The notes under the pieces: generated by a model
Seen by the model: only the letters and a program-made list of their open reading frames with translations
Told to the model about the DNA's origin: nothing
The model's database searches: none
In this document: positions 1 through 54,010 of the stretch, in pieces
Position numbering within the stretch: the first letter of the stretch is position 1
How the letters are laid out: every line of letters begins with the position of its first letter
IMG/VR virus record: IMGVR_UViG_3300028146_000003
Span: 1-54,010 of that record
Direction: 5' to 3' (one strand)
Source: a virus
Taxonomy: Duplodnaviria; Caudoviricetes
Length of the DNA stretch: 54,010 bases
Program-made: the position numbers and the translations under genes

Positions 1-127
1 CGATTCCATTCACAATCGAAGTGCCAAATGGAGGATTCCCGTGGCAGATGTGAAATCAACAGAGTACATGGACGGCTGGGCAGCCCACCAAAATAGGCGT
101 GTTTCTGGCGAAAATCCGTACAATGAA
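1..127 (+). repeat. Terminal 127-bp direct repeat, copy 1 (probable assembly circularisation overlap)
   Basis: CGATTCCATTCACAATCG...CCGTACAATGAA is identical to 53884-54010 and cuts through the primase C-terminus and the next gene. Confidence 0.95.
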
Positions 128-232
128 TGGACGCAAGCGCGCTCTTATACTCGTTGGTTGTCAGGATGGTGCGGCAGGTTTGAAGCCGTAAAGCACGGCA
201 AGCCTCTCGATCTGGACGAGGTCTATGATTGA
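41..232 (+). CDS. Small hypothetical protein (NPY...W..GW motif seen in small phage proteins)
   Basis: GTG start with a GGAGG RBS, overlapping the primase stop across the circular junction; ENPYNEW...WLSGW. Confidence 0.7.
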   Translation: MADVKSTEYMDGWAAHQNRRVSGENPYNEWTQARSYTRWLSGWCGRFEAVKHGKPLDLDEVYD

Positions 233-292
233 CACAAATGGCGAGTGGAGCGGCATTTGCGCGTGCGGTAAAAAGGAAATGGACGGACGGCA

Positions 293-499
293 ATGTTTCC
301 TTGGTGCCACCCACAAGCCTCTGAGCCCGCCTATGCCGTGGGCGACACCATCTATAGCGGCAGCGAAGCCGGCACCGTCGTTTCCGTGGACGAGCAACGA
401 AATACCATGGAAATAGTTTGGCACGACAGCGGCGATGGCAAACCGATAACGTACCCGATGGACGCGAGTTATTTACGAAAGCAGATGCCGTGGGACTGA
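293..499 (+). CDS. Hypothetical small beta-barrel (SH3/KOW-like) protein; overlapping ORF 225-416 is an alternative
   Basis: AVGDTIY...GTVVSVD...EIVW pattern; starts MFPW and ends MPWD. ORF 225-416 has a GAGG RBS, so the expressed frame is uncertain. Confidence 0.5.
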   Translation: MFPWCHPQASEPAYAVGDTIYSGSEAGTVVSVDEQRNTMEIVWHDSGDGKPITYPMDASYLRKQMPWD

Positions 500-666
500 C
501 CAGCAAAACAGGTGACGAACTTCGTGCGCTGGCCGACGCAATCAAATGCGCCAGCGAGGGAAGCCCGATCATAAATGTAGCGGGGCCGATCGTACGCAAC
601 TGCATTGACCACCTACGCGCCGTTGCGCGCATCCATGACCTTCAGCAGCCGGTGTGCCGTGACTGA
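418..666 (+). CDS. Hypothetical protein (true start probably GTG near 489)
   Basis: Amphipathic helical sequence in a run of coupled small ORFs. Confidence 0.5.
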   Translation: MARQRRWQTDNVPDGRELFTKADAVGLTSKTGDELRALADAIKCASEGSPIINVAGPIVRNCIDHLRAVARIHDLQQPVCRD

Positions 667-1108
667 TAACCGAGCAATGATTGAGTGCGACCAATGCGGA
701 GGCAGCGGTTTTGACACGCAAGGGTCAGGCTACGGAAACGTATGTAATAAGTGCGGGGGTCTTAAGGAATTTCCAGCGGCGCCTGACGATAAAGACACGC
801 CATTCCCGTGGGAACCACGCTCTCGATCGATCGAGGAAACCGTGGCGCTGTTGCAAGATGATTTCAGATACATCATCGCGCATACCGCCGTCATGGTACA
901 CTCAAACAACCCAGCAATGGTGTTCACGGCCAACACGCAACGCGGCCAGCTCATACCACACGGCGAGGTAAAATTCCTTGACGGCACGACGGTTGAGTTC
1001 CAAGATATCGGAATGCCGCAAGTAAACGCGCAGTACATGACTGTACAGCAGATTGCCTCGCGGGTGTGGAAACTGGCGAATGAACTTGGCCTGGAGTTGG
1101 CGAAATGA
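659..1108 (+). CDS. Hypothetical protein with a DnaJ-like CxxCxGxG zinc-finger pair
   Basis: CDQCGGSG...CNKCGG; start is GTG 659 or ATG 677. Confidence 0.65.
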   Translation: MTDNRAMIECDQCGGSGFDTQGSGYGNVCNKCGGLKEFPAAPDDKDTPFPWEPRSRSIEETVALLQDDFRYIIAHTAVMVHSNNPAMVFTANTQRGQLIPHGEVKFLDGTTVEFQDIGMPQVNAQYMTVQQIASRVWKLANELGLELAK

Positions 1109-1389
1109 ACATGGACGACGGGCTTAAAATCGAAACAGCGGCCGGCATCATAATCCGCGATGCGATACGCAAGCACACGGCTACCTTTGCGTTCGCAATC
1201 CAACGCAGCCGTCACGCCGGCAAGGATGTAGTCGCGGCGTACATCGATGGCTTGGCCGGCGCGATGGCGCTGGCAATCGCAGCCGGCCACGGCAGCAGAG
1301 AGGAAGTTGTTAACGCCACGTTAGCTAAATTGCGCGAAGCTCTTGACCGTGATTTGCAACACCTGGGGAAGCACGATGCCAAGCACTGA
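1105..1389 (+). CDS. Hypothetical protein
   Basis: ATGA overlap with the upstream gene, GGAG RBS, helical composition. Confidence 0.65.
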   Translation: MNMDDGLKIETAAGIIIRDAIRKHTATFAFAIQRSRHAGKDVVAAYIDGLAGAMALAIAAGHGSREEVVNATLAKLREALDRDLQHLGKHDAKH

Positions 1390-1570
1390 ACCTAACTCGC
1401 TGCCGTCGCTGTTTGACAGTTGGCAAGATTGGCGGCGCACGTACGCCATGTATGTTGACGATTTTAAGGATAGCGCCGATGAGGCAACGCTAAAAACAAA
1501 TCTCAAGCGTCTTGGCTTCGTTGGCGTCAATCTGGACCGCGAGATTGAGTCCATAAAAGAAAATCGCTAA
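1376..1570 (+). CDS. Hypothetical protein
   Basis: ATG 1376 overlaps the previous gene; stop abuts the helicase start. Confidence 0.6.
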   Translation: MPSTEPNSLPSLFDSWQDWRRTYAMYVDDFKDSADEATLKTNLKRLGFVGVNLDREIESIKENR

Positions 1571-3217
1571 ATGTACCCTGCCCCGCCCCTAGCACCCTTC
1601 ATACCGCGCCGCCACCAAACGGAAGGCGTACAGACGCTCGTCAACCACAATGGGCGATTCTCTGTGGCTGAGGTTTCAGTCGCTGGGGGCAAAAGCGCGA
1701 TGCTTGGAATGCTGGCGATCCACTACAGCCAGTTTGGCCGCGTGCTGATCGTCGCGCACAACAAGGAATTGGTTGTCCAAAATGCCGAAGCCTGCAAACA
1801 ACTTGGGTGTGTCCCTGGGGTCTGTTCCGCATCCATTAGCGTCAATGCCTTTGCCAGAGTCACAGTGGGAACTATCGGAACAATCGTTAGTAGACTACAC
1901 CTTTTCCGTGACGTGGTGGCGATTCTTGTGGATGAAGTCCACCGGACGCCGCCCGCCAAGTCGTCGCAATACCGGCGGCTTTTCGATAAGCTCGCGCAAA
2001 CCAAAGTCCACGGACTGACCGCGACACCATTCCGATCGGACGGCACTGGCGATCTTAACCGTACGTTCGGCCCCGTCGTTTTCAAATATACTTTCCTTGA
2101 CGCGCTCCGCGATGGCTACGTTAAGCCGCTGGTTCCGGTTGACGCTGGCGAGGATGAGACAATCGAGGTTGACGGGCTGAAGACCGTAGCCGGCGATTTC
2201 GACATGGACGAGATGGCGCCGCGCGCAATCAAGCTCTCGCCAAGCCACGCCAAAACCATCCTTGACGTGATGCAGAAATACAATCGGCGCCGCGTGCTGG
2301 TGTTTTGCTGCAATATCGAGCACGTCGATCGGATGGATGCCGAGCTGCACAAACTCGGTGCTTCCGTTGTTGGCGTGCATTCGCGTTCGATCACGGGAAA
2401 GCGCGATAAGGCAGTGGATGCGTTCAAAGCCGGCCGTGCGGAGATCCTTGTATCGTGCAACATGTTCACGACTGGCTTTAACGTAATTGACATCGATTAC
2501 ATGGCGTTCTGCCGAGCTACCAAATCCGCCGTGCTGTACGCGCAATCCCTAGGACGTGGCGCCCGAATAACGCCGTACGCCGCTAACTGTCTTGTGTCGG
2601 ATTTCGGCGGCAACATTGCGCGTCACGGCACCCTTGACGCCGTTATGGCAGCGCCCGGCCGGCTGCTCGAATGCGAAGCCGTCGTCGGAAGTGACATGCT
2701 TTGTGGGACCGAATGGGAAACTTGGGAAAACGGCAAGACGTGCCCGAAGTGTCAAACGCTGCACCGTAGCGCGCCGAAGTGCAAGAGCTGCGACGAACGG
2801 TTTGACCCGCATTTTCACGGCATGCGCTGCCCGCACTGCGGACAGCAACAATCCGAAATCAAGACGTGCGCAGCGTGCGAGGAAACGTACGCGGCGTTCC
2901 TGCACCCGCTTTGCCCGTTCTGCGGTTTCGATAACACCGTGGTCATGGCAGCCGGCAAGGATCTGAAAATGCGCGGCGGCGCTAACGAAGCCGTCAACAT
3001 TCGCAAGATCGTGGAAAGCAACCCTTGGCAGGAGATCGTCAGTCCGCCGGTCAAGAACCCTTCGGGTGGCTGGACTTTGACGACACGCTACACCACGGCA
3101 CTGTGGAATTACGAAGTTCTGCCCGACGTACATTCCGTATGCCTCAAGCGTGCGGCCAATGGTCGTTACATCGCGGCCGGGCTGTACGATAGGCAAGGCG
3201 TGATTCATCAAAAATAG
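1571..3217 (+). CDS. Superfamily 2 DNA helicase (RadD/YejH-like) with C-terminal zinc ribbons
   Basis: Walker A VSVAGGKS, DEVH, GLTATPFR, FTTGFN, QSLGRGAR; multiple CxxC pairs. Confidence 0.9.
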   Translation: MYPAPPLAPFIPRRHQTEGVQTLVNHNGRFSVAEVSVAGGKSAMLGMLAIHYSQFGRVLIVAHNKELVVQNAEACKQLGCVPGVCSASISVNAFARVTVGTIGTIVSRLHLFRDVVAILVDEVHRTPPAKSSQYRRLFDKLAQTKVHGLTATPFRSDGTGDLNRTFGPVVFKYTFLDALRDGYVKPLVPVDAGEDETIEVDGLKTVAGDFDMDEMAPRAIKLSPSHAKTILDVMQKYNRRRVLVFCCNIEHVDRMDAELHKLGASVVGVHSRSITGKRDKAVDAFKAGRAEILVSCNMFTTGFNVIDIDYMAFCRATKSAVLYAQSLGRGARITPYAANCLVSDFGGNIARHGTLDAVMAAPGRLLECEAVVGSDMLCGTEWETWENGKTCPKCQTLHRSAPKCKSCDERFDPHFHGMRCPHCGQQQSEIKTCAACEETYAAFLHPLCPFCGFDNTVVMAAGKDLKMRGGANEAVNIRKIVESNPWQEIVSPPVKNPSGGWTLTTRYTTALWNYEVLPDVHSVCLKRAANGRYIAAGLYDRQGVIHQK

Positions 3218-3297
3218 CGTGTACGGAAAATAGGGTGTTGACGCCGCCCTAAATCCTTGTCATACATTTGCGTCATCAACCATGGAGAGGACGAAAA

Positions 3298-3729
3298 ATG
3301 AAGATCACGGTCGAATTCGAGAACGAAGCGGAGTTCAAAGCGCGAATCAAGAACCCGCGCGGCGGCAAGGACGACGACACCCCGCCGACCACTACGCAGG
3401 CCCCGGCACCGCTGATGCCGCCCCAAGGCCAGCCGCAGGCGTTTGGCGTGGCACCCCCGCCGGCCGCGTTCACGCCGCCGCCGACGCAGGGCGGCTTCCT
3501 TGGGGCGCCCGCAAGCGATCCGGTGGCTGCCGGGCTCGTCCAGCGCATCACGGCCCGCATTGATGGCGCTATTGCCAGCGGCCAGCCTGCCGACGCGGTG
3601 CTGAACTGGTTCCGAGGCCAGTGCGGCGCGGAAGCTGCCGGGGCCACCATGGAGCAGATCAAGACGGTTTTCCTGCCTAAGCTCGCGGTGCCGGGGCTGG
3701 AGAATATCGCCAAGCTGATGAACGCCTGA
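3298..3729 (+). CDS. Pro-rich hypothetical protein of the replication module
   Basis: GGAGAGG RBS; TTGACG promoter-like sequence upstream; followed by a GC hairpin at about 3744-3771. Confidence 0.7.
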   Translation: MKITVEFENEAEFKARIKNPRGGKDDDTPPTTTQAPAPLMPPQGQPQAFGVAPPPAAFTPPPTQGGFLGAPASDPVAAGLVQRITARIDGAIASGQPADAVLNWFRGQCGAEAAGATMEQIKTVFLPKLAVPGLENIAKLMNA

Positions 3730-3795
3730 TCAGGGCGTCCTTGGGGGCGGTGAACAGATGCACGCCGCCCCCTAAACTTCAAAAAGGTCCGTACG

Positions 3796-4053
3796 ATGCT
3801 CCGCGCCCATGCAAATACGCCGGTCAGTGAATTTATAGCGCAGTTGCGCACGTACGTCATTGCGATGGGGCTAAGTACTCAGGTTGTGGACATCGTTGAT
3901 GAACTGGCGGATATGGACGAAATAGAACATACCGACGCGGGGCAGATGAGAGACAATATTCTAACGGCTGTGAAAAAATATTTCGATGGCAACCCGTCAC
4001 CGCTGTCTGAAAAGCTAAAAACCGCGTTAATTAACGTCATCGAGGCAGTATGA
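3796..4053 (+). CDS. Hypothetical protein
   Basis: Coupled by ATGA to the DUF2800 gene. Confidence 0.6.
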   Translation: MLRAHANTPVSEFIAQLRTYVIAMGLSTQVVDIVDELADMDEIEHTDAGQMRDNILTAVKKYFDGNPSPLSEKLKTALINVIEAV

Positions 4054-5033
4054 TGGCCCACGCAATTTTCGCACCCTCGTCAGCCGCAACGTGGCTCGAA
4101 TGCTCTTTCAGCGCACGCAACAGCGTACCGGAAGCACCAAAGCCGCTGAAAACGCAACTCGCCGCTGACGAAGGCACGCGAGGTCATGAATTGCTGGCCT
4201 TAGCTGTCGCGGAGCACGCATTTCCCGACGACGTCGATAGCAAAGCCGAAGCCGTCGCATTGGGTGTCGATTTTGTACAGCGACTTGAGCCCGGCGAGCT
4301 GTATACGGAATTGAAAGTTGAGCTAGCGCACGAATGCGGCGGCACAACGGATCTTTTCAACGACCATCCGAATATCGCTACCGTTGTCGATTACAAGTTT
4401 GGCAAGTGGGACGTTGACGCTTACCACAACAAGCAGATGCTGACATACGCCGCTGCGCTGCTTAACCAGTGCGAAGCCGAGTGGTGGCGCCTTGTGATTT
4501 TCCAGCCGAACGGCTTGGACGAAACGCCCTTTAAGCAGTGGGTCGCGCATCGCAGCGAAGTCATTGCGCACCGTGGCCGCGTGCTACGCCAGATCGCCGA
4601 TCGCAGCGCGCCGCGCCCCGGTCCTTGGTGCCGCTGGTGCAATGCGTTCCAGCAATGCCCGGCCATGGCGACCGACGCCGGTTTCGTCATGGGAGCCATG
4701 TCGCGCGCCCCTGAGACCCTGACAAGCGAGGAACTTGTACGGCTGTTGCGAATCATCCGTGCGCTTGGCGACGTAAAGGCCGTTTATGACGACGCACTCC
4801 TAGTAAAAATGAAGCTAGGTCACCTACCTGCCGGGGCTTCGCTAGGGCCGGGGCGAAGTTTTAGGCAATGGAACAACCCGGAGCAAGCTGCAGAGATCGT
4901 TGCGCAGCATCATGGCATCCGCGCGCTAAAGCCGCCCTCACCGGCCCAGGCTGAAAAACTTAGCGCTGCGATGAAGCAATACGTCGCGGTTGGTGCGCAT
5001 AAACCCGAAGCACCACAAAAGGCTTTTTATTAA
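4050..5033 (+). CDS. DUF2800 / PD-(D/E)xK Cas4-like exonuclease
   Basis: HAIFAPSSAATWLEC, ADEGTRGH, GTTD, VVDYKFG, NKQMLTYA, PGPWCRWC...C. Confidence 0.88.
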   Translation: MMAHAIFAPSSAATWLECSFSARNSVPEAPKPLKTQLAADEGTRGHELLALAVAEHAFPDDVDSKAEAVALGVDFVQRLEPGELYTELKVELAHECGGTTDLFNDHPNIATVVDYKFGKWDVDAYHNKQMLTYAAALLNQCEAEWWRLVIFQPNGLDETPFKQWVAHRSEVIAHRGRVLRQIADRSAPRPGPWCRWCNAFQQCPAMATDAGFVMGAMSRAPETLTSEELVRLLRIIRALGDVKAVYDDALLVKMKLGHLPAGASLGPGRSFRQWNNPEQAAEIVAQHHGIRALKPPSPAQAEKLSAAMKQYVAVGAHKPEAPQKAFY

Positions 5034-5567
5034 ATGTTTTACGCATACTTACATATCGACCCGAGGGACGGAACCGTTCGTTACGTCGGAGTCGGATCTA
5101 AGTCGCGCGGCTTTGATTGGAACGGTCGCGCGCCGGTCCACGTCGCATGGATAGCAGAACTTGATGCGCTGGACTTGGAGCCCGTCGTCGCGTTTCCGTT
5201 TAGGACGCGCAACAGAGACGAAGCTTTTGAAGCCGAACGAGACCTAATAAGATTTCACAGAGCGTACGGATCGCCACTTTTCAACATTACGGACGGGGGT
5301 TTAGGAACCGCTGGACTTAAGCAATCTCAAGAGCAAAAAGAAAAGCTGCGCGCCATCCAGATAGCAAAATGGTTGTTTGATCCTGAGTTTCGGGCGCGAC
5401 GGCTACCCGACATGGCGAAAGCTCGTGCAGCTAGAAACAGGAGTCCAAAGCAAATAGCGGCCGTAACTAAGCACCCACAAATCAATGGTTCGCCTTGCAG
5501 AAAATGCGGTGGGACGCTGCGCTACAAAACAAGCCGAAATTGCGTCAACTGCGCTAGGAAACCATAG
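5034..5567 (+). CDS. GIY-YIG-like free-standing (homing) endonuclease
   Basis: FYAYLH...VRYVGVG, EAFEAERDLI, LFNITDGGLG; C-terminal CxxC...CxxC. Confidence 0.75.
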   Translation: MFYAYLHIDPRDGTVRYVGVGSKSRGFDWNGRAPVHVAWIAELDALDLEPVVAFPFRTRNRDEAFEAERDLIRFHRAYGSPLFNITDGGLGTAGLKQSQEQKEKLRAIQIAKWLFDPEFRARRLPDMAKARAARNRSPKQIAAVTKHPQINGSPCRKCGGTLRYKTSRNCVNCARKP

Positions 5568-5568
5568 C

Positions 5569-5766
5569 ATGCGCGAATGGGCGTCTCCGTCCGAAGCTTG
5601 GCAGCGCGGGTTCCGCGATGGCTTCCTTGGCGTTGACGACACGCCCGTTGAACAGTTTCACGGCGCCTACGAAATTGGGCAAATATCTGGAATGGCCGAA
5701 CGCAGGCACTTGACCAACGCCAACCGTACACCTACACTACCCACGTTGATAAATTGGCAAACTTGA
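5569..5766 (+). CDS. Hypothetical protein
   Basis: Fills the gap between the endonuclease and SSB genes; WQRGFRDG motif. Confidence 0.5.
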   Translation: MREWASPSEAWQRGFRDGFLGVDDTPVEQFHGAYEIGQISGMAERRHLTNANRTPTLPTLINWQT

Positions 5767-5783
5767 AACTGGAGAACTGACAA

Positions 5784-6566
5784 ATGGCACAGCGACAATA
5801 TGAGCCTTTTACCTTGTTCAATGTTCGCATTGTGGACATGCGAAACTTGTGGACGCCGTCCGACACGTTTAACGGGCAGAAACAGCAGAAGGCGAGCTAC
5901 TTTGCTGGCTTCATCGTCCAAAAAACGCAGCCGCAGTGGCACCTAGAGCCTGCATTGACAGGGCTGACTCAAGCGCTCGGGAAGATATACGCCAACAATC
6001 CGCAAATCATCGATTGGCGCATAGCGGATGGTGACGTGCCGAACGCTAAAGGCCAGTCCTCAGAATTCGCCAAAGGCCATTGGCTGTTCAACGGATCTAG
6101 CGACAGGCCGATCAAGGTCGAGCTGGCGCAGGCCCCTAGCGGCGCGCTGGTGGAACTGAAGAACAAAGTCGGCGTGAAGTCCGGAGACTACTGCATGATC
6201 GGCGGCTCCGTGGCTGTTAGCTTGCAGAATAGCCGGGCGGCGAAGATTTACCTTAACGCCGTCGTGTTTTCGTCGCCCGGCGAGGAAATCGTGTTTGCCA
6301 ACTCCGTCAGCGGTGCCGAACTGATGCGAATGGCGGAACAGCAGGGCTTGCGGCCGACGGGCTTCAGTCCGTCGCCCGGTGGGTTTGCGCCGCAGCCATT
6401 TGGTGGAGCGCCTGGGGGTTTTACGCCGCCGGCTGGGGGGTTTGCCCCGGCACCGGCCACCCCTGCAAGCCCGAACTTCGGTGCCCCGGCCCCGAGTGGT
6501 GGGGCTTTCGGTGGGCCTGCCGGATTCCCTTCTAGCGCGCCGGTAAATCCGTTTGGTCCGCGTTGA
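5784..6566 (+). CDS. DUF2815-type single-stranded DNA-binding protein with a Gly/Pro/Phe-rich tail
   Basis: IADGD, KGHWLF, SGDY, IYLNAV motifs; lies between DUF2800 and PolA; GGAG RBS. Confidence 0.75.
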   Translation: MAQRQYEPFTLFNVRIVDMRNLWTPSDTFNGQKQQKASYFAGFIVQKTQPQWHLEPALTGLTQALGKIYANNPQIIDWRIADGDVPNAKGQSSEFAKGHWLFNGSSDRPIKVELAQAPSGALVELKNKVGVKSGDYCMIGGSVAVSLQNSRAAKIYLNAVVFSSPGEEIVFANSVSGAELMRMAEQQGLRPTGFSPSPGGFAPQPFGGAPGGFTPPAGGFAPAPATPASPNFGAPAPSGGAFGGPAGFPSSAPVNPFGPR

Positions 6567-6574
6567 GTGAGTAG

Positions 6575-6604
6575 GGAGGGGCGTGTACGTGCCCCTCCTA
6601 TTTC
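6575..6604 (+). terminator. Hairpin/terminator between SSB and DNA polymerase
   Basis: GGAGGGGC-GTGTACGT-GCCCCTCC followed by TATTT. Confidence 0.55.
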
Positions 6605-6607
6605 ACC

Positions 6608-8551
6608 ATGCCACACCCTGACGATCTCCTATGCGATTTCGAGACGCGCTCGCGTACGGACCTTAAACGGGCCGGCGCAAGGCGCTATGCGGCCGACCCA
6701 TCCACGGGCGTAACTTGCGTTGCATGGGAGTTCCGTGGCGTCGAAAAGACCGCCTGCCCCGTACATCCGTTTTTAGGTACGCATACGCTCGCGGACCTGT
6801 ACACCGACGCGCGGCAGTGCCGACGCTTCATCGCGCACCACGCAAATTTTGATGTGGCGATCTTACGCGCCGTGAACCCATTCCTTGACTTGCCGCTATC
6901 GAAGATCGATTGCACCATGGCACGCGCTCAAGCATTGGCGCTGCCCGGCGGCTTGGAACAAGTCTGCCGTACGCTTGGGATCGAAGGCAAGAGCCCCGAA
7001 GGCCACGCGCTGGTCATGGCGACGTGCAAGCCCCAAAAGGACGGCACGTTTAACGAAGATGTCGAGACGTACCGCAAGCTGGTGGCATACTGCCTACGCG
7101 ACAAACGCGCTTTGAAAGGCGTTGACGAACGCCTGCCGCCATTGACCGATCACGAACGCCTGATCTTCGAACGTACGTGGCGGAAGAACGAAATCGGGTT
7201 GCCGATCGACGTACACCTAGCAACCGCCATCGCCATGCGTCGGCAGGAAATTGAGCAAGAGAGCACCGCAACGCTCATGGAGCTGACGCAGAACGCGGTA
7301 ACAAAGCTGTCGCAGCGCCAGCGGATTATCGAATGGTGTAACAGCGGCAATCGCGCCGCCGGGCTGGAGAGCACGCAGAAACACATCGTCGCGGAAAAGC
7401 TGGCGGATGAAAACTTGCATCCCGACGTACGGATAGTTCTGGAACTGCTGCAATCCGAAGGCGGTTCCGCGCCACTGAAAGCACAAGCGCTACTTGACCG
7501 CCATGTGAGCGGTTTTTACAAAGACGCAACCCGGTACTTCGGCGCCCGATCAGGCAGAGGTACGTCAGAGGGCGTCAATACGTTCAACATCGCCCGGCCA
7601 TCCGGTAAATACGATGGGCGAGACGGGCGCCCCACGATCGATAGCGTAATTCAGGGCCTCAAAGCCGGTTTCAAGTACAACAATATCGCGCTTACGGATT
7701 GCTTGCGCAGCCTGATCGTTGCGCCTGACGGTTGGATGATTTGCGACAACGACGAAAGTAACGCAGAATACCGTATTGCCATGTGGATGGCCGGTGACGC
7801 TGCTCGCTTAGCGGAACTCGCCAAAGGCGTAGACGCCGACCCGTACATATACAACGCAATTGCCATGGGGCGCTGCCCGCCGGGTTCCACTAAAAAGACG
7901 CATCCGCACGAACGGCAAAGTTACAAATCGGTGACGCTTGGCGGCAATTACCAGCTAGGCTGGAAAACCTACATGGCGCACCAGCGCCGCGCCGGCAATA
8001 ACATGGATGAGATCAAGGCCCGTTCCGATATCGACGGCTATCGCCAAGCAAACCCGTTGCTGGTGTCGCTATGGTACGCGCTTGCCGATGCGTTCAAATT
8101 CGCCATCTATGAGCAGCCGGGCCGCGTCTTTCCCGCCGGCAAAGTCGCATTTCAGAAAGACGCACACGGTACGGTATGGATGTTGTTGCCATCCGGTCGC
8201 GCGGTGCCGCACTACTCGGCACACATCACGTACGGCGGCGAAATGGCGTTCTTCAGAGGGAAATTTGGGGCGATGTTACGCCAGCGCGCTTTTGGAGGCT
8301 CTTTGCTGGAAATTGCGTGCCAATCCATGACGCGCGACCTTGTGACGGCAGCCGAAGCCGACATCGAGCGCGAACTGCCCGACGTGGTTTTGATCTTGGA
8401 TGTTTATGACTCGATTTTAGCTCTTGCGCGTACGGACGTTGCTGGTGTACGGTCGCAACAAATGCGCGAGATCATGCGGCGCCCGCGCTCTTGGACTTCG
8501 GGGCTGCCCTTGGATTGCGAAGGGTACGAAAGTCAGAGAATGTCGCGATGA
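6608..8551 (+). CDS. Family A DNA polymerase with 3'-5' exonuclease domain
   Basis: DFETRS and HHANFD exonuclease motifs; motif A DESNAEYR, motif B RQSYKSVTLGGNY, motif C DVYDS. Confidence 0.9.
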   Translation: MPHPDDLLCDFETRSRTDLKRAGARRYAADPSTGVTCVAWEFRGVEKTACPVHPFLGTHTLADLYTDARQCRRFIAHHANFDVAILRAVNPFLDLPLSKIDCTMARAQALALPGGLEQVCRTLGIEGKSPEGHALVMATCKPQKDGTFNEDVETYRKLVAYCLRDKRALKGVDERLPPLTDHERLIFERTWRKNEIGLPIDVHLATAIAMRRQEIEQESTATLMELTQNAVTKLSQRQRIIEWCNSGNRAAGLESTQKHIVAEKLADENLHPDVRIVLELLQSEGGSAPLKAQALLDRHVSGFYKDATRYFGARSGRGTSEGVNTFNIARPSGKYDGRDGRPTIDSVIQGLKAGFKYNNIALTDCLRSLIVAPDGWMICDNDESNAEYRIAMWMAGDAARLAELAKGVDADPYIYNAIAMGRCPPGSTKKTHPHERQSYKSVTLGGNYQLGWKTYMAHQRRAGNNMDEIKARSDIDGYRQANPLLVSLWYALADAFKFAIYEQPGRVFPAGKVAFQKDAHGTVWMLLPSGRAVPHYSAHITYGGEMAFFRGKFGAMLRQRAFGGSLLEIACQSMTRDLVTAAEADIERELPDVVLILDVYDSILALARTDVAGVRSQQMREIMRRPRSWTSGLPLDCEGYESQRMSR

Positions 8552-9120
8552 CAATCCTGCAAGCAGCCAACAATGGAGGCGATCGGCGGGAGAATGATTT
8601 TTACCCAACGCCTGCGGAATGCACGATGGCACTCCTGCCAGTAATCGCTCACTGGCCTAAGACGGTATGGGAGCCAAGCTGCGGCGATGGCGGAATTGCA
8701 AAAGTCCTAAGCAACGCCGGATTTCAAGTCATCGGAACGGATCTTGTTGATCGCGGTTACGGATCTGGTGGAATCGACTTCCTAAAAACTCCGTGGCGCT
8801 GCGCTGGCGCAATCGTTACCAACCCTCCGTTCGGCACCAGCGTTTCGGCATTCATAAAGCACGCGCTGGATCTCGACACGCCGTACATTGCCATGCTAGT
8901 AAACGTCAACCTATGGCACGCCGCTAACCGTACAAAATTATGGCATCGGCGCCTGCCCGAAGCCGTCTATGCGCTGTGTTGGAAGCCTGATTTTACGGGA
9001 GCCGGAAGGCCGTATTTTAATTGCGTGTGGACCGTCTGGGGTCCTGGAGCCGCGCCGTACACACGCTACGAACGGCTTGCCAAACCTAAGCCTGTTGCAT
9101 TTCCATGGGTCGCACCATGA
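8548..9120 (+). CDS. DNA N6-adenine methyltransferase
   Basis: DFYPTP, VWEPSCGDG (SAM binding), IVTNPPF (catalytic); ATGA overlap with the polymerase gene. Confidence 0.88.
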   Translation: MTILQAANNGGDRRENDFYPTPAECTMALLPVIAHWPKTVWEPSCGDGGIAKVLSNAGFQVIGTDLVDRGYGSGGIDFLKTPWRCAGAIVTNPPFGTSVSAFIKHALDLDTPYIAMLVNVNLWHAANRTKLWHRRLPEAVYALCWKPDFTGAGRPYFNCVWTVWGPGAAPYTRYERLAKPKPVAFPWVAP

Positions 9121-9620
9121 CCGCACAAGTCGGCCGCTTCACTCTTCGCGACCTGAACCCGTGGGAAGGCCCCGCACTATTCGTGATGACAGGCAATCCC
9201 GACGTGACGCGCTACCTGGGTTTCCGTACGCACGAATCAGTAGACGAAGCAACGCAGCTCATAGAGACCTACCGCAACAGCCTAGCGAAGTGGCAAGGTA
9301 TCTACTCTGAAAATGAACTGCTAGGCGCCGTCGGTTTGGAAGTTGCGCGGCATCAGGCAACCATGTCGATCATGTTCCGGCCTGACTGGAAAGCGCGCGG
9401 CGCCGGCCGGGAGTTCTGCCGGCCGTTCGTGCAATGGATTTTCACGCACCCGCAAACGTGGCGGCTGTGGACATACGTTCACACAAGCAACATCCCAGGC
9501 CAGCGCATGACCGAGCGTATGGGCGCCATGCGCGAAGGACTGTTGCGACGATTCGAGTTTTTTCCGAATGTCAGTACGGAGCCGCAAGACTGTTTTGTCT
9601 ACTCGATCGTACGCAACTAA
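9117..9620 (+). CDS. GNAT acetyltransferase (RimJ/RimL-like)
   Basis: WKARGAG acetyl-CoA loop, NIPGQRMTERMGAMREGLLRR. Confidence 0.85.
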   Translation: MTAQVGRFTLRDLNPWEGPALFVMTGNPDVTRYLGFRTHESVDEATQLIETYRNSLAKWQGIYSENELLGAVGLEVARHQATMSIMFRPDWKARGAGREFCRPFVQWIFTHPQTWRLWTYVHTSNIPGQRMTERMGAMREGLLRRFEFFPNVSTEPQDCFVYSIVRN

Positions 9621-10258
9621 AATGCAAACGCCATACTACCGAGCCCGTTGAACATGGACCCAAGCCCGCTGCCCTTGCTTTGCGCGTTCTTAGCTTGCGC
9701 TTGTGCGATATTCGATGTGGCACCGATCTGCGCCGTATCGACGCCGGCTTGTTGTCCCGTCGCCGTCTGCCCCACGCCAATCGCACTGAACATATTGCCG
9801 AGTGCGCTTTCGAGTTGGCCAAAGCCTTGCTGATTGCCTTGCAAATATTCGTTGTACGCCGTGTTTGCGCCTTGCGCCACAATGCCTTGATTGATGGTGC
9901 CGAGCGCGCGCTCATTGGCACCGGAAAGCAGACCGCCGCGAGCCGCAGCGCTGTTGTTCTGCGCTTGGTCCGCTTGCTGGAGTTGGTACTGTGCCGCTGG
10001 CGTATTCTGGTAGCCCGACATAAAAGTGTTGTAGTCTTGAACGTTTCCGGCTTTGCTTTGGATATTGTTGATGGCGCCCGTAGCAGTCGGCAAGAACGAC
10101 TGCCCGAACGTGTTGTACGGCGTCGATGCCGTCATGAAGGCGCCCGTCTCGTTGTTGACGGCATCCTGTCCTTTGCTCAGATCGTTAGCCCCTATCTGAG
10201 CGCCGATGACTGCCCCAAGGCCACCGCCGAAGCCGACTGGGTTTGCTGCTACCGTCAT
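9617..10258 (-). CDS. DNA ejection/pilot protein (P22 gp7-like)
   Basis: Gly/Ala-rich N-terminus; PY...G, YQLQQ...SAAARGGLLSGANERAL; Gln/Asn-rich. Confidence 0.7.
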   Translation of the reverse strand: MTVAANPVGFGGGLGAVIGAQIGANDLSKGQDAVNNETGAFMTASTPYNTFGQSFLPTATGAINNIQSKAGNVQDYNTFMSGYQNTPAAQYQLQQADQAQNNSAAARGGLLSGANERALGTINQGIVAQGANTAYNEYLQGNQQGFGQLESALGNMFSAIGVGQTATGQQAGVDTAQIGATSNIAQAQAKNAQSKGSGLGSMFNGLGSMAFAF

Positions 10259-10473
10259 TTGCAAGGGCCTTGCATTGGTCGCGGGCGGTAAACGCCCAAT
10301 ATCTGGCCGCCCCATTCGCCAACTACGCGCGCCCTATACGACGCAAGCCACGCCACCGGCACCCTGACGCAAGTAGCGCAGCGATGCCCAGGGCCGATCC
10401 ATAGCACCCGAACTTCTTCCACGTCACTAGACCCCTTGCATTATGTCATACATTCGGCTAGAGCATAGCACCA

Positions 10474-10677
10474 ATGGGCACAGAACGAAAGACCGTCATG
10501 ATCTCGGGGAGGCTGCCTGCGGCCCTCGTGGAGCGTCTGGATTACGTCACCCGGAACATCGATAGTGAGACCATCAAGAACCGCTCTGCGGCGCTCCGAG
10601 AGGCCCTGGAGTCGTGGCTGCCGGGGCGTGAAGACCGACTTAGGGAGCTAGGCGTCCTTGCCAAGAAAACCCGCTAA
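10474..10677 (+). CDS. Ribbon-helix-helix (CopG/Arc-like) regulator
   Basis: TVMISGRLPAALVERLD...NRSAALREALE. Confidence 0.8.
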   Translation: MGTERKTVMISGRLPAALVERLDYVTRNIDSETIKNRSAALREALESWLPGREDRLRELGVLAKKTR

Positions 10678-11047
10678 AAAGGCCGCCCGCAAGCCGCAGG
10701 AGGCCAAGGGGCCGTCCGAAAACGAGATCCACGTAAAGGCGTGGGCTTGGGTCCAGAAAGCCCATCCCGAGCTGCTGATCTTCCATGTCGCCAACGAGCG
10801 CAAGGCGCACGTCCAGTACCATGTCAAGATGAAACGCAAAGGCGTGCTGGCCGGCGTGGCGGACTTCCTTGCGTTCCCGGTTAACGGCCGCAAGTTCGCA
10901 ATTGAGTTGAAAGACGGCAAGGGCGTGCAGGACGCAGATCAGCTCAAATTTCAACATCGTTGGGAGCGCGCGGGCGGCGTGTACTTTGTTGTCCGTACGC
11001 TGGAGGATTTCAAAGTCACTGTAGATTGCGCTGTGCTGTTCGGCTAA
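10658..11047 (+). CDS. VRR-NUC domain nuclease
   Basis: SENEIH, FHVANE, GVLAGVADF, IELK...Q..F. Confidence 0.85.
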   Translation: MPRKPAKKAARKPQEAKGPSENEIHVKAWAWVQKAHPELLIFHVANERKAHVQYHVKMKRKGVLAGVADFLAFPVNGRKFAIELKDGKGVQDADQLKFQHRWERAGGVYFVVRTLEDFKVTVDCAVLFG

Positions 11048-11484
11048 GCAATCGCGACCCACGCCCCTCCGACCTTGCCGTACAGCCGCGTACCGGCGCC
11101 GCCCGTGTTGTTGATATACAAATCGCCATTGTTGCCAAGCCCTACCGCCGGGACCCCGGTGCCATTCAGTATTTGATTGCGAGCTTGCAGCGCCGTAATG
11201 GCGGCGGCGTTCGCTGCTATGGCAGCAGTATTCGCCGCAATGCTTGCTGTGTTAGCCGCAATGTTGGTCGTGTTGGTCGCAACTTCCGTCGTCAGCGTGG
11301 CAACTTCCGTGGCCAACGTAGCGACCTGGGCAAAAAGCGCCGTTAAGCCGGCAACACTGCCGGGGTCGATCGTGCCCCCACTATTCAGGATAGACTGAAT
11401 CTCAAGAAGCCATCGATTTAGCTGCTGGCCAAAGCCACCAAACGACACAGGAAGTTGCGGCGGGGGCGGAAGTTTGAGCGTCAT
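11044..11484 (-). CDS. Tail needle/short fibre-like trimeric coiled-coil protein (P22 gp26-like)
   Basis: Heptads VATLATE/VATLTTE/VATNTTN/IAANTAS/IAANTAA; C-terminal GTGVP..GNNGDLYIN knob. Confidence 0.65.
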   Translation of the reverse strand: MTLKLPPPPQLPVSFGGFGQQLNRWLLEIQSILNSGGTIDPGSVAGLTALFAQVATLATEVATLTTEVATNTTNIAANTASIAANTAAIAANAAAITALQARNQILNGTGVPAVGLGNNGDLYINNTGGAGTRLYGKVGGAWVAIA

Positions 11485-11501
11485 CTACACGTGACTTTCC
11501 A

Positions 11502-12950
11502 CTACGTACCCGGCGACACGTCTGCGAAAAACTCATCTATCGTGAACGGCGCTTGCGTGCCGCCGTACCGCAAGCGGAATTGCTGCCGGCGACCCGAACC
11601 AAAATTACGTCCGATCGCGCGCCGCGTTCCGGGTTGCGGCATCAGGATCTGTCGTAAACCACGCCATGTAGCGCCTTTATCCGCAGACCAGTCGAGTTGG
11701 AAAGTCCCTGCTGACGGACCCATGGAAGACGTTACATCAATCGAATTGAAAGTACTGCGTGTCTGCTCGTCGCTAAGCCATGGCGTTATGATCGTACGCT
11801 GCAGCGTGCCGGCCGGCTCCGTGCTGTCGTTTATGTTCACGGTACAAATCTGGCCGGTATCCAGCCCGACGTACGTAATGCCGCCGCTGAACTCTGTGGC
11901 GCAGCGGCCCGCATGATCGAGACGCCCGCCCGGCGTCTGCCGGTAGGACCACACGCCAGTCGAACCGCATAGCTCCAGTGTCCACTGGCCCGGCAGTGTC
12001 AGCACGTAGAAATCGCCGCCACCTTGTCCGTATGCGTATGCTGTCAAGGTCGCCAATGTCACCGCTGAGAGTTGCTGTAAAAGCAAATCAACCCATGCCG
12101 GCGAAATAGGTTGGCCCGTCTGTCCGGTACAAAGCCAGATGCGCCGATCGGTGCCTACGAACATGATTATGTCGCGCAACACTGCGAGCGATAGGCGCGC
12201 GGCCAGCCCCACGGAATAGAGCGAGTTCGGGTAGGCCGTGAACGCGAAGTCGGTTTGGCCACCTGGATCGTACCACTGTTCGAGCGAGCGGGAACCCAAA
12301 GGCCACAGCACTAGCCCCGACACCGCCAAATCAACGACGCGATCGGCGCGGGCTTCCTTCGTTGCAAAACTGTTCGGCAGCACGTTGGCGGGGGCCAGCG
12401 GCTGCGAGCTGTACATCTTGGCGTCTTGCTGAGCGTAGAAATTAGACGCAGCGGACCACACCGCTATGTTGTTCAACTCCGCGACGGCGGCCGGGTCGAA
12501 ATTAATGCTGGCGTCAAAGCCGGCATTGACGACACCAGTTGCCGGCGTCATTACCGCCGTGTACGCCGTGCCGGCTTCTGCTGCGTTGTTGGCGTTCGCA
12601 TTCGACGCGATGGCAAGCGCGGTGCGGTCTTCGGCAAAGCGGATGACGGGCTGCTGTGCATTTACGGCGACAAAGCCCGCCAGCACGGGCGCATTGGTCT
12701 GCACGTTGTAGTAAATCGATCCGTCTGCGTGGCCGCTCCACACCGTTCGCAGAGCTTGCCCGATAGTGATGCACGGCGCGGCCGTTGGCTGGCAAACTTG
12801 TGTGAGTCCCGGTGCGCCGACAAGACGGGCTTTGCCGGGCTTGCCTTCCTTTTGATCGCGCGGCACAACGCGCACATTTACGAGTTTCCCGGCGCCTTCA
12901 TCCAGGTTCAGAGGATCTTGAAACGAGCCGAGTATGTCGATTACGCCCAT
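11502..12950 (-). CDS. Tail hub / packaged-DNA stabilisation protein (P22 gp10-like)
   Basis: 482 aa; LVGAPGL, EARAD, LGSRSLEQW, LDWSADKGATW, GSGRRQQFRL. Confidence 0.8.
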   Translation of the reverse strand: MGVIDILGSFQDPLNLDEGAGKLVNVRVVPRDQKEGKPGKARLVGAPGLTQVCQPTAAPCITIGQALRTVWSGHADGSIYYNVQTNAPVLAGFVAVNAQQPVIRFAEDRTALAIASNANANNAAEAGTAYTAVMTPATGVVNAGFDASINFDPAAVAELNNIAVWSAASNFYAQQDAKMYSSQPLAPANVLPNSFATKEARADRVVDLAVSGLVLWPLGSRSLEQWYDPGGQTDFAFTAYPNSLYSVGLAARLSLAVLRDIIMFVGTDRRIWLCTGQTGQPISPAWVDLLLQQLSAVTLATLTAYAYGQGGGDFYVLTLPGQWTLELCGSTGVWSYRQTPGGRLDHAGRCATEFSGGITYVGLDTGQICTVNINDSTEPAGTLQRTIITPWLSDEQTRSTFNSIDVTSSMGPSAGTFQLDWSADKGATWRGLRQILMPQPGTRRAIGRNFGSGRRQQFRLRYGGTQAPFTIDEFFADVSPGT

Positions 12951-12951
12951 G

Positions 12952-13212
12952 CTAATCTATGCTTGCCAAGTCGTGCAGGGACAGACTTAGCATCCCAATG
13001 CGCTCTATCGACGTTGCATTGCAGTAGGCGGTTAGCGTGCTGAACTTGTCCCCGGTGCTCTCATGCAGGACCAGCACGGCTTTATGAGCAGGCCGCGCCT
13101 CGCCGCTTTCCAGCATGTTGGCGCGCTCGCGCAACCACGCGATTACCTTAGCCGTGGCGTCGGCACCCTGTACGGCAGCTTCGCCTCTCAGTTTAACCAC
13201 GTTGTCACTCAC
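12952..13212 (-). CDS. Hypothetical protein
   Basis: GTG start with a GAGG RBS, in the structural operon. Confidence 0.6.
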   Translation of the reverse strand: MSDNVVKLRGEAAVQGADATAKVIAWLRERANMLESGEARPAHKAVLVLHESTGDKFSTLTAYCNATSIERIGMLSLSLHDLASID

Positions 13213-13213
13213 G

Positions 13214-13897
13214 TCAGTTCCTCACAAACCGGAGCCATTGCTGCCCGCGTGCATAGTCCCGCCACCGCGCGTTGACGCGTTCGGCATCCATAACTATGGG
13301 GTCCGTAGGGCTCAGTACCCGCCCGTATGAGCCCATGATTCGGCGCCCCAGCAACAGCGTTGCGTCATGGATTCCTTCCGGTGGAAGCGCAACCACGTCG
13401 CTACCATCCGGTGCGGAAATCAACGCGAGTCGGCCGCCGTACTCGATCAGCGCATTCGATGGCGCGCGGGGAGGCTGCCACGCGGTGATCAGCACGGAGC
13501 CATCAGTCTGCCGCTCTTGGTGCCATTTGGTGACAATGCCGGGATACGTCGTACGCACGCAATCCGCGATTGGCGCCATGCGCGTCTCGCGGTTGACGGT
13601 CAAATTTATATCGTTCATCCAAAGGGCGCGCACGGCCACCGCGTCAACCTGCACCAGATAGCTGGGGTTACCGTTGCCGACGACAAACGTGTAAATCTGC
13701 CCGTTCGTGCCGAGCGGCATCGTGAACGCGAGGCGTTTGATGAGGTACTGACACGCGCCATCCGCTTGCTCGGCACGGAGCAAGTCATTCAGGATCGTGA
13801 CGTTGTTCGATATGTCCGTGGCCGATGGGGCTTCGGTTTGGTCCGTGATACCGAACAGGTGCAGTGCGCTGGTGATGATTTGGGCAGCAGTCGTCAT
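13214..13897 (-). CDS. Head-to-tail adaptor (P22 gp4-like)
   Basis: MTTAAQIITSALHLFG...LNDLL N-terminus; LPPEG...L near the C-terminus; upstream of the gp10-like gene. Confidence 0.7.
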   Translation of the reverse strand: MTTAAQIITSALHLFGITDQTEAPSATDISNNVTILNDLLRAEQADGACQYLIKRLAFTMPLGTNGQIYTFVVGNGNPSYLVQVDAVAVRALWMNDINLTVNRETRMAPIADCVRTTYPGIVTKWHQERQTDGSVLITAWQPPRAPSNALIEYGGRLALISAPDGSDVVALPPEGIHDATLLLGRRIMGSYGRVLSPTDPIVMDAERVNARWRDYARGQQWLRFVRN

Positions 13898-13898
13898 G

Positions 13899-14528
13899 TC
13901 AAACCTGCTTCACGGCAGCCCACGGCGGCGACCACAGTTGATCGTTCGGAAAATCCGGGTCCGTCTTGGTGACATTCGCCAGCTCGGTAGCTTCATCCGG
14001 CGGCGTCACCGTACGAACGGAATTGCTCGGCAGGAACGTGCCATCGTACTCTTGTGGCACGATCGTCGTTAGGTTGAACACCTTGCTCGATAGCGGCGCA
14101 TTCGGCCCCATGAACGCCGCCGACTTCCCAAGGCTGGCATAGTAGGGGACCGAGTTTAGCAGCTTGGCGAGCCGCGTGGCGTCGTCCGGCGCGGCCTTGG
14201 GGGCGGCGGCGAAAACCGCCGTGGTGCCCTCCACAGGGCCACTGCCCCAGATGGCATCGAGATTCCAGCGCAGCGGCAACGGTTCCGGGGGTGGCTCGAT
14301 CGACTTATCGGGGAAGGCTTGGAAATCGTACACAGCCGGCCACGGGTCCCAGCAAGGGCGCGTGGCGCGTCCGCTGGCCTTGGAACATACAAGCAGCCCC
14401 GTCAGGCGCTCACGCTTCAGCGTCGAATACAGGACGCGGGCATTACACCGCGAGCACGCACCCCACGTAGCGAAGGACGGAAATTTCGGGACGCCCGTAT
14501 GGCGCGGCGCTGTCATGTCCCACACCAT
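13899..14528 (-). CDS. Structural-region protein with an N-terminal Cys motif
   Basis: CSRC...LKRERLTGLLVC...CWDP. Confidence 0.6.
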   Translation of the reverse strand: MVWDMTAPRHTGVPKFPSFATWGACSRCNARVLYSTLKRERLTGLLVCSKASGRATRPCWDPWPAVYDFQAFPDKSIEPPPEPLPLRWNLDAIWGSGPVEGTTAVFAAAPKAAPDDATRLAKLLNSVPYYASLGKSAAFMGPNAPLSSKVFNLTTIVPQEYDGTFLPSNSVRTVTPPDEATELANVTKTDPDFPNDQLWSPPWAAVKQV

Positions 14529-15298
14529 CCGGCTTCGCAGCCCGAAGAGCCGTTGCCGTCGTCAAGTTCGAATTTGCCATGCCCGGCTTCCGCCCACCGT
14601 ACGATTTCTTTAATGCCGGTCGCGCCCATGTAGCGGTACGGGCGGAACATCGTGCGCGGGTTGCCCTTCGACGTGTAGCCCATACTGATTTCAATGTCGT
14701 TAATTCTGTCAACACGAGCCGGGTCTTTTGACAACTCAATAATATCGCCCCGGTTAGAATTGATGCAAGGAAAGCACTCCATCGAACGATGTGGCAAAAC
14801 GTCAAACCCAGCGCGAATGATAAGTGCGTCCCGTTCGGCTTCCTGCACGGCGGCCAGCGGTGCCCACACCCCGCGACCGTCCGCGCCAATAGACCACTCA
14901 GGAAACGACGCGCGGTTTTTGCTCTCTTCGCGGCGCACCCCAATCACGATCGACGAGCGTGATTGTGGATCATGCTCGTTAAGCCACGCTTCAGTCGGAG
15001 CCATTTTCAGTTCAGATGTACAGAACTGAATACCTTGACGGGGCCAAGATTTCTTTTTTCGAACAAGCGCCTCCAGGCCGATGCTGGCTGTTCGGTGCGG
15101 GTCAAACCCGTACGACCTTGCCAGCGCCTCCCCGCGCGCCACTCTGTCAGGCCATTCGTCGGAAGCCCATCCGGTGTCGTTATACAGAACCGCCACGCGG
15201 GGGCCGCTGGACCAGCCAGCAGGGCTTTCGCGCATCCATTGGATCAGCGCAATGCTGTCGTTGCCGTACGATGCTTTTATGACGAAATCGTATGCCAT
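14513..15298 (-). CDS. PAPS reductase-family (adenine nucleotide alpha-hydrolase) protein
   Basis: SYGNDS PP-loop variant, NDTGW, FCTSELK, IGVRREESKNR, ECFPC. Confidence 0.85.
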   Translation of the reverse strand: MAYDFVIKASYGNDSIALIQWMRESPAGWSSGPRVAVLYNDTGWASDEWPDRVARGEALARSYGFDPHRTASIGLEALVRKKKSWPRQGIQFCTSELKMAPTEAWLNEHDPQSRSSIVIGVRREESKNRASFPEWSIGADGRGVWAPLAAVQEAERDALIIRAGFDVLPHRSMECFPCINSNRGDIIELSKDPARVDRINDIEISMGYTSKGNPRTMFRPYRYMGATGIKEIVRWAEAGHGKFELDDGNGSSGCEAGWCGT

Positions 15299-15330
15299 GG
15301 GCGGACTGTATCACACGCGTCTCGCCAATG

Positions 15331-15360
15331 AAAGAGGCCGCCCCCGTAAGGTGGCGGCCT
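15331..15360 (-). terminator. Rho-independent terminator after the major capsid gene
   Basis: Minus strand AGGCCGCC...GGCGGCCT stem followed by CTTT. Confidence 0.7.
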
Positions 15361-15394
15361 AAGTTTACTGTCCTGGGAGGGACTCCGTAAAGTG

Positions 15395-16327
15395 CTACGC
15401 GTTATCCGCGCCTGGGCTGACGTACACGGTCCGCCAGTCCACGATGGAAGCGGCACACCGGAACCACAGCGCCATGAGCTTCGCCTGATTGCTCCAGTTG
15501 CTGTCTTCGCGCATTTCCAGCGCAGACCGCTCCCAGAACGTGAAGCCCTGGCCGTTGTCCTTGTCCTGCTCGGAAGTCTGGATGAAATAGTTGTCCTTGT
15601 CCACGAGATATGGAGTCTCGACTACTTCGGGGAGCGCGCCGGTGGACCGCAGCACGTTGATATTGTTCGTCTGCGCATTCCACTGCAATGGCGATCCGAG
15701 AATGCGCCGGGTCTCCGGGCCGCTTTCCGGCGACAGAATCACGCGACGCGGCAGTTCGTTGATGATGAAGCCACGGCCGTTGCGCGTGTACGAGATCTGA
15801 ATGACGGCATTTTCGAACGCCAGTTCCGACACGTTGGCGGAAACGAGCAAATTGCTTTGCAGGCCGGAAGCTGTGGGGTGGCTCGCGGAGCCGAGCGGCA
15901 CGCCATCGGCGCGAAGGCCGTTCACGGCATCGACGGCGACCTGCAGCGGCGCATGGGCAATGTACTCTTCGGTCTGCCGGGCGCTGAACGCCAGTTCCTT
16001 CATCATGCGGGCGCCGACATCTTCGTACAGGTTGTCGTCTTCGGCTTCCCGCGAGATCGCGACGGCGAGGCCGTACGATGCGTGCGTGACCTGGGTGCGG
16101 TAACCTTCGTTCGGCACGTCGAATTGAACGGGCTCCAGTTCCGGCTGCTGTACGGCGAGGCCCAAGCCGGCGCGTTCGGTCATGAACTCTTCGAACGCTT
16201 TTTCCGAGGGCTTGGTGTCGAAAAACTGCGTGTAGATCGGCATCAGCCGTTCGTAATCGAGTCCGAAAAGGGCGTACAGGCCCGGCCAATATTGCGAAGG
16301 CATCAAACTGCGATCGATGACCTGCAC
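15395..16327 (-). CDS. Major capsid protein
   Basis: PGLYALFGLDY, SEKAFEE, ISREAEDDNLY, DGVPLGSASHP, SPGA: a motif set I recognise from uncultured podovirus capsids; GGAG RBS and its own terminator. Confidence 0.85.
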   Translation of the reverse strand: MQVIDRSLMPSQYWPGLYALFGLDYERLMPIYTQFFDTKPSEKAFEEFMTERAGLGLAVQQPELEPVQFDVPNEGYRTQVTHASYGLAVAISREAEDDNLYEDVGARMMKELAFSARQTEEYIAHAPLQVAVDAVNGLRADGVPLGSASHPTASGLQSNLLVSANVSELAFENAVIQISYTRNGRGFIINELPRRVILSPESGPETRRILGSPLQWNAQTNNINVLRSTGALPEVVETPYLVDKDNYFIQTSEQDKDNGQGFTFWERSALEMREDSNWSNQAKLMALWFRCAASIVDWRTVYVSPGADNA

Positions 16328-16346
16328 GTCAATCTCCGTACGTTGC

Positions 16347-16401
16347 GGCCTTACGCAAAGGCCAGTTGACTTTTAACGTAAAGGCCAGTACATAAGGCCA
16401 G
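16347..16401. promoter_or_regulatory. Divergent promoter region with three AAGGCCAG direct repeats
   Basis: AAGGCCAG at 16358, 16381 and 16394; inverted GGCCTT at 16347; TTGACT-N17-TACATA at 16366-16394. Confidence 0.55.
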
Positions 16402-16427
16402 CCCGAACCCCGTATTTAGAGACTATC

Positions 16428-16937
16428 ATGCGTCACGGAAAAGTCAAAACATGTAGTAAGTGCGGCCAGCCTAGAGAACTAGTCATACATCGAACGATTT
16501 GCCACGACTGCAATTTGAAAAGAAAGCGCGACGTATCGGCCAAAGCACTCTTACTGCCCGAAAACACTGCGTTGAATCGCAAAAGAACTGCGGCGTACAG
16601 GCAGACACCACGCGGACGCGCCGGCCTCCTAATCTGGTTCGCCGCGAAACGCGCGAAAGCGTCACAGCGCGAATTTTCATTGGACGTACAAAACATAGCC
16701 GATCGCATCGCTAAAGGCCGTTGCGAAGTGACAGGGCTCGCGTTCGATATGTCACCCGGACCTGACAAACACCACGCGAACCCGTGGGCGCCTTCGCTAG
16801 ACCGTCGCGATAGTGCAGGAGGGTACACGACTGAGAACGTGCAGGTAGTCTGTGCGGCGTATAACTACGCCAAGTCTGAATGGTCCGCTGACGTGCTTTT
16901 GCGGCTCGCGCGTGCTATCGTTGACACACACCGCTGA
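16428..16937 (+). CDS. HNH-like free-standing endonuclease
   Basis: N-terminal CxxC...CxxC; RCEVTGLAF...PSLDRRDSAGGYTTENVQVVC..N.AK. Confidence 0.75.
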   Translation: MRHGKVKTCSKCGQPRELVIHRTICHDCNLKRKRDVSAKALLLPENTALNRKRTAAYRQTPRGRAGLLIWFAAKRAKASQREFSLDVQNIADRIAKGRCEVTGLAFDMSPGPDKHHANPWAPSLDRRDSAGGYTTENVQVVCAAYNYAKSEWSADVLLRLARAIVDTHR

Positions 16938-16956
16938 TTGTCATACAAGGGGCACC

Positions 16957-18894
16957 ATGCGCGATCTTCCCGTCTTAAAGCTCAATCTGAAACAGCCGCA
17001 GGATTTCGGCAACGTCGCCGAGAAACTGAGCCCGGATGAGCGCCGTACACTCGCGGCCGACACTATCGAGCTGATCGGCATCGATGAGCAGTCGATGTCG
17101 GATTGGCTTGGGAAGGCCAGAGGCTATCTCGACAAAATCGAGAATGACCAAGACGACAACCCGAACGATCGCGAGCAAGAGGGCGCCGGGGAAGAGCCGC
17201 CGCCCAAAACCGAAATGACGCTCTCTGCCGTTATTCAGTTTTCAGCCCGCGCTACCGATGCGCTGTTAGGCGAGCCCGACTTGGCACGCGCCAGCGAGCC
17301 CGGCAGCGAAGACCTTGCGGCGTGGGTGTCCAGTCAACTCCGTACAAAAGACCCCAACTGGACCTTGGACACGGACCCGCTGATCATTCACATGTCGGTC
17401 ACGGGCCTGAGTTGGCGCAAGCGCGACTTTGACGATGAAGACCGCGTGTTCCATTCAGCCTTCCGTCCGTGTACGCACGTCATCGTAAACAACAGCATCC
17501 GTTCCATAGAGCGCGCACCGCGCATAACGGATATGTTTGAGCGCTACCCGTATGAGATCGATCGCTTGATTGAGCGCAAAAAGTGGGTTGATTACGAGCC
17601 CCGGTACGATGACGATCGCGACCCGCAAGCGGTGAAGCATTTCTACGACACGGACTTGTGGCTCGATCTCGACGGCGACGGCATAGACGAGCCGTGGAGC
17701 ATCGTTATCGCCCGCGACGATACGCCGGAAGTCGTGCGGATAAAGCCGCGCTGGTCCGCCAAGACCGTTGTTGATACCGATGAAGTTCTGTTTTTCAACC
17801 CGATTCGCCGCTTCTATCCGTATCGATTCTTACCGGACCCGAAGGGCACTTTCCTGCCAATGGGATTCGGCAAGCTGCTGGACCGTACGGAAAGTTCTGC
17901 CGATCGCCTCTTAGGGTCCATCGTAGAAACCGCCAAGAGCGAAAGCGAAAACGGCGGCGTGTTTGCCGGCGGCGGCTTTGGACTGCCCGACAAGATCGAG
18001 CTGAAAAACAACCGCATCGCTACGGTCAACACGGATGGCGCCCCGCTCGCTAACAAGTTTTCCGCGTTTCCCGTCAAATCAGTTTCGCCGGGCTCCGTTG
18101 CAACGCTCGAAAAGCTGATGACGCTTGGCGATCGGCTTGCCGGTACGCTGAACCTCTTAGAGAACGCGCCATCGTCCATGACCGCCACCATGGCGAAGGG
18201 CATCATAGACACCGGCACGCAAGTTCAATCCGCCGTGCATCGCCGGCTTGTGGCGTCCATGACGCAAGAGTTCCGCATGTTCGTTCAGATGGCGGATGCC
18301 TACGATACGCTACCCGAAAGCATTTTGGCATCCAGCAAGGACGGCATCGCGGTTACGGCCGACCCGTCGTTGGCAACCGAGATGCAGCGTACGGCGCTGG
18401 CCGGCATCTACATGGAGTTGATGAAAGACCCCATGACGAAGTGGGATGAGTGCCGCTTGCGTCTGTACCGCACGCTGCGCCTCCCGGACCCGGAAAAGCT
18501 GCTAGGCTCGCCCCCGCAACAACCGCAACTCACGCCCGACGAAAAGATGAAGGGCATGATCGGGATGGGTAAGCTGCAAATCGAGCAGATGAAAGCCAAG
18601 GCCCAGACCGCCATGCAATTGACCCAGGCATTGCTAAACATGGTCGAAGCCAGCGGCGGAATGCTTGACAACCGCGCGGCGTTGCTGAATATGGCGCAGA
18701 TGGAGCAAACCGTACAAGAGCTGATGGCGGGCGCGAACAATGCAGACGGCATCCTTAACGGAATGGCTCAGCAGCCCGGAAACCAGAGCCCTGGTAACGT
18801 ATCTCAAGTTTCGCCAGGCGCCAACGGTGGCGGCGTTCCTCCGGGGGCAGGAAATCCAGCCAGCGGCTCAGGGGCTGGCGGCGGGCTTCAGTGA
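16957..18894 (+). CDS. Portal protein
   Basis: 645 aa; IQFSARA, DLDGDGIDEP, GFGKLL, SAVHRRL, ADP; Gln/Gly-rich tail. Confidence 0.85.
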   Translation: MRDLPVLKLNLKQPQDFGNVAEKLSPDERRTLAADTIELIGIDEQSMSDWLGKARGYLDKIENDQDDNPNDREQEGAGEEPPPKTEMTLSAVIQFSARATDALLGEPDLARASEPGSEDLAAWVSSQLRTKDPNWTLDTDPLIIHMSVTGLSWRKRDFDDEDRVFHSAFRPCTHVIVNNSIRSIERAPRITDMFERYPYEIDRLIERKKWVDYEPRYDDDRDPQAVKHFYDTDLWLDLDGDGIDEPWSIVIARDDTPEVVRIKPRWSAKTVVDTDEVLFFNPIRRFYPYRFLPDPKGTFLPMGFGKLLDRTESSADRLLGSIVETAKSESENGGVFAGGGFGLPDKIELKNNRIATVNTDGAPLANKFSAFPVKSVSPGSVATLEKLMTLGDRLAGTLNLLENAPSSMTATMAKGIIDTGTQVQSAVHRRLVASMTQEFRMFVQMADAYDTLPESILASSKDGIAVTADPSLATEMQRTALAGIYMELMKDPMTKWDECRLRLYRTLRLPDPEKLLGSPPQQPQLTPDEKMKGMIGMGKLQIEQMKAKAQTAMQLTQALLNMVEASGGMLDNRAALLNMAQMEQTVQELMAGANNADGILNGMAQQPGNQSPGNVSQVSPGANGGGVPPGAGNPASGSGAGGGLQ

Positions 18895-18988
18895 GATCGT
18901 ACGGCTTCTGGAGCAGTCACCGGAAAAGATCGTAGAAATTTTCACCAACGCAGCGAAAGAACTGAATGAGCAACGTCGGAGTCCATGA
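18740..18988 (+). CDS. Hypothetical protein overlapping the portal C-terminal tail
   Basis: EWLSSPETRALVTYL helical protein between portal and GroES. Confidence 0.6.
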   Translation: MQTASLTEWLSSPETRALVTYLKFRQAPTVAAFLRGQEIQPAAQGLAAGFSEIVRLLEQSPEKIVEIFTNAAKELNEQRRSP

Positions 18989-19451
18989 TTTCGCCATCCC
19001 GCACGGCGACGTAAAGCCGACGCGAGATATGGTTATCGTACGGCTGCCGGTGCCGCCGAAGATGGTAGGCAGCATACAGATTCCCGACATCTATCGGGAC
19101 ATGGCGCAGCACAACGTCATGGTCGGGCGTGTCGTTGCTATGGGGCCGCTTGCGTTCGTTTACAAAGACGCGGAAGGGGGCTTGGCCCGGCAAGCCGTGA
19201 ACGTCGGCGATTGGGTTATCTTCCGACCGTACGCCGGGACGCAAACGATGGGCGGCAGGGTTTCGGGCGCCGGAAACTGGCGCTATCTGTCCAGCTTCCA
19301 AGACGTGATCGGCTTGGTGCCCGCCGACAAGATGCCCAATCCGTCAACGCTGTTGTGGGATGAAGAGGACGCGCCGAAAAAGCCCCCAGCGCACAGACCG
19401 GAAGACTTCGGCGGCGTGCCTCGTGAAAAGGTGATCCATGCCCGATCTTAA
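18966..19451 (+). CDS. groES: Co-chaperonin GroES-like protein
   Basis: VKPTRDMVIV, GSIQIPD, GRVVAMGPLAF, VGDWVIFRPYAG, DVIG. Confidence 0.82.
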   Translation: MSNVGVHDFAIPHGDVKPTRDMVIVRLPVPPKMVGSIQIPDIYRDMAQHNVMVGRVVAMGPLAFVYKDAEGGLARQAVNVGDWVIFRPYAGTQTMGGRVSGAGNWRYLSSFQDVIGLVPADKMPNPSTLLWDEEDAPKKPPAHRPEDFGGVPREKVIHARS

Positions 19452-20091
19452 CGTCATGCTGCTGGAGCACGCCAAGAGCGGGCTTCAAGCCGAACTCGAT
19501 ACCGCCGTGACCAATGGCGACACGGAAGGGGCGCGCAAGATAGCCGACCGAATCAGCGCCTTGAACAGCGCAGCCGCGCCCAAGCCGTCAACGGCATTCG
19601 GCGATGCCGAGATCCGTGCAGAGTTGAACAAGCTCCCGTGGTTCGGTGTGGACCCGAAGAAATCCGGCCGTACGATCGAACTCGGCAAGACGATGGACCC
19701 GAAGAAATTCGGCACGGCTGCCGAGTTCACGGCGGCGCTGGTTAAGGTCGTTGACGAAGAATTCAAACCGGCGGCCAAAGAGGGCGAAGGCGAGAACGAA
19801 GAGGGCGACGGCGGCGAGGAAGGCGAGGGGGAGGGCGAAGGCACCGCACCCAAGCCGAAGAAACCACGCGCCAGCGACGGCCCGGCGGATGGCGATGCCG
19901 GCGGTACGCGCACACGCCGCGCAACGGGACCGTGGGTGAAGATATCCGACGCGCCCGCCGACGTGCAAAAGGAAATTAACCGCACGGCGGACAAGTTCGC
20001 GCCCAAGACGAAAGAGGGCCGTGAGACGTTCGTAGCCAAAGCGCTCGCGGCGCACTACAGCAAGGCGCAGATCGCCAAGGGAAAGAAATAG
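19438..20091 (+). CDS. Putative head scaffolding protein
   Basis: Helical protein with PWFG motif, acidic linker and basic C-terminus; follows GroES. Confidence 0.55.
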   Translation: MPDLNVMLLEHAKSGLQAELDTAVTNGDTEGARKIADRISALNSAAAPKPSTAFGDAEIRAELNKLPWFGVDPKKSGRTIELGKTMDPKKFGTAAEFTAALVKVVDEEFKPAAKEGEGENEEGDGGEEGEGEGEGTAPKPKKPRASDGPADGDAGGTRTRRATGPWVKISDAPADVQKEINRTADKFAPKTKEGRETFVAKALAAHYSKAQIAKGKK

Positions 20092-20095
20092 AGCC

Positions 20096-20272
20096 GTGGC
20101 AACTAAAGAGCAGATCGAGGCGGCCGGAAACGCTTACTGGAACCACTATCGCGCTATTGGTGGCCATGCGCCCGAAGCTCGATTTAAGTTAGACCCAGAC
20201 TTCGCGAATGCAATTGAAGCGGCTCTTGACGCTGCGGCTCGCGTTGTCGAATCTCAGGATGACAATACATGA
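20096..20272 (+). CDS. Small hypothetical protein (58 aa, not in ORF track)
   Basis: GTG start, MATKEQIEAAGNAYW...; stop overlaps the next ATG (ATGA). Confidence 0.55.
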   Translation: MATKEQIEAAGNAYWNHYRAIGGHAPEARFKLDPDFANAIEAALDAAARVVESQDDNT

Positions 20273-20817
20273 TCGATCCGACCAACCCCTTCGACGGCAT
20301 CCCCGACGCGCTCAAGCCGAATCCGCCGGCATCCATACCGCAGCCACAATCGGCCGGTGACGCCATGGCAAGCGCGTCACCGTTCAAGGAAGCGCTGGAC
20401 GTCGATGCGATCATCAAGAACCTGACGCTCGATCGGCCGTTGAAGTTGTTCATCCCGAATAAGGAAAAATTCCCGCAGTACGAGTTCCGGATTATCAACA
20501 GCATTCCGCACGAGATCGCCGACGCCCACAACAAGGGCTTCAAGGAAGTCACCGACGACGATATGTCCAAGCTGTTCCGCGATCTTGTCGCCGGCACGGA
20601 CAAAGAGGGCAAGGCGTTCCGTCCGATCTTGGTTGCGCGTCCGAAGGCCGTCGGTGACCACATCCGCAAGCGCTACCGTCTGCAGCTCGCCAGCCTGTAC
20701 GCCGGTATGGACCCAAGCAACAAAGACCTGTCGGGCAAATACACGACCAACGTAGACGCCAAGGACGGCACCAAAGGACAATTTACCGGCGCCGGGTTCC
20801 GTATCAAAGCAGGGTAA
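20269..20817 (+). CDS. Head-module hypothetical protein
   Basis: YEFRIINS...GFKEV...ILVARPK; high-GC3 codon use; follows the scaffold gene. Confidence 0.65.
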   Translation: MIDPTNPFDGIPDALKPNPPASIPQPQSAGDAMASASPFKEALDVDAIIKNLTLDRPLKLFIPNKEKFPQYEFRIINSIPHEIADAHNKGFKEVTDDDMSKLFRDLVAGTDKEGKAFRPILVARPKAVGDHIRKRYRLQLASLYAGMDPSNKDLSGKYTTNVDAKDGTKGQFTGAGFRIKAG

Positions 20818-20820
20818 TAT

Positions 20821-21039
20821 ATGCACTGGTTTGTTTGGCTTAGAAATATCAAGGGCGGCTACGATCCGCAGTTGTGGTTGGATGACTACACTGAAGGTCC
20901 AGCCCCGTGGTTCCGTGCGGACTGCCATAGAGAAATCACAGAACGTGTGGCGCAGAAAATTAAGCTGTCGCCAGACGAACGAAACATAAGTCTTGCCCAC
21001 GCGATCGAAAAATACCCGCAACCGTCGCTCGCACAATAA
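20821..21039 (+). CDS. Hypothetical protein
   Basis: Aromatic-rich 72-aa ORF directly after the previous gene. Confidence 0.5.
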   Translation: MHWFVWLRNIKGGYDPQLWLDDYTEGPAPWFRADCHREITERVAQKIKLSPDERNISLAHAIEKYPQPSLAQ

Positions 21040-21117
21040 ACCCCGACTGTTGCACGCACGCCACACCTTTCCGGCGTAGAGTGGTCACGTAAATTCCACT
21101 CACAAAGGATGGATGAT

Positions 21118-21846
21118 ATGAATCGGTTTGTTGCTTTGCTGGCCGGGGCCGCGCTGTGCAGCCCGGCGATCGCGGCCGATATGAAGCCCTTCCCCGTCAA
21201 AGCGCCGCTGCTCAGCACGGCGTACCCGTCCACCAACGGCATTTACTTCGGTGTGGGAACGCTTGGCGGGGGCGGCACTGTGACGGCCGACGTGCCGGGG
21301 GTGAACAACAACTCGCTGGTGTCCAACCAGATCGGCGTGGCCGGCATCGTAGGCTACGTCTGGAACGTCCCGAACTCGGCTTACTTCGCGGCCGTCGAGG
21401 GATGGTTCGGCTGGCAGAACTTCAACGGCACGCAGCAGGGCTTCGCACTCACCGGCCCGGCGACGTTCACTCAGCGTGCCATGGTGGGGGCGCCGCTCAA
21501 CGACATTGCGGCTCTGTTCCCAACCTGGAACCTCCAGGTGCCTCCGTTCCCGACGCTGCCGGGCGGGCAGACGGCGAGCAATATCAAGCCGTACATCTTC
21601 GGCTCGTTGACCGAGGATGATATCACGATCGACGTGGCCGGCATGGGCAGCAACAAGGACTGGCGGCTCGCGCCCGGCATGGGCATCGGCATGTTGGGAC
21701 AACTCACCAGCGGCTCGGTTGTGGACGTATTCGCCATGACCAAGTTTCCGCAGAAGGGCGTTTGCTTCGGCAACGGCCTCCCGAACGGGCAGGCGTGCGG
21801 TGGAGTGGGTACGACATACCTCGCCGGCCTGAGCCTGAAGTGGTAG
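21118..21846 (+). CDS. Outer-membrane beta-barrel protein (Omp25/Omp31/RopB-like)
   Basis: Signal peptide ending AIA-ADM, rhizobial ADM..PVKAP motif, GIYFG first strand, C-terminal beta-signal LSLKW. Confidence 0.8.
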   Translation: MNRFVALLAGAALCSPAIAADMKPFPVKAPLLSTAYPSTNGIYFGVGTLGGGGTVTADVPGVNNNSLVSNQIGVAGIVGYVWNVPNSAYFAAVEGWFGWQNFNGTQQGFALTGPATFTQRAMVGAPLNDIAALFPTWNLQVPPFPTLPGGQTASNIKPYIFGSLTEDDITIDVAGMGSNKDWRLAPGMGIGMLGQLTSGSVVDVFAMTKFPQKGVCFGNGLPNGQACGGVGTTYLAGLSLKW

Positions 21847-21851
21847 CGCCA

Positions 21852-22211
21852 GTGAGCACCATAACCCGCCTCACAACGCCGCCTCCGGTAAGCTCCTACG
21901 CCCCTGGGGGCATCTCCGAGGTTACGGTTGCCGCAGTGGACAAGATCGGCACCGCAACTTCGGACCAGATACGGCACACGGCCGCTACGATTCGGGCCGA
22001 TGCCGACGACGTTGCCAGCAAGCTCGAACAGCTTGCCGACAAGTTCGATGAGCAGACCCGCATCGCGTCAGAAAAGGTGAGCGAATTCTGTCTGAAGATG
22101 GCGTCGGCCCGCGATATGGTGCGCGGACTGGAAACGCAGATCGCCGCCAAGGTTGACGGGACGGAAGAGCCTTCGCCCGCCTTCCTGCATCGGCCGCTGA
22201 GCACCCCCTAG
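21852..22211 (+). CDS. Coiled-coil hypothetical protein with C-terminal PAFLHR
   Basis: GTG start; heptad-rich; followed by hairpins. Confidence 0.65.
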   Translation: MSTITRLTTPPPVSSYAPGGISEVTVAAVDKIGTATSDQIRHTAATIRADADDVASKLEQLADKFDEQTRIASEKVSEFCLKMASARDMVRGLETQIAAKVDGTEEPSPAFLHRPLSTP

Positions 22212-22271
22212 GGCCACGCGCGGCCCGCCGAGCCCAAGCTGTCCGCTTGGGGTTTTACCCTCCCTGGACTT

Positions 22272-22300
22272 GGCCCCGGCTTCACAACCGGGGCCTTTTT
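22272..22300 (+). terminator. Rho-independent terminator
   Basis: GGCCCCGG-loop-CCGGGGCC then TTTTT; a second hairpin CCCAAGC/GCTTGGG lies at about 22233-22251. Confidence 0.8.
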
Positions 22301-22463
22301 CGTCTATGGTGCTGGAAACATGGAGGCGACGATGGACGCGCTACTGCTGCCCCTCGTGCTGTTCACCTACCTGCTGCGGCATCACGGCGCCGCCTGCTAC
22401 CGTAACGGTGACCGCTTGGTGCCCGTCGATGCGATGGGCGCCAGAAACTGACGCCCTCTGCGT

Positions 22464-22808
22464 TCACTTGATCTTCTCGATAGCCTCAATAACCAAGCTC
22501 GTAACCGTACGCCGGGTTTTCTTCGCCCTGGCAATGATCTTGGCCTTTTCGGCTTTCGTCAGCCGCATGTCCAGCCGTTCCGAGCGTGCGGCGGTCCGGG
22601 CCGGCTTTTTGGCCTTCGGTTTCTTGACTTTGGGCTTTGGTGCCTGCTTGGCGGCCCGGCGCGCTCGCGAGCGGATGGCTTCCGGCGTCATGCTCGGTGA
22701 CTTGGGAGCCGACTTTTTGGGCAGTTCCTCCGCAAGACGCTTCCCGACTTCCTGGTAAATAGGGTCGCCCCCGCCTTTACCATATTCACGATACGTTACG
22801 TCATCCAT
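22464..22808 (-). CDS. Basic protein with a C-terminal ribbon-helix-helix domain
   Basis: RSERLDMRLTKAEKAKIIARAKKTRRTVTSLVIEAI after a Lys/Pro/Ala-rich linker. Confidence 0.7.
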   Translation of the reverse strand: MDDVTYREYGKGGGDPIYQEVGKRLAEELPKKSAPKSPSMTPEAIRSRARRAAKQAPKPKVKKPKAKKPARTAARSERLDMRLTKAEKAKIIARAKKTRRTVTSLVIEAIEKIK

Positions 22809-22890
22809 GGCTGTGATCCTGTACGGTTGACAGTGGCAAGCGTATGACATACATTGCCGCACAGGTCAACACAGGTACGGAAACGATGAA

Positions 22891-23070
22891 ATGAAGAAAT
22901 GCGAGAGATGCGGCGCCACGCCAGATGGCGAGTATGGGCTGCTCGATTATTGTGCGGTGTGTTCCCGCGATCTCTGCCCCAAGTGCATGGAGATGGGCTG
23001 CTGCGGTAACGTCCCAGCTTGGAGCGGCGAAGAGCAAGACGTAGCTAACTCTCAATCGCCATCGAAATAG
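22891..23070 (+). CDS. Small Cys-rich zinc-finger protein (59 aa, not in ORF track)
   Basis: MKKCERC...YCAVCSRDLCPKC...CC (8 Cys); TTGACA at 22827 upstream. Confidence 0.6.
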   Translation: MKKCERCGATPDGEYGLLDYCAVCSRDLCPKCMEMGCCGNVPAWSGEEQDVANSQSPSK

Positions 23071-24589
23071 CACAGCAATCCCAACGGTCCGGCGATCGGC
23101 CGATCGCGGCCCTGATCTTTTCCTTTGGCGTCATGAACAGCCGCGCCTGCTCGTCACGCCGACAAGCATTCAGCCCCCACTTGTACGCCGCCGCTTCCTC
23201 TTGCGCCATCTTGTCGTTCGGCATCGATACCTTACCGCCAAGCCAACGCAACAGCTTGTCATGCAGCTCCGCACGCCGGTTGCCGTACATAACGGAGTTG
23301 TTGGCGCCGTGGCTGAATATCACGGCAACGATTTTTTCCGGCCCCAACTCCCGCATACGCAACCGGCAACCGGCGACCAGATCGCGCCCATAGCCGCCCG
23401 TGCCGTCAACCAAGATAGCGTCCATATCGAAACGCCGGAACGTCGCCACAAGCCAGTCAGACGCCACGTTGGCGTCACGCGAGGCCAGCTCGCCCCACAC
23501 CCGCATTCCGATCGCAGATCCTTGCCGATCGCACACGAAGGGCTTGTCCTGGCCATCGCCGGCCGGGTCCACGCAAAGCAGCTTCAACGCCCCGGCGGAT
23601 GGCGCTGGCTTGCTGGTCATGGCCGCTTGCACCAACGACGCCGGATAGAAATCCAGCGTGCTGTCGGCCATGAAACATTCGCTATATATGGCCGGGTACT
23701 CTTGACGCGTCAGCCGGTGAATCGTTTCGGGCTGGCCGCCGTTCATTGTCGCAATCGTATAGTTCTGCATCCAGAACCAATAGATCTGTTCGCGGTCAAG
23801 CCCATGCAGCCGGGCGTAGTCTTCAAACTCTTTCGACGCAGCCCAACCTTGCGGCGCGGCCGTGCGGTACTCAGGCATGACCGACCACGGCAGGAAATGG
23901 ATACGCCACGGCCCCCTGTTGCGCTGGCGTTCGGCTTCCTCGCACATATTGTAGAACATGCCGGATTGACCGTTGCCAGTGCTCTCCAGCGCTATCTCGG
24001 TTCCCGGCAGGTTCTGTACGGTCTGCAAGAGGCCCGACGATAGATCTTCCGTGTTGTCGAAAAACCCGGCTTCCGACAAGTGCAGCAAATGGAAGTCGTC
24101 AGAGCGGCCGATGTCGCCGCCATCCGCCGACGCGACTTTGTACAACGATTTCAGCTTGTCGAAAATCAATTCATAGGCGTTCGTGGCGCCGACTGACGGC
24201 CGTACAGCCAGCGGCAGCCCGTTGGCAAACTCTTTTATCTCCCGGTGCAGGTTGCCGGCGCTGTCCGATCGGTGCGCCACGACTTGCGCTCTACGCCCGA
24301 ACCTAGTGGCAGTCTGATGGAAGTACCGGCCGCCTATGTACGTACTCACGCCCATACGGCGTGCTTTTGGTATCAGCGCCCGCACCATGCCGAACACTTC
24401 AAGCTCGCGCTCGATACGTGCGTGCAAGACGCGCTGCGGGCTGTTCAGCACAAACGGAATGCGCTCGCCGCCTTCGCGCGGGCGCACGCGCAAGAACTTC
24501 TCGCGGTAATAATCGAAATTGCAGAGCTTCGCCCGTATGGCTTCCTTAGCCTGTACGGGCGAAGCTGCCGGTGCCCACGGGAAGTTCAC
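23045..24589 (-). CDS. terL: Terminase large subunit
   Basis: Walker A KARRMGVST, Walker B LLHLSE, ESTGNG, nuclease VDPAGDG..D and SPDRWD; GTG start overlaps the upstream stop (GTGA). Confidence 0.92.
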   Translation of the reverse strand: MNFPWAPAASPVQAKEAIRAKLCNFDYYREKFLRVRPREGGERIPFVLNSPQRVLHARIERELEVFGMVRALIPKARRMGVSTYIGGRYFHQTATRFGRRAQVVAHRSDSAGNLHREIKEFANGLPLAVRPSVGATNAYELIFDKLKSLYKVASADGGDIGRSDDFHLLHLSEAGFFDNTEDLSSGLLQTVQNLPGTEIALESTGNGQSGMFYNMCEEAERQRNRGPWRIHFLPWSVMPEYRTAAPQGWAASKEFEDYARLHGLDREQIYWFWMQNYTIATMNGGQPETIHRLTRQEYPAIYSECFMADSTLDFYPASLVQAAMTSKPAPSAGALKLLCVDPAGDGQDKPFVCDRQGSAIGMRVWGELASRDANVASDWLVATFRRFDMDAILVDGTGGYGRDLVAGCRLRMRELGPEKIVAVIFSHGANNSVMYGNRRAELHDKLLRWLGGKVSMPNDKMAQEEAAAYKWGLNACRRDEQARLFMTPKEKIRAAIGRSPDRWDCCAISMAIES

Positions 24590-24963
24590 GGCGCGGGTGC
24601 GGCTGCCGGGGCAGTCGCCTGCACATGAGCCGCTACGGTGGCAATTGCCGCCGGTGCCGAGGCCGGATTTACCTGGGCTTTGGCGGCGGCGTTGAGCACC
24701 TTGGCACGCAGGATGGTCAAGCCAGCTACGGCCATTTCCTTGCCGTATGCGCTCCACAGCGACACGCCCTCAGTGATGACGCCCCCCACTATGCCGATGG
24801 CGATTTCGGAGTTGCTACCCGACACCGTGACGCCGTGCAATGCGAGGAAAGCACATCCCCATTTCACGACGCCACGGGCGAACGTAACGCTAAGTGTGGC
24901 GACGATTTGAGATTTAGTCGGCGCGGCCGGAACTGGCGCCGTCAGTGCGTTGAGCGTATCCAT
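24586..24963 (-). CDS. Putative holin
   Basis: Two hydrophobic segments, GGAG RBS, in the lysis cluster. Confidence 0.55.
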   Translation of the reverse strand: MDTLNALTAPVPAAPTKSQIVATLSVTFARGVVKWGCAFLALHGVTVSGSNSEIAIGIVGGVITEGVSLWSAYGKEMAVAGLTILRAKVLNAAAKAQVNPASAPAAIATVAAHVQATAPAAAPAP

Positions 24964-25026
24964 TCAGCTCCCCTGTCATTAGGAGAGCCTGCATAGCACG
25001 TGTCATACACATTGGCAACCAGAGCG

Positions 25027-25350
25027 CTACGGGGTGGCAGAGCGGGGCGGCTGGCGCAGAATGTTCTTGATCTCAGTGAGGGTATCCACAACACCGTCGA
25101 ACTTCGTTTCAATCCTCACCATGCGCTCGCTCAAAGAAGAGGACGATTTGGCGGCGGTATCAACGGCGATTGCCGAAGTGGTGCGGTCGCGTTCAAGGGC
25201 GCTCAGCCGCTCTCCGGTGGTTGCTGCCCACCACCCACCCGCGAAAGTTTGCGCAAGAATGACTCCAATCAAAGCGATTGGTACTCGCTTATCGAGGTGC
25301 CAATTCTTATCCTGTTCCACGGGACGGCGCTCTTCTGCAGTGCCAGCCAC
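25027..25350 (-). CDS. Single-TM coiled-coil membrane protein of the lysis region
   Basis: WHLDKRVPIALIGVILAQ...WW followed by a coiled coil. Confidence 0.6.
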   Translation of the reverse strand: MAGTAEERRPVEQDKNWHLDKRVPIALIGVILAQTFAGGWWAATTGERLSALERDRTTSAIAVDTAAKSSSSLSERMVRIETKFDGVVDTLTEIKNILRQPPRSATP

Positions 25351-25393
25351 CTTTAACCCTTCTAAGGCCGTATGGTTTCAGCAGTGTGACGCA

Positions 25394-25639
25394 CTACGTT
25401 GGATTTTTACGCTCTTCGGCGGCGCCCTCAAGGTTGCCCTTAGCACGCTCAGATTCTCCAGTAACCTTGAGCAGTGCGGCATTACTATCGGACTGCGCTT
25501 TCGCAAGGCCATTCGTCTGAGTAGTCAATGTGACGAGGCGCTTAGTTGTTTTCACGTAAGCCACTATACCTAGAATAGATTGAACGACAAACGCCGCCAA
25601 GAGGCTGCCGAGAAACCCGCCAAGCTCGGATGAGTTCAA
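25394..25639 (-). CDS. Small membrane protein (holin/antiholin-like)
   Basis: TTG start overlaps the endolysin stop, GGGAG RBS, N-terminal TM segment. Confidence 0.5.
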   Translation of the reverse strand: MNSSELGGFLGSLLAAFVVQSILGIVAYVKTTKRLVTLTTQTNGLAKAQSDSNAALLKVTGESERAKGNLEGAAEERKNPT

Positions 25640-26568
25640 GTCACAAACTCCCAATCCACGACACCCTTACCGTCGATGCCGAGCGCGCGGGCCGTAGCTG
25701 GTGTCAAATCGATGCCAGCCTTGTTCGTGTGCCGGCCGCGCATGTCCGTACCGCTCTCAGCCTGCGGGCGCGCGTGGGCTTCCCAATACGGATCGTTCGT
25801 GTTCCAAGGCCCTTTGTCAACAACCGGGCCAACTACCGATTTGCCGTTGGCGTATGCGCGTACGCGGGTGCCCTCCGGCACGGCACCCGGCAGCGAAAAC
25901 CCAATTTCAGAATCCGTAATGGCGTGGCCAGTGTACGCGCTGGTCTCAGGATCGGCCCTGCCGCCGAACACCGTTGCGACGATGCCCATGTTCCGATGCG
26001 GCGCTACCGCAGGCGCAGCAGCGGGGGCCGCAGGCGTGGCCGGCTCGCCCAAACTCGCAACCACGTCAGGATGCTGCGCAGCCTCGTCCTGATAGGGATC
26101 ATAGGCTTCCGATGGATACCACGCACCGGAGAACAGCGCAGCCTGTCGCCACACCGGCACGCGCTGTACGTGGCCGCTGTCAACGAAGCTAGTGCTTTCG
26201 GTGGCGTGCCCCCAATCCTGCCCCGAGATCAATCCATGCTTACGCGCCATGACGCGAAGGAACGCGTACGGCTTGTTGTCTTCGGCATACTTGCCATTGA
26301 CGAACACGCCGAAGTCAGCCGCAACGCCGTAGCCGTGGCACCCAACTGTGCGGAGCTGCGTTGCCCGCTGCACGAATAGCGCGCTCTGCCGCGTCTGCGA
26401 TCGGTACGTTTCCAGTAGCCGCAAATCGATGCCTTGCGCTTTGGCGTCGTCCAGCAGCGCGAGCACAGCCGCCCGCGTGCCCGGCTCCAGCAACGCCAGA
26501 TCCTTGCAAACTGCGCTGCTACGGAATGCGCTCGAATTGCGGATTACGGTGTCGTAGAAGCTCGGCAT
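25636..26568 (-). CDS. Endolysin: M15-type (L-Ala-D-Glu) peptidase plus RlpA/DPBB-like domain
   Basis: ETYRSQTRQ..L, HGYGVAAD, SGQDW...DSGHVQ; PA linker; ATVFGG, VVDKGPW, GIDLTPATARALG. Confidence 0.85.
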   Translation of the reverse strand: MPSFYDTVIRNSSAFRSSAVCKDLALLEPGTRAAVLALLDDAKAQGIDLRLLETYRSQTRQSALFVQRATQLRTVGCHGYGVAADFGVFVNGKYAEDNKPYAFLRVMARKHGLISGQDWGHATESTSFVDSGHVQRVPVWRQAALFSGAWYPSEAYDPYQDEAAQHPDVVASLGEPATPAAPAAAPAVAPHRNMGIVATVFGGRADPETSAYTGHAITDSEIGFSLPGAVPEGTRVRAYANGKSVVGPVVDKGPWNTNDPYWEAHARPQAESGTDMRGRHTNKAGIDLTPATARALGIDGKGVVDWEFVT

Positions 26569-26571
26569 GGG

Positions 26572-27888
26572 CTACCCCATTATCTCCTCGATCAGGATGC
26601 TAGCGAGCGGATTCGTTCCTCCCGCCGACCCCGTCTGAAATACCGTCACGGTGGCTCCGCTGGTGCTCTTGACATAGACCGTGTACGCCGTCGATGAGGT
26701 AGTTCCAGGGGCGTCAAGGCCGCTCCAATGACTTGGAGCTATAAGCGCGAAAGCCCCGGAGGATTGTAATAGAAACTGGGAAGCCCCAACCTGAGCCGCC
26801 GCCGCTCCTCTAAAAATTGCGGATACGTTGGCTGACCCGGAGGCATCTGTTCTGACCACCCCATCCGCAGAAACCCTAACAAGATTGGCAGATCTTGTTG
26901 GTGTGATGGACGCCGTAAGGTTTGACGCCACATAGGATGCAGACGTGGTGGTCGTCTGTGTGCTCGTCGTCCCATATACAGTCTGCACCACAGAGCCGGG
27001 CTTGTTGACGCCGGGACCGAATACTTGCAAAGACGTGCATGAACTGGCCCAAGTGCCGCCAACACTCACGCCAGTAGCATAGTCGCAATAGCCGATAATC
27101 CGCACGGCATCAGCGGAAACGCCAGTCGTGGCGTACAGCACGCCACTGTTGTCAGAAGAACCGCCGCCGCTGAGAGTCACGCTGGTAACAAGCGAACTCT
27201 CCCAAGCCGCGCACGGGAATACGTTGGTGGTGTTGCTACACGTCGCAACAGCCATCACAGGCGAGCCGCCGTTGTACTCTTCGAAGATCCAGACGCGGAA
27301 AGGTATGTTTCCGTTCGAAGTGCCGAGCGTTGCACCCTGCGGGATGGCGATGGACTGAGAGGCAGAAATCGTCGTCCACGTCACCGTGCCTGTCGTCGCC
27401 ACAGTAGACCGGAACGGCACCAAAACCGGATTGGTGCTCGTAGGAGCGGACCCATTCGCCTGCGTCAAGGTGAGGGTGAGTATGTCCCCAGACGCAGAGG
27501 CGGACAAACCAAGGTTGACCGGCATATCATAGCCGGTATTGACGCTAACGACGCCGCAGCTAAAGCCAACGCCGGCCGTCCAGCGCAGTGCTTGATTGAC
27601 GCCCGTACACGCCGGTAGCGCTTCGTCACCTACGCTGACGCCATCTAGGCTGCCCTTGACGGTGTTGGCGGGGCCAGCCGTGAACCCACTGTTGGCGATC
27701 GTACCGAAAACCGGGTCGGAAGTCGCACCTTGGCTGACAAGCGGCCTGCCGGCGGTGCCGGGCACTGCGGCATTGAACCCCGTATTGCCGGCGCCTTTGC
27801 CGATTGGAACGGAGTGTACCGCCGTCTGCTGCGCAAGCGCAGGGGTACAAGCCAGCAAAAGCGCAAATGCGAAAGATGCCAGTTTCAT
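26572..27888 (-). CDS. Tail-fibre-like protein with an N-terminal signal peptide
   Basis: MKLASFAFALLLACTPALA-QQ; S/T/G/A-rich beta sequence; C-terminal GSVVQTV...SITPT...DAPGTTSSTAY fibre-tip-like domain. Confidence 0.7.
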   Translation of the reverse strand: MKLASFAFALLLACTPALAQQTAVHSVPIGKGAGNTGFNAAVPGTAGRPLVSQGATSDPVFGTIANSGFTAGPANTVKGSLDGVSVGDEALPACTGVNQALRWTAGVGFSCGVVSVNTGYDMPVNLGLSASASGDILTLTLTQANGSAPTSTNPVLVPFRSTVATTGTVTWTTISASQSIAIPQGATLGTSNGNIPFRVWIFEEYNGGSPVMAVATCSNTTNVFPCAAWESSLVTSVTLSGGGSSDNSGVLYATTGVSADAVRIIGYCDYATGVSVGGTWASSCTSLQVFGPGVNKPGSVVQTVYGTTSTQTTTTSASYVASNLTASITPTRSANLVRVSADGVVRTDASGSANVSAIFRGAAAAQVGASQFLLQSSGAFALIAPSHWSGLDAPGTTSSTAYTVYVKSTSGATVTVFQTGSAGGTNPLASILIEEIMG

Positions 27889-28496
27889 GGTATCAGAACC
27901 CAAGAGTTGAGATCAGGAGACGGACGAAGACGTACGCGGGCCAGATAGTCCGCCGTTGATTGCAAATTCCACCCCGCTTGCTGCATGATCGTGGCGCCAT
28001 CCGGCGTTGATAATAAAATGGTGTGGTTGACGACGCCCGTAGAAAAGTCGGTCAACACGATGTCTTTCTGCGTAAGGAACTGCGCCGCAATCGTTGGCAG
28101 CAGTACGGCCGTATTGGCAGGCGCGGCACGCTGCACGGCCGCGAGTGACACCCCCGGATTGATGGTGTTGTTCGCAACGGCGAGCGATTGAAACACTGAA
28201 CCGGACGGCGACAGAAACGCTTGCCATAGCGCGGGCGTTGCAGCTTGGTAAGCCCCGGTGATCGGGTTCCAAATGTACAACGTACCTTCGGCCGACCACG
28301 ACGGAATGGCAGGCTTGAACCAAAACGTACTTGACTGATTCGCTGTCGGCGCAACCTGTCCAACCGATAGTGCGAACATGCCGGCACGAGCCAGTGCAGC
28401 GACGATGTAATCAAGTCCCGGCATACGTTCCGATCGCACACCGCTGCCGACAAGCCGCAGCAGCCCCATAAAATCCGTCGCTGGGTTGTAGCTCAT
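27885..28496 (-). CDS. Putative virion structural protein
   Basis: In the coupled late operon; beta-rich. Confidence 0.6.
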   Translation of the reverse strand: MSYNPATDFMGLLRLVGSGVRSERMPGLDYIVAALARAGMFALSVGQVAPTANQSSTFWFKPAIPSWSAEGTLYIWNPITGAYQAATPALWQAFLSPSGSVFQSLAVANNTINPGVSLAAVQRAAPANTAVLLPTIAAQFLTQKDIVLTDFSTGVVNHTILLSTPDGATIMQQAGWNLQSTADYLARVRLRPSPDLNSWVLIP

Positions 28497-28921
28497 ATCT
28501 CGTGCTCATTTTCCGCAGTGTACAGCGGGTTAAGCGCAACTGCGACCGCAACCGGATTGGCGGGCCACACACCGGCCGCCTTCGGCCCAAGGATGGACGG
28601 CTGCAATCCGTAGTTCGGATACCCGCCCCAAAGCAGGCAGTAATCACCGTTGGCGCCAAGATCGTTCGTCGGACGTGCCGAACTGAACCAGTTGAGCGCG
28701 CCTTGGTAGGTCACAGGCACTGCGAACAGATAGTTGCCCCATGGACTCGTTTGGCTGTTAGTGCGCTTGACGTATAGGAACTGCGTTTGCGTATCGATGT
28801 ACACATCACCGATGACGCCGGCAGAGGGCACAGGCTCGCCAGTGCCGAGCAGCACCGGACCGAATTGCTTCGTCTGCGCGAACACGCCGCCTTGCATGGT
28901 CCCGTTGTCAAAGCCTGCCAT
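28493..28921 (-). CDS. Fibre-associated protein with GxGxP...GDxYxD repeats (paralogue of 28921-29550)
   Basis: MAGFDNGTMQGG..., two GD(V)Y repeats. Confidence 0.7.
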   Translation of the reverse strand: MAGFDNGTMQGGVFAQTKQFGPVLLGTGEPVPSAGVIGDVYIDTQTQFLYVKRTNSQTSPWGNYLFAVPVTYQGALNWFSSARPTNDLGANGDYCLLWGGYPNYGLQPSILGPKAAGVWPANPVAVAVALNPLYTAENEHEI

Positions 28922-29550
28922 TATATTGCGTGCTCATCTATGGCCGTGTACAGCGGGTTAAGAGCCACGGCCGCAACAACTGGCGCGCACCGCAACCCGC
29001 GCTCAATAGCCGACACGCCAGCCATTTGCGGGACCGGAATCGACAAGACATACTCAGTGTCGAGGCCAGCAACTACGAGCTGCCACGAATTGCTGAACGC
29101 GACTGACGCGCCCTCATCCGATAGCCCGGCCGGAATTTCGTATCCTGCGTTTGTAGGATCGAGCAACAAATCGGGACCGTCACCACTTTCGGGCCAGTAT
29201 CCGTTGCTGTTCGGCCCGCAAAAAGATGGCTGAAGCCCGTAGTTGCTGTAGCCGGCCCAAAGCAGGCAGTAATCGCCATCCGCGCCGAAGTTGTTCGTTG
29301 GAAGCGAAGAGCTAAACCAGTTCAAGCCCGATTGGTATTGCGCCGGCACCGCGAACAGATAATGGCCCCACGGGTCTGTGCCTTCCGCACTGCGCTTTTC
29401 GTACAGAAACCATGTCTGTACATCCAGATACAAATCGCCAACGACGCCAGCGGCCGGCACAGGCGGCCCGGAGCCCCGCAGTATCGAACCGAACTGCTTT
29501 GCCTGAGCAAAGATGCCGCCTTGCAAAGTCCCCTGGTCGAAGCCGGCCAT
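28921..29550 (-). CDS. Fibre-associated protein with GxGxP...GDxYxD repeats (paralogue of 28493-28921)
   Basis: MAGFDQGTLQGG..., same repeats plus an insertion near the C-terminus. Confidence 0.7.
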   Translation of the reverse strand: MAGFDQGTLQGGIFAQAKQFGSILRGSGPPVPAAGVVGDLYLDVQTWFLYEKRSAEGTDPWGHYLFAVPAQYQSGLNWFSSSLPTNNFGADGDYCLLWAGYSNYGLQPSFCGPNSNGYWPESGDGPDLLLDPTNAGYEIPAGLSDEGASVAFSNSWQLVVAGLDTEYVLSIPVPQMAGVSAIERGLRCAPVVAAVALNPLYTAIDEHAI

Positions 29551-29973
29551 TTACGTGCTGGCTCCCACGTCCCCCGTGCGGGCAATTTGCATGTCCATGA
29601 CGATGCCCGTGCCTTCGCTGTTGTTGATGTTCACGATGCGCAACCGTACCCATCCTTCACGATGAGCACGCCGCGACGTGGCAACAACGATATTCTGCCA
29701 TTGGTCGATCGGACGCGCGGACGCATCCGGCTCGCCGCCGTACAGCTTCATTTCCATGACTACCTGAGCCTCAGGCGCCACGTACGACGACGTTATGGTA
29801 CTGGCCGCAGCGGTGACGAACGCCAGCGAAGCGCGAGCGACGTTGACGGAAATGGTGTTGCCCTTGCTGACGGGCAGCCATCCAGTCGCACTGTTCACGC
29901 TGTCGGCGTAAACGGTGTCGGTCTGGGTGCTGATTCGCGTAGCTGACCCTCCTGGTCTATAGAACAATTGCAT
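29551..29973 (-). CDS. Putative virion structural protein
   Basis: ATG with a GGGAG RBS; beta-sandwich-like composition. Confidence 0.6.
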   Translation of the reverse strand: MQLFYRPGGSATRISTQTDTVYADSVNSATGWLPVSKGNTISVNVARASLAFVTAAASTITSSYVAPEAQVVMEMKLYGGEPDASARPIDQWQNIVVATSRRAHREGWVRLRIVNINNSEGTGIVMDMQIARTGDVGAST

Positions 29974-30454
29974 TCTCCCGTAATCGGAGCCGTACGCCAA
30001 GGTGCAAAATCTGTTCAGCTTTGAGTTGGCCCTTGCAAGTATTGGCAGCATTACTGATTACCCAAACATTGCCCGGCACGTAGCCCAGCTCATTCACGAT
30101 GCGGTCAAGAGTTGGGCTGTTAGGACCGACGCGACCTTTTCCCGTGAACAGCGGAATGCCGAGTAGAGGACAAGTCTCAGGAATAACAACATCGCTGACA
30201 CTTATTGAAAAAGGTACATCCTTTTCTGCCGCTCGATCTTTGGCTCCGTGCCACAGCTTAGCAGATGGGTTTTTGTTGTACCACTTCGACGTGTACTCAC
30301 GCATGTACGTGGTATGTGCGCTTCCGCGCGATGCTCGAAATTTCTTAGTCGCCGTGCGCTGACATTCTATGCAGGCGCGAGTTTTAACGGACCGCAATCC
30401 GCCGTGTCCGCTACGGCACGGCCGCCCCTGAAACGTCTCTGACATCTCTACCAC
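29957..30454 (-). CDS. HNH-like free-standing endonuclease
   Basis: CPLLGIP...SPTLDRIVNELGYVPGNVWVIS..AN..K; N-terminal CxxGH...CxxC. Confidence 0.78.
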   Translation of the reverse strand: MVEMSETFQGRPCRSGHGGLRSVKTRACIECQRTATKKFRASRGSAHTTYMREYTSKWYNKNPSAKLWHGAKDRAAEKDVPFSISVSDVVIPETCPLLGIPLFTGKGRVGPNSPTLDRIVNELGYVPGNVWVISNAANTCKGQLKAEQILHLGVRLRLRENAIVL

Positions 30455-30468
30455 GTACGGCCCCCGCG

Positions 30469-30726
30469 CTATTTGCGGCCCTTGTCGAAAGCCGTGTTAC
30501 CGCTGAAGCGCGTACCAGAGCCCCCGCCCTCGCCGTGGTTGGACTTCGCCAGCCGGCGATTGCCGCCCTCGATGTTCGCCACGGGGCCGGGGAAGCGCTT
30601 CAGGGGGCCAGCGGGCACCGCAGGGCGGCCCCCGAACTTCGTGGCGGGCGGCCCCATGAAGTTCGGGCAGCATTCATTGCTGCCCGTCTTGTTGAAACCC
30701 GTTTTCATGCCTTTGAAGGTGGTCAT
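30469..30726 (-). CDS. Small basic Gly-rich protein
   Basis: GAGG RBS, high GC3; K/G/R-rich. Confidence 0.6.
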   Translation of the reverse strand: MTTFKGMKTGFNKTGSNECCPNFMGPPATKFGGRPAVPAGPLKRFPGPVANIEGGNRRLAKSNHGEGGGSGTRFSGNTAFDKGRK

Positions 30727-30790
30727 GGGGCGGCCCTCGGTCCGGTTGGTATGACACGTTCAAAGCATCATACCACCCAATTTCGGGCTT

Positions 30791-31162
30791 TCATAGGCCC
30801 GTGTTCGGACTCCCAGCAGCCTGCGGGAATGGCGTCGAGTTGCCGCCGGCCGCAGCCGAACCGAACAGATGCGGCCAGTTCACGCGGGCCATGCCTTCCG
30901 GGTCCGCATTGCCTTCCGCCGCCATGCGGGCAATGGCCTCTTCCTTGGTCGCAGGCTCGGCGTACAGCGGGTTGCCGGGGTGCGCTTGGTCCTTTCGATC
31001 GTCCACCAGCGCCAGATCCGGGTGGTCGCTGAGCTGCTTTACCTTGCCGTGCGCCGACGCGGCGATGTCCGCGAGGTTCTGGTTCTTCAACCCTCGGGCT
31101 CGCTCTTCTAGCCCCTTCAGCTCGTTGAAAACGCGATCGAGGTTACTCTTCAGGTCGCTCAT
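30791..31162 (-). CDS. Hypothetical protein
   Basis: Strong AAGGAG RBS; N-terminal coiled coil. Confidence 0.7.
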   Translation of the reverse strand: MSDLKSNLDRVFNELKGLEERARGLKNQNLADIAASAHGKVKQLSDHPDLALVDDRKDQAHPGNPLYAEPATKEEAIARMAAEGNADPEGMARVNWPHLFGSAAAGGNSTPFPQAAGSPNTGL

Positions 31163-31217
31163 GGTCTTGCTCCTTGGTTTGGTGGGTAGATAAACAACGC
31201 TGCGAGACGGTAAAGGT

Positions 31218-33146
31218 TCAATGCACGTCCTTGGTATCGGTTGGCGTTGTGGTCGTCCAGGTTACCACAAGCGATTCGTTTGGGCCTAAACGGATCGGGC
31301 ACGCCACGGCGGCACTCGGCACAGTGCAAAGCGCATTGCCGCCCTTGGTGACTGCGGCGTTAAACGTCGCGCTCTGCCTGATGTAGTGATCTTCCGGTGA
31401 AGGGCCAGCGGTGATGGTGCAGGGCGAGGCGCAGACGTTGGCCGCAGCACTGATGCCCACCGGATTGTAGCCGGCATTACCTTCGATACGGTTGTGCGTA
31501 CCGGTTGATGCATTGGCGATATTAGTTCCGTTGCTGTTAAATCCGTTGTTGCTGACTACGACGTAATCACTGGACGCGGCGATATTAACCCCTGTCGTAA
31601 GCGTCTGAAAATTATTTCCCCCAATCAAAAAACCATTGTTTGTTGACGAAGCCGCGATATCCACCCCGATCCCCCCACCGACTCCGGCAAACGTGTTGCT
31701 ACCTATTGAAACTCCCGCCACACCCGCCACGCCTGACTTGATCCCGTCATTCCCGGCAGGCAATATGAACAAAGTATTGACGATCGACACGGCGGATATT
31801 CCACTCTCCAAGTCAATCCCGGCCGTAGATGTCGTCCCTCCTGGGTTTATTTGGCTATTGCTAACGGTGAGTTCTGTCAAAGCGGCAATGCCAGCCGGCA
31901 CCAAAATACCGATTCCGACTGTTGTGAGGTAGGTGTTGATAACGAATACCCCCTGCGTGAGGGCGTCCATTTGTATCCCAACAGCTTGATTTAGGATAAT
32001 GCAGTTGTTGATAGTTAGGCCGACTGCCGGACTGGATAGCCCGGTGTTCCCTATGAACTCAATTCCGGTCCCAAACGGACCCCCAGGCTGTTTGCCGACA
32101 ATGTAAACGCCCGAGATCTGGACGTTAGATACGTTTTGAATGTTGATTCCGGTTAGCCAACCGTTAGCCCCAGGTGGGTTAGTACTCCCCTCTATGTTAA
32201 GATCATATAGTGTCGTCGGCCGCTGGACCGCAGCGTTCGAGTTTAGGATAGGAAGTTTAAGGGTGAGTCCGTTGCCTCCTGGCGACTGGTTTGTTTCTAT
32301 CGTCAGCGCTGCGACGGTAGCTGAAGCGTTTATAGTCGTGTAGTCGATTTCCAGCCCGTCAGTGCTGTTAGCAAAATTCAGCCGGGTAGTGGACGACCCG
32401 GAGCCTGTTATAGTCATTGACGGCTGAAAAGCACTGTTGGTGGCGACGTTGATCGTGTTGCACGTCACTTTTGACAGCATCAAAAACCGGCCCGGCGGAA
32501 ACTGAACATACGGGCTGGCCGCGCACGCCGCCGAAAAAGCCGGGGCGCTATCCGCCAACCCCGTTGGGTCCGCGCCGAAGGATACCGGATTTACTGCCGC
32601 CCCCTTTGTGGCTGAGTTCGGCGTTGTCTGGTCATAAAAAATAGGATCGATCAGAAGCGTGTTAACCGGACCGCCCGGCGATACTGCACACACGCGCGCT
32701 TGCGTGTACATCACATAGTAATCAGCTTGCGGCGATGCCTGAATTACAATGCTGGGCGGCGTTGACGGACACGCGGCACCCCAAGCAACTGCCGTACCGC
32801 CGGCCACAGTCATGGCGGCCGACAACGTGATGCCTGTCGTACCGTTGTACGCAGTGACCGTAGTTCCTGACGCGATACCGGCGCCTGAGATCAGGCCGCC
32901 GACGATCGGAGGCGTTGCAGGAGTCGCCGTCAACGTAAGTGTCGTGGACGCGCCGGACGTGCTGCCGATGCCAGATCCTTGCGATGTGAAAATTGATGCG
33001 TTGCCCGCAATCATGCGGACTTTTATGGGACCGTTGCCGATGTCGGCGATGGTGTTTGCAGCAATCGGCAGCGTGACGGCGCTCTGCGCCAGTGCGGGCG
33101 CCGCGTACAGTGCCATACAGCATAGTAGGATTTTTTTCATTTTCAT
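31218..33146 (-). CDS. Tailspike/depolymerase (pectate-lyase-3-like beta-helix) with a signal peptide and a shared N-terminal module
   Basis: MKMKKILLCCMALYAAPALA-QS; VNPVSFGADPTGLADSAPAFSAA...FPPGRF beta-helix start; G/I/N repeats; ATGA-coupled start. Confidence 0.82.
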   Translation of the reverse strand: MKMKKILLCCMALYAAPALAQSAVTLPIAANTIADIGNGPIKVRMIAGNASIFTSQGSGIGSTSGASTTLTLTATPATPPIVGGLISGAGIASGTTVTAYNGTTGITLSAAMTVAGGTAVAWGAACPSTPPSIVIQASPQADYYVMYTQARVCAVSPGGPVNTLLIDPIFYDQTTPNSATKGAAVNPVSFGADPTGLADSAPAFSAACAASPYVQFPPGRFLMLSKVTCNTINVATNSAFQPSMTITGSGSSTTRLNFANSTDGLEIDYTTINASATVAALTIETNQSPGGNGLTLKLPILNSNAAVQRPTTLYDLNIEGSTNPPGANGWLTGINIQNVSNVQISGVYIVGKQPGGPFGTGIEFIGNTGLSSPAVGLTINNCIILNQAVGIQMDALTQGVFVINTYLTTVGIGILVPAGIAALTELTVSNSQINPGGTTSTAGIDLESGISAVSIVNTLFILPAGNDGIKSGVAGVAGVSIGSNTFAGVGGGIGVDIAASSTNNGFLIGGNNFQTLTTGVNIAASSDYVVVSNNGFNSNGTNIANASTGTHNRIEGNAGYNPVGISAAANVCASPCTITAGPSPEDHYIRQSATFNAAVTKGGNALCTVPSAAVACPIRLGPNESLVVTWTTTTPTDTKDVH

Positions 33147-34483
33147 GGTGTCTGCGTCTCGATGATGATCGGAAGCGTCCCCACGGCAGTTGCCGAATCC
33201 GGGAGCGTGATCATGGCGCCGGTCGTGGTCGAGGTCACACCTCCAGCCGTGTCCCGATATTGAGTGTAAGGCGGCGAGTGCGCCGGTACCGTGTAGACCG
33301 ATGGGCCGCTCGTGTCGAACACGGCGAGCCCGGAGTAGCCGAGTGGGTAGCTCCGAATGAACTCGCAGGTCCAGACCGTCCCGCTGATCGCGCACGGGTT
33401 CGGCGTCGCCGCGCCGGCCATCCAGAGCCGGGTCTGCTGGTACGCCACCCCGGGCTGGAGCAGCGCGAGCGTGCTGTTGTTGATGAGCGTGCCCCAGCCT
33501 GCGATGATGTAGCCGTACCAAATCTGGACCTTGGCGCCGAGCTGCCAATGGATGAGCATGTCCTGGGAGACGAACGCGGACTGTCCGGCCAACTCGGGCC
33601 GGCTGGTGTCCAGGTTCCATCCGCCTTCGGAGTCCCATCTCTGCTTGTTCTGGAGACCCCACGGTGTGAGAAGGCAACTGATCGTAAGCTGAAAGCGGCT
33701 GTAGATCACGCTCGGCGTGTCGCCTCCGGTCGAGAACCCGGCGTAGGCGTGCCAGGTCACCACGTCCACGTCCGTGGTGCCGCCAGCAGCGAAGTAATCG
33801 TAGTAGAAATATCCTGCCTGAAGGCAGTCGTCGCGCGGCTCTATCGAAGGCGTGCTGATCAGTACAGTGGGCCAATTCGCGCGCAGCCAGTCGTGCATGT
33901 GATTACAATAGAGCACGACGTTGGCGATCGTGACACCGTTTGAGACGCTCGCCTGCGGCTCGTTCCAGCACTCGATCAGGTTGATGACGTCTGAATACCG
34001 CGCATGGAGCGCAGCCATGAACGTGTCCAGCGAGCCCAAATCATCAGGCGGCAAACTGCTCACCCACTGCCCCGTAATGGAGTTGACGGAGCCGGTGCCA
34101 GCAGCATGGTTAGCAACGGCCCACCCTGGCGAGCCGCCCATCGTGTACATCATCTTAACGCTCTGGGCGCGTGCTACATTCGCGATAGTATCGAGATCGT
34201 GCCAATTGTAGGTACATAGCGGCGTGCAATTCAAACCATTTGCGTTGGGACTCGTAGGCTGAACATAAGGCCACGATGTCTGCGGGGTCTTTCCGTAATA
34301 CCCAACCGTCCAGCTTCCCTGTGTTGTAGGGTTTGATCCGGCGCAGCATCCGACCGTGACGCTGAAGAACGAGTTCGGTATCGCGTTAAGCGTCGGGCCA
34401 ACGCCGTGCGTCCAGCCGCTCAGCAACAGAGCCCCACATAGCGCGAGCGACGACAACCCCAGTGCGGCGAGGAGGCGTTTCAT
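33143..34483 (-). CDS. Clan GH-A glycoside hydrolase (GH39/GH5-like) with a signal sequence
   Basis: MKRLLAALGLSSLALCGALLL; YNWHDLD, PGWA, ECWNEP (acid/base), TWHAY, DSEGGW (nucleophile). Confidence 0.8.
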   Translation of the reverse strand: MKRLLAALGLSSLALCGALLLSGWTHGVGPTLNAIPNSFFSVTVGCCAGSNPTTQGSWTVGYYGKTPQTSWPYVQPTSPNANGLNCTPLCTYNWHDLDTIANVARAQSVKMMYTMGGSPGWAVANHAAGTGSVNSITGQWVSSLPPDDLGSLDTFMAALHARYSDVINLIECWNEPQASVSNGVTIANVVLYCNHMHDWLRANWPTVLISTPSIEPRDDCLQAGYFYYDYFAAGGTTDVDVVTWHAYAGFSTGGDTPSVIYSRFQLTISCLLTPWGLQNKQRWDSEGGWNLDTSRPELAGQSAFVSQDMLIHWQLGAKVQIWYGYIIAGWGTLINNSTLALLQPGVAYQQTRLWMAGAATPNPCAISGTVWTCEFIRSYPLGYSGLAVFDTSGPSVYTVPAHSPPYTQYRDTAGGVTSTTTGAMITLPDSATAVGTLPIIIETQTP

Positions 34484-36177
34484 TGGCATTTCACCGGAAG
34501 GGCGGTCACTGGGATGGTGCTTGTCGTGATCGTCACCGCGTTGCTGCTGGCATCGACGCAGGCCGCGTAGCCCCCGGAGATCGTGAACGTGGTGGGGCCG
34601 CCTCCGGTGTCGAAGTAGGTCGAGAACGGCACGCTCGCCCCGGAGGTCCAATTGCAAGTCCACTGCCCCGTCCCTTGCGCAATCACACATCCAGTTTTAG
34701 CAAGCGTCGCACCCAAAATCCATGACCGCACATTCTTATAAGCCGTGCCGGCTGCGTTCGGAGCGCCGCTATTGTCGGTGAGCGTTCCCCAGTTAAGCCC
34801 TGCCTGCCCGTACCAGTGCGCCTCCAGGTTCCCCCAATTCCAGTGGCCTATCGACCACTCCGAGGCGAAGTTCGTTTGGTTGGTCGAAGATGGGCATGAA
34901 ACGTCCGTGAGCCACCCTCCCTCCGAGTCTATGACCGGCTTGGTGCCAAGCCCGTATGTCTGGAGCAAAGGCAGCATCCGGTAGAACCGCGTGTTAAGAG
35001 CTGCGATATTGGCGCACCCTCCGTACCCATGCCACGTCACCACGTCGAAATCCGACGCTGGCGCTGCATTTCCAAACTGAGACGCATAGGACGCGAAAAA
35101 CTGCCCGTAGAATGACGTCGGCTGGGTGAAGCTGTCAGGCTGGAGAGATGGGGTCGTGGTCTTGATCAGCGGCCAGTTCGCATGAATATAGCTGTTGATC
35201 AATTGGCAGTAGGTGGCGACGATCTGGGCAGTGGTCAGAGCATTGGTCGCCGGCTCGATCCAGCACTCGATGTAACGGATTGCCTTGTGAATCGTCCCGG
35301 TGTCGGCGTTGTACTTCGTCAGTAGATCATTGAGGAATATCGGTATCGGGCCGGTTGGGCTCCTATCATCAGGAGGCAGGTAGCTAACCCATTCTCCTGT
35401 GATGACGTTGACAGCACCGTTCGTCGTGTGATTCGCCACCGCCCATCCGGGGGTCCCACCCATGCTGAAGCCGACCTCCGTTCCGCTCGATTCCGCGACG
35501 GCGAATTGAGCGTCAGCGCCATTGGGGTTGCCGCACGGACCGACAGTCGCATAGTTGTAACTTGCTTGGGAGGTGGGCTGAATATAAGTCCAGCCTCCAC
35601 ACGGCGTCGAGAATCCGAGCGGCGAGGCGAGCGCGGGGAACGGTGCAGAGGTCCACACGTAAGGAGCGTTAGATGAATAGATGTGCATCCCGAAAAATTT
35701 GGCCGGGACGGCCCCGGTCACGATCGGGGCCAGATTACCGAACGGGAAGTTTTCAGAGAAGAACGTTGGTGACAGCGTCAGGTCGTTCAGGTTGGCGATC
35801 GTGTTGGCGCCGATCATATAGGTGTAAGGCTGGCCCGCATTCATTGCGTTGCGGCCTACCGCGATCACTAAATTAGCATCCGTCGCAAGCCCGTACCCGG
35901 TGTTGCTTGCGGAACTCTGTAGAAGGCCGCCGATCGGCCCCTGTGATGAAACAATAATCCAATACCCGGAGTAAGTGCTGCCATCAGATATTTTCTTCGC
36001 CGTCACGTTCGATAGCGCATACGTAGGGTTGTCTACAAATCCAGAAACCAAAGCATCGGCCTGCGCCGCGGCCTTGTTGGCGTACTGAAATACATAGTCT
36101 ATCTGCTCAGCCTTGGCCGACACGGCGGAATAGAAGATCACCAACAGTGCGAATATGATTCTCATGGATGATCTCAC
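34480..36177 (-). CDS. Clan GH-A glycoside hydrolase paralogue with a signal peptide and an extra N-terminal domain
   Basis: MRIIFALLVIFYSAVSAKA-EQ; FFGMH, PGWA, ECWIEP, TWHGY, DSEGGW. Confidence 0.78.
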   Translation of the reverse strand: MRSSMRIIFALLVIFYSAVSAKAEQIDYVFQYANKAAAQADALVSGFVDNPTYALSNVTAKKISDGSTYSGYWIIVSSQGPIGGLLQSSASNTGYGLATDANLVIAVGRNAMNAGQPYTYMIGANTIANLNDLTLSPTFFSENFPFGNLAPIVTGAVPAKFFGMHIYSSNAPYVWTSAPFPALASPLGFSTPCGGWTYIQPTSQASYNYATVGPCGNPNGADAQFAVAESSGTEVGFSMGGTPGWAVANHTTNGAVNVITGEWVSYLPPDDRSPTGPIPIFLNDLLTKYNADTGTIHKAIRYIECWIEPATNALTTAQIVATYCQLINSYIHANWPLIKTTTPSLQPDSFTQPTSFYGQFFASYASQFGNAAPASDFDVVTWHGYGGCANIAALNTRFYRMLPLLQTYGLGTKPVIDSEGGWLTDVSCPSSTNQTNFASEWSIGHWNWGNLEAHWYGQAGLNWGTLTDNSGAPNAAGTAYKNVRSWILGATLAKTGCVIAQGTGQWTCNWTSGASVPFSTYFDTGGGPTTFTISGGYAACVDASSNAVTITTSTIPVTALPVKCQ

Positions 36178-37646
36178 TGCGCGTTCAGGGACGACAGGCT
36201 CGACACAGACGAAGGATTAGTAGCGGATGGAGACATGGCAACTCTCTCTAAGTACCCATCATAAAACTTGGTCGGCGTCGTCAGGCTGTCGAACAATACA
36301 GTAGTGGTTGCCGTTCCTAGATTGGACGCGCCGCCGAACAACGTGGCTGCTGCGAATGCGCCTCCGTTCGCAGCAATTCCATTGCCCGCCAACGACCCAT
36401 TCCCCCACGTTACAACGATCTTGGTTCTTCCGGTTGTGTTGGCGCCGCCTCCGAGAGTCGCGTTTGATCCTGAGTTGTTGGCGACAAGTGTAACGATGGT
36501 CGTTGTGGCGGATAGCAGGATTCGATTCGTGGTCCCTCTGGTGAAGGGGGCGATGGGTGCTCCCGCAGCATTTCTTGAGCCGCCCATAATGGCGTAAAGC
36601 GTTCCAGTGGCCCCTCCCCACAATAGAGATGAACGATTTCCTGGAGTGGTCTGGGCGGCATCCAGCGCCCTGAATTGTGGATTGTAGGTCGTGAACACCG
36701 GGCTTGTCGCATAGGTCATGCCGGTGTTTTCGAGCTGGTTGTTGTCCACTACGGCCACATCGCCGCTGGTAGCGAACTTGAGGCCGATGATCGGGTTCGT
36801 GAGCGCGGCTTGAGATATCCAGCACCACACAAAGGCACCAGTAACGATGTTCGACGCCGCCCCGGTCGAGTCTACGCAATTCGCGGATGACAGTGTGGTG
36901 AACGTCGAGTTGTCTAGCGTGGCCTGGATGTTTCCAGAGCCTGTCACCCGCTTAACGTGGAGCCCATAGACATCGGTGGCCGACGCCAGCGTGACCGCCT
37001 GGAGGATCGTGCCATTGGCGGCCCCAGCCGTGAGCGTGGTAGCGCTGTTCGCCGTCCCATCGATGCCGGTGGCATTAAGCGCGGCCGTGATGTTGGTGGC
37101 CGCCCACACAGCAGCGGATGAGACGATGGTGGCCGTGGCGCCGCTGGTCCCTCCGGTGATCGTACCGGTGAAGGTCCCCGAGCCGCCGGACAGCGCCAAG
37201 AAGGCGAGTGGAGAGGACTCGGCCAGCACGTAGGTGCCGGTCCCGCCCCCGGTCGCGGTCAGGGTCTCGCCATCGGTGAAGGCGCCGGTAACTCCGGTGA
37301 CGCTAAGCTGCGTCGTAATCGCGAGGTTTCGCGAATGCAGCGTCCAGTTCGTGGTGCTTTCCTCGATCAACCAGCCACGGCTAGAAATCCTAGGAATGTT
37401 TGGTGCGTAGGCGTACCAAACACCAGATTGCTTATCTTGCGCCATCCCTGAAGTGACGCGGTTTACCGTGAACTGAACGTCAATCGGACAATTATAATAT
37501 CGCGAACCAGCAAAGTCGCAGTCCATGGCCGCGCCGGGGAACGCCCACTGAGGGGCACTACGCGGCAGATAAGGAACGTGTTGCGCCTGAGCCGGTAAGA
37601 CCGGCGCCAGCGAAACGACGATGGCGATGATGAGGCAACTTCGCAT
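36174..37646 (-). CDS. Fibre/spike-like protein with a signal peptide
   Basis: MRSCLIIAIVVSLAPVLPAQA-QH; GWLIEESTTN, QLE...ATSP..T and RALD motifs typical of phage fibre/lectin-like proteins. Confidence 0.68.
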   Translation of the reverse strand: MRSCLIIAIVVSLAPVLPAQAQHVPYLPRSAPQWAFPGAAMDCDFAGSRYYNCPIDVQFTVNRVTSGMAQDKQSGVWYAYAPNIPRISSRGWLIEESTTNWTLHSRNLAITTQLSVTGVTGAFTDGETLTATGGGTGTYVLAESSPLAFLALSGGSGTFTGTITGGTSGATATIVSSAAVWAATNITAALNATGIDGTANSATTLTAGAANGTILQAVTLASATDVYGLHVKRVTGSGNIQATLDNSTFTTLSSANCVDSTGAASNIVTGAFVWCWISQAALTNPIIGLKFATSGDVAVVDNNQLENTGMTYATSPVFTTYNPQFRALDAAQTTPGNRSSLLWGGATGTLYAIMGGSRNAAGAPIAPFTRGTTNRILLSATTTIVTLVANNSGSNATLGGGANTTGRTKIVVTWGNGSLAGNGIAANGGAFAAATLFGGASNLGTATTTVLFDSLTTPTKFYDGYLERVAMSPSATNPSSVSSLSSLNAQ

Positions 37647-37873
37647 CAGAACCTCTTGGGTGGCATGGACGGACAGACCCGCGCGGCTTCCTGCGCACCC
37701 CTGTCGGTGATAGTCCAAACGAGAGGATCGCGCGAAGCGGCGAAGCCGTCGCGCACCAACGTCTTGATCTCGTCTGCCGTTACCATGATAGCGTCGAACG
37801 GCATGCTCGGCTGATCGACCGCATAGGCCATGTGATGGATCGCGAGGGCGCAAAGAATCTGCAACGGCGTCAC
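37646..37873 (-). CDS. Small hypothetical protein
   Basis: GTGA and TGATG coupling on both sides; LVRDG...WTITDRG winged-helix-like end. Confidence 0.5.
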   Translation of the reverse strand: MTPLQILCALAIHHMAYAVDQPSMPFDAIMVTADEIKTLVRDGFAASRDPLVWTITDRGAQEAARVCPSMPPKRF

Positions 37874-38511
37874 GGCTTGGTGACCTCCAGGAGCACCGTG
37901 AAGACCTCGGCATTGCCGGGCGCGTAGGCCCCGCGCGCCTCTACCAATCCGTATACCGTCGAGGCGGCCGGCACCACGTCGCAGGCGACGCCGTTGTTCG
38001 GCACGCCAAAGCCCCACCCGCCGTCCGAGAACGGATCGGTGGTCGGCATGTTCACGTCCATGGTGCAGAAGTAGCCCACGGAAGTCGAGGAGAACGCGCC
38101 GTTGTCGCCGTTCGCCACGGTCGGGCTCGTCGTGTAGAGGTGCAGCCGAAAGTTCGGGGCGGTGGCCCCCGTGGTTGACTTGTTGATGCGGACGCGCCGG
38201 ATCGAGACCCCCTCAGCCGAGAAGTCGTTCACAGTCCATGATAGCGGAGTGACTGAGCCGGCGGTAGTGCTGTTGGCGATAAGGTCTCCAACCGCATAGG
38301 CCGTGGTGTCAGCAGGTCGGGTGAAATTCGCGGATGGCGTCACGAGTTGGTAGACGATTGGCCGCATCGCCTGGAGGCCGCCGCCCACGTCCGTGGAGCG
38401 CATCGTCACGCCGGAGCCCGGCGTCAGGATAACCGCGTTGTCCGCCGCCAGGAGCGGCCCCAGCATCACCAGGGCCAGAAGGACGCAGACGTTGAGGATG
38501 ATCTTCTTCAT
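37870..38511 (-). CDS. Signal-peptide protein, beta-sandwich
   Basis: MKKIILNVCVLLALVMLGPLLA-AD; TRPADTTAYAVGD, FRLHLY; GAGG RBS. Confidence 0.7.
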   Translation of the reverse strand: MKKIILNVCVLLALVMLGPLLAADNAVILTPGSGVTMRSTDVGGGLQAMRPIVYQLVTPSANFTRPADTTAYAVGDLIANSTTAGSVTPLSWTVNDFSAEGVSIRRVRINKSTTGATAPNFRLHLYTTSPTVANGDNGAFSSTSVGYFCTMDVNMPTTDPFSDGGWGFGVPNNGVACDVVPAASTVYGLVEARGAYAPGNAEVFTVLLEVTKP

Positions 38512-38521
38512 GGCCTCGGTC

Positions 38522-38698
38522 CTATTGGATGACGGCGACGGCGATGTTGCACGTGGCCAAGTTGAGGGACGAGCACCCCGGCGCCGCGACGTAGGCGCTG
38601 CCGACGCCGGTGGTGAGGAGCGCCGCGACCGCGAGCTTGACGGCTAGGACCGCGCCCACGCAGCCGGCCCAGATGGCAACCTTGCGGAGACGGTTCAT
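38522..38698 (-). CDS. Small hydrophobic/signal-peptide protein with a Cys pair
   Basis: MNRLRKVAIWAGCVGAVLAVKLAVAA...GCSSLNLATCN; ATGA coupling. Confidence 0.55.
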   Translation of the reverse strand: MNRLRKVAIWAGCVGAVLAVKLAVAALLTTGVGSAYVAAPGCSSLNLATCNIAVAVIQ

Positions 38699-39522
38699 CG
38701 GTACTTCGCCTCGATGTAGACGCCGGTGATGGTGTTGGAGCCGTCGGTGTCGGCGCCGCCGCCGACGACGCAGAACCCGAGCCCCAGGGTGTACGTCTCC
38801 GGGTCGTTCGGGATCGCCAGGCCGCCGCCCGACGACGATGTGCCGAACGGGATCGGGTACACGTGCTTGAGGCCGGTCGCGCTGTTGCATGCCGGGGCGG
38901 CGGCGAGGTCATAGAGTTTCAGGTAGGCCAGCGCCGCGCCCGTGTTGATCGGGACGATGGAGCACAGGGTCCGCGCGCCGGTGGCGATCAGCGTCGAATT
39001 GCTCGACGCGGCCGTGCCGTTCGGAAGATGGTATGGCGTGCATGGCGCCCCAGTGACCGGCTGTGACGTGGTTCCGGTTGGGTCAACACGAAGCGGTGCG
39101 GCGGACGTACCAATCTGGTTGCCAGAAGCATCGTTTATAGCTACGTCAACCAGACGCGCGGAACCGACCGACTTACCAGTAACGCCGGTCAGATTCCCAC
39201 CAATATTGACACCACTATAAATAGCGTTCGGCGGTACTACCGATCCGGTAGGTGCTGTGCCCGCATTGACGGCACCGATCAGGTTACCGCTCGCGGCTGT
39301 GTCCACAACCCACGGCACGGTGCCTTGAGTGACAGACGTACTCCCGCTGGCACCGTCACAGAGTTTACCCGTTGCGTCCATCGTCAGGTAGCCGTACGTC
39401 GCGGCAGCGAGCGATTGCGATCCGCACGACGACACGATCAGGGCCTGCCCCGGTTGCTGTGCGTTCGCGGGCGCAATGAAGGCACCCAATGCCAATAAAA
39501 CGAAAAGCAGGATTCTGTTCAT
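38695..39522 (-). CDS. Signal-peptide protein, fibre/adhesin-like
   Basis: MNRILLFVLLALGAFIAPANA-QQ; Cys pairs; YLKLYDLAAAP C-terminal domain. Confidence 0.72.
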   Translation of the reverse strand: MNRILLFVLLALGAFIAPANAQQPGQALIVSSCGSQSLAAATYGYLTMDATGKLCDGASGSTSVTQGTVPWVVDTAASGNLIGAVNAGTAPTGSVVPPNAIYSGVNIGGNLTGVTGKSVGSARLVDVAINDASGNQIGTSAAPLRVDPTGTTSQPVTGAPCTPYHLPNGTAASSNSTLIATGARTLCSIVPINTGAALAYLKLYDLAAAPACNSATGLKHVYPIPFGTSSSGGGLAIPNDPETYTLGLGFCVVGGGADTDGSNTITGVYIEAKYR

Positions 39523-39830
39523 CGTGCGCGCCCCGTGTCGATCTTCTCGATTACCCCCGTAAACGCAGTCGCGCCGACCACGACCATGCTGTACTGACCC
39601 GCCGGCAAATCGAGAACTTGGTAACCCGCTGCAGCGGCCACTGGCATGACAGGCGCGTACGTTGCGCCGTCAGGCAGCAACCTTTTGAGCTGATAGCTCG
39701 TAAAACCGGCAGTCTGCACAGTGAGACCGTACCGTCCAGCGTCCAGATTGAAATCGGTGGCGGGCGTTGCGGCGAGCGCGGCCCACGACTGATAGCTTCG
39801 CGGTATGTTCTTTACGGGGTTAGCGGCCAC
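39519..39830 (-). CDS. Putative small structural protein
   Basis: GTG start, beta-rich (LPDGATY, LPAGQY), ATGA coupling downstream. Confidence 0.6.
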   Translation of the reverse strand: MAANPVKNIPRSYQSWAALAATPATDFNLDAGRYGLTVQTAGFTSYQLKRLLPDGATYAPVMPVAAAAGYQVLDLPAGQYSMVVVGATAFTGVIEKIDTGRAR

Positions 39831-39874
39831 TGGTTTCAGCCCTTTGCTGGATGACGCGATGCCACGGGAACAGC

Positions 39875-40936
39875 CTATCTGCTCGCTTGAGCGTAACTAC
39901 CGAAGTCCGTCGATACGCCATATTGTCGGCCACTACCGCCGTAACCGCGAGCCAAACCATGCACACGAAGAACGCGCCCCACAGCAGCAAGAGCCAGAAA
40001 CGAAGTGACCGGCATGAAGAGAGGCATCGAATAGCAGCCAGCCACAGCGAACGCGAGAACGATGGGCCATTCTTTAACGTCTGTACGCCAGAGCGCGTAG
40101 CCGAACACAGGGAGCAGGAGTGCTGCACCAATCCCGTATTCGAATGCAAGCTGGAGAGCGTCATTGTGTACGTATTCCGGGTAGAACGAATAGGAGCCGT
40201 CCTGCGGCATCGCGATAGTATAAAACACACCCGGCCCCCAGCCAAGCCATTTCAGATTGGCCCATGCGGTGTTCCAAATCGACATGCGCAGTGCATCGCT
40301 CGGCAGTAGCGGCGTGAACAAGTAAAACGCGCCCGCAACCCCGACAGCGCCAAGTACCCAAAGACGGCGCACATAGCACGCGAGCGCGCCCACCGCGAGC
40401 GCAATCCACGCACCGCGCGAATGAGCCATAAACACCCCCGGCATGATCGGAATCGTCCAAAGCCACATGCGCTCCGAGACCAGAGCGACGGCGATCAAGG
40501 CCAGTATCAGACCCTGCTGGACGCTACTGATGTACAGACCAGGCATAGAGCCGGCGTCATTCGACGCCACTGTTAGCACAAGATCCCACCCGAAGTATTG
40601 CAGAACCGCCAGCGCCGACGACACCGACGCACCAACGGCCAAACCGGCATAAAGGCCCCTCATGTTCGTTGCGACGGTGCCGAACCACACGGACAGCCCC
40701 ATGATGACGATCAGCCACAGCCCAAATACGCTGGCGTACGGAGCGGGGCTGAACGGCAATCGAGCGGCGGCGTAGGCGACAAACGCCAAACCCGCCGCGT
40801 GGAACGCGGTAAATAGCCCGCTGCGCAACAACCCGAAAGACAGCAGCACAGCCAACACGGGCCATTGCGTGGCAATGTACGCCCCGGTGACGCCGGGGAC
40901 GTAGCAAAGCGACACAACGGCCCCTAACCAGAACAT
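39875..40936 (-). CDS. O-antigen ligase / O-oligosaccharyltransferase-like integral membrane protein (Wzy_C family)
   Basis: Many TM segments; HSRGAWIAL, R..IW..A, GWGPG, HNDALQLAFEYGIG hallmark motifs. Confidence 0.82.
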   Translation of the reverse strand: MFWLGAVVSLCYVPGVTGAYIATQWPVLAVLLSFGLLRSGLFTAFHAAGLAFVAYAAARLPFSPAPYASVFGLWLIVIMGLSVWFGTVATNMRGLYAGLAVGASVSSALAVLQYFGWDLVLTVASNDAGSMPGLYISSVQQGLILALIAVALVSERMWLWTIPIMPGVFMAHSRGAWIALAVGALACYVRRLWVLGAVGVAGAFYLFTPLLPSDALRMSIWNTAWANLKWLGWGPGVFYTIAMPQDGSYSFYPEYVHNDALQLAFEYGIGAALLLPVFGYALWRTDVKEWPIVLAFAVAGCYSMPLFMPVTSFLALAAVGRVLRVHGLARGYGGSGRQYGVSTDFGSYAQASR

Positions 40937-40957
40937 TGGTCGATCTTTCGCGCCGGC

Positions 40958-41497
40958 TTAGTGCGCCCCGATGGCAAACTGAAGGATGGTGGCACCCGGA
41001 CCGTTTCCGCCGTAGGCGCACACGCGCGCTTGCGTGTAGAACGGAATGTCGGCGCCGACTGCCGCCTGTACGAGCGCAATTCCCGCTGTCGGCGGCGCCG
41101 CAGGACATGCAGCACCCCACGAGACTGCCGTACTCGATGCAACGGTCATGGCGGCCGATAGCGTGATGGTTACACCGCTGTATGCGCCGACGGTGGTGCC
41201 CGATGTGATGCCCGTGCCGGAAATGACGCACCCGACACACGGAACCGTCGTCGGTGTCGCCGTCAGCGTCAGAGTCGTTGACGATCCCGACGTACTGCCG
41301 ACGCCAGATCCTTGCGACGTGAACAGCCCGAAGTTGCCGCCGAGCGTACGGATCTCGGTCGGCCCGTTGCCGAGGTCAACGACGGTCCTCGCATTGATAT
41401 TTGTCGGGACCGCAACCACCGTTTGCGCGAAAGCCTGGAGCGGGATCAACGCAACCAGCGCAACCGCCAACGCAGCGCGGAACTTAGTGAGCTTCAT
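40958..41497 (-). CDS. Signal-peptide Ser/Thr-rich protein, stand-alone paralogue of the tailspike N-terminal module
   Basis: MKLTKFRAALAVALVALIPLQAFA-QT; FTSQGSG.GSTSG.STTLTLTATP, WGAAC and YTQARVC are shared with 31218-33146. Confidence 0.75.
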   Translation of the reverse strand: MKLTKFRAALAVALVALIPLQAFAQTVVAVPTNINARTVVDLGNGPTEIRTLGGNFGLFTSQGSGVGSTSGSSTTLTLTATPTTVPCVGCVISGTGITSGTTVGAYSGVTITLSAAMTVASSTAVSWGAACPAAPPTAGIALVQAAVGADIPFYTQARVCAYGGNGPGATILQFAIGAH

Positions 41498-41560
41498 GTG
41501 ATATTCCCTTCGTTCCTGTGTCCACGCGCCGTTAGGCGCTTAGTGAAGCGCTACGTACGG

Positions 41561-42298
41561 CTAGTCGGCGATGAATGCGCCGGTGCCCTTATAGTGGCGG
41601 GTGAGATTGAACTGCACTTCGGCGACGGCACCGGCCGAAGTCGGATCGTTGCCGATTTGCTCGCTGCTGTTGAGAATGCGGAGCGGCAACGTAGACGTGG
41701 TTTGGAACGTCGCCGGATCGAGCGATACACCCGAAATGCCGAACCGCGTCGATTGCTGAGCGGCGTTCGCTTTCACGTCGATGCCCTCGCCGAGAATGAG
41801 GTTGAACGCGGTAGCCGGGACGGTCGGCATCGTCGCGGTCATGACAACCATCGGATCGGTTTCGACAAACGCCCAACATTCGGTGGACGCTGGCGCGTAC
41901 TGAAAACTGTTCTTCGCTTGGTACAGCGTGATCGGTCCCCAGCCGACGATGACGCCGGCAATGACGCTAGTGGTGTCGCCCGGCACCCATCGCGAAATGT
42001 TCGGCGCCATGCTGGCGTTACCGAGCAACGTGCCGCCGCCGTTGCCGATGACGACAGACGAAGTGGACGGCGAGCCGATGTTCTGGGGCAGGTCGCCAGC
42101 GCCGGGCACGCCGATCGAGCCCGAGGCCCACACGGCGATGTCGCCACGAAATAGCGCGGCGGCGTTGGTGGCCGGGACGTGAAAAATGCGTACAGATGCC
42201 GTTACTTGCGAAGCCCCGCTGCCGGGATTCGCAGGAAGCAAGCCGCTGTAGTGCCGAAATCCGCCGCCCAACGTGCCGGCGTTGACGATGTTGACCAT
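41561..42298 (-). CDS. Putative capsid cement/decoration protein
   Basis: ALFRGDI, GVIVG, VETDP, TLPLRIL: resembles proteins usually encoded just before this capsid type (recollection, not searched). Confidence 0.6.
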   Translation of the reverse strand: MVNIVNAGTLGGGFRHYSGLLPANPGSGASQVTASVRIFHVPATNAAALFRGDIAVWASGSIGVPGAGDLPQNIGSPSTSSVVIGNGGGTLLGNASMAPNISRWVPGDTTSVIAGVIVGWGPITLYQAKNSFQYAPASTECWAFVETDPMVVMTATMPTVPATAFNLILGEGIDVKANAAQQSTRFGISGVSLDPATFQTTSTLPLRILNSSEQIGNDPTSAGAVAEVQFNLTRHYKGTGAFIAD

Positions 42299-42412
42299 TG
42301 GAGCTGCCTTTCGATGGGCACAAGAAAATCGATGGGCGGCAGGCTAACGGCAAAAATGTCATACCGCAAGGGTTAGTATTGCGATTTTTAGCGTGTCATA
42401 CATTTAGTGGTG

Positions 42413-42441
42413 TTGACACGCGCTCATTAACGTGCTACTGT
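42413..42441 (+). promoter_or_regulatory. Sigma70-like promoter
   Basis: TTGACA-N17-TACTGT, followed by a GGAGG RBS before ATG 42475. Confidence 0.7.
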
Positions 42442-42474
42442 ACATGTGTGTACAACACTGGAGGGCTTGAAATT

Positions 42475-42681
42475 ATGAAGTTGAAACTCTACATGGTAAG
42501 CGCCCCCGGCGAGACGCGTGAGTTTTGGACGCATATTAGCGCGGAGCAGTGGCGCGCCAAAAAAAGCGGATCACGTCTTTACTACTGGATTGGGGGAGAA
42601 TGGGTCGAATTAATACGGCTCTCAGACAGAATCAAAGAACTTGAAAAACGCATGCGTGATCTTGAGGTTAATAAGCTATGA
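42475..42681 (+). CDS. Small hypothetical protein
   Basis: Promoter and RBS upstream; C-terminal coiled coil. Confidence 0.65.
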   Translation: MKLKLYMVSAPGETREFWTHISAEQWRAKKSGSRLYYWIGGEWVELIRLSDRIKELEKRMRDLEVNKL

Positions 42682-42869
42682 TGCCCTGGGAAACCCCGCC
42701 TGTACAGGATGCGCTCGCGATACCCGCGTTCCTGAAACGCGATGCCAACAACATCGCGCCGTACATGAACGTGACGTTAGTCAACCCTGACGGCGCACAC
42801 CCGTGGTTCGCTAACTTGTGGTCCGCCACCAGCCACGACAAACCAAAAGAACACCCGTGGGAAAAATGA
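42678..42869 (+). CDS. Small protein with an FtsZ C-terminal-peptide-like motif
   Basis: QDALAIPAFLKRDAN; GAGG RBS; ATGA coupling. Confidence 0.65.
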   Translation: MMPWETPPVQDALAIPAFLKRDANNIAPYMNVTLVNPDGAHPWFANLWSATSHDKPKEHPWEK

Positions 42870-42967
42870 TACCGCGCAATGAAATCGAAGCCTGGGCCGT
42901 CGTCGTTTTGTTCAATCCGGTGACGTGGTTCGTCGTGATTCTAGTCGCCGTCCTGCTCAGTCTCTGA
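42866..42967 (+). CDS. 33-aa single-TM peptide (not in ORF track)
   Basis: MIPRNEIEAWAVVVLFNPVTWFVVILVAVLLSL; ATGA coupling. Confidence 0.5.
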   Translation: MIPRNEIEAWAVVVLFNPVTWFVVILVAVLLSL

Positions 42968-43265
42968 GATAATCTTCGATACTGAGTCCTACTTGAACCT
43001 CGGTCTTGGCATTCCACGTCTTGCTTTCATTCCGCATGGCCGCGCGTACGACGCCGGTTACGCCACTGTCGCGCGCCCGCTCAAATAGCAAGATTTCGCC
43101 TTCAGCGAGCGCCTTGTCTATTTCGGGGTCGTCTTTCACCGCGCTCCACTCGATACCGGCGGCGCGTGATGCCAGTTCCGGCGGCACGCCTTCCCGCAAC
43201 CGCTCAAGCATGATCTCGTGCGGTGTCGTTGCTTTTGGTTTTTGTGTGAACAACCACGGGAACAT
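42957..43265 (-). CDS. Putative terminase small subunit
   Basis: HTH-like LERLREG...ASRAAGI, DPEIDKAL..GE helical core, C-terminal beta strand; no better TerS candidate seen. Confidence 0.45.
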   Translation of the reverse strand: MFPWLFTQKPKATTPHEIMLERLREGVPPELASRAAGIEWSAVKDDPEIDKALAEGEILLFERARDSGVTGVVRAAMRNESKTWNAKTEVQVGLSIEDYLRD

Positions 43266-43272
43266 TGCGTGC

Positions 43273-43509
43273 CTACTTGACGGAGGCAGTAGATTGCACT
43301 ACCGTACGCGAACGTACAACGCACGGAGAGCATAGATGATAATCGGAGTGGACATGAAAAAAGAAAAAAGACTGTACGTCGTACAATGGAACGGTGAATC
43401 GCCAAACTCTGTTATTGACGCCCTGAAAGCGCAACTTGAATCGGCTAAACTCATCTGGCCAGAATTGAAAGAGTACCAAATAACTAAAAAGTAGCCGTAG
43501 GAACTTCAT
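43273..43509 (-). CDS. Possible low-GC hydrophobic protein
   Basis: ATGA coupling to the upstream large gene, GGAG RBS; atypical composition. Confidence 0.35.
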   Translation of the reverse strand: MKFLRLLFSYLVLFQFWPDEFSRFKLRFQGVNNRVWRFTVPLYDVQSFFFFHVHSDYHLCSPCVVRSRTVVQSTASVK

Positions 43510-46500
43510 GGCGAAGCTCCTACGCCCTGTACAGCGGCACGCTGTCCGATCGTACCGCCGACATTGCGCGCGGTTTGACCGCCACCGCTCGGCAGCCCGC
43601 TCAAGATATCTGAGAACTTAGCTGGACTACCGGCTGCGCGTTCCTGCATCCAACGGTTAAAGCTACCGATCATCCGAACGTAACTAACCATCTTTCCAAG
43701 GTACGGCGTTTTTTCAACCGCCATGATGTTGTAGATGCCTTTTTCATAGTTCGGGCTGTTGTTGACTGCATTGCGCATCGCGTTCCAGGCTGCAATCGCA
43801 GTGGGGTCTCCAGCCGCAAAAGCCTTGAACTTCTGATCGGCTTCGCGGCCAGCGGCGCCTTTGAGGCCCGCAGCCTGGACGAGATCGCCGCCGTTCGTCG
43901 CATCCATCAAACGCCGGTAGCGCACGTCAAGCGCATTGAGCCGCTGCATGACTTGCGGCCCCTGTTTCGCACCAAACACGTAATCGGCCGCCTTGGCTTG
44001 CTGCGTACGCACGGTATCGGCAAGCGTTCGCATGTCCTTCGCCGTCTGAGTCTTGCCGGCTTCGGTGCTACTCAGCGCATCACGTTCAGCTTGCAGCAAA
44101 TTCGAACGCGCGTCCTGCAATTGCTGCCATTTTTCCTGCCAATTCGCAGCAGGCGCCGTAATTGCCATCTCCGTACGTTCGGCGAGTTCAGCATGCGCAG
44201 CCGAAACCTGCTTGCTTGCAACGGCAGCCATCGGGCCGTCAGCCAGTTTAGGCGCGGCTTTCACGGCGCCGACGCCTTTTGCACCGACTTCGGCCTTCAA
44301 TTGTTGGTAGCCTTGGCCGATATCTCGCTGTTCCAACGCGCCGGGCTTGCTGACTTGCGCTTCTTGCAGCGGCACGCCTTCCGAGCTGACTCGGTGTGCG
44401 TACGCCGCTTCCTCCGGGTTTAAACCGGCGTCCTTCAGCGTCTTTTCGGCCTTATCCTTGGCCGCCTCTGCTGCGACATACTTCGGATTGTCCGTTGCGG
44501 CCGCACCGGCAGCGCCTGGTATCTTCGGCGATTCGGTTTCCAGCACTTTGGCACTGTCCGCATACGTCTTCGCAGCGGCTTGCACGCCGGCTTTGGCATC
44601 GGGCGAAAACAAACTGAACACCTTGTGGCCCACCATACCGAGCGCGCGGCCGAACGCTTCACCGCCAGCCGCTTCCGCCGCACCTTTCACGCCCGCGTCA
44701 ATCACATCAGGACCGCTACCGCCTTCAACCGCCTTCGCGCCAGCTTCAATCGCACCGCTGCCGACGACGCGACCCGCTGCCGCCAACAACGGGCGCGCTT
44801 CCGACGCCACGCCGAGCACGCCGCCGAGTGCCGCCTGTTCCGCGATCTTCGCCGGGCTTTGCGGGTTGCCTTGTACGTAATCCTTCAACGCTTGGCCGGC
44901 ACCGCTGCCAGCCGCGCCACCAGCAACAGCACCAGCCGGCCCGCCCGCCGCGCCGCCAGCCAGCGCGCCAACGGTCCCGAGCGCTGCGGGCGCTATGCCG
45001 GCGAGCCCCTGTTTCGTCTGCGGCCATTGCGCGGCCTGTTCCTCGGGTGTCGGCCCCGGTGCCGATGTATCGATGCCGCGCCGCGCCAGTGATTCGCGCT
45101 GCTTTGGCGTCAGGTACGCGGTTTCGGCCGGTGACGCAGGCGCGGCGGGTTGCGGCGCTCCAGCCCCCACGGCATCCGCATAGCGTTGCAACACCGTGGC
45201 AACGGTCGGCTTGCCCTTGAAAAACATCGGATTGTTGCGCGCCGCAGCCTCGCCGACGATCGAGCGCGCATCCGCGTTAGGATCTGCCTGCATCAGCTTA
45301 GCACCGCCCGCCGCGCCGAGATTGTGCGCGACGTACAGCGAAGTATCGTTGACGGGCAGCCCGGCGGTAGCGAGCGCCGTGGCGTTTCGTGCGGTAAAAT
45401 TGGATAGGAAGTCCGCTTGCTGCTGCGGCGTGGCATCGGCCGCACGCGCGGGCGCCCCCGGCGGCTTGTACTGATCCCAGGTGCCTTTGATTGCCTGGAA
45501 CGCACCCGACGCACTGCTATTCGGGGTGCCCGAAGTCCACGGATTGCGCTCGTTGCCACTTTCGATTCGCTGGAGCGATGCGACGTACGCAGGAGAAGCA
45601 CCAGGCGGCAATGCGACGTTGACTTGCTGGCCGGCGACTGTGACGGGCTGCGGTGCTGCGCTTGGAGGGGTTCCTGCGCCGCCGCCTACACTTGGGGGCG
45701 ACGACGGCGGCGCAGGGCTCGCATCCCCACCCGGTTGCGGAGCGCCACCACCTTGCCCCGCTTGCTGTACGGGTGTCAAGAGGGGCTGTGCGCCGGGAAG
45801 CTGGTTATACGGCTGCGAGCCCGGCGGCATGCCGATCGCCGACGCGCCGGGGCGTTGCGCGCCGAGCTGCAGCACGCCATCGCCGCCGCCGATCGCCTGG
45901 AAATTTGGACGCATGCGTGCAATCTGCGCTTGCCGGCCCTCTTCGATTGCTGCGTTTACGCTGTCGCCAGCTTCGTCTTTGCCAAGGCCCAAAGCATCGG
46001 GACCAAAGCCGAGCGCGCCCGCACGCCGCGCCACCGCAAGCGAACGATCCGTAATGCTGCTGCCCGTGTAGCCTTTCAGGCCGTCCAACACTTGCCGCTG
46101 CTGTTGCTCCGTAAGCTGCGTAAGGTACGGTCGCACTTGCTCGCCGGTAAGCGTATTCATCGCGCCGGCATAAGCCGTCTGGATTTTGTCGAATACCGAT
46201 TGCACGGCGCCGCGCTTGTCGCTTTCGATGTTCAGCAATCCCGCAGTGGCGCCGCCTGTGCCGCCGCGAAGCATCGATGCCAGCCCTTCAGCGATGCCCT
46301 GCTGTACGTTCGGATTGTCGTTGATGAACGTCTTGCGGCCCGTCTTGGGGTCCACTGCGCCGCCGCTGGGAATCGCATTGCCCTTTGCGTCCTGCGTGGC
46401 AAGCGCGTACGTGCGGTTGAAGTTGCGGTATTTCTCCAAATCCTTTTCAGGGACTGCGGTGGCGAAGTCCTTGCCGATCTGCGTGCGCTGTTCCGCATTG

Positions 46501-47513
46501 CCGAGCACGCCGCCCCTGCCGAGCGCTTCCGGCACCGCAAGCCCGTTGATGACATTGCCGCGCGTGTTCGAAGCTGCGTTGCGCGACGGGCTGCCGTTCG
46601 TGATGTGATCGCCGTACGCGGTAGTCCAGCGCCCGGCGTACGTCGCCGCCTCGTCCTTCGGCATCGGCTGGTATGTGTTGCGATCTTCAAGCTGCTGCCC
46701 GGTGGTGTTGATGGCGATACGCGCGTTGCGCAACGCCAGCCCTTCGGCTGCCTTCGTGCTGTTGAACGCTTCGAATGACGGCGGGATCTTCATCCCCATG
46801 CCCTCAAGATCAGTTAGCGTGCCGTCCTGGCGAAGCTGCCGCAACTTGGCTTGGTACTGGCCTTCGTTCGTCATGCCGGCGAGGCTGTCGAAAGCCAGTT
46901 GCGCGTTATTCAGATGGCCGGCGACGGTCGCGTAAACCTGCGGCGCGATGGCAGCCGCGTGATCGGGCGCCACGGCTTGCAGACCTTGGAACGCGCGCAT
47001 ATCGCCCTTGAGCGCCTTGGCTTGCGCTACTTGAATCCGATCGTCCTGCGTTGCTTGGTCCGGTGCTTCGTCGGGCGTCAAACCCATCGATTGCGCTTGA
47101 GCGCGCCCGGCCTGCACTTGGGCCTTCTGTTGTGCAATCGTACGCAATTGCTCCGTTGCCTTCGGCACGAAGTCGCGCGCTGCCTGTACGCTCTCAGGCG
47201 CAAAGAGCTGCGCCAGCGGATTGGTGGCTATCTTGCTCGCACGGTCAATGCGCTGCTGTAGCAGGCTTGCCGACTGATCGAGCGCATCCGACCCCGGATC
47301 TGGCGGTGCGTAATGCGCCCCAGGCAGCATCTTGGCGAGCGAACTACCGAACTGCTGGAGCGGGTTTTGGTCGGGCTGCGGCGTCGGTAACCCGCGCGAT
47401 GGCAGCGTGCCGCTGTTGTCGAGTGCCGGGGCGCTGTTATCCGGCATGGCGTTGACGGCTTGCGCCGAGATATCAAGTGGCGCCGCCAATCCGCTGCCGA
47501 AATCGTCTGCCAT
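43506..47513 (-). CDS. Large internal virion/ejection protein with a lysozyme-like (lytic transglycosylase) domain
   Basis: About 1335 aa, Ala/Gln-rich; IESG...SSASGAFQAIKGTW...LYVAHNLG; Gly/Ala hydrophobic stretch. Confidence 0.8.
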   Translation of the reverse strand: MADDFGSGLAAPLDISAQAVNAMPDNSAPALDNSGTLPSRGLPTPQPDQNPLQQFGSSLAKMLPGAHYAPPDPGSDALDQSASLLQQRIDRASKIATNPLAQLFAPESVQAARDFVPKATEQLRTIAQQKAQVQAGRAQAQSMGLTPDEAPDQATQDDRIQVAQAKALKGDMRAFQGLQAVAPDHAAAIAPQVYATVAGHLNNAQLAFDSLAGMTNEGQYQAKLRQLRQDGTLTDLEGMGMKIPPSFEAFNSTKAAEGLALRNARIAINTTGQQLEDRNTYQPMPKDEAATYAGRWTTAYGDHITNGSPSRNAASNTRGNVINGLAVPEALGRGGVLGNAEQRTQIGKDFATAVPEKDLEKYRNFNRTYALATQDAKGNAIPSGGAVDPKTGRKTFINDNPNVQQGIAEGLASMLRGGTGGATAGLLNIESDKRGAVQSVFDKIQTAYAGAMNTLTGEQVRPYLTQLTEQQQRQVLDGLKGYTGSSITDRSLAVARRAGALGFGPDALGLGKDEAGDSVNAAIEEGRQAQIARMRPNFQAIGGGDGVLQLGAQRPGASAIGMPPGSQPYNQLPGAQPLLTPVQQAGQGGGAPQPGGDASPAPPSSPPSVGGGAGTPPSAAPQPVTVAGQQVNVALPPGASPAYVASLQRIESGNERNPWTSGTPNSSASGAFQAIKGTWDQYKPPGAPARAADATPQQQADFLSNFTARNATALATAGLPVNDTSLYVAHNLGAAGGAKLMQADPNADARSIVGEAAARNNPMFFKGKPTVATVLQRYADAVGAGAPQPAAPASPAETAYLTPKQRESLARRGIDTSAPGPTPEEQAAQWPQTKQGLAGIAPAALGTVGALAGGAAGGPAGAVAGGAAGSGAGQALKDYVQGNPQSPAKIAEQAALGGVLGVASEARPLLAAAGRVVGSGAIEAGAKAVEGGSGPDVIDAGVKGAAEAAGGEAFGRALGMVGHKVFSLFSPDAKAGVQAAAKTYADSAKVLETESPKIPGAAGAAATDNPKYVAAEAAKDKAEKTLKDAGLNPEEAAYAHRVSSEGVPLQEAQVSKPGALEQRDIGQGYQQLKAEVGAKGVGAVKAAPKLADGPMAAVASKQVSAAHAELAERTEMAITAPAANWQEKWQQLQDARSNLLQAERDALSSTEAGKTQTAKDMRTLADTVRTQQAKAADYVFGAKQGPQVMQRLNALDVRYRRLMDATNGGDLVQAAGLKGAAGREADQKFKAFAAGDPTAIAAWNAMRNAVNNSPNYEKGIYNIMAVEKTPYLGKMVSYVRMIGSFNRWMQERAAGSPAKFSDILSGLPSGGGQTARNVGGTIGQRAAVQGVGASP

Positions 47514-47570
47514 TTTGCCGTGCTCCGCTTTGAGTTGCGGAAGGATAGCACGGCTACGGCCGGCTGTCAC

Positions 47571-47957
47571 TTAGCCGTAAGCCGCATTCTTAGGACGCCG
47601 CATCATCTTGAAATGCTCGCCACAATACGAACTGTCGTCCAGCTTCGTGTGGGCGCAGAACACGTACGGCGAGCCTTCGCCAACTGGCCAGCGACAGTGA
47701 TGCGGCTGCAGGTCAAACAGCGACACGAGGCCATCCGATTCGGGCTTCTGTACGGGCTGCGGAGCCGGTGGTGGACGAACCACACGCCCTAGCCGCTGAC
47801 GCTTCGCGGGCTGCCCTTGCTTCGCTAGCCCGAGACGATCCGCCCTTCCGATGGCAGCCCTGCCGGTCACACCTAACGCCGCAGCAATCTGGCTGAAGGT
47901 AAGCCCGGCTTCACGCATCGTACGGAGTTGCGCATCGCGTTTGTCCGTCCACTTCAT
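47571..47957 (-). CDS. gcrA: GcrA cell-cycle regulator homologue
   Basis: WTDKR...L......GLTFSQIAAALG..RAAIGRADRLGL N-domain; LFDL...CRWPVG...FC...YCGEH C-domain; AGGAG RBS. Confidence 0.9.
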   Translation of the reverse strand: MKWTDKRDAQLRTMREAGLTFSQIAAALGVTGRAAIGRADRLGLAKQGQPAKRQRLGRVVRPPPAPQPVQKPESDGLVSLFDLQPHHCRWPVGEGSPYVFCAHTKLDDSSYCGEHFKMMRRPKNAAYG

Positions 47958-47974
47958 GTCACGTTGCTCCTAGC

Positions 47975-48118
47975 TTATAGCGTAGCCCACGCGACTACCA
48001 CCGTGATGGTCGCGACAACACCAAAAATAATCGCGTACTCGATCAAGCAACGCGGGCAGAAGAGCGGAGATTCCCAAATTCGATGCGGCGGCATGATTCG
48101 GTGTTTTGGTAGTTTCAT
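47975..48118 (-). CDS. Small protein with CxxC and a C-terminal TM segment
   Basis: MKLPKHR...FCPRC...IIFGVVATITVVVAW; ATGA coupling. Confidence 0.5.
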   Translation of the reverse strand: MKLPKHRIMPPHRIWESPLFCPRCLIEYAIIFGVVATITVVVAWATL

Positions 48119-48312
48119 GGCTTGCTCCACTGCATCCACGACGTACCCACGACGCTGTAAAAGAATTTCTGCTCGCGATCGTGGCGCGGCCCCCACACGA
48201 CACGGACACCGCTGGACGTGGTTTCGACGATCTCGCCTTCGTTCAAGCCGCCGATTGCCGGGTTGCTGATCTTATCGCCGACCTTCAGGGCGCCGAATTC
48301 TTTGATGTTCAT
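48115..48312 (-). CDS. Small SH3/KOW-like protein
   Basis: LKVGDKI...GEIVE...VRVVW; ATGA coupling. Confidence 0.6.
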   Translation of the reverse strand: MNIKEFGALKVGDKISNPAIGGLNEGEIVETTSSGVRVVWGPRHDREQKFFYSVVGTSWMQWSKP

Positions 48313-48380
48313 GACAGCCACCATACAATCACGACGCACCAAGTAACGAACGCTATTGCCATCCACTGAATCACGTTCAT
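48309..48380 (-). CDS. 23-aa hydrophobic peptide (not in ORF track)
   Basis: MNVIQWMAIAFVTWCVVIVWWLS; ATGA-coupled on both sides. Confidence 0.45.
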   Translation of the reverse strand: MNVIQWMAIAFVTWCVVIVWWLS

Positions 48381-48526
48381 AGCTCATCTCCAAGCAAATC
48401 GAGAATGCCGAGCAACGCAGCCCGCAACTGCCCGATCGTGATCGGCCCGTCCTTGTTTTTCAAACGCTGCCGCAGCCGCTCGATCTTTGCGCTAATTGAG
48501 CGGCTGCGTTCGTTATCCATGTTCAT
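48377..48526 (-). CDS. Small hypothetical protein
   Basis: Overlaps its neighbours; amphipathic helices. Confidence 0.55.
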   Translation of the reverse strand: MNMDNERSRSISAKIERLRQRLKNKDGPITIGQLRAALLGILDLLGDEL

Positions 48527-48701
48527 TGGTTCCACCCAACAATTTGTCGATAGCGTCACTCAACTCTTTTTCGGCTTCGTAAATCTGGCCGAAGTAATAC
48601 ACATCATCGCGGTTTTCGGAAGCCCTGATTTTTTCATCAATGTATCCCTTGAGGGCTTCCAAAAACTTTTCCCGCGCCTCTGCTTTCTCGTTGCTCGCCA
48701 T
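48513..48701 (-). CDS. Small hypothetical protein
   Basis: MASNEKAEAREKFLEALK...; TGATG coupling. Confidence 0.65.
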   Translation of the reverse strand: MASNEKAEAREKFLEALKGYIDEKIRASENRDDVYYFGQIYEAEKELSDAIDKLLGGTNEHG

Positions 48702-48995
48702 CAGTACACCACACGCTTGCCGGCTTCCGGCTTGAAGCTCGCCACCGCGACAAACGACTTGCCGGCATCGCCGAGCTTTTCCATTTGCGCGGGCGACAAC
48801 AATTCGCGCTTGAACGCCTTGTCGCCAATGGTCTCTTGCGCGAGCTGCGCAGCGGTCTCGGGATCGGACCACTTGCGGTGCGTAATGGCATCCTTGACGA
48901 CAACTCCGGGAATCAGTTCGCCATTGCCGATCGCACGCGCCCGCGCGCTGCAGTGCATCGTATGCGGTGATAATTTCGGGAAGGTTGGATGTCAT
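48701..48995 (-). pseudogene. Frameshifted stand-alone paralogue of the DUF2800 C-terminal domain
   Basis: The ATG at 48995 (after a cassette RBS) reads MTSNLPEIITAYDALQRA. The homologous part (RKWSDPETAA...LSPAQMEKL...VAV..KPEA) lies in another frame, shifted within a CG-repeat at about 48935-48950. Confidence 0.6.
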
Positions 48996-49052
48996 GTCGC
49001 TCTCCAGCGGTTTCGATGGTTGGAATGTACGGAAGGGATTGGGGGCTGTCAA
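48996..49052 (-). promoter_or_regulatory. Expression cassette A (promoter, repeated leader and RBS)
   Basis: TTGACA-N17-TACATT, then CATCGAAACCGCTGGAGAGCGA before the ATG. Confidence 0.8.
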
Positions 49053-49234
49053 GACGCCTTGACGATGATGTTGCAGGGAAAGCCAGCAGCCTTGGCTTCG
49101 GCCAGCGCCGCGTGGCACGCTTCGATCGTCGGATACGACTTGAAATACTGCCCATTGCCAAATCGAAGGGCGCGGCCCTCGTCAATCGCCTTGTTCCAGG
49201 CTTCCTTGCGGGCTTTGGCTTCTTTCTTGGTCAT
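49049..49234 (-). CDS. Small hypothetical protein
   Basis: Driven by cassette B; its TGA stop lies inside the TTGACA of cassette A. Confidence 0.7.
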   Translation of the reverse strand: MTKKEAKARKEAWNKAIDEGRALRFGNGQYFKSYPTIEACHAALAEAKAAGFPCNIIVKAS

Positions 49235-49291
49235 GTTCGCTCTCCAGCGGTTTCGATGTACGTACCCTACCACGCCCCAAAACCATGTCAA
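49235..49291 (-). promoter_or_regulatory. Expression cassette B
   Basis: TTGACA-N16-TAGGGT, then CATCGAAACCGCTGGAGAGCGA (22 bp identical to cassette A). Confidence 0.78.
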
Positions 49292-49305
49292 CACCTAATT
49301 TGAAA

Positions 49306-49752
49306 TTATTTTCGTTTTTCCATCCGCCGTCCGTACAGCCAGCTTGTTTCGGTATCCATACCGAGCAGCCAGGCCAGCTTGCCCAACTCGTAGCCCTCAC
49401 AAACGGCATCCCAATGGGCCACAGCGGCCCGCCCATTGACCGGAGACGCAACGATGGCAATCCGCAAGGCTGACGCAGCCGGTTCATCAGCAGCCGCCAG
49501 AACGCGTTGCTTGCGCTTCGTGCGTTCGAAGTCCGTGCGCCGCAGCCGTCCGATCGTTACGAGATCGTCAACCACGCTGGCGAGCAATCCGCCGCAAAGC
49601 TCCGCAAGCTCGATCGGCAGCCCGGCTTGTCTGCAGGCTGTCGTCAATGTCGAACTTTTCATCCGTACAAGCCGGCCGATGCTATCCGTGTGATTCGCTA
49701 CCGTCTGTACAGCCGAGTATGGTAGCCGTGTGGGAGCCGGAAGGGTGTTCAT
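49306..49752 (-). CDS. Hypothetical protein
   Basis: 148-aa helical ORF filling the interval. Confidence 0.5.
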   Translation of the reverse strand: MNTLPAPTRLPYSAVQTVANHTDSIGRLVRMKSSTLTTACRQAGLPIELAELCGGLLASVVDDLVTIGRLRRTDFERTKRKQRVLAAADEPAASALRIAIVASPVNGRAAVAHWDAVCEGYELGKLAWLLGMDTETSWLYGRRMEKRK

Positions 49753-50002
49753 CCATGCAAGATATGTTCTAGGGTGTGATTTGTCTAGGTCAACCCAACC
49801 TGCCTAGCCCCAGCTTCCGCGTCGGGGGCTAGGCCTTCTTGGGCCGCCCCCTCCCGGAGGGAGAATATGACTACAATTGGTTGTATATATGCGTCTCCTA
49901 GGACGTTTTGAGATGTCTTAAGACAACCCATTGACAGCCGGTCACGGACAGCCTATGAGTGCCAATTGCAGTATATGCGGCCACAACCAAAGGGAGAGCA
50001 AA

Positions 50003-50608
50003 ATGAGCTTTAGACGCGGAGCGCGTACTGGCGGGTTCCCTCAAAATGGCGAACTGACGGACGTACCCAGCCGGCACACGCGGGATGGCTGGACCGAAGT
50101 AGCGACACACACCAGCGTCGTGCTGCACGGCAAGCAATATCGGAACATGCGCGAATGGTGCCGACCGTGCGTCGTGTGCAAGTCGAATTTCTCCGCATTT
50201 GAGAGTTCCGGCCGTGCGGATGCCAATTCGCAATTCAGCAATAAGACGTGCCCGGCGCACCGAGGGCTGCTGCCCGCCCTAGAGCGCGGATTTATCGCGT
50301 GGAGCGACACGCTGAAAGGTATCGTACCGGGCGCCAGTTGCGTATCGACGGAAGTTCCGGCCGCGCCGAACGAAGAACTCGAAATCCTTCGTACGGCTAA
50401 CGTCACCATGAAAGAGGAACTTGAAGGGCTCTACATGCAGTTGCGGGAACTGCGCAGTCAGCCGGCACCCACTCCGGCTGCAAAGGCGCCGGAACCGTCG
50501 CGTACGTACAAACTACCACCGGAACCCTTGACCATGGCCGAATCCACAAAACGCATGCAAGACGCCCTCGCCAAAAATAATTCAAAAATGCCCTGGGAAG
50601 GGGGTTGA
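50003..50608 (+). CDS. Hypothetical protein with a CxxC...CxxH zinc finger and a coiled coil
   Basis: GGAGAG RBS; TTGACA at 49931; ends MPWEGG. Confidence 0.7.
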   Translation: MSFRRGARTGGFPQNGELTDVPSRHTRDGWTEVATHTSVVLHGKQYRNMREWCRPCVVCKSNFSAFESSGRADANSQFSNKTCPAHRGLLPALERGFIAWSDTLKGIVPGASCVSTEVPAAPNEELEILRTANVTMKEELEGLYMQLRELRSQPAPTPAAKAPEPSRTYKLPPEPLTMAESTKRMQDALAKNNSKMPWEGG

Positions 50609-50685
50609 CAGGGTACGGCGATGTGTGTACGTTCTGAACATCGAAACGCCGAACACTAGTTCGCAGAACCGCTGGAGAGCGCAAA
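50605..50685 (+). promoter_or_regulatory. Expression cassette C
   Basis: TTGACA-N17-TACGTT; CATCGAAAC, then AACCGCTGGAGAGCG before ATG 50686. Confidence 0.78.
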
Positions 50686-50907
50686 ATGGCTAAGTCCAGA
50701 CTTCCCGAAGGCTTCGAAAAGAACCCGCAAATCCGCACCAATCGCGGATACTGGGATGGTGTTGCCGCCCGCGAGCGAGGCTGCCGATACCCGGTCTGGG
50801 CGAAGTCATCGGTTGCGCGGTGCGCGCACCCCTTCGATCAGAAGTACGGCGAAGGCTTCTGGATCGGCTTTTACGATGAACCGGCGCCAAAAGGCGCTTT
50901 GGGGTGA
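50686..50907 (+). CDS. Small hypothetical protein
   Basis: Cassette RBS; GYWDG...HPFD..YGEGF. Confidence 0.7.
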   Translation: MAKSRLPEGFEKNPQIRTNRGYWDGVAARERGCRYPVWAKSSVARCAHPFDQKYGEGFWIGFYDEPAPKGALG

Positions 50908-50915
50908 GTAGGGGC

Positions 50916-50982
50916 TTGACAAGGCCAAGAAAACCACTATTGTACGTACAACATAATCACTCGAACCGCTGGAGAGCGAAAA
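50916..50982 (+). promoter_or_regulatory. Expression cassette D
   Basis: TTGACA-N16-TATTGT; TCGAACCGCTGGAGAGCGA before ATG 50983. Confidence 0.78.
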
Positions 50983-51159
50983 ATGATCAGCCGCATTAAA
51001 ACCGACAAGGAATTTGTACAGGAAGCCGCGCTAAAGCTGGCTTTCGCGACCAGCGACGAGCTGGATCAGGCTTGCAAAGATATGGTCGAGGCGCTTCAAT
51101 ACACGCAGTCAATCGAGTGGTGGAAACAGTTTGACGCGCATTCTGGGGAGAAAGTGTAA
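50983..51159 (+). CDS. 58-aa hypothetical protein (not in ORF track)
   Basis: MISRIKTDKEFVQEAALKL...; cassette RBS. Confidence 0.7.
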   Translation: MISRIKTDKEFVQEAALKLAFATSDELDQACKDMVEALQYTQSIEWWKQFDAHSGEKV

Positions 51160-51329
51160 TGACGAAGCCGAATAACGAAAGCAAAAAGCCGCCGTGCCTT
51201 GTGTTTGATCAGGGCTACAGTATTGATCGCGCCTATGCAGAGGCGGATCGCCATCTCACGGGCAGCGACGCTTGGCACTACTGGATGGACGAGGCGAAAC
51301 GGCTTGAAACTTTGGTGCGCGAGCCGTGA
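51159..51329 (+). CDS. 56-aa hypothetical protein (not in ORF track)
   Basis: TAATG coupling, GGAG RBS. Confidence 0.6.
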   Translation: MTKPNNESKKPPCLVFDQGYSIDRAYAEADRHLTGSDAWHYWMDEAKRLETLVREP

Positions 51330-51430
51330 CCGACCAAACCGCCGATATCGTGCTCGGCTTGGGACTGCTGGCCAGTGTCGCAGTCCTGATCGGGAGTTGG
51401 GTAGCCATCCTAGCTTTGGTGGCGCCGTGA
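51326..51430 (+). CDS. 34-aa single-TM peptide
   Basis: MTDQTADIVLGLGLLASVAVLIGSWVAILALVAP; GTGA coupling on both sides. Confidence 0.55.
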   Translation: MTDQTADIVLGLGLLASVAVLIGSWVAILALVAP

Positions 51431-51594
51431 CCCACCACCGCCACGGCGGCGCAATCGGCATCTTCGCGATTGTCGCCGCCATTGCGTTCGTCTTCGGTGA
51501 ACGTACAGCACGCGTCATCGTCGGCAGTGCGTTGCTGATCGGCGCCGCGTTCTTTGGGTATGTGTTATTCAGGGTGGTGAGCGGAACGATCTAA
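51427..51594 (+). CDS. 55-aa two-TM membrane protein
   Basis: Two hydrophobic helices separated by GERTAR; GTGA coupling. Confidence 0.6.
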   Translation: MTHHRHGGAIGIFAIVAAIAFVFGERTARVIVGSALLIGAAFFGYVLFRVVSGTI

Positions 51595-51595
51595 A

Positions 51596-51775
51596 ATGAA
51601 ATTCACAGTGCAAATAACTAAAACAATCACAACCCGCATTGAAGTCGAAGCGGAGCACAGCACCGAAGCGCGAGCCAAAGTCAGAGACTACGGCTTGACT
51701 GAGGCTGTTAGTGATTTTCCGGTGGTAAGCGAGACCGTGCGGGTTGCTCTCGGCTTCGCAGTACCAGAGATTTGA
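51596..51775 (+). CDS. 59-aa protein (DpnD/PcfM-like VEAE...EA motif)
   Basis: MKFTVQITKTITTRIEVEAEHSTEARAKV. Confidence 0.6.
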   Translation: MKFTVQITKTITTRIEVEAEHSTEARAKVRDYGLTEAVSDFPVVSETVRVALGFAVPEI

Positions 51776-51800
51776 CAAAACCGTGACGCGGGCCTAAAAA

Positions 51801-51835
51801 GAAAAACCCGGTGCAGGCTCGACATCTGCACCGGG
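51801..51835 (-). terminator. 10-bp hairpin with the U-tract on the minus strand, in the primase leader
   Basis: AAAAA-CCCGGTGCAG-N9-CTGCACCGGG. Confidence 0.6.
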
Positions 51836-51866
51836 CTAGAAATGCACTCACGAATTTGGCTCGCGA

Positions 51867-53936
51867 ATGCTCGCCCCACCTAGCACAACCGCGCACTCGA
51901 TACAAGCATTCTGGGATGCCTGTATTACGCGTGGTCTGTTCCCCCTCGCCATCGCACGTAATTCGAAGGCGCCTATAGGCGACGGCTGGAACATATGGAC
52001 TCATCCGATCGCGCATCCTGGCGCTGGCGGTGTCGGAATACGCTGCGGCGACGGCGGTTTGACTGCATTTGATTGCGATCACACTAATCCGCAAGTCGCA
52101 CAACGCCTGCTCTCGGCATTTCGTTCCGTGCTGGGTCCGAATATTCCGGTACGCTGGGGCCGCGAGCCCCGGTTCCTGATCCCATTTTACCTCGTAGATG
52201 CACCCGTACAAGGCCGCACGTTCAGCTTCCCGGATGGCAACAAGCTGCAATTAATGGGGGGCCAATTCGTCGCCTTCGGCGAGCATAAGGATACAAAACT
52301 TCCCTACCGCTGGGAGAATTGGGCAACTGACTGGCCCCGGCTGACGACGGCGCAACTGCAAACCGTCCTATCCGAAGTTCCGTTGCGCGCCGGCACGTCG
52401 CTGCGCTTCGCCGCCGACCACGAAACCGCCAGCGCCGACGAGCTGAAATACGCCACGCCCCAGAATCAAGACGAATGGCAATCCGGCCGCGATGCCGCCC
52501 ATCGCTATCTCGGTATGTTAAAGCATGCTTTATTGGGCAAGACCGAGGGGCGCGGATCTACAATCTTCGCCATCGTTGGCGTGCTGAAATTCGCTGCGCA
52601 GCATGGCATGTGCTCGCGTGCCGAGATCGAAGACGCCATCATGGAGGCTGGGCACAGCCTGGATGAAGGAATCGGTGGCCGTACGCTAGGCGAGGAAATA
52701 AGTCGGCAGGATGAGTTGCCCGTATTGCGCGGCAATTTGATAATGCAAGCGGTCATGTCGCGCCGCACGATGCTGCAGGGCCTGCACGACGCACAGATAG
52801 CGCCGACACTGGCCGCACGATCGGGCTTTGAAATCTCATTGGAGGATGACAGTGCCGAGCTACCATGGCTACTATATCAACGGGTACTTTGTGGTGAGGT
52901 TCACTTCTTTACGGGGCACAGCGGCGCCGGCAAGTCCGCGCTCGTTACTGATATGGCTGTGCAATTTCTACGAGGGCAAGCGTGGCTCGACGCCGATAAC
53001 GAACGCGTCGATGGCCACGTACTATGGGTCGCCGCCGAAGATGATTACGGCACAGAACGACGCGTGAGGCACCTATTGAGGCAAGAGCCGAACGCGCTGG
53101 AGTTGGCAGCTCGATTTCATCTGATTCGCGCCGTCAACGAGCCGATGGCTTTCGAGCAACAATGCGTGTCACAGGTTCAAGCTATGATCGCGATGGGTAA
53201 GCGCGTCGATATGATCGTGCTCGATACCTGGGGCGCGTCGGGGCTTTGCTTTGCCGACAACGACACCGAGGCAGTACTTAAAGCCATGTTCATCCTGAAA
53301 AGCGTGGCAAGGCGTACGGACGCGGCGCTAGTGGTCACCGATCACTTGCCACTCGGCAACGAAGACGCATGGCAAAAGGGTAACGGCGCCAAGTCAGGCA
53401 ATAGCGGCTTTGTGTACCGCGTCACTGGCGGGCGCAACGATTACGTATCGATCGACTGCGGCAAGGCGCGCGGAGCGCCGAAGGCCAAGAGCTACACCGG
53501 CAGGATCGTTTCCGAGAACTACGGCAAGGACGTGAAAGGCCGCACGACAACGGTTAACGTGTTCAAGCGCACTTCCGAGGTCATCAAAGAGGCCAAGGAA
53601 CAGTCCGCAGTGCTCAAGCTGGCCGCATTGCTGCCGGGCGTCACGGCAGCCGGTATGGACGCTTTGCGCGCGGGCAGCATCGTTAGGTTCGATAGCGTCG
53701 CGGCCGAAGTGGGTCACGCGATCAAGGGCGAAGTACCCGGCTACGTGGTCACCAAGGACGCCGCCAAGAAGCTATTTGAAGACGGTTTGAAAAATTTAAT
53801 CGACAGCGGGCACCTCCGGGCCTTGTACGGATTCCCGTTCTATTGTATCTATGCGCCGGCCGGTAGCGTACGGCAAGAGTTGACGATTCCATTCACAATC
53901 GAAGTGCCAAATGGAGGATTCCCGTGGCAGATGTGA
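51867..53936 (+). CDS. Bifunctional primase-polymerase / AAA (RecA-like) replicative helicase
   Basis: SKAP...W, GVGIRCG, AFDCD, GGQFVAFGEH...PYRW; Walker A GHSGAGKS, WVAAED, Walker B IVLDT. Confidence 0.85.
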   Translation: MLAPPSTTAHSIQAFWDACITRGLFPLAIARNSKAPIGDGWNIWTHPIAHPGAGGVGIRCGDGGLTAFDCDHTNPQVAQRLLSAFRSVLGPNIPVRWGREPRFLIPFYLVDAPVQGRTFSFPDGNKLQLMGGQFVAFGEHKDTKLPYRWENWATDWPRLTTAQLQTVLSEVPLRAGTSLRFAADHETASADELKYATPQNQDEWQSGRDAAHRYLGMLKHALLGKTEGRGSTIFAIVGVLKFAAQHGMCSRAEIEDAIMEAGHSLDEGIGGRTLGEEISRQDELPVLRGNLIMQAVMSRRTMLQGLHDAQIAPTLAARSGFEISLEDDSAELPWLLYQRVLCGEVHFFTGHSGAGKSALVTDMAVQFLRGQAWLDADNERVDGHVLWVAAEDDYGTERRVRHLLRQEPNALELAARFHLIRAVNEPMAFEQQCVSQVQAMIAMGKRVDMIVLDTWGASGLCFADNDTEAVLKAMFILKSVARRTDAALVVTDHLPLGNEDAWQKGNGAKSGNSGFVYRVTGGRNDYVSIDCGKARGAPKAKSYTGRIVSENYGKDVKGRTTTVNVFKRTSEVIKEAKEQSAVLKLAALLPGVTAAGMDALRAGSIVRFDSVAAEVGHAIKGEVPGYVVTKDAAKKLFEDGLKNLIDSGHLRALYGFPFYCIYAPAGSVRQELTIPFTIEVPNGGFPWQM

Positions 53937-54010
53937 AATCAACAGAGTACATGGACGGCTGGGCAGCCCACCAAAATAGGCGTGTTTCTGGCGAAAATCC
54001 GTACAATGAA
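53884..54010 (+). repeat. Terminal 127-bp direct repeat, copy 2
   Basis: Identical to 1-127. Confidence 0.95.

Follow-up and report, generated by a model that had tools for sequence, protein, structure and literature searches.

Classical tailspikes have no signal peptide and are assembled in the cytoplasm; the question raised by this locus is why a tailed phage should encode a series of fibre-like proteins that open with export signals, beside a membrane protein of the WaaL type. The window, i.e., the whole stretch of DNA analysed, is an entire tailed-phage contig of 54,010 bp, and the uncultured phage that it represents looks virulent, without sign of lysogeny.

Authenticity of the signal peptides

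Eight minus-strand late genes open with Sec-type signal peptides. The initial annotation had placed their starts at 27888, 33146, 34483, 36177/36165, 37646, 38511, 39522 and 41497; all of these are valid starts of real ORFs, and each product begins with a basic n-region, followed by 15-20 uncharged hydrophobic residues that form the core and by a cleavage motif of small residues. The predicted exported proteins (SP1 to SP8; the hyphen marks the putative cleavage site) and two further ORFs are listed here.

26572..27888, minus strand: SP1, exported fibre-like protein, 438 aa, ALA-QQ, 6 Cys
31218..33146, minus strand: SP2, exported tailspike-like protein, 642 aa, ALA-QS, 9 Cys
33143..34483, minus strand: SP3, exported protein, 446 aa, hydrophobic N-terminus without AxA, 10 Cys
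34480..36177, minus strand: SP4, exported protein, 565 aa, AKA-EQ, 10 Cys, paralogue of SP3
36174..37646, minus strand: SP5, exported Ser/Thr-rich protein, 490 aa, AQA-QH, 4 Cys
37870..38511, minus strand: SP6, exported protein, 213 aa, LLA-AD, 2 Cys, variable cargo
38695..39522, minus strand: SP7, exported beta-rich protein, 275 aa, ANA-QQ, 6 Cys, variable cargo
40958..41497, minus strand: SP8, core exported protein, 179 aa, signal peptide of ~24 aa, AFA-QT, 4 Cys
38522..38698, minus strand: hydrophobic ORF of 58 aa in the gap between SP7 and SP6
21118..21846, plus strand: OMP-like exported protein, 242 aa, AIA-AD, C-terminal ...LSLKW, outside the block

A custom heuristic was used to scan every in-frame start of the 316 stop-to-stop ORFs of at least 80 aa. 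Signal peptides with cores of at least 15 residues were confined to the eight block genes and the OMP-like gene, as the initial annotation had anticipated; the other cores of this length were internal membrane helices of the Wzy-like gene described below and an out-of-frame shadow ORF (14805-14443). The gene at 21118 had been called an OMP; its signal peptide was borne out, while no family match was obtained in Pfam, PHROGs or NCBIfam. A "weaker ninth" signal peptide proposed at 38698 was not supported: the ORF has 58 aa and was not flagged in the scan, the floor of which was 80 aa. AxA sites had been described for most of the proteins; SP3 has none.

Homologues retain these features. In the 120 SP8 homologues listed (of 413), the presequence is variable in all (19-39 aa), while the cleavage site is fixed, with Ala at -1 in 115 and at -3 in 110, followed by a mature start of conserved pattern, Q-[TV]-V. 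SP1 homologues at 7/7 loci keep both the signal peptide and the mature start QWQTPN; signal peptides are also kept in all four SP7 homologues found (one in L013, three in L014) and in the single SP6 homologue found, in L008, together with its mature start ADNA. True starts downstream of the signal peptides were a possibility raised at the outset, and against it the long starts bear Shine-Dalgarno-like motifs or stop/start overlaps.

The composition of the mature proteins had been described as Ser/Thr-rich with paired cysteines, and this was confirmed: Ser plus Thr make up 19-26% of the mature exported proteins against 7-18% of the proteins lacking a signal peptide, and the number of Cys is even in seven of the eight. 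Cys density is 3.7 times higher in the exported set (51/3076) than in the late proteins without a signal peptide (18/4017; Fisher p=3e-7), which argues that the signal peptides are not a start-codon artefact. Considering the restricted outcome of the scan, the conservation of the SP8 peptides and the Cys enrichment together, export appears to be real, and the eight proteins are judged from their sequences to carry genuine cleavable Sec signal peptides that are conserved in relatives.

SP8 and its WaaL-fold neighbour

Directly after SP8 lie a polytopic membrane protein gene and a small gene.

39875..40936, minus strand: WaaL-fold (Wzy_C-like) polytopic inner-membrane protein, 353 aa, clade core gene
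39519..39830, minus strand: small protein of 103 aa without signal peptide, no family match; homologues directly 3' of the Wzy-like gene in L004, L009, L012, L013 and L014

SP8 and the membrane gene are core genes that travel together. SP8 with its signal peptide is present in 14/14 close viral loci, and in the first four loci its relatives are 48-73% identical and those of the membrane protein 55-62%, compared with 74% for TerL; SP8 is conserved at the level of a core gene. The membrane protein has 172 homologues (55-81% identity, on contigs of up to ~54 kb).

The earlier assignment of the membrane protein to the Wzy_C family was sustained, although the window protein itself scored 27.6 bits against Pfam Wzy_C, under the cut-off of 31.7; 37 of its 44 aligned relatives matched at E<=1e-3. 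In its AlphaFold2 model (pLDDT 82.6), the best PDB match was WaaL (7tpg_B; E=4e-6, TM 0.56/0.51), followed by the SEDS proteins FtsW and RodA; the likeness to WaaL is at 16% identity, with 353 versus 403 residues and shorter loops in the window protein. A family profile retrieved no PDB sequence, and no OTase-specific family was matched. These predictions support membership in the Wzy_C/WaaL fold. In acceptor/O-oligosaccharyltransferase pairs such as PilA-TfpO, ComP-PglS and pilin-TfpM, the gene of a Wzy_C-family enzyme directly follows that of a small exported protein with disulfide bonds; the SP8 arrangement resembles these pairs, although SP8 is not a pilin.

The mature part of SP8 (~155 aa) is all-beta and contains two Cys pairs, and its conserved C-terminus closes with IGAH; four Cys are found in 113 of the 120 listed homologues, and in six with two Cys the CxxC pair is jointly absent. 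Its AlphaFold2 model (pLDDT 88.8) had no Foldseek match in the PDB at E<=0.001. Residues ~61-130, however, could be superposed on a chain of Arthrobacter phage Bridgette named 'Decoration protein' by its depositors (8eci; 73 columns, some 70 residues, 36% identity, rmsd 2.3 A), a match that spans under half of SP8 and is statistically weak (Foldseek E=0.1, HMM E=0.17). The Bridgette protein is not known to have an export signal. One BFVD entry joins a small SP8-type domain to a capsid protein of the HK97 type (E=3.3e-4). The best VIA Z of SP8 was 7.7, equal with cupins, and weak fold matches to parts of classical tailspikes were also seen. By these models, part of SP8 weakly resembles a capsid decoration protein.

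The variable cargo proteins

The remaining signal-peptide genes, here called cargo, number 0 to 6 per relative among 14 relatives, and fall into two variable slots, which follow the WaaL-fold gene and SP1, respectively. SP2 combines an SP8-like N-terminal module (residues 1-165, 56% identical to SP8) with a pectate-lyase-like beta-helix. For the C-domain, 730 homologues were found at E<=1e-3, and PF12708 (pectate-lyase-like) was matched by three of the ten that were scanned. Like the classical spikes of P22, LKA1 (gp49), phi92 and Klebsiella phages, the family joins an N-module to a variable beta-helix in variable cassettes; of its 134 full-length homologues, 53 are of the classical kind without a signal peptide, and 81 have one. 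The signal-peptide relatives with visible context lie in phage structural modules, and N-terminal motifs of the exported beta-helix relatives also occur on fibres without signal peptides (one clear pair, the rest by reading of N-termini).

SP3 and SP4 are 37% identical over 378 aa (E=1e-53). The hydrophobic core of SP3 is followed by a G-W-x-H-G motif common to a relative, and a similar N-terminus is found on a 1148-aa protein in L004. A word-based search returned no homologue of SP4, nor was there a Pfam, PHROG, NCBIfam or PDB match; from its motifs, SP4 is possibly a TIM-barrel glycosidase. Of the labels given previously to the mature parts, the beta-helix tailspike (SP2) holds, while "glycosidase" for SP3 and SP4 is a motif reading to which no database match corresponds. 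SP5 had no family match. SP1, the final gene before the endolysin, ends 4 bases ahead of the endolysin start; its homologues share a conserved N-terminus but differ at the C-terminus, with total lengths of 413-1275 aa, and a protein Atlas search gave weak leads only. Overall, the cargo proteins appear from their sequences to be built like receptor-binding proteins or depolymerases.

Gene order in related lineages

Further genes of the late strand encode proteins without signal peptides.

41561..42298, minus strand: g41561, 245 aa, first gene of the unit, candidate cement/decoration protein
27885-28496, 28493-28921, 28921-29550 and 29551-30051, minus strand: four fibre-like genes, 54-70% conserved in relatives

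A promoter-like site (42499-42472) lies upstream of g41561, and the genes from g41561 to TerL are packed and overlapping on the late strand. Relatives of g41561 are 63-79% identical, and the named Atlas clusters closest to it consist of phage cement proteins (score 0.84), a lead suggesting that it is possibly a capsid cement or decoration protein. The four fibre-like proteins contain 0-3 Cys each, and the g27885 family, present as one to three copies, combines a conserved N-terminus (~100 aa) with variable C-termini; these are candidates for ordinary cytoplasmic receptor-binding proteins.

In three lineages, a capsid-surface gene is followed by one or more small signal-peptide proteins and then by the WaaL-fold gene. 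The order is cement-like g41561, SP8, Wzy in the window clade; MCP (phrog_212, 1e-80), a 182-aa protein, SP165, SP146, Wzy in L015; and MCP, a 304-aa protein matching fibre and virion-structural families, SP131, Wzy in L018. The proposed coupling of exported spikes to Wzy_C did not prove general, since Wzy_C is present in 0/5 records of an unrelated phage lineage that carries two signal-peptide spikes; the completeness of two of these records is at least 90%. In L020-L024, signal-peptide spikes stand at the fibre position of the structural module and are followed by a 90-aa lipoprotein-like coiled-coil protein.

Possible functions of the block

The reading that we prefer, tentatively and with a probability of roughly 0.4, is that this late-operon module passes its products through the periplasm and directs them against glycans of the host surface. 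The host Sec system would export the proteins at a late stage of infection, and they would fold with disulfides in the periplasm; the WaaL-fold enzyme, like others of its family, would handle host glycan linked to undecaprenyl diphosphate, and SP8 would be its partner or acceptor. The cargo would bind or cut host surface polysaccharide, first in the periplasm and then, after the burst, as free disulfide-stabilised enzymes that may clear receptor glycan from the surroundings of the lysing cell and of neighbouring cells. The exported proteins would not be building blocks of the particle, which has its own fibres.

The glycan theme is suggested by the WaaL fold of the membrane protein and the PF12708 matches of SP2 C-domain homologues, and variation from 0 to 6 cargo genes is to be expected of proteins that track variable host glycans. 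Since the clade carries fibres of the g27885 family, the particle may not rely on the exported proteins; moreover, the OMP-like exported protein cannot be a virion part, and counts in the same direction. Precedents are the bacterial exported tailspike homologue WceF, described below, and a periplasmic capsule depolymerase that has been reported (PMC6003464). Against this reading, periplasmic enzymes cannot reach glycan already on the surface, the glycosidase label of SP3 and SP4 lacks database support, and the SP8/WaaL-fold pair is conserved like structural genes, which is unusual for host-surface accessories.

Several observations that speak against the glycan-directed module favour instead a sharpened form of the original proposal, that these are virion parts made via the periplasm, with SP8 decorating the capsid and SP1, SP2 and other cargo serving as accessory spikes. 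After export they would form disulfide bonds, and the WaaL-fold enzyme would possibly O-glycosylate them with host glycan; docking on completed particles would take place once the holin has opened the inner membrane, or at the burst. The position of the pair immediately behind genes for capsid or capsid-surface proteins in three lineages, the resemblance of part of SP8 to a decoration protein, the BFVD fusion, the core-level conservation of SP8, the adaptor-plus-enzyme build of SP2 and the N-terminal motifs shared with ordinary fibres, the constant N-terminus and differing lengths of SP1, and the exported spikes at the fibre locus of L020-L024 all point this way. Nonetheless, docking would be confined to seconds around lysis, the clade already has fibres without signal peptides, and the SP8 matches are weak, its VIA score being no better than that for cupins. 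No virion protein of a tailed phage is known to us to have its signal peptide cleaved, and none was found in the literature searched. Retention of an N-terminal domain, furthermore, need not mean virion binding: WceF of Pantoea stewartii, a tailspike homologue that is exported and cleaves the exopolysaccharide of its own cell, retains a head-binding-like domain in the absence of any virion (PMC7949094). WceF shares with SP2 a signal peptide, a tailspike-type N-terminal domain and a right-handed beta-helix; as described there, it is chromosomal, in an EPS biosynthesis cluster, with a Tat signal, whereas the signals of SP2 and its 81 signal-peptide relatives are of the Sec type and lack twin arginines. 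On balance, we regard a virion role as somewhat less probable than the glycan-directed module.

Much less probable is that the exported enzymes are lysis helpers: pre-loaded into the periplasm, they would assist or replace a spanin by clearing envelope polysaccharide or the outer-membrane barrier as the cell bursts. The closeness of SP1 to the endolysin gene and the coiled-coil protein of L020-L024 would fit, as would, weakly, the finding of no convincing o-spanin lipoprotein near the lysis genes in a lipobox scan; but 13 kb separate the lysis genes from SP8 and the WaaL-fold gene, which adjoin a capsid-type gene, and the cargo differs between close relatives, unlike lysis machinery.

A lysogenic-conversion cassette altering the O-antigen of a lysogen is very unlikely. 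Pseudomonas phage D3 reportedly carries an Iap-Wzy-beta-Oac serotype-converting module, and in temperate phages Wzy_C genes do occur next to those of small exported or membrane proteins, a likeness to the present block. In Variovorax phage VarioGold, VG_p25 (Wzy_C) lies next to VG_p26 (299 aa, with a signal peptide) near the integrase (PMC9658991). The modules of D3 and VarioGold (VG_p25-p28) are morons of temperate phages, near an integrase and against late genes, and presumably active in lysogeny. Here, the Wzy-like gene is a clade core gene in the packed late structural strand, beside a capsid-type gene and with up to seven further exported fibre-like proteins alongside. The initial annotation had found no integrase and held lysogenic conversion to be the weaker explanation; both views stand, as no integrase was found among ORFs of at least 250 aa, no prophage copy was found, and SP8 had no relative in 185,579 species genomes, nor was there a match among GenBank phages. 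Finally, that the signal peptides are artefacts of wrong starts or chance hydrophobic N-termini is largely refuted, since, although SP3 lacks an AxA site and the calls are heuristic, the variable presequences before a fixed cleavage site in SP8, the similar SP1, SP6 and SP7 homologues, the translation signals at the long starts and the Cys enrichment all speak against it.

No published precedent for such exported fibre-like phage proteins was found in the literature searched. As far as we could find, late fibre-like proteins that are exported, encoded beside a WaaL-like enzyme, would be new for tailed phages.

Predicted signal peptides in the late gene block

Signal peptides were called with a heuristic rule of our own at every start of all 316 ORFs of at least 80 aa, the rule requiring a basic n-region, then an uncharged hydrophobic stretch some 10-20 residues long, then small residues at -3 and -1. 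By this rule all eight starts named in the initial annotation were flagged (8/8 block genes, with heuristically defined cores of 15-20 residues and SP3 lacking an AxA site). They and their neighbors are as follows.

Genes for predicted exported proteins of the late block and adjoining genes
26572-27888, minus strand, SP1, start at 27888
31218-33146, minus strand, SP2, start at 33146
33143-34483, minus strand, SP3, start at 34483
34480-36177, minus strand, SP4, start at 36177
Starts at 37646, 38511 and 39522, minus strand, SP5 to SP7
39875-40936, minus strand, membrane gene with a WaaL-like fold (the WaaL-fold gene)
40958-41497, minus strand, SP8, start at 41497
41561-42298, minus strand, g41561, without signal peptide

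Elsewhere in the window, cores of at least 15 residues were confined to an OMP-like protein (21118-21846), the internal helices of the membrane gene and one out-of-frame shadow ORF; apart from these helices and the shadow ORF, the scan flagged only the block genes and the OMP-like gene. A ninth start proposed at 38698 opens a 58-aa hydrophobic ORF and found no support as a signal peptide. The block genes have small residues at -3 and -1, SP3 being without an AxA site. Tat export was dropped, there being no twin arginine. The OMP-like protein, which lies outside the block on the plus strand, has the signal peptide AIA-AD; its alternating beta pattern and its C-terminus, ...LSLKW, are reminiscent of a small outer-membrane barrel. 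Pfam, PHROGs and NCBIfam gave no family match for it, and the species genomes contained no relative.

The mature exported proteins start with Gln in five of the eight cases, contain 19-26% Ser+Thr and only 4-13% charged residues, and are rich in cysteine, with 51 Cys in 3,076 residues versus 18 in 4,017 for eleven late proteins without signal peptide (Fisher p=3e-7); the 1,354-aa protein at 43506-47570 has zero. The mature parts are, as first described, Ser/Thr-rich and often Cys-paired, and the paired, enriched cysteines lend indirect support to the predicted export and cleavage.

The strongest evidence for the predicted signal peptides is evolutionary. SP8 has 413 homologues in a collection of 5.8 billion proteins, and all 120 that were listed begin with a presequence of 19-39 residues, drifting in sequence and length, with a core of 15-25 residues, a net positive n-region (119/120) and Ala at -1 (115/120) and -3 (110/120), followed by an almost invariant mature start, Q-[TV]-V. 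A presequence that drifts while the cleavage site and mature start stay fixed is the pattern produced by selection for export and cleavage. SP8 with its signal peptide was also present in all 14 close viral loci described below, and signal peptides were kept in the homologues of SP1 (7/7), SP7 (4/4) and SP6 (1/1). The cysteines of SP8 are conserved as well: 113 of the 120 mature homologues have four, the C-x-x-C pair is lost together in six that have two, and the pair C131/C160 is invariant among 52 aligned sequences. Together, the eight starts, their conservation and the Cys enrichment confirm the original signal-peptide observation; the comparison shows the predicted export signals to be under selection, and shows paired cysteines that, in proteins predicted to be exported, would be of use only beyond the cytoplasm.

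The SP8 family has no conserved lipobox. A lipoprotein or spanin identity of SP1 was dropped, since the Cys found in some SP1 signal peptides is not conserved while AxA-Q is.

A weak, partial resemblance of SP8 to a capsid decoration protein

The AlphaFold2 model of SP8 (pLDDT 88.8) is all-beta. Foldseek found no PDB match to it at E<=0.001; the top match was the decoration protein of Arthrobacter phage Bridgette (8eci), with 36% identity and an rmsd of 2.3 A over 73 columns at a weak E=0.1, followed by pieces of several tailspikes, and comparison with 8eci by HMM profile was likewise weak (E=0.17). In BFVD, four uncultured-phage proteins matched SP8 at E<=0.001, one of them having this small domain fused to an HK97-type capsid protein. 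Because an exhaustive VIA-align search of 48,161 chains tied cupins with phage proteins at its best Z of 7.7, the overall fold was left without assignment. Complex prediction for the WaaL-fold protein with mature SP8 gave 0.01 against a mark of 0.32, a value that counts neither for nor against binding. The neighboring g41561 scored 0.84 to phage cement clusters in the protein Atlas, which makes its identity as a cement protein a lead and not a finding. The C-terminus of the SP8 family is an almost invariant IGAH. One SP8 homologue (P0235) lies on a 23.7-kb contig labeled by NCBI as a Planctomycetota MAG, which may be a mis-binned phage contig or a hint to the host.

The membrane gene has a WaaL-like fold

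The initial annotation placed a Wzy_C-family gene within the block. The window protein falls below the Pfam cut-off for Wzy_C (PF04932; 27.6 bits against a gathering score of 31.7, E=2.9e-6), but 37 of 44 aligned relatives match the family at E<=1e-3 (best 2.5e-9), and the fold is WaaL-like. The AlphaFold2 model made from the family alignment (pLDDT 82.6, pTM 0.85, about 13 helices) had the WaaL O-antigen ligase 7tpg_B as its top PDB match (E=4e-6, TM 0.56/0.51), followed by the SEDS polymerases FtsW and RodA. R156, R174 and R217 are invariant in the family, and H257-N258-D259 are nearly so (at least 90% of sequences); we take this H-N-D to resemble the ligase H-N-x9-G motif. Neither NCBIfam nor the GenBank phages gave a match, a profile search of PDB sequences with the family found nothing, and a single-sequence PDB search gave nothing useful. 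The name Wzy_C/WaaL-fold enzyme is justified, within which ligase, polymerase and protein O-glycosyltransferase cannot be told apart for this gene. Enzymes of the WaaL, Wzy, PglL and SEDS kinds use glycans carried on undecaprenyl diphosphate and work on the outer side of the inner membrane. O-linking oligosaccharyltransferases such as PglL, TfpO, PglS and TfpM transfer glycan to Ser/Thr of an exported acceptor protein, which is often the product of an adjoining gene.

At E<=1e-3 the family numbers 172 proteins, of which the best 120 are at least 55% identical and the closest 81%; this makes the gene part of the core of a sizeable uncultured clade and no stray moron. Its relatives sit on contigs of up to about 54 kb.

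A conserved gene order with variable cargo slots

The anatomy of the block was compared over 19 viral loci with a relative of the membrane gene, 14 of them close. All 14 close loci have the order 1,3xx-aa protein, g41561, SP8, WaaL-fold gene, a first slot, g30791, g29551, g28921, g28493, one to three genes of the g27885 type, SP1, a second slot, lysis genes and TerL, with SP8 directly upstream of the WaaL-fold gene in 14/14. The g41561 protein, which has no signal peptide, is 63-79% identical across them. The first slot holds zero to six signal-peptide genes (none in L001-L003, three in L004, six in L014), the window having SP2-SP7 in it, and the second has extra signal-peptide genes in L008 and L012.

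The g27885 family lacks signal peptides and is nearly Cys-free. Its members share about 100 conserved N-terminal residues and differ in their C-termini, the usual signature of virion receptor-binding proteins. The SP1 family follows the same logic, but behind a predicted signal peptide: its mature N-terminus is conserved, and the proteins range from 413 to 1,275 aa in total length. Next to these genes, 28493-28921 and 28921-29550 (minus strand) are tandem paralogues with the first 122-131 or so residues in common and divergent thereafter; relatives keep the pair, and the shared part is 55-62% identical across their copies.

Farther off, two lineages with a WaaL-fold gene 32-44% identical likewise have it behind small signal-peptide proteins and just after the capsid genes.

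Gene order in representatives of the two distant lineages (SP followed by a number denotes a signal-peptide protein)
L015: capsid protein (phrog_212, 1e-80), 182-aa protein, SP165, SP146, WaaL-fold gene, SP137, SP305
L018: TerL, portal-like gene, capsid protein (phrog_9953), 304-aa protein (matches to fiber and virion-structural families), SP131, 148-aa protein, WaaL-fold gene, further structural genes

Small signal-peptide proteins are thus generally paired with the WaaL-fold gene. Other small, Cys-paired signal-peptide proteins around this gene are seen in L015 (2998-6350), L016 (1576-2481) and L017-L019 (a 131-aa gene). Many C-termini of the distant-lineage proteins are aromatic-rich (...IEYY, ...FSQY, ...GFQF), versus IGAH in the SP8 family.

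The predicted exported cargo and its relatives beyond the clade

None of the eight exported proteins matched Pfam or PHROGs. SP2 consists of residues 1-165, which are 56% identical to SP8, and a following C-domain with 730 homologues at E<=0.001. SP2 itself gave only NosD at E=0.03, with no Pfam match; among ten homologues scanned, related to SP2 at E of 2e-87 or weaker where they matched, three had PF12708 (pectate-lyase-like; two above cut-off, best 58.4 bits) and two had NosD. A right-handed beta-helix, depolymerase-type domain is supported for SP2 through its homologues. Viral-contig scans with full SP2 and with P0287 found no relative, the C-domain had no match in GenBank phages, and single-sequence PDB searches with SP4 and SP2 gave nothing useful.

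SP3 and SP4 are paralogues (37% identity) whose alignment has conserved W-[NI]-E-P and S-E-G-G-W stretches, from which we read them, by motif and on our own reading only, as possible clan GH-A (TIM-barrel) glycoside hydrolases. They matched nothing in Pfam, PHROGs, NCBIfam or the PDB, a joint SP3+SP4 profile found no PDB sequence, and a word-based homologue search with SP4 returned only SP4 itself.

The signal peptides of the SP2 C-domain family were examined in the 134 full-length proteins (M start, at least 400 aa) among the best 150 of the 730 homologues. A signal-peptide-like N-terminus was found in 81 of the 134 and was lacking in 53, whose N-termini, by eye, we take to resemble ordinary phage fiber proteins; a stricter rule gave a signal peptide in 70 of the 150. 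Even Cys counts exceeded odd ones by 57:24 in the signal-peptide group versus 25:28 in the other (p=0.011). With HMM-defined boundaries, the extreme N-terminal modules of this beta-helix family mostly separate by signal-peptide status, and one clear pair shares an N-terminal motif across the two classes. Ten family clusters that were looked up were all metagenomic, and the sole name among them was one 'NosD' label.

Spikes with signal peptides also occur in an unrelated lineage (L020-L024), where two consecutive genes, coding for 536 and 635 aa, have the capsid gene on one side and other virion genes on the other. Since none of these five records (two at least 90% complete) has Wzy_C, nor do their loci by family profile, the proposed coupling of exported spikes to Wzy_C is not general. 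The lineage has genomes of about 40 kb, and in L024 (7639-11712; also L020-L022) the spike pair, within the structural module, is followed by a 90-aa lipoprotein-like coiled-coil protein.

The phage and its genome

The window is a single contig of 54,010 bp, the full record of a tailed phage. On its minus strand, the genes between about 42.3 kb and the terminase form a single dense run with many stop/start overlaps and no enrichment of terminator-like sites (20 versus 18.3 expected), and its plus strand codes for a helicase, an exonuclease, a Gp2.5-like ssDNA-binding protein, a DNA polymerase and a primase/helicase. The phage is remote from cultured ones: GenBank phages contained no near-DNA match, terminase identity to 135 of their records being at most 31.6%, and no tRNA genes were found in the window.

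Other features of the window
14513-15298, minus strand, PAPS-reductase-like protein among the morphogenesis genes (phrog_424, E=1e-26)
15395-16327, minus strand, candidate HK97-type capsid protein (phrog_371, weak, E=0.0033)
16428-16937, plus strand, second homing-endonuclease-like gene, HNH-like by eye only, interrupting the late region
18966-19451, plus strand, GroES-like co-chaperonin among the morphogenesis genes (phrog_3188, E=1e-4)
Connector-family protein, 482 aa (phrog_578)
23045-24757, large terminase (TerL)
25027-25654, minus strand, two small proteins after the endolysin, both combining a single membrane helix with a coiled coil
25636-26568, VanY-like endolysin
29957-30454, minus strand, homing-endonuclease-like gene interrupting the late region (phrog_3322, E=1.7e-30)
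42499-42472, promoter-like site preceding g41561, where the exported-protein operon may start
43524-43496, minus strand, strongest terminator-like hairpin of the region, with a 13-bp stem and T run, overlapping the stop of the 1,354-aa gene

The 310-aa minus-strand ORF at 15395-16327 is the likely HK97-type major capsid protein, the longer ORF at 15392-16369 (plus strand) being its shadow; this puts some 25 kb between the likely capsid gene and the cement-like g41561. An internal-membrane phage was considered and dropped, as the window has genes for TerL, a portal-like protein and the likely HK97-type capsid protein.

In agreement with the initial annotation, family searches found no integrase among ORFs of at least 250 aa, ORFs below about 210 aa being covered only in part, and the SP8 profile found no relative in 185,579 species-representative genomes. 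For both reasons the phage is treated as probably virulent-type, with the same partial coverage of small ORFs.

Possible roles of the exported proteins

Our preferred reading, to which we assign a probability of roughly 0.4, is that these proteins are aimed at the surface-glycan pathway of the host. Late in infection they would be exported and fold oxidatively; they would act on that pathway first within the periplasm and then, after the burst, outside the cell as free, hardened enzymes. In favor of this reading, the contents of the cargo slots are variable, like host glycans; the OMP-like protein, also predicted to be exported, cannot belong to the virion; and the particle has its own fibers without signal peptides. 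A precedent is WceF, an exported bacterial tailspike homologue (PMC7949094).

Against the preferred reading stand the core-gene conservation of SP8 and the WaaL-fold gene, the position of this pair beside capsid-surface genes in three lineages, the decoration-like piece in SP8 and the signal-peptide spikes at fiber loci. The same observations speak for its main rival, a tentative one, in which the proteins are virion surface parts that pass through the periplasm, may acquire host glycan there and attach to the particle at lysis. This is physically possible, since decoration proteins and fibers of model phages bind particles in vitro. On the other side, no virion protein of a tailed phage is known to us to have its signal peptide cleaved off; the literature searched offered no precedent for one, and no report of signal peptides on phage fibers or depolymerases was found. 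Somewhat less probable is a specific proposal in which some tailed phages, as a class, would complete their outer surface beyond the cytoplasm: Sec-exported, disulfide-bonded proteins, the capsid-decoration-like SP8 and spike-like ones, would be glycosylated by the phage WaaL-fold enzyme, acting as an O-oligosaccharyltransferase with host undecaprenyl-linked glycan, and would dock on finished particles when the holin opens the membrane, so that progeny would wear host sugar and oxidatively hardened spikes.

A role as lysis helpers appears improbable to us; in its favor, a lipobox scan near the endolysin found no convincing lipoprotein (o-spanin) candidate. A lysogenic-conversion cassette of the D3 or VarioGold type (PMC9658991 for the latter) is very unlikely: no integrase was found among ORFs of at least 250 aa, the SP8 profile found no relative in the species genomes, and the block is not a separate unit, since it lies on the late strand in a stretch where stops overlap starts all the way from g41561 to TerL. 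That the signal peptides are artefacts of misplaced starts has the least probability, close to nil; the long starts carry Shine-Dalgarno-like motifs or start/stop overlaps.

Piece by piece, the block resembles known systems, namely temperate phages with Wzy_C genes and exported neighbors, bacteria with exported tailspike-like enzymes, acceptor/O-oligosaccharyltransferase gene pairs, and ordinary tailspikes. The combination matches none of them: a virulent-type phage, with SP8 and the WaaL-fold gene as core genes by the capsid genes in the structural strand, and a variable train of Sec-exported, receptor-binding-like proteins. We file the block with phage remodeling of envelope glycans.

The fibers, spikes and decoration proteins of textbook tailed phages are all made and assembled in the cytoplasm. 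Here, in a large clade of uncultured phages (413 SP8 and 172 WaaL-fold protein clusters), the core genes next to those for the capsid include one for a predicted exported protein and one for a WaaL-fold enzyme, and a tailspike-type enzyme family of 730 members has signal peptides in about 60% of the full-length proteins checked. If the proteins stay off the particle, they would represent a widespread, unrecognized phage toolkit against host surface glycans, working from inside the envelope; this would bear on host-range prediction and depolymerase mining, as enzymes of this sort would have to be expressed in the periplasm and form disulfides. If the proteins do become part of the particle, virion assembly gains an extracytoplasmic branch, virions may carry host glycans, and the finding would be categorically new. 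On either reading, these proteins would be given a wrong name by annotation pipelines in which any beta-helix protein counts as a 'tail spike'.
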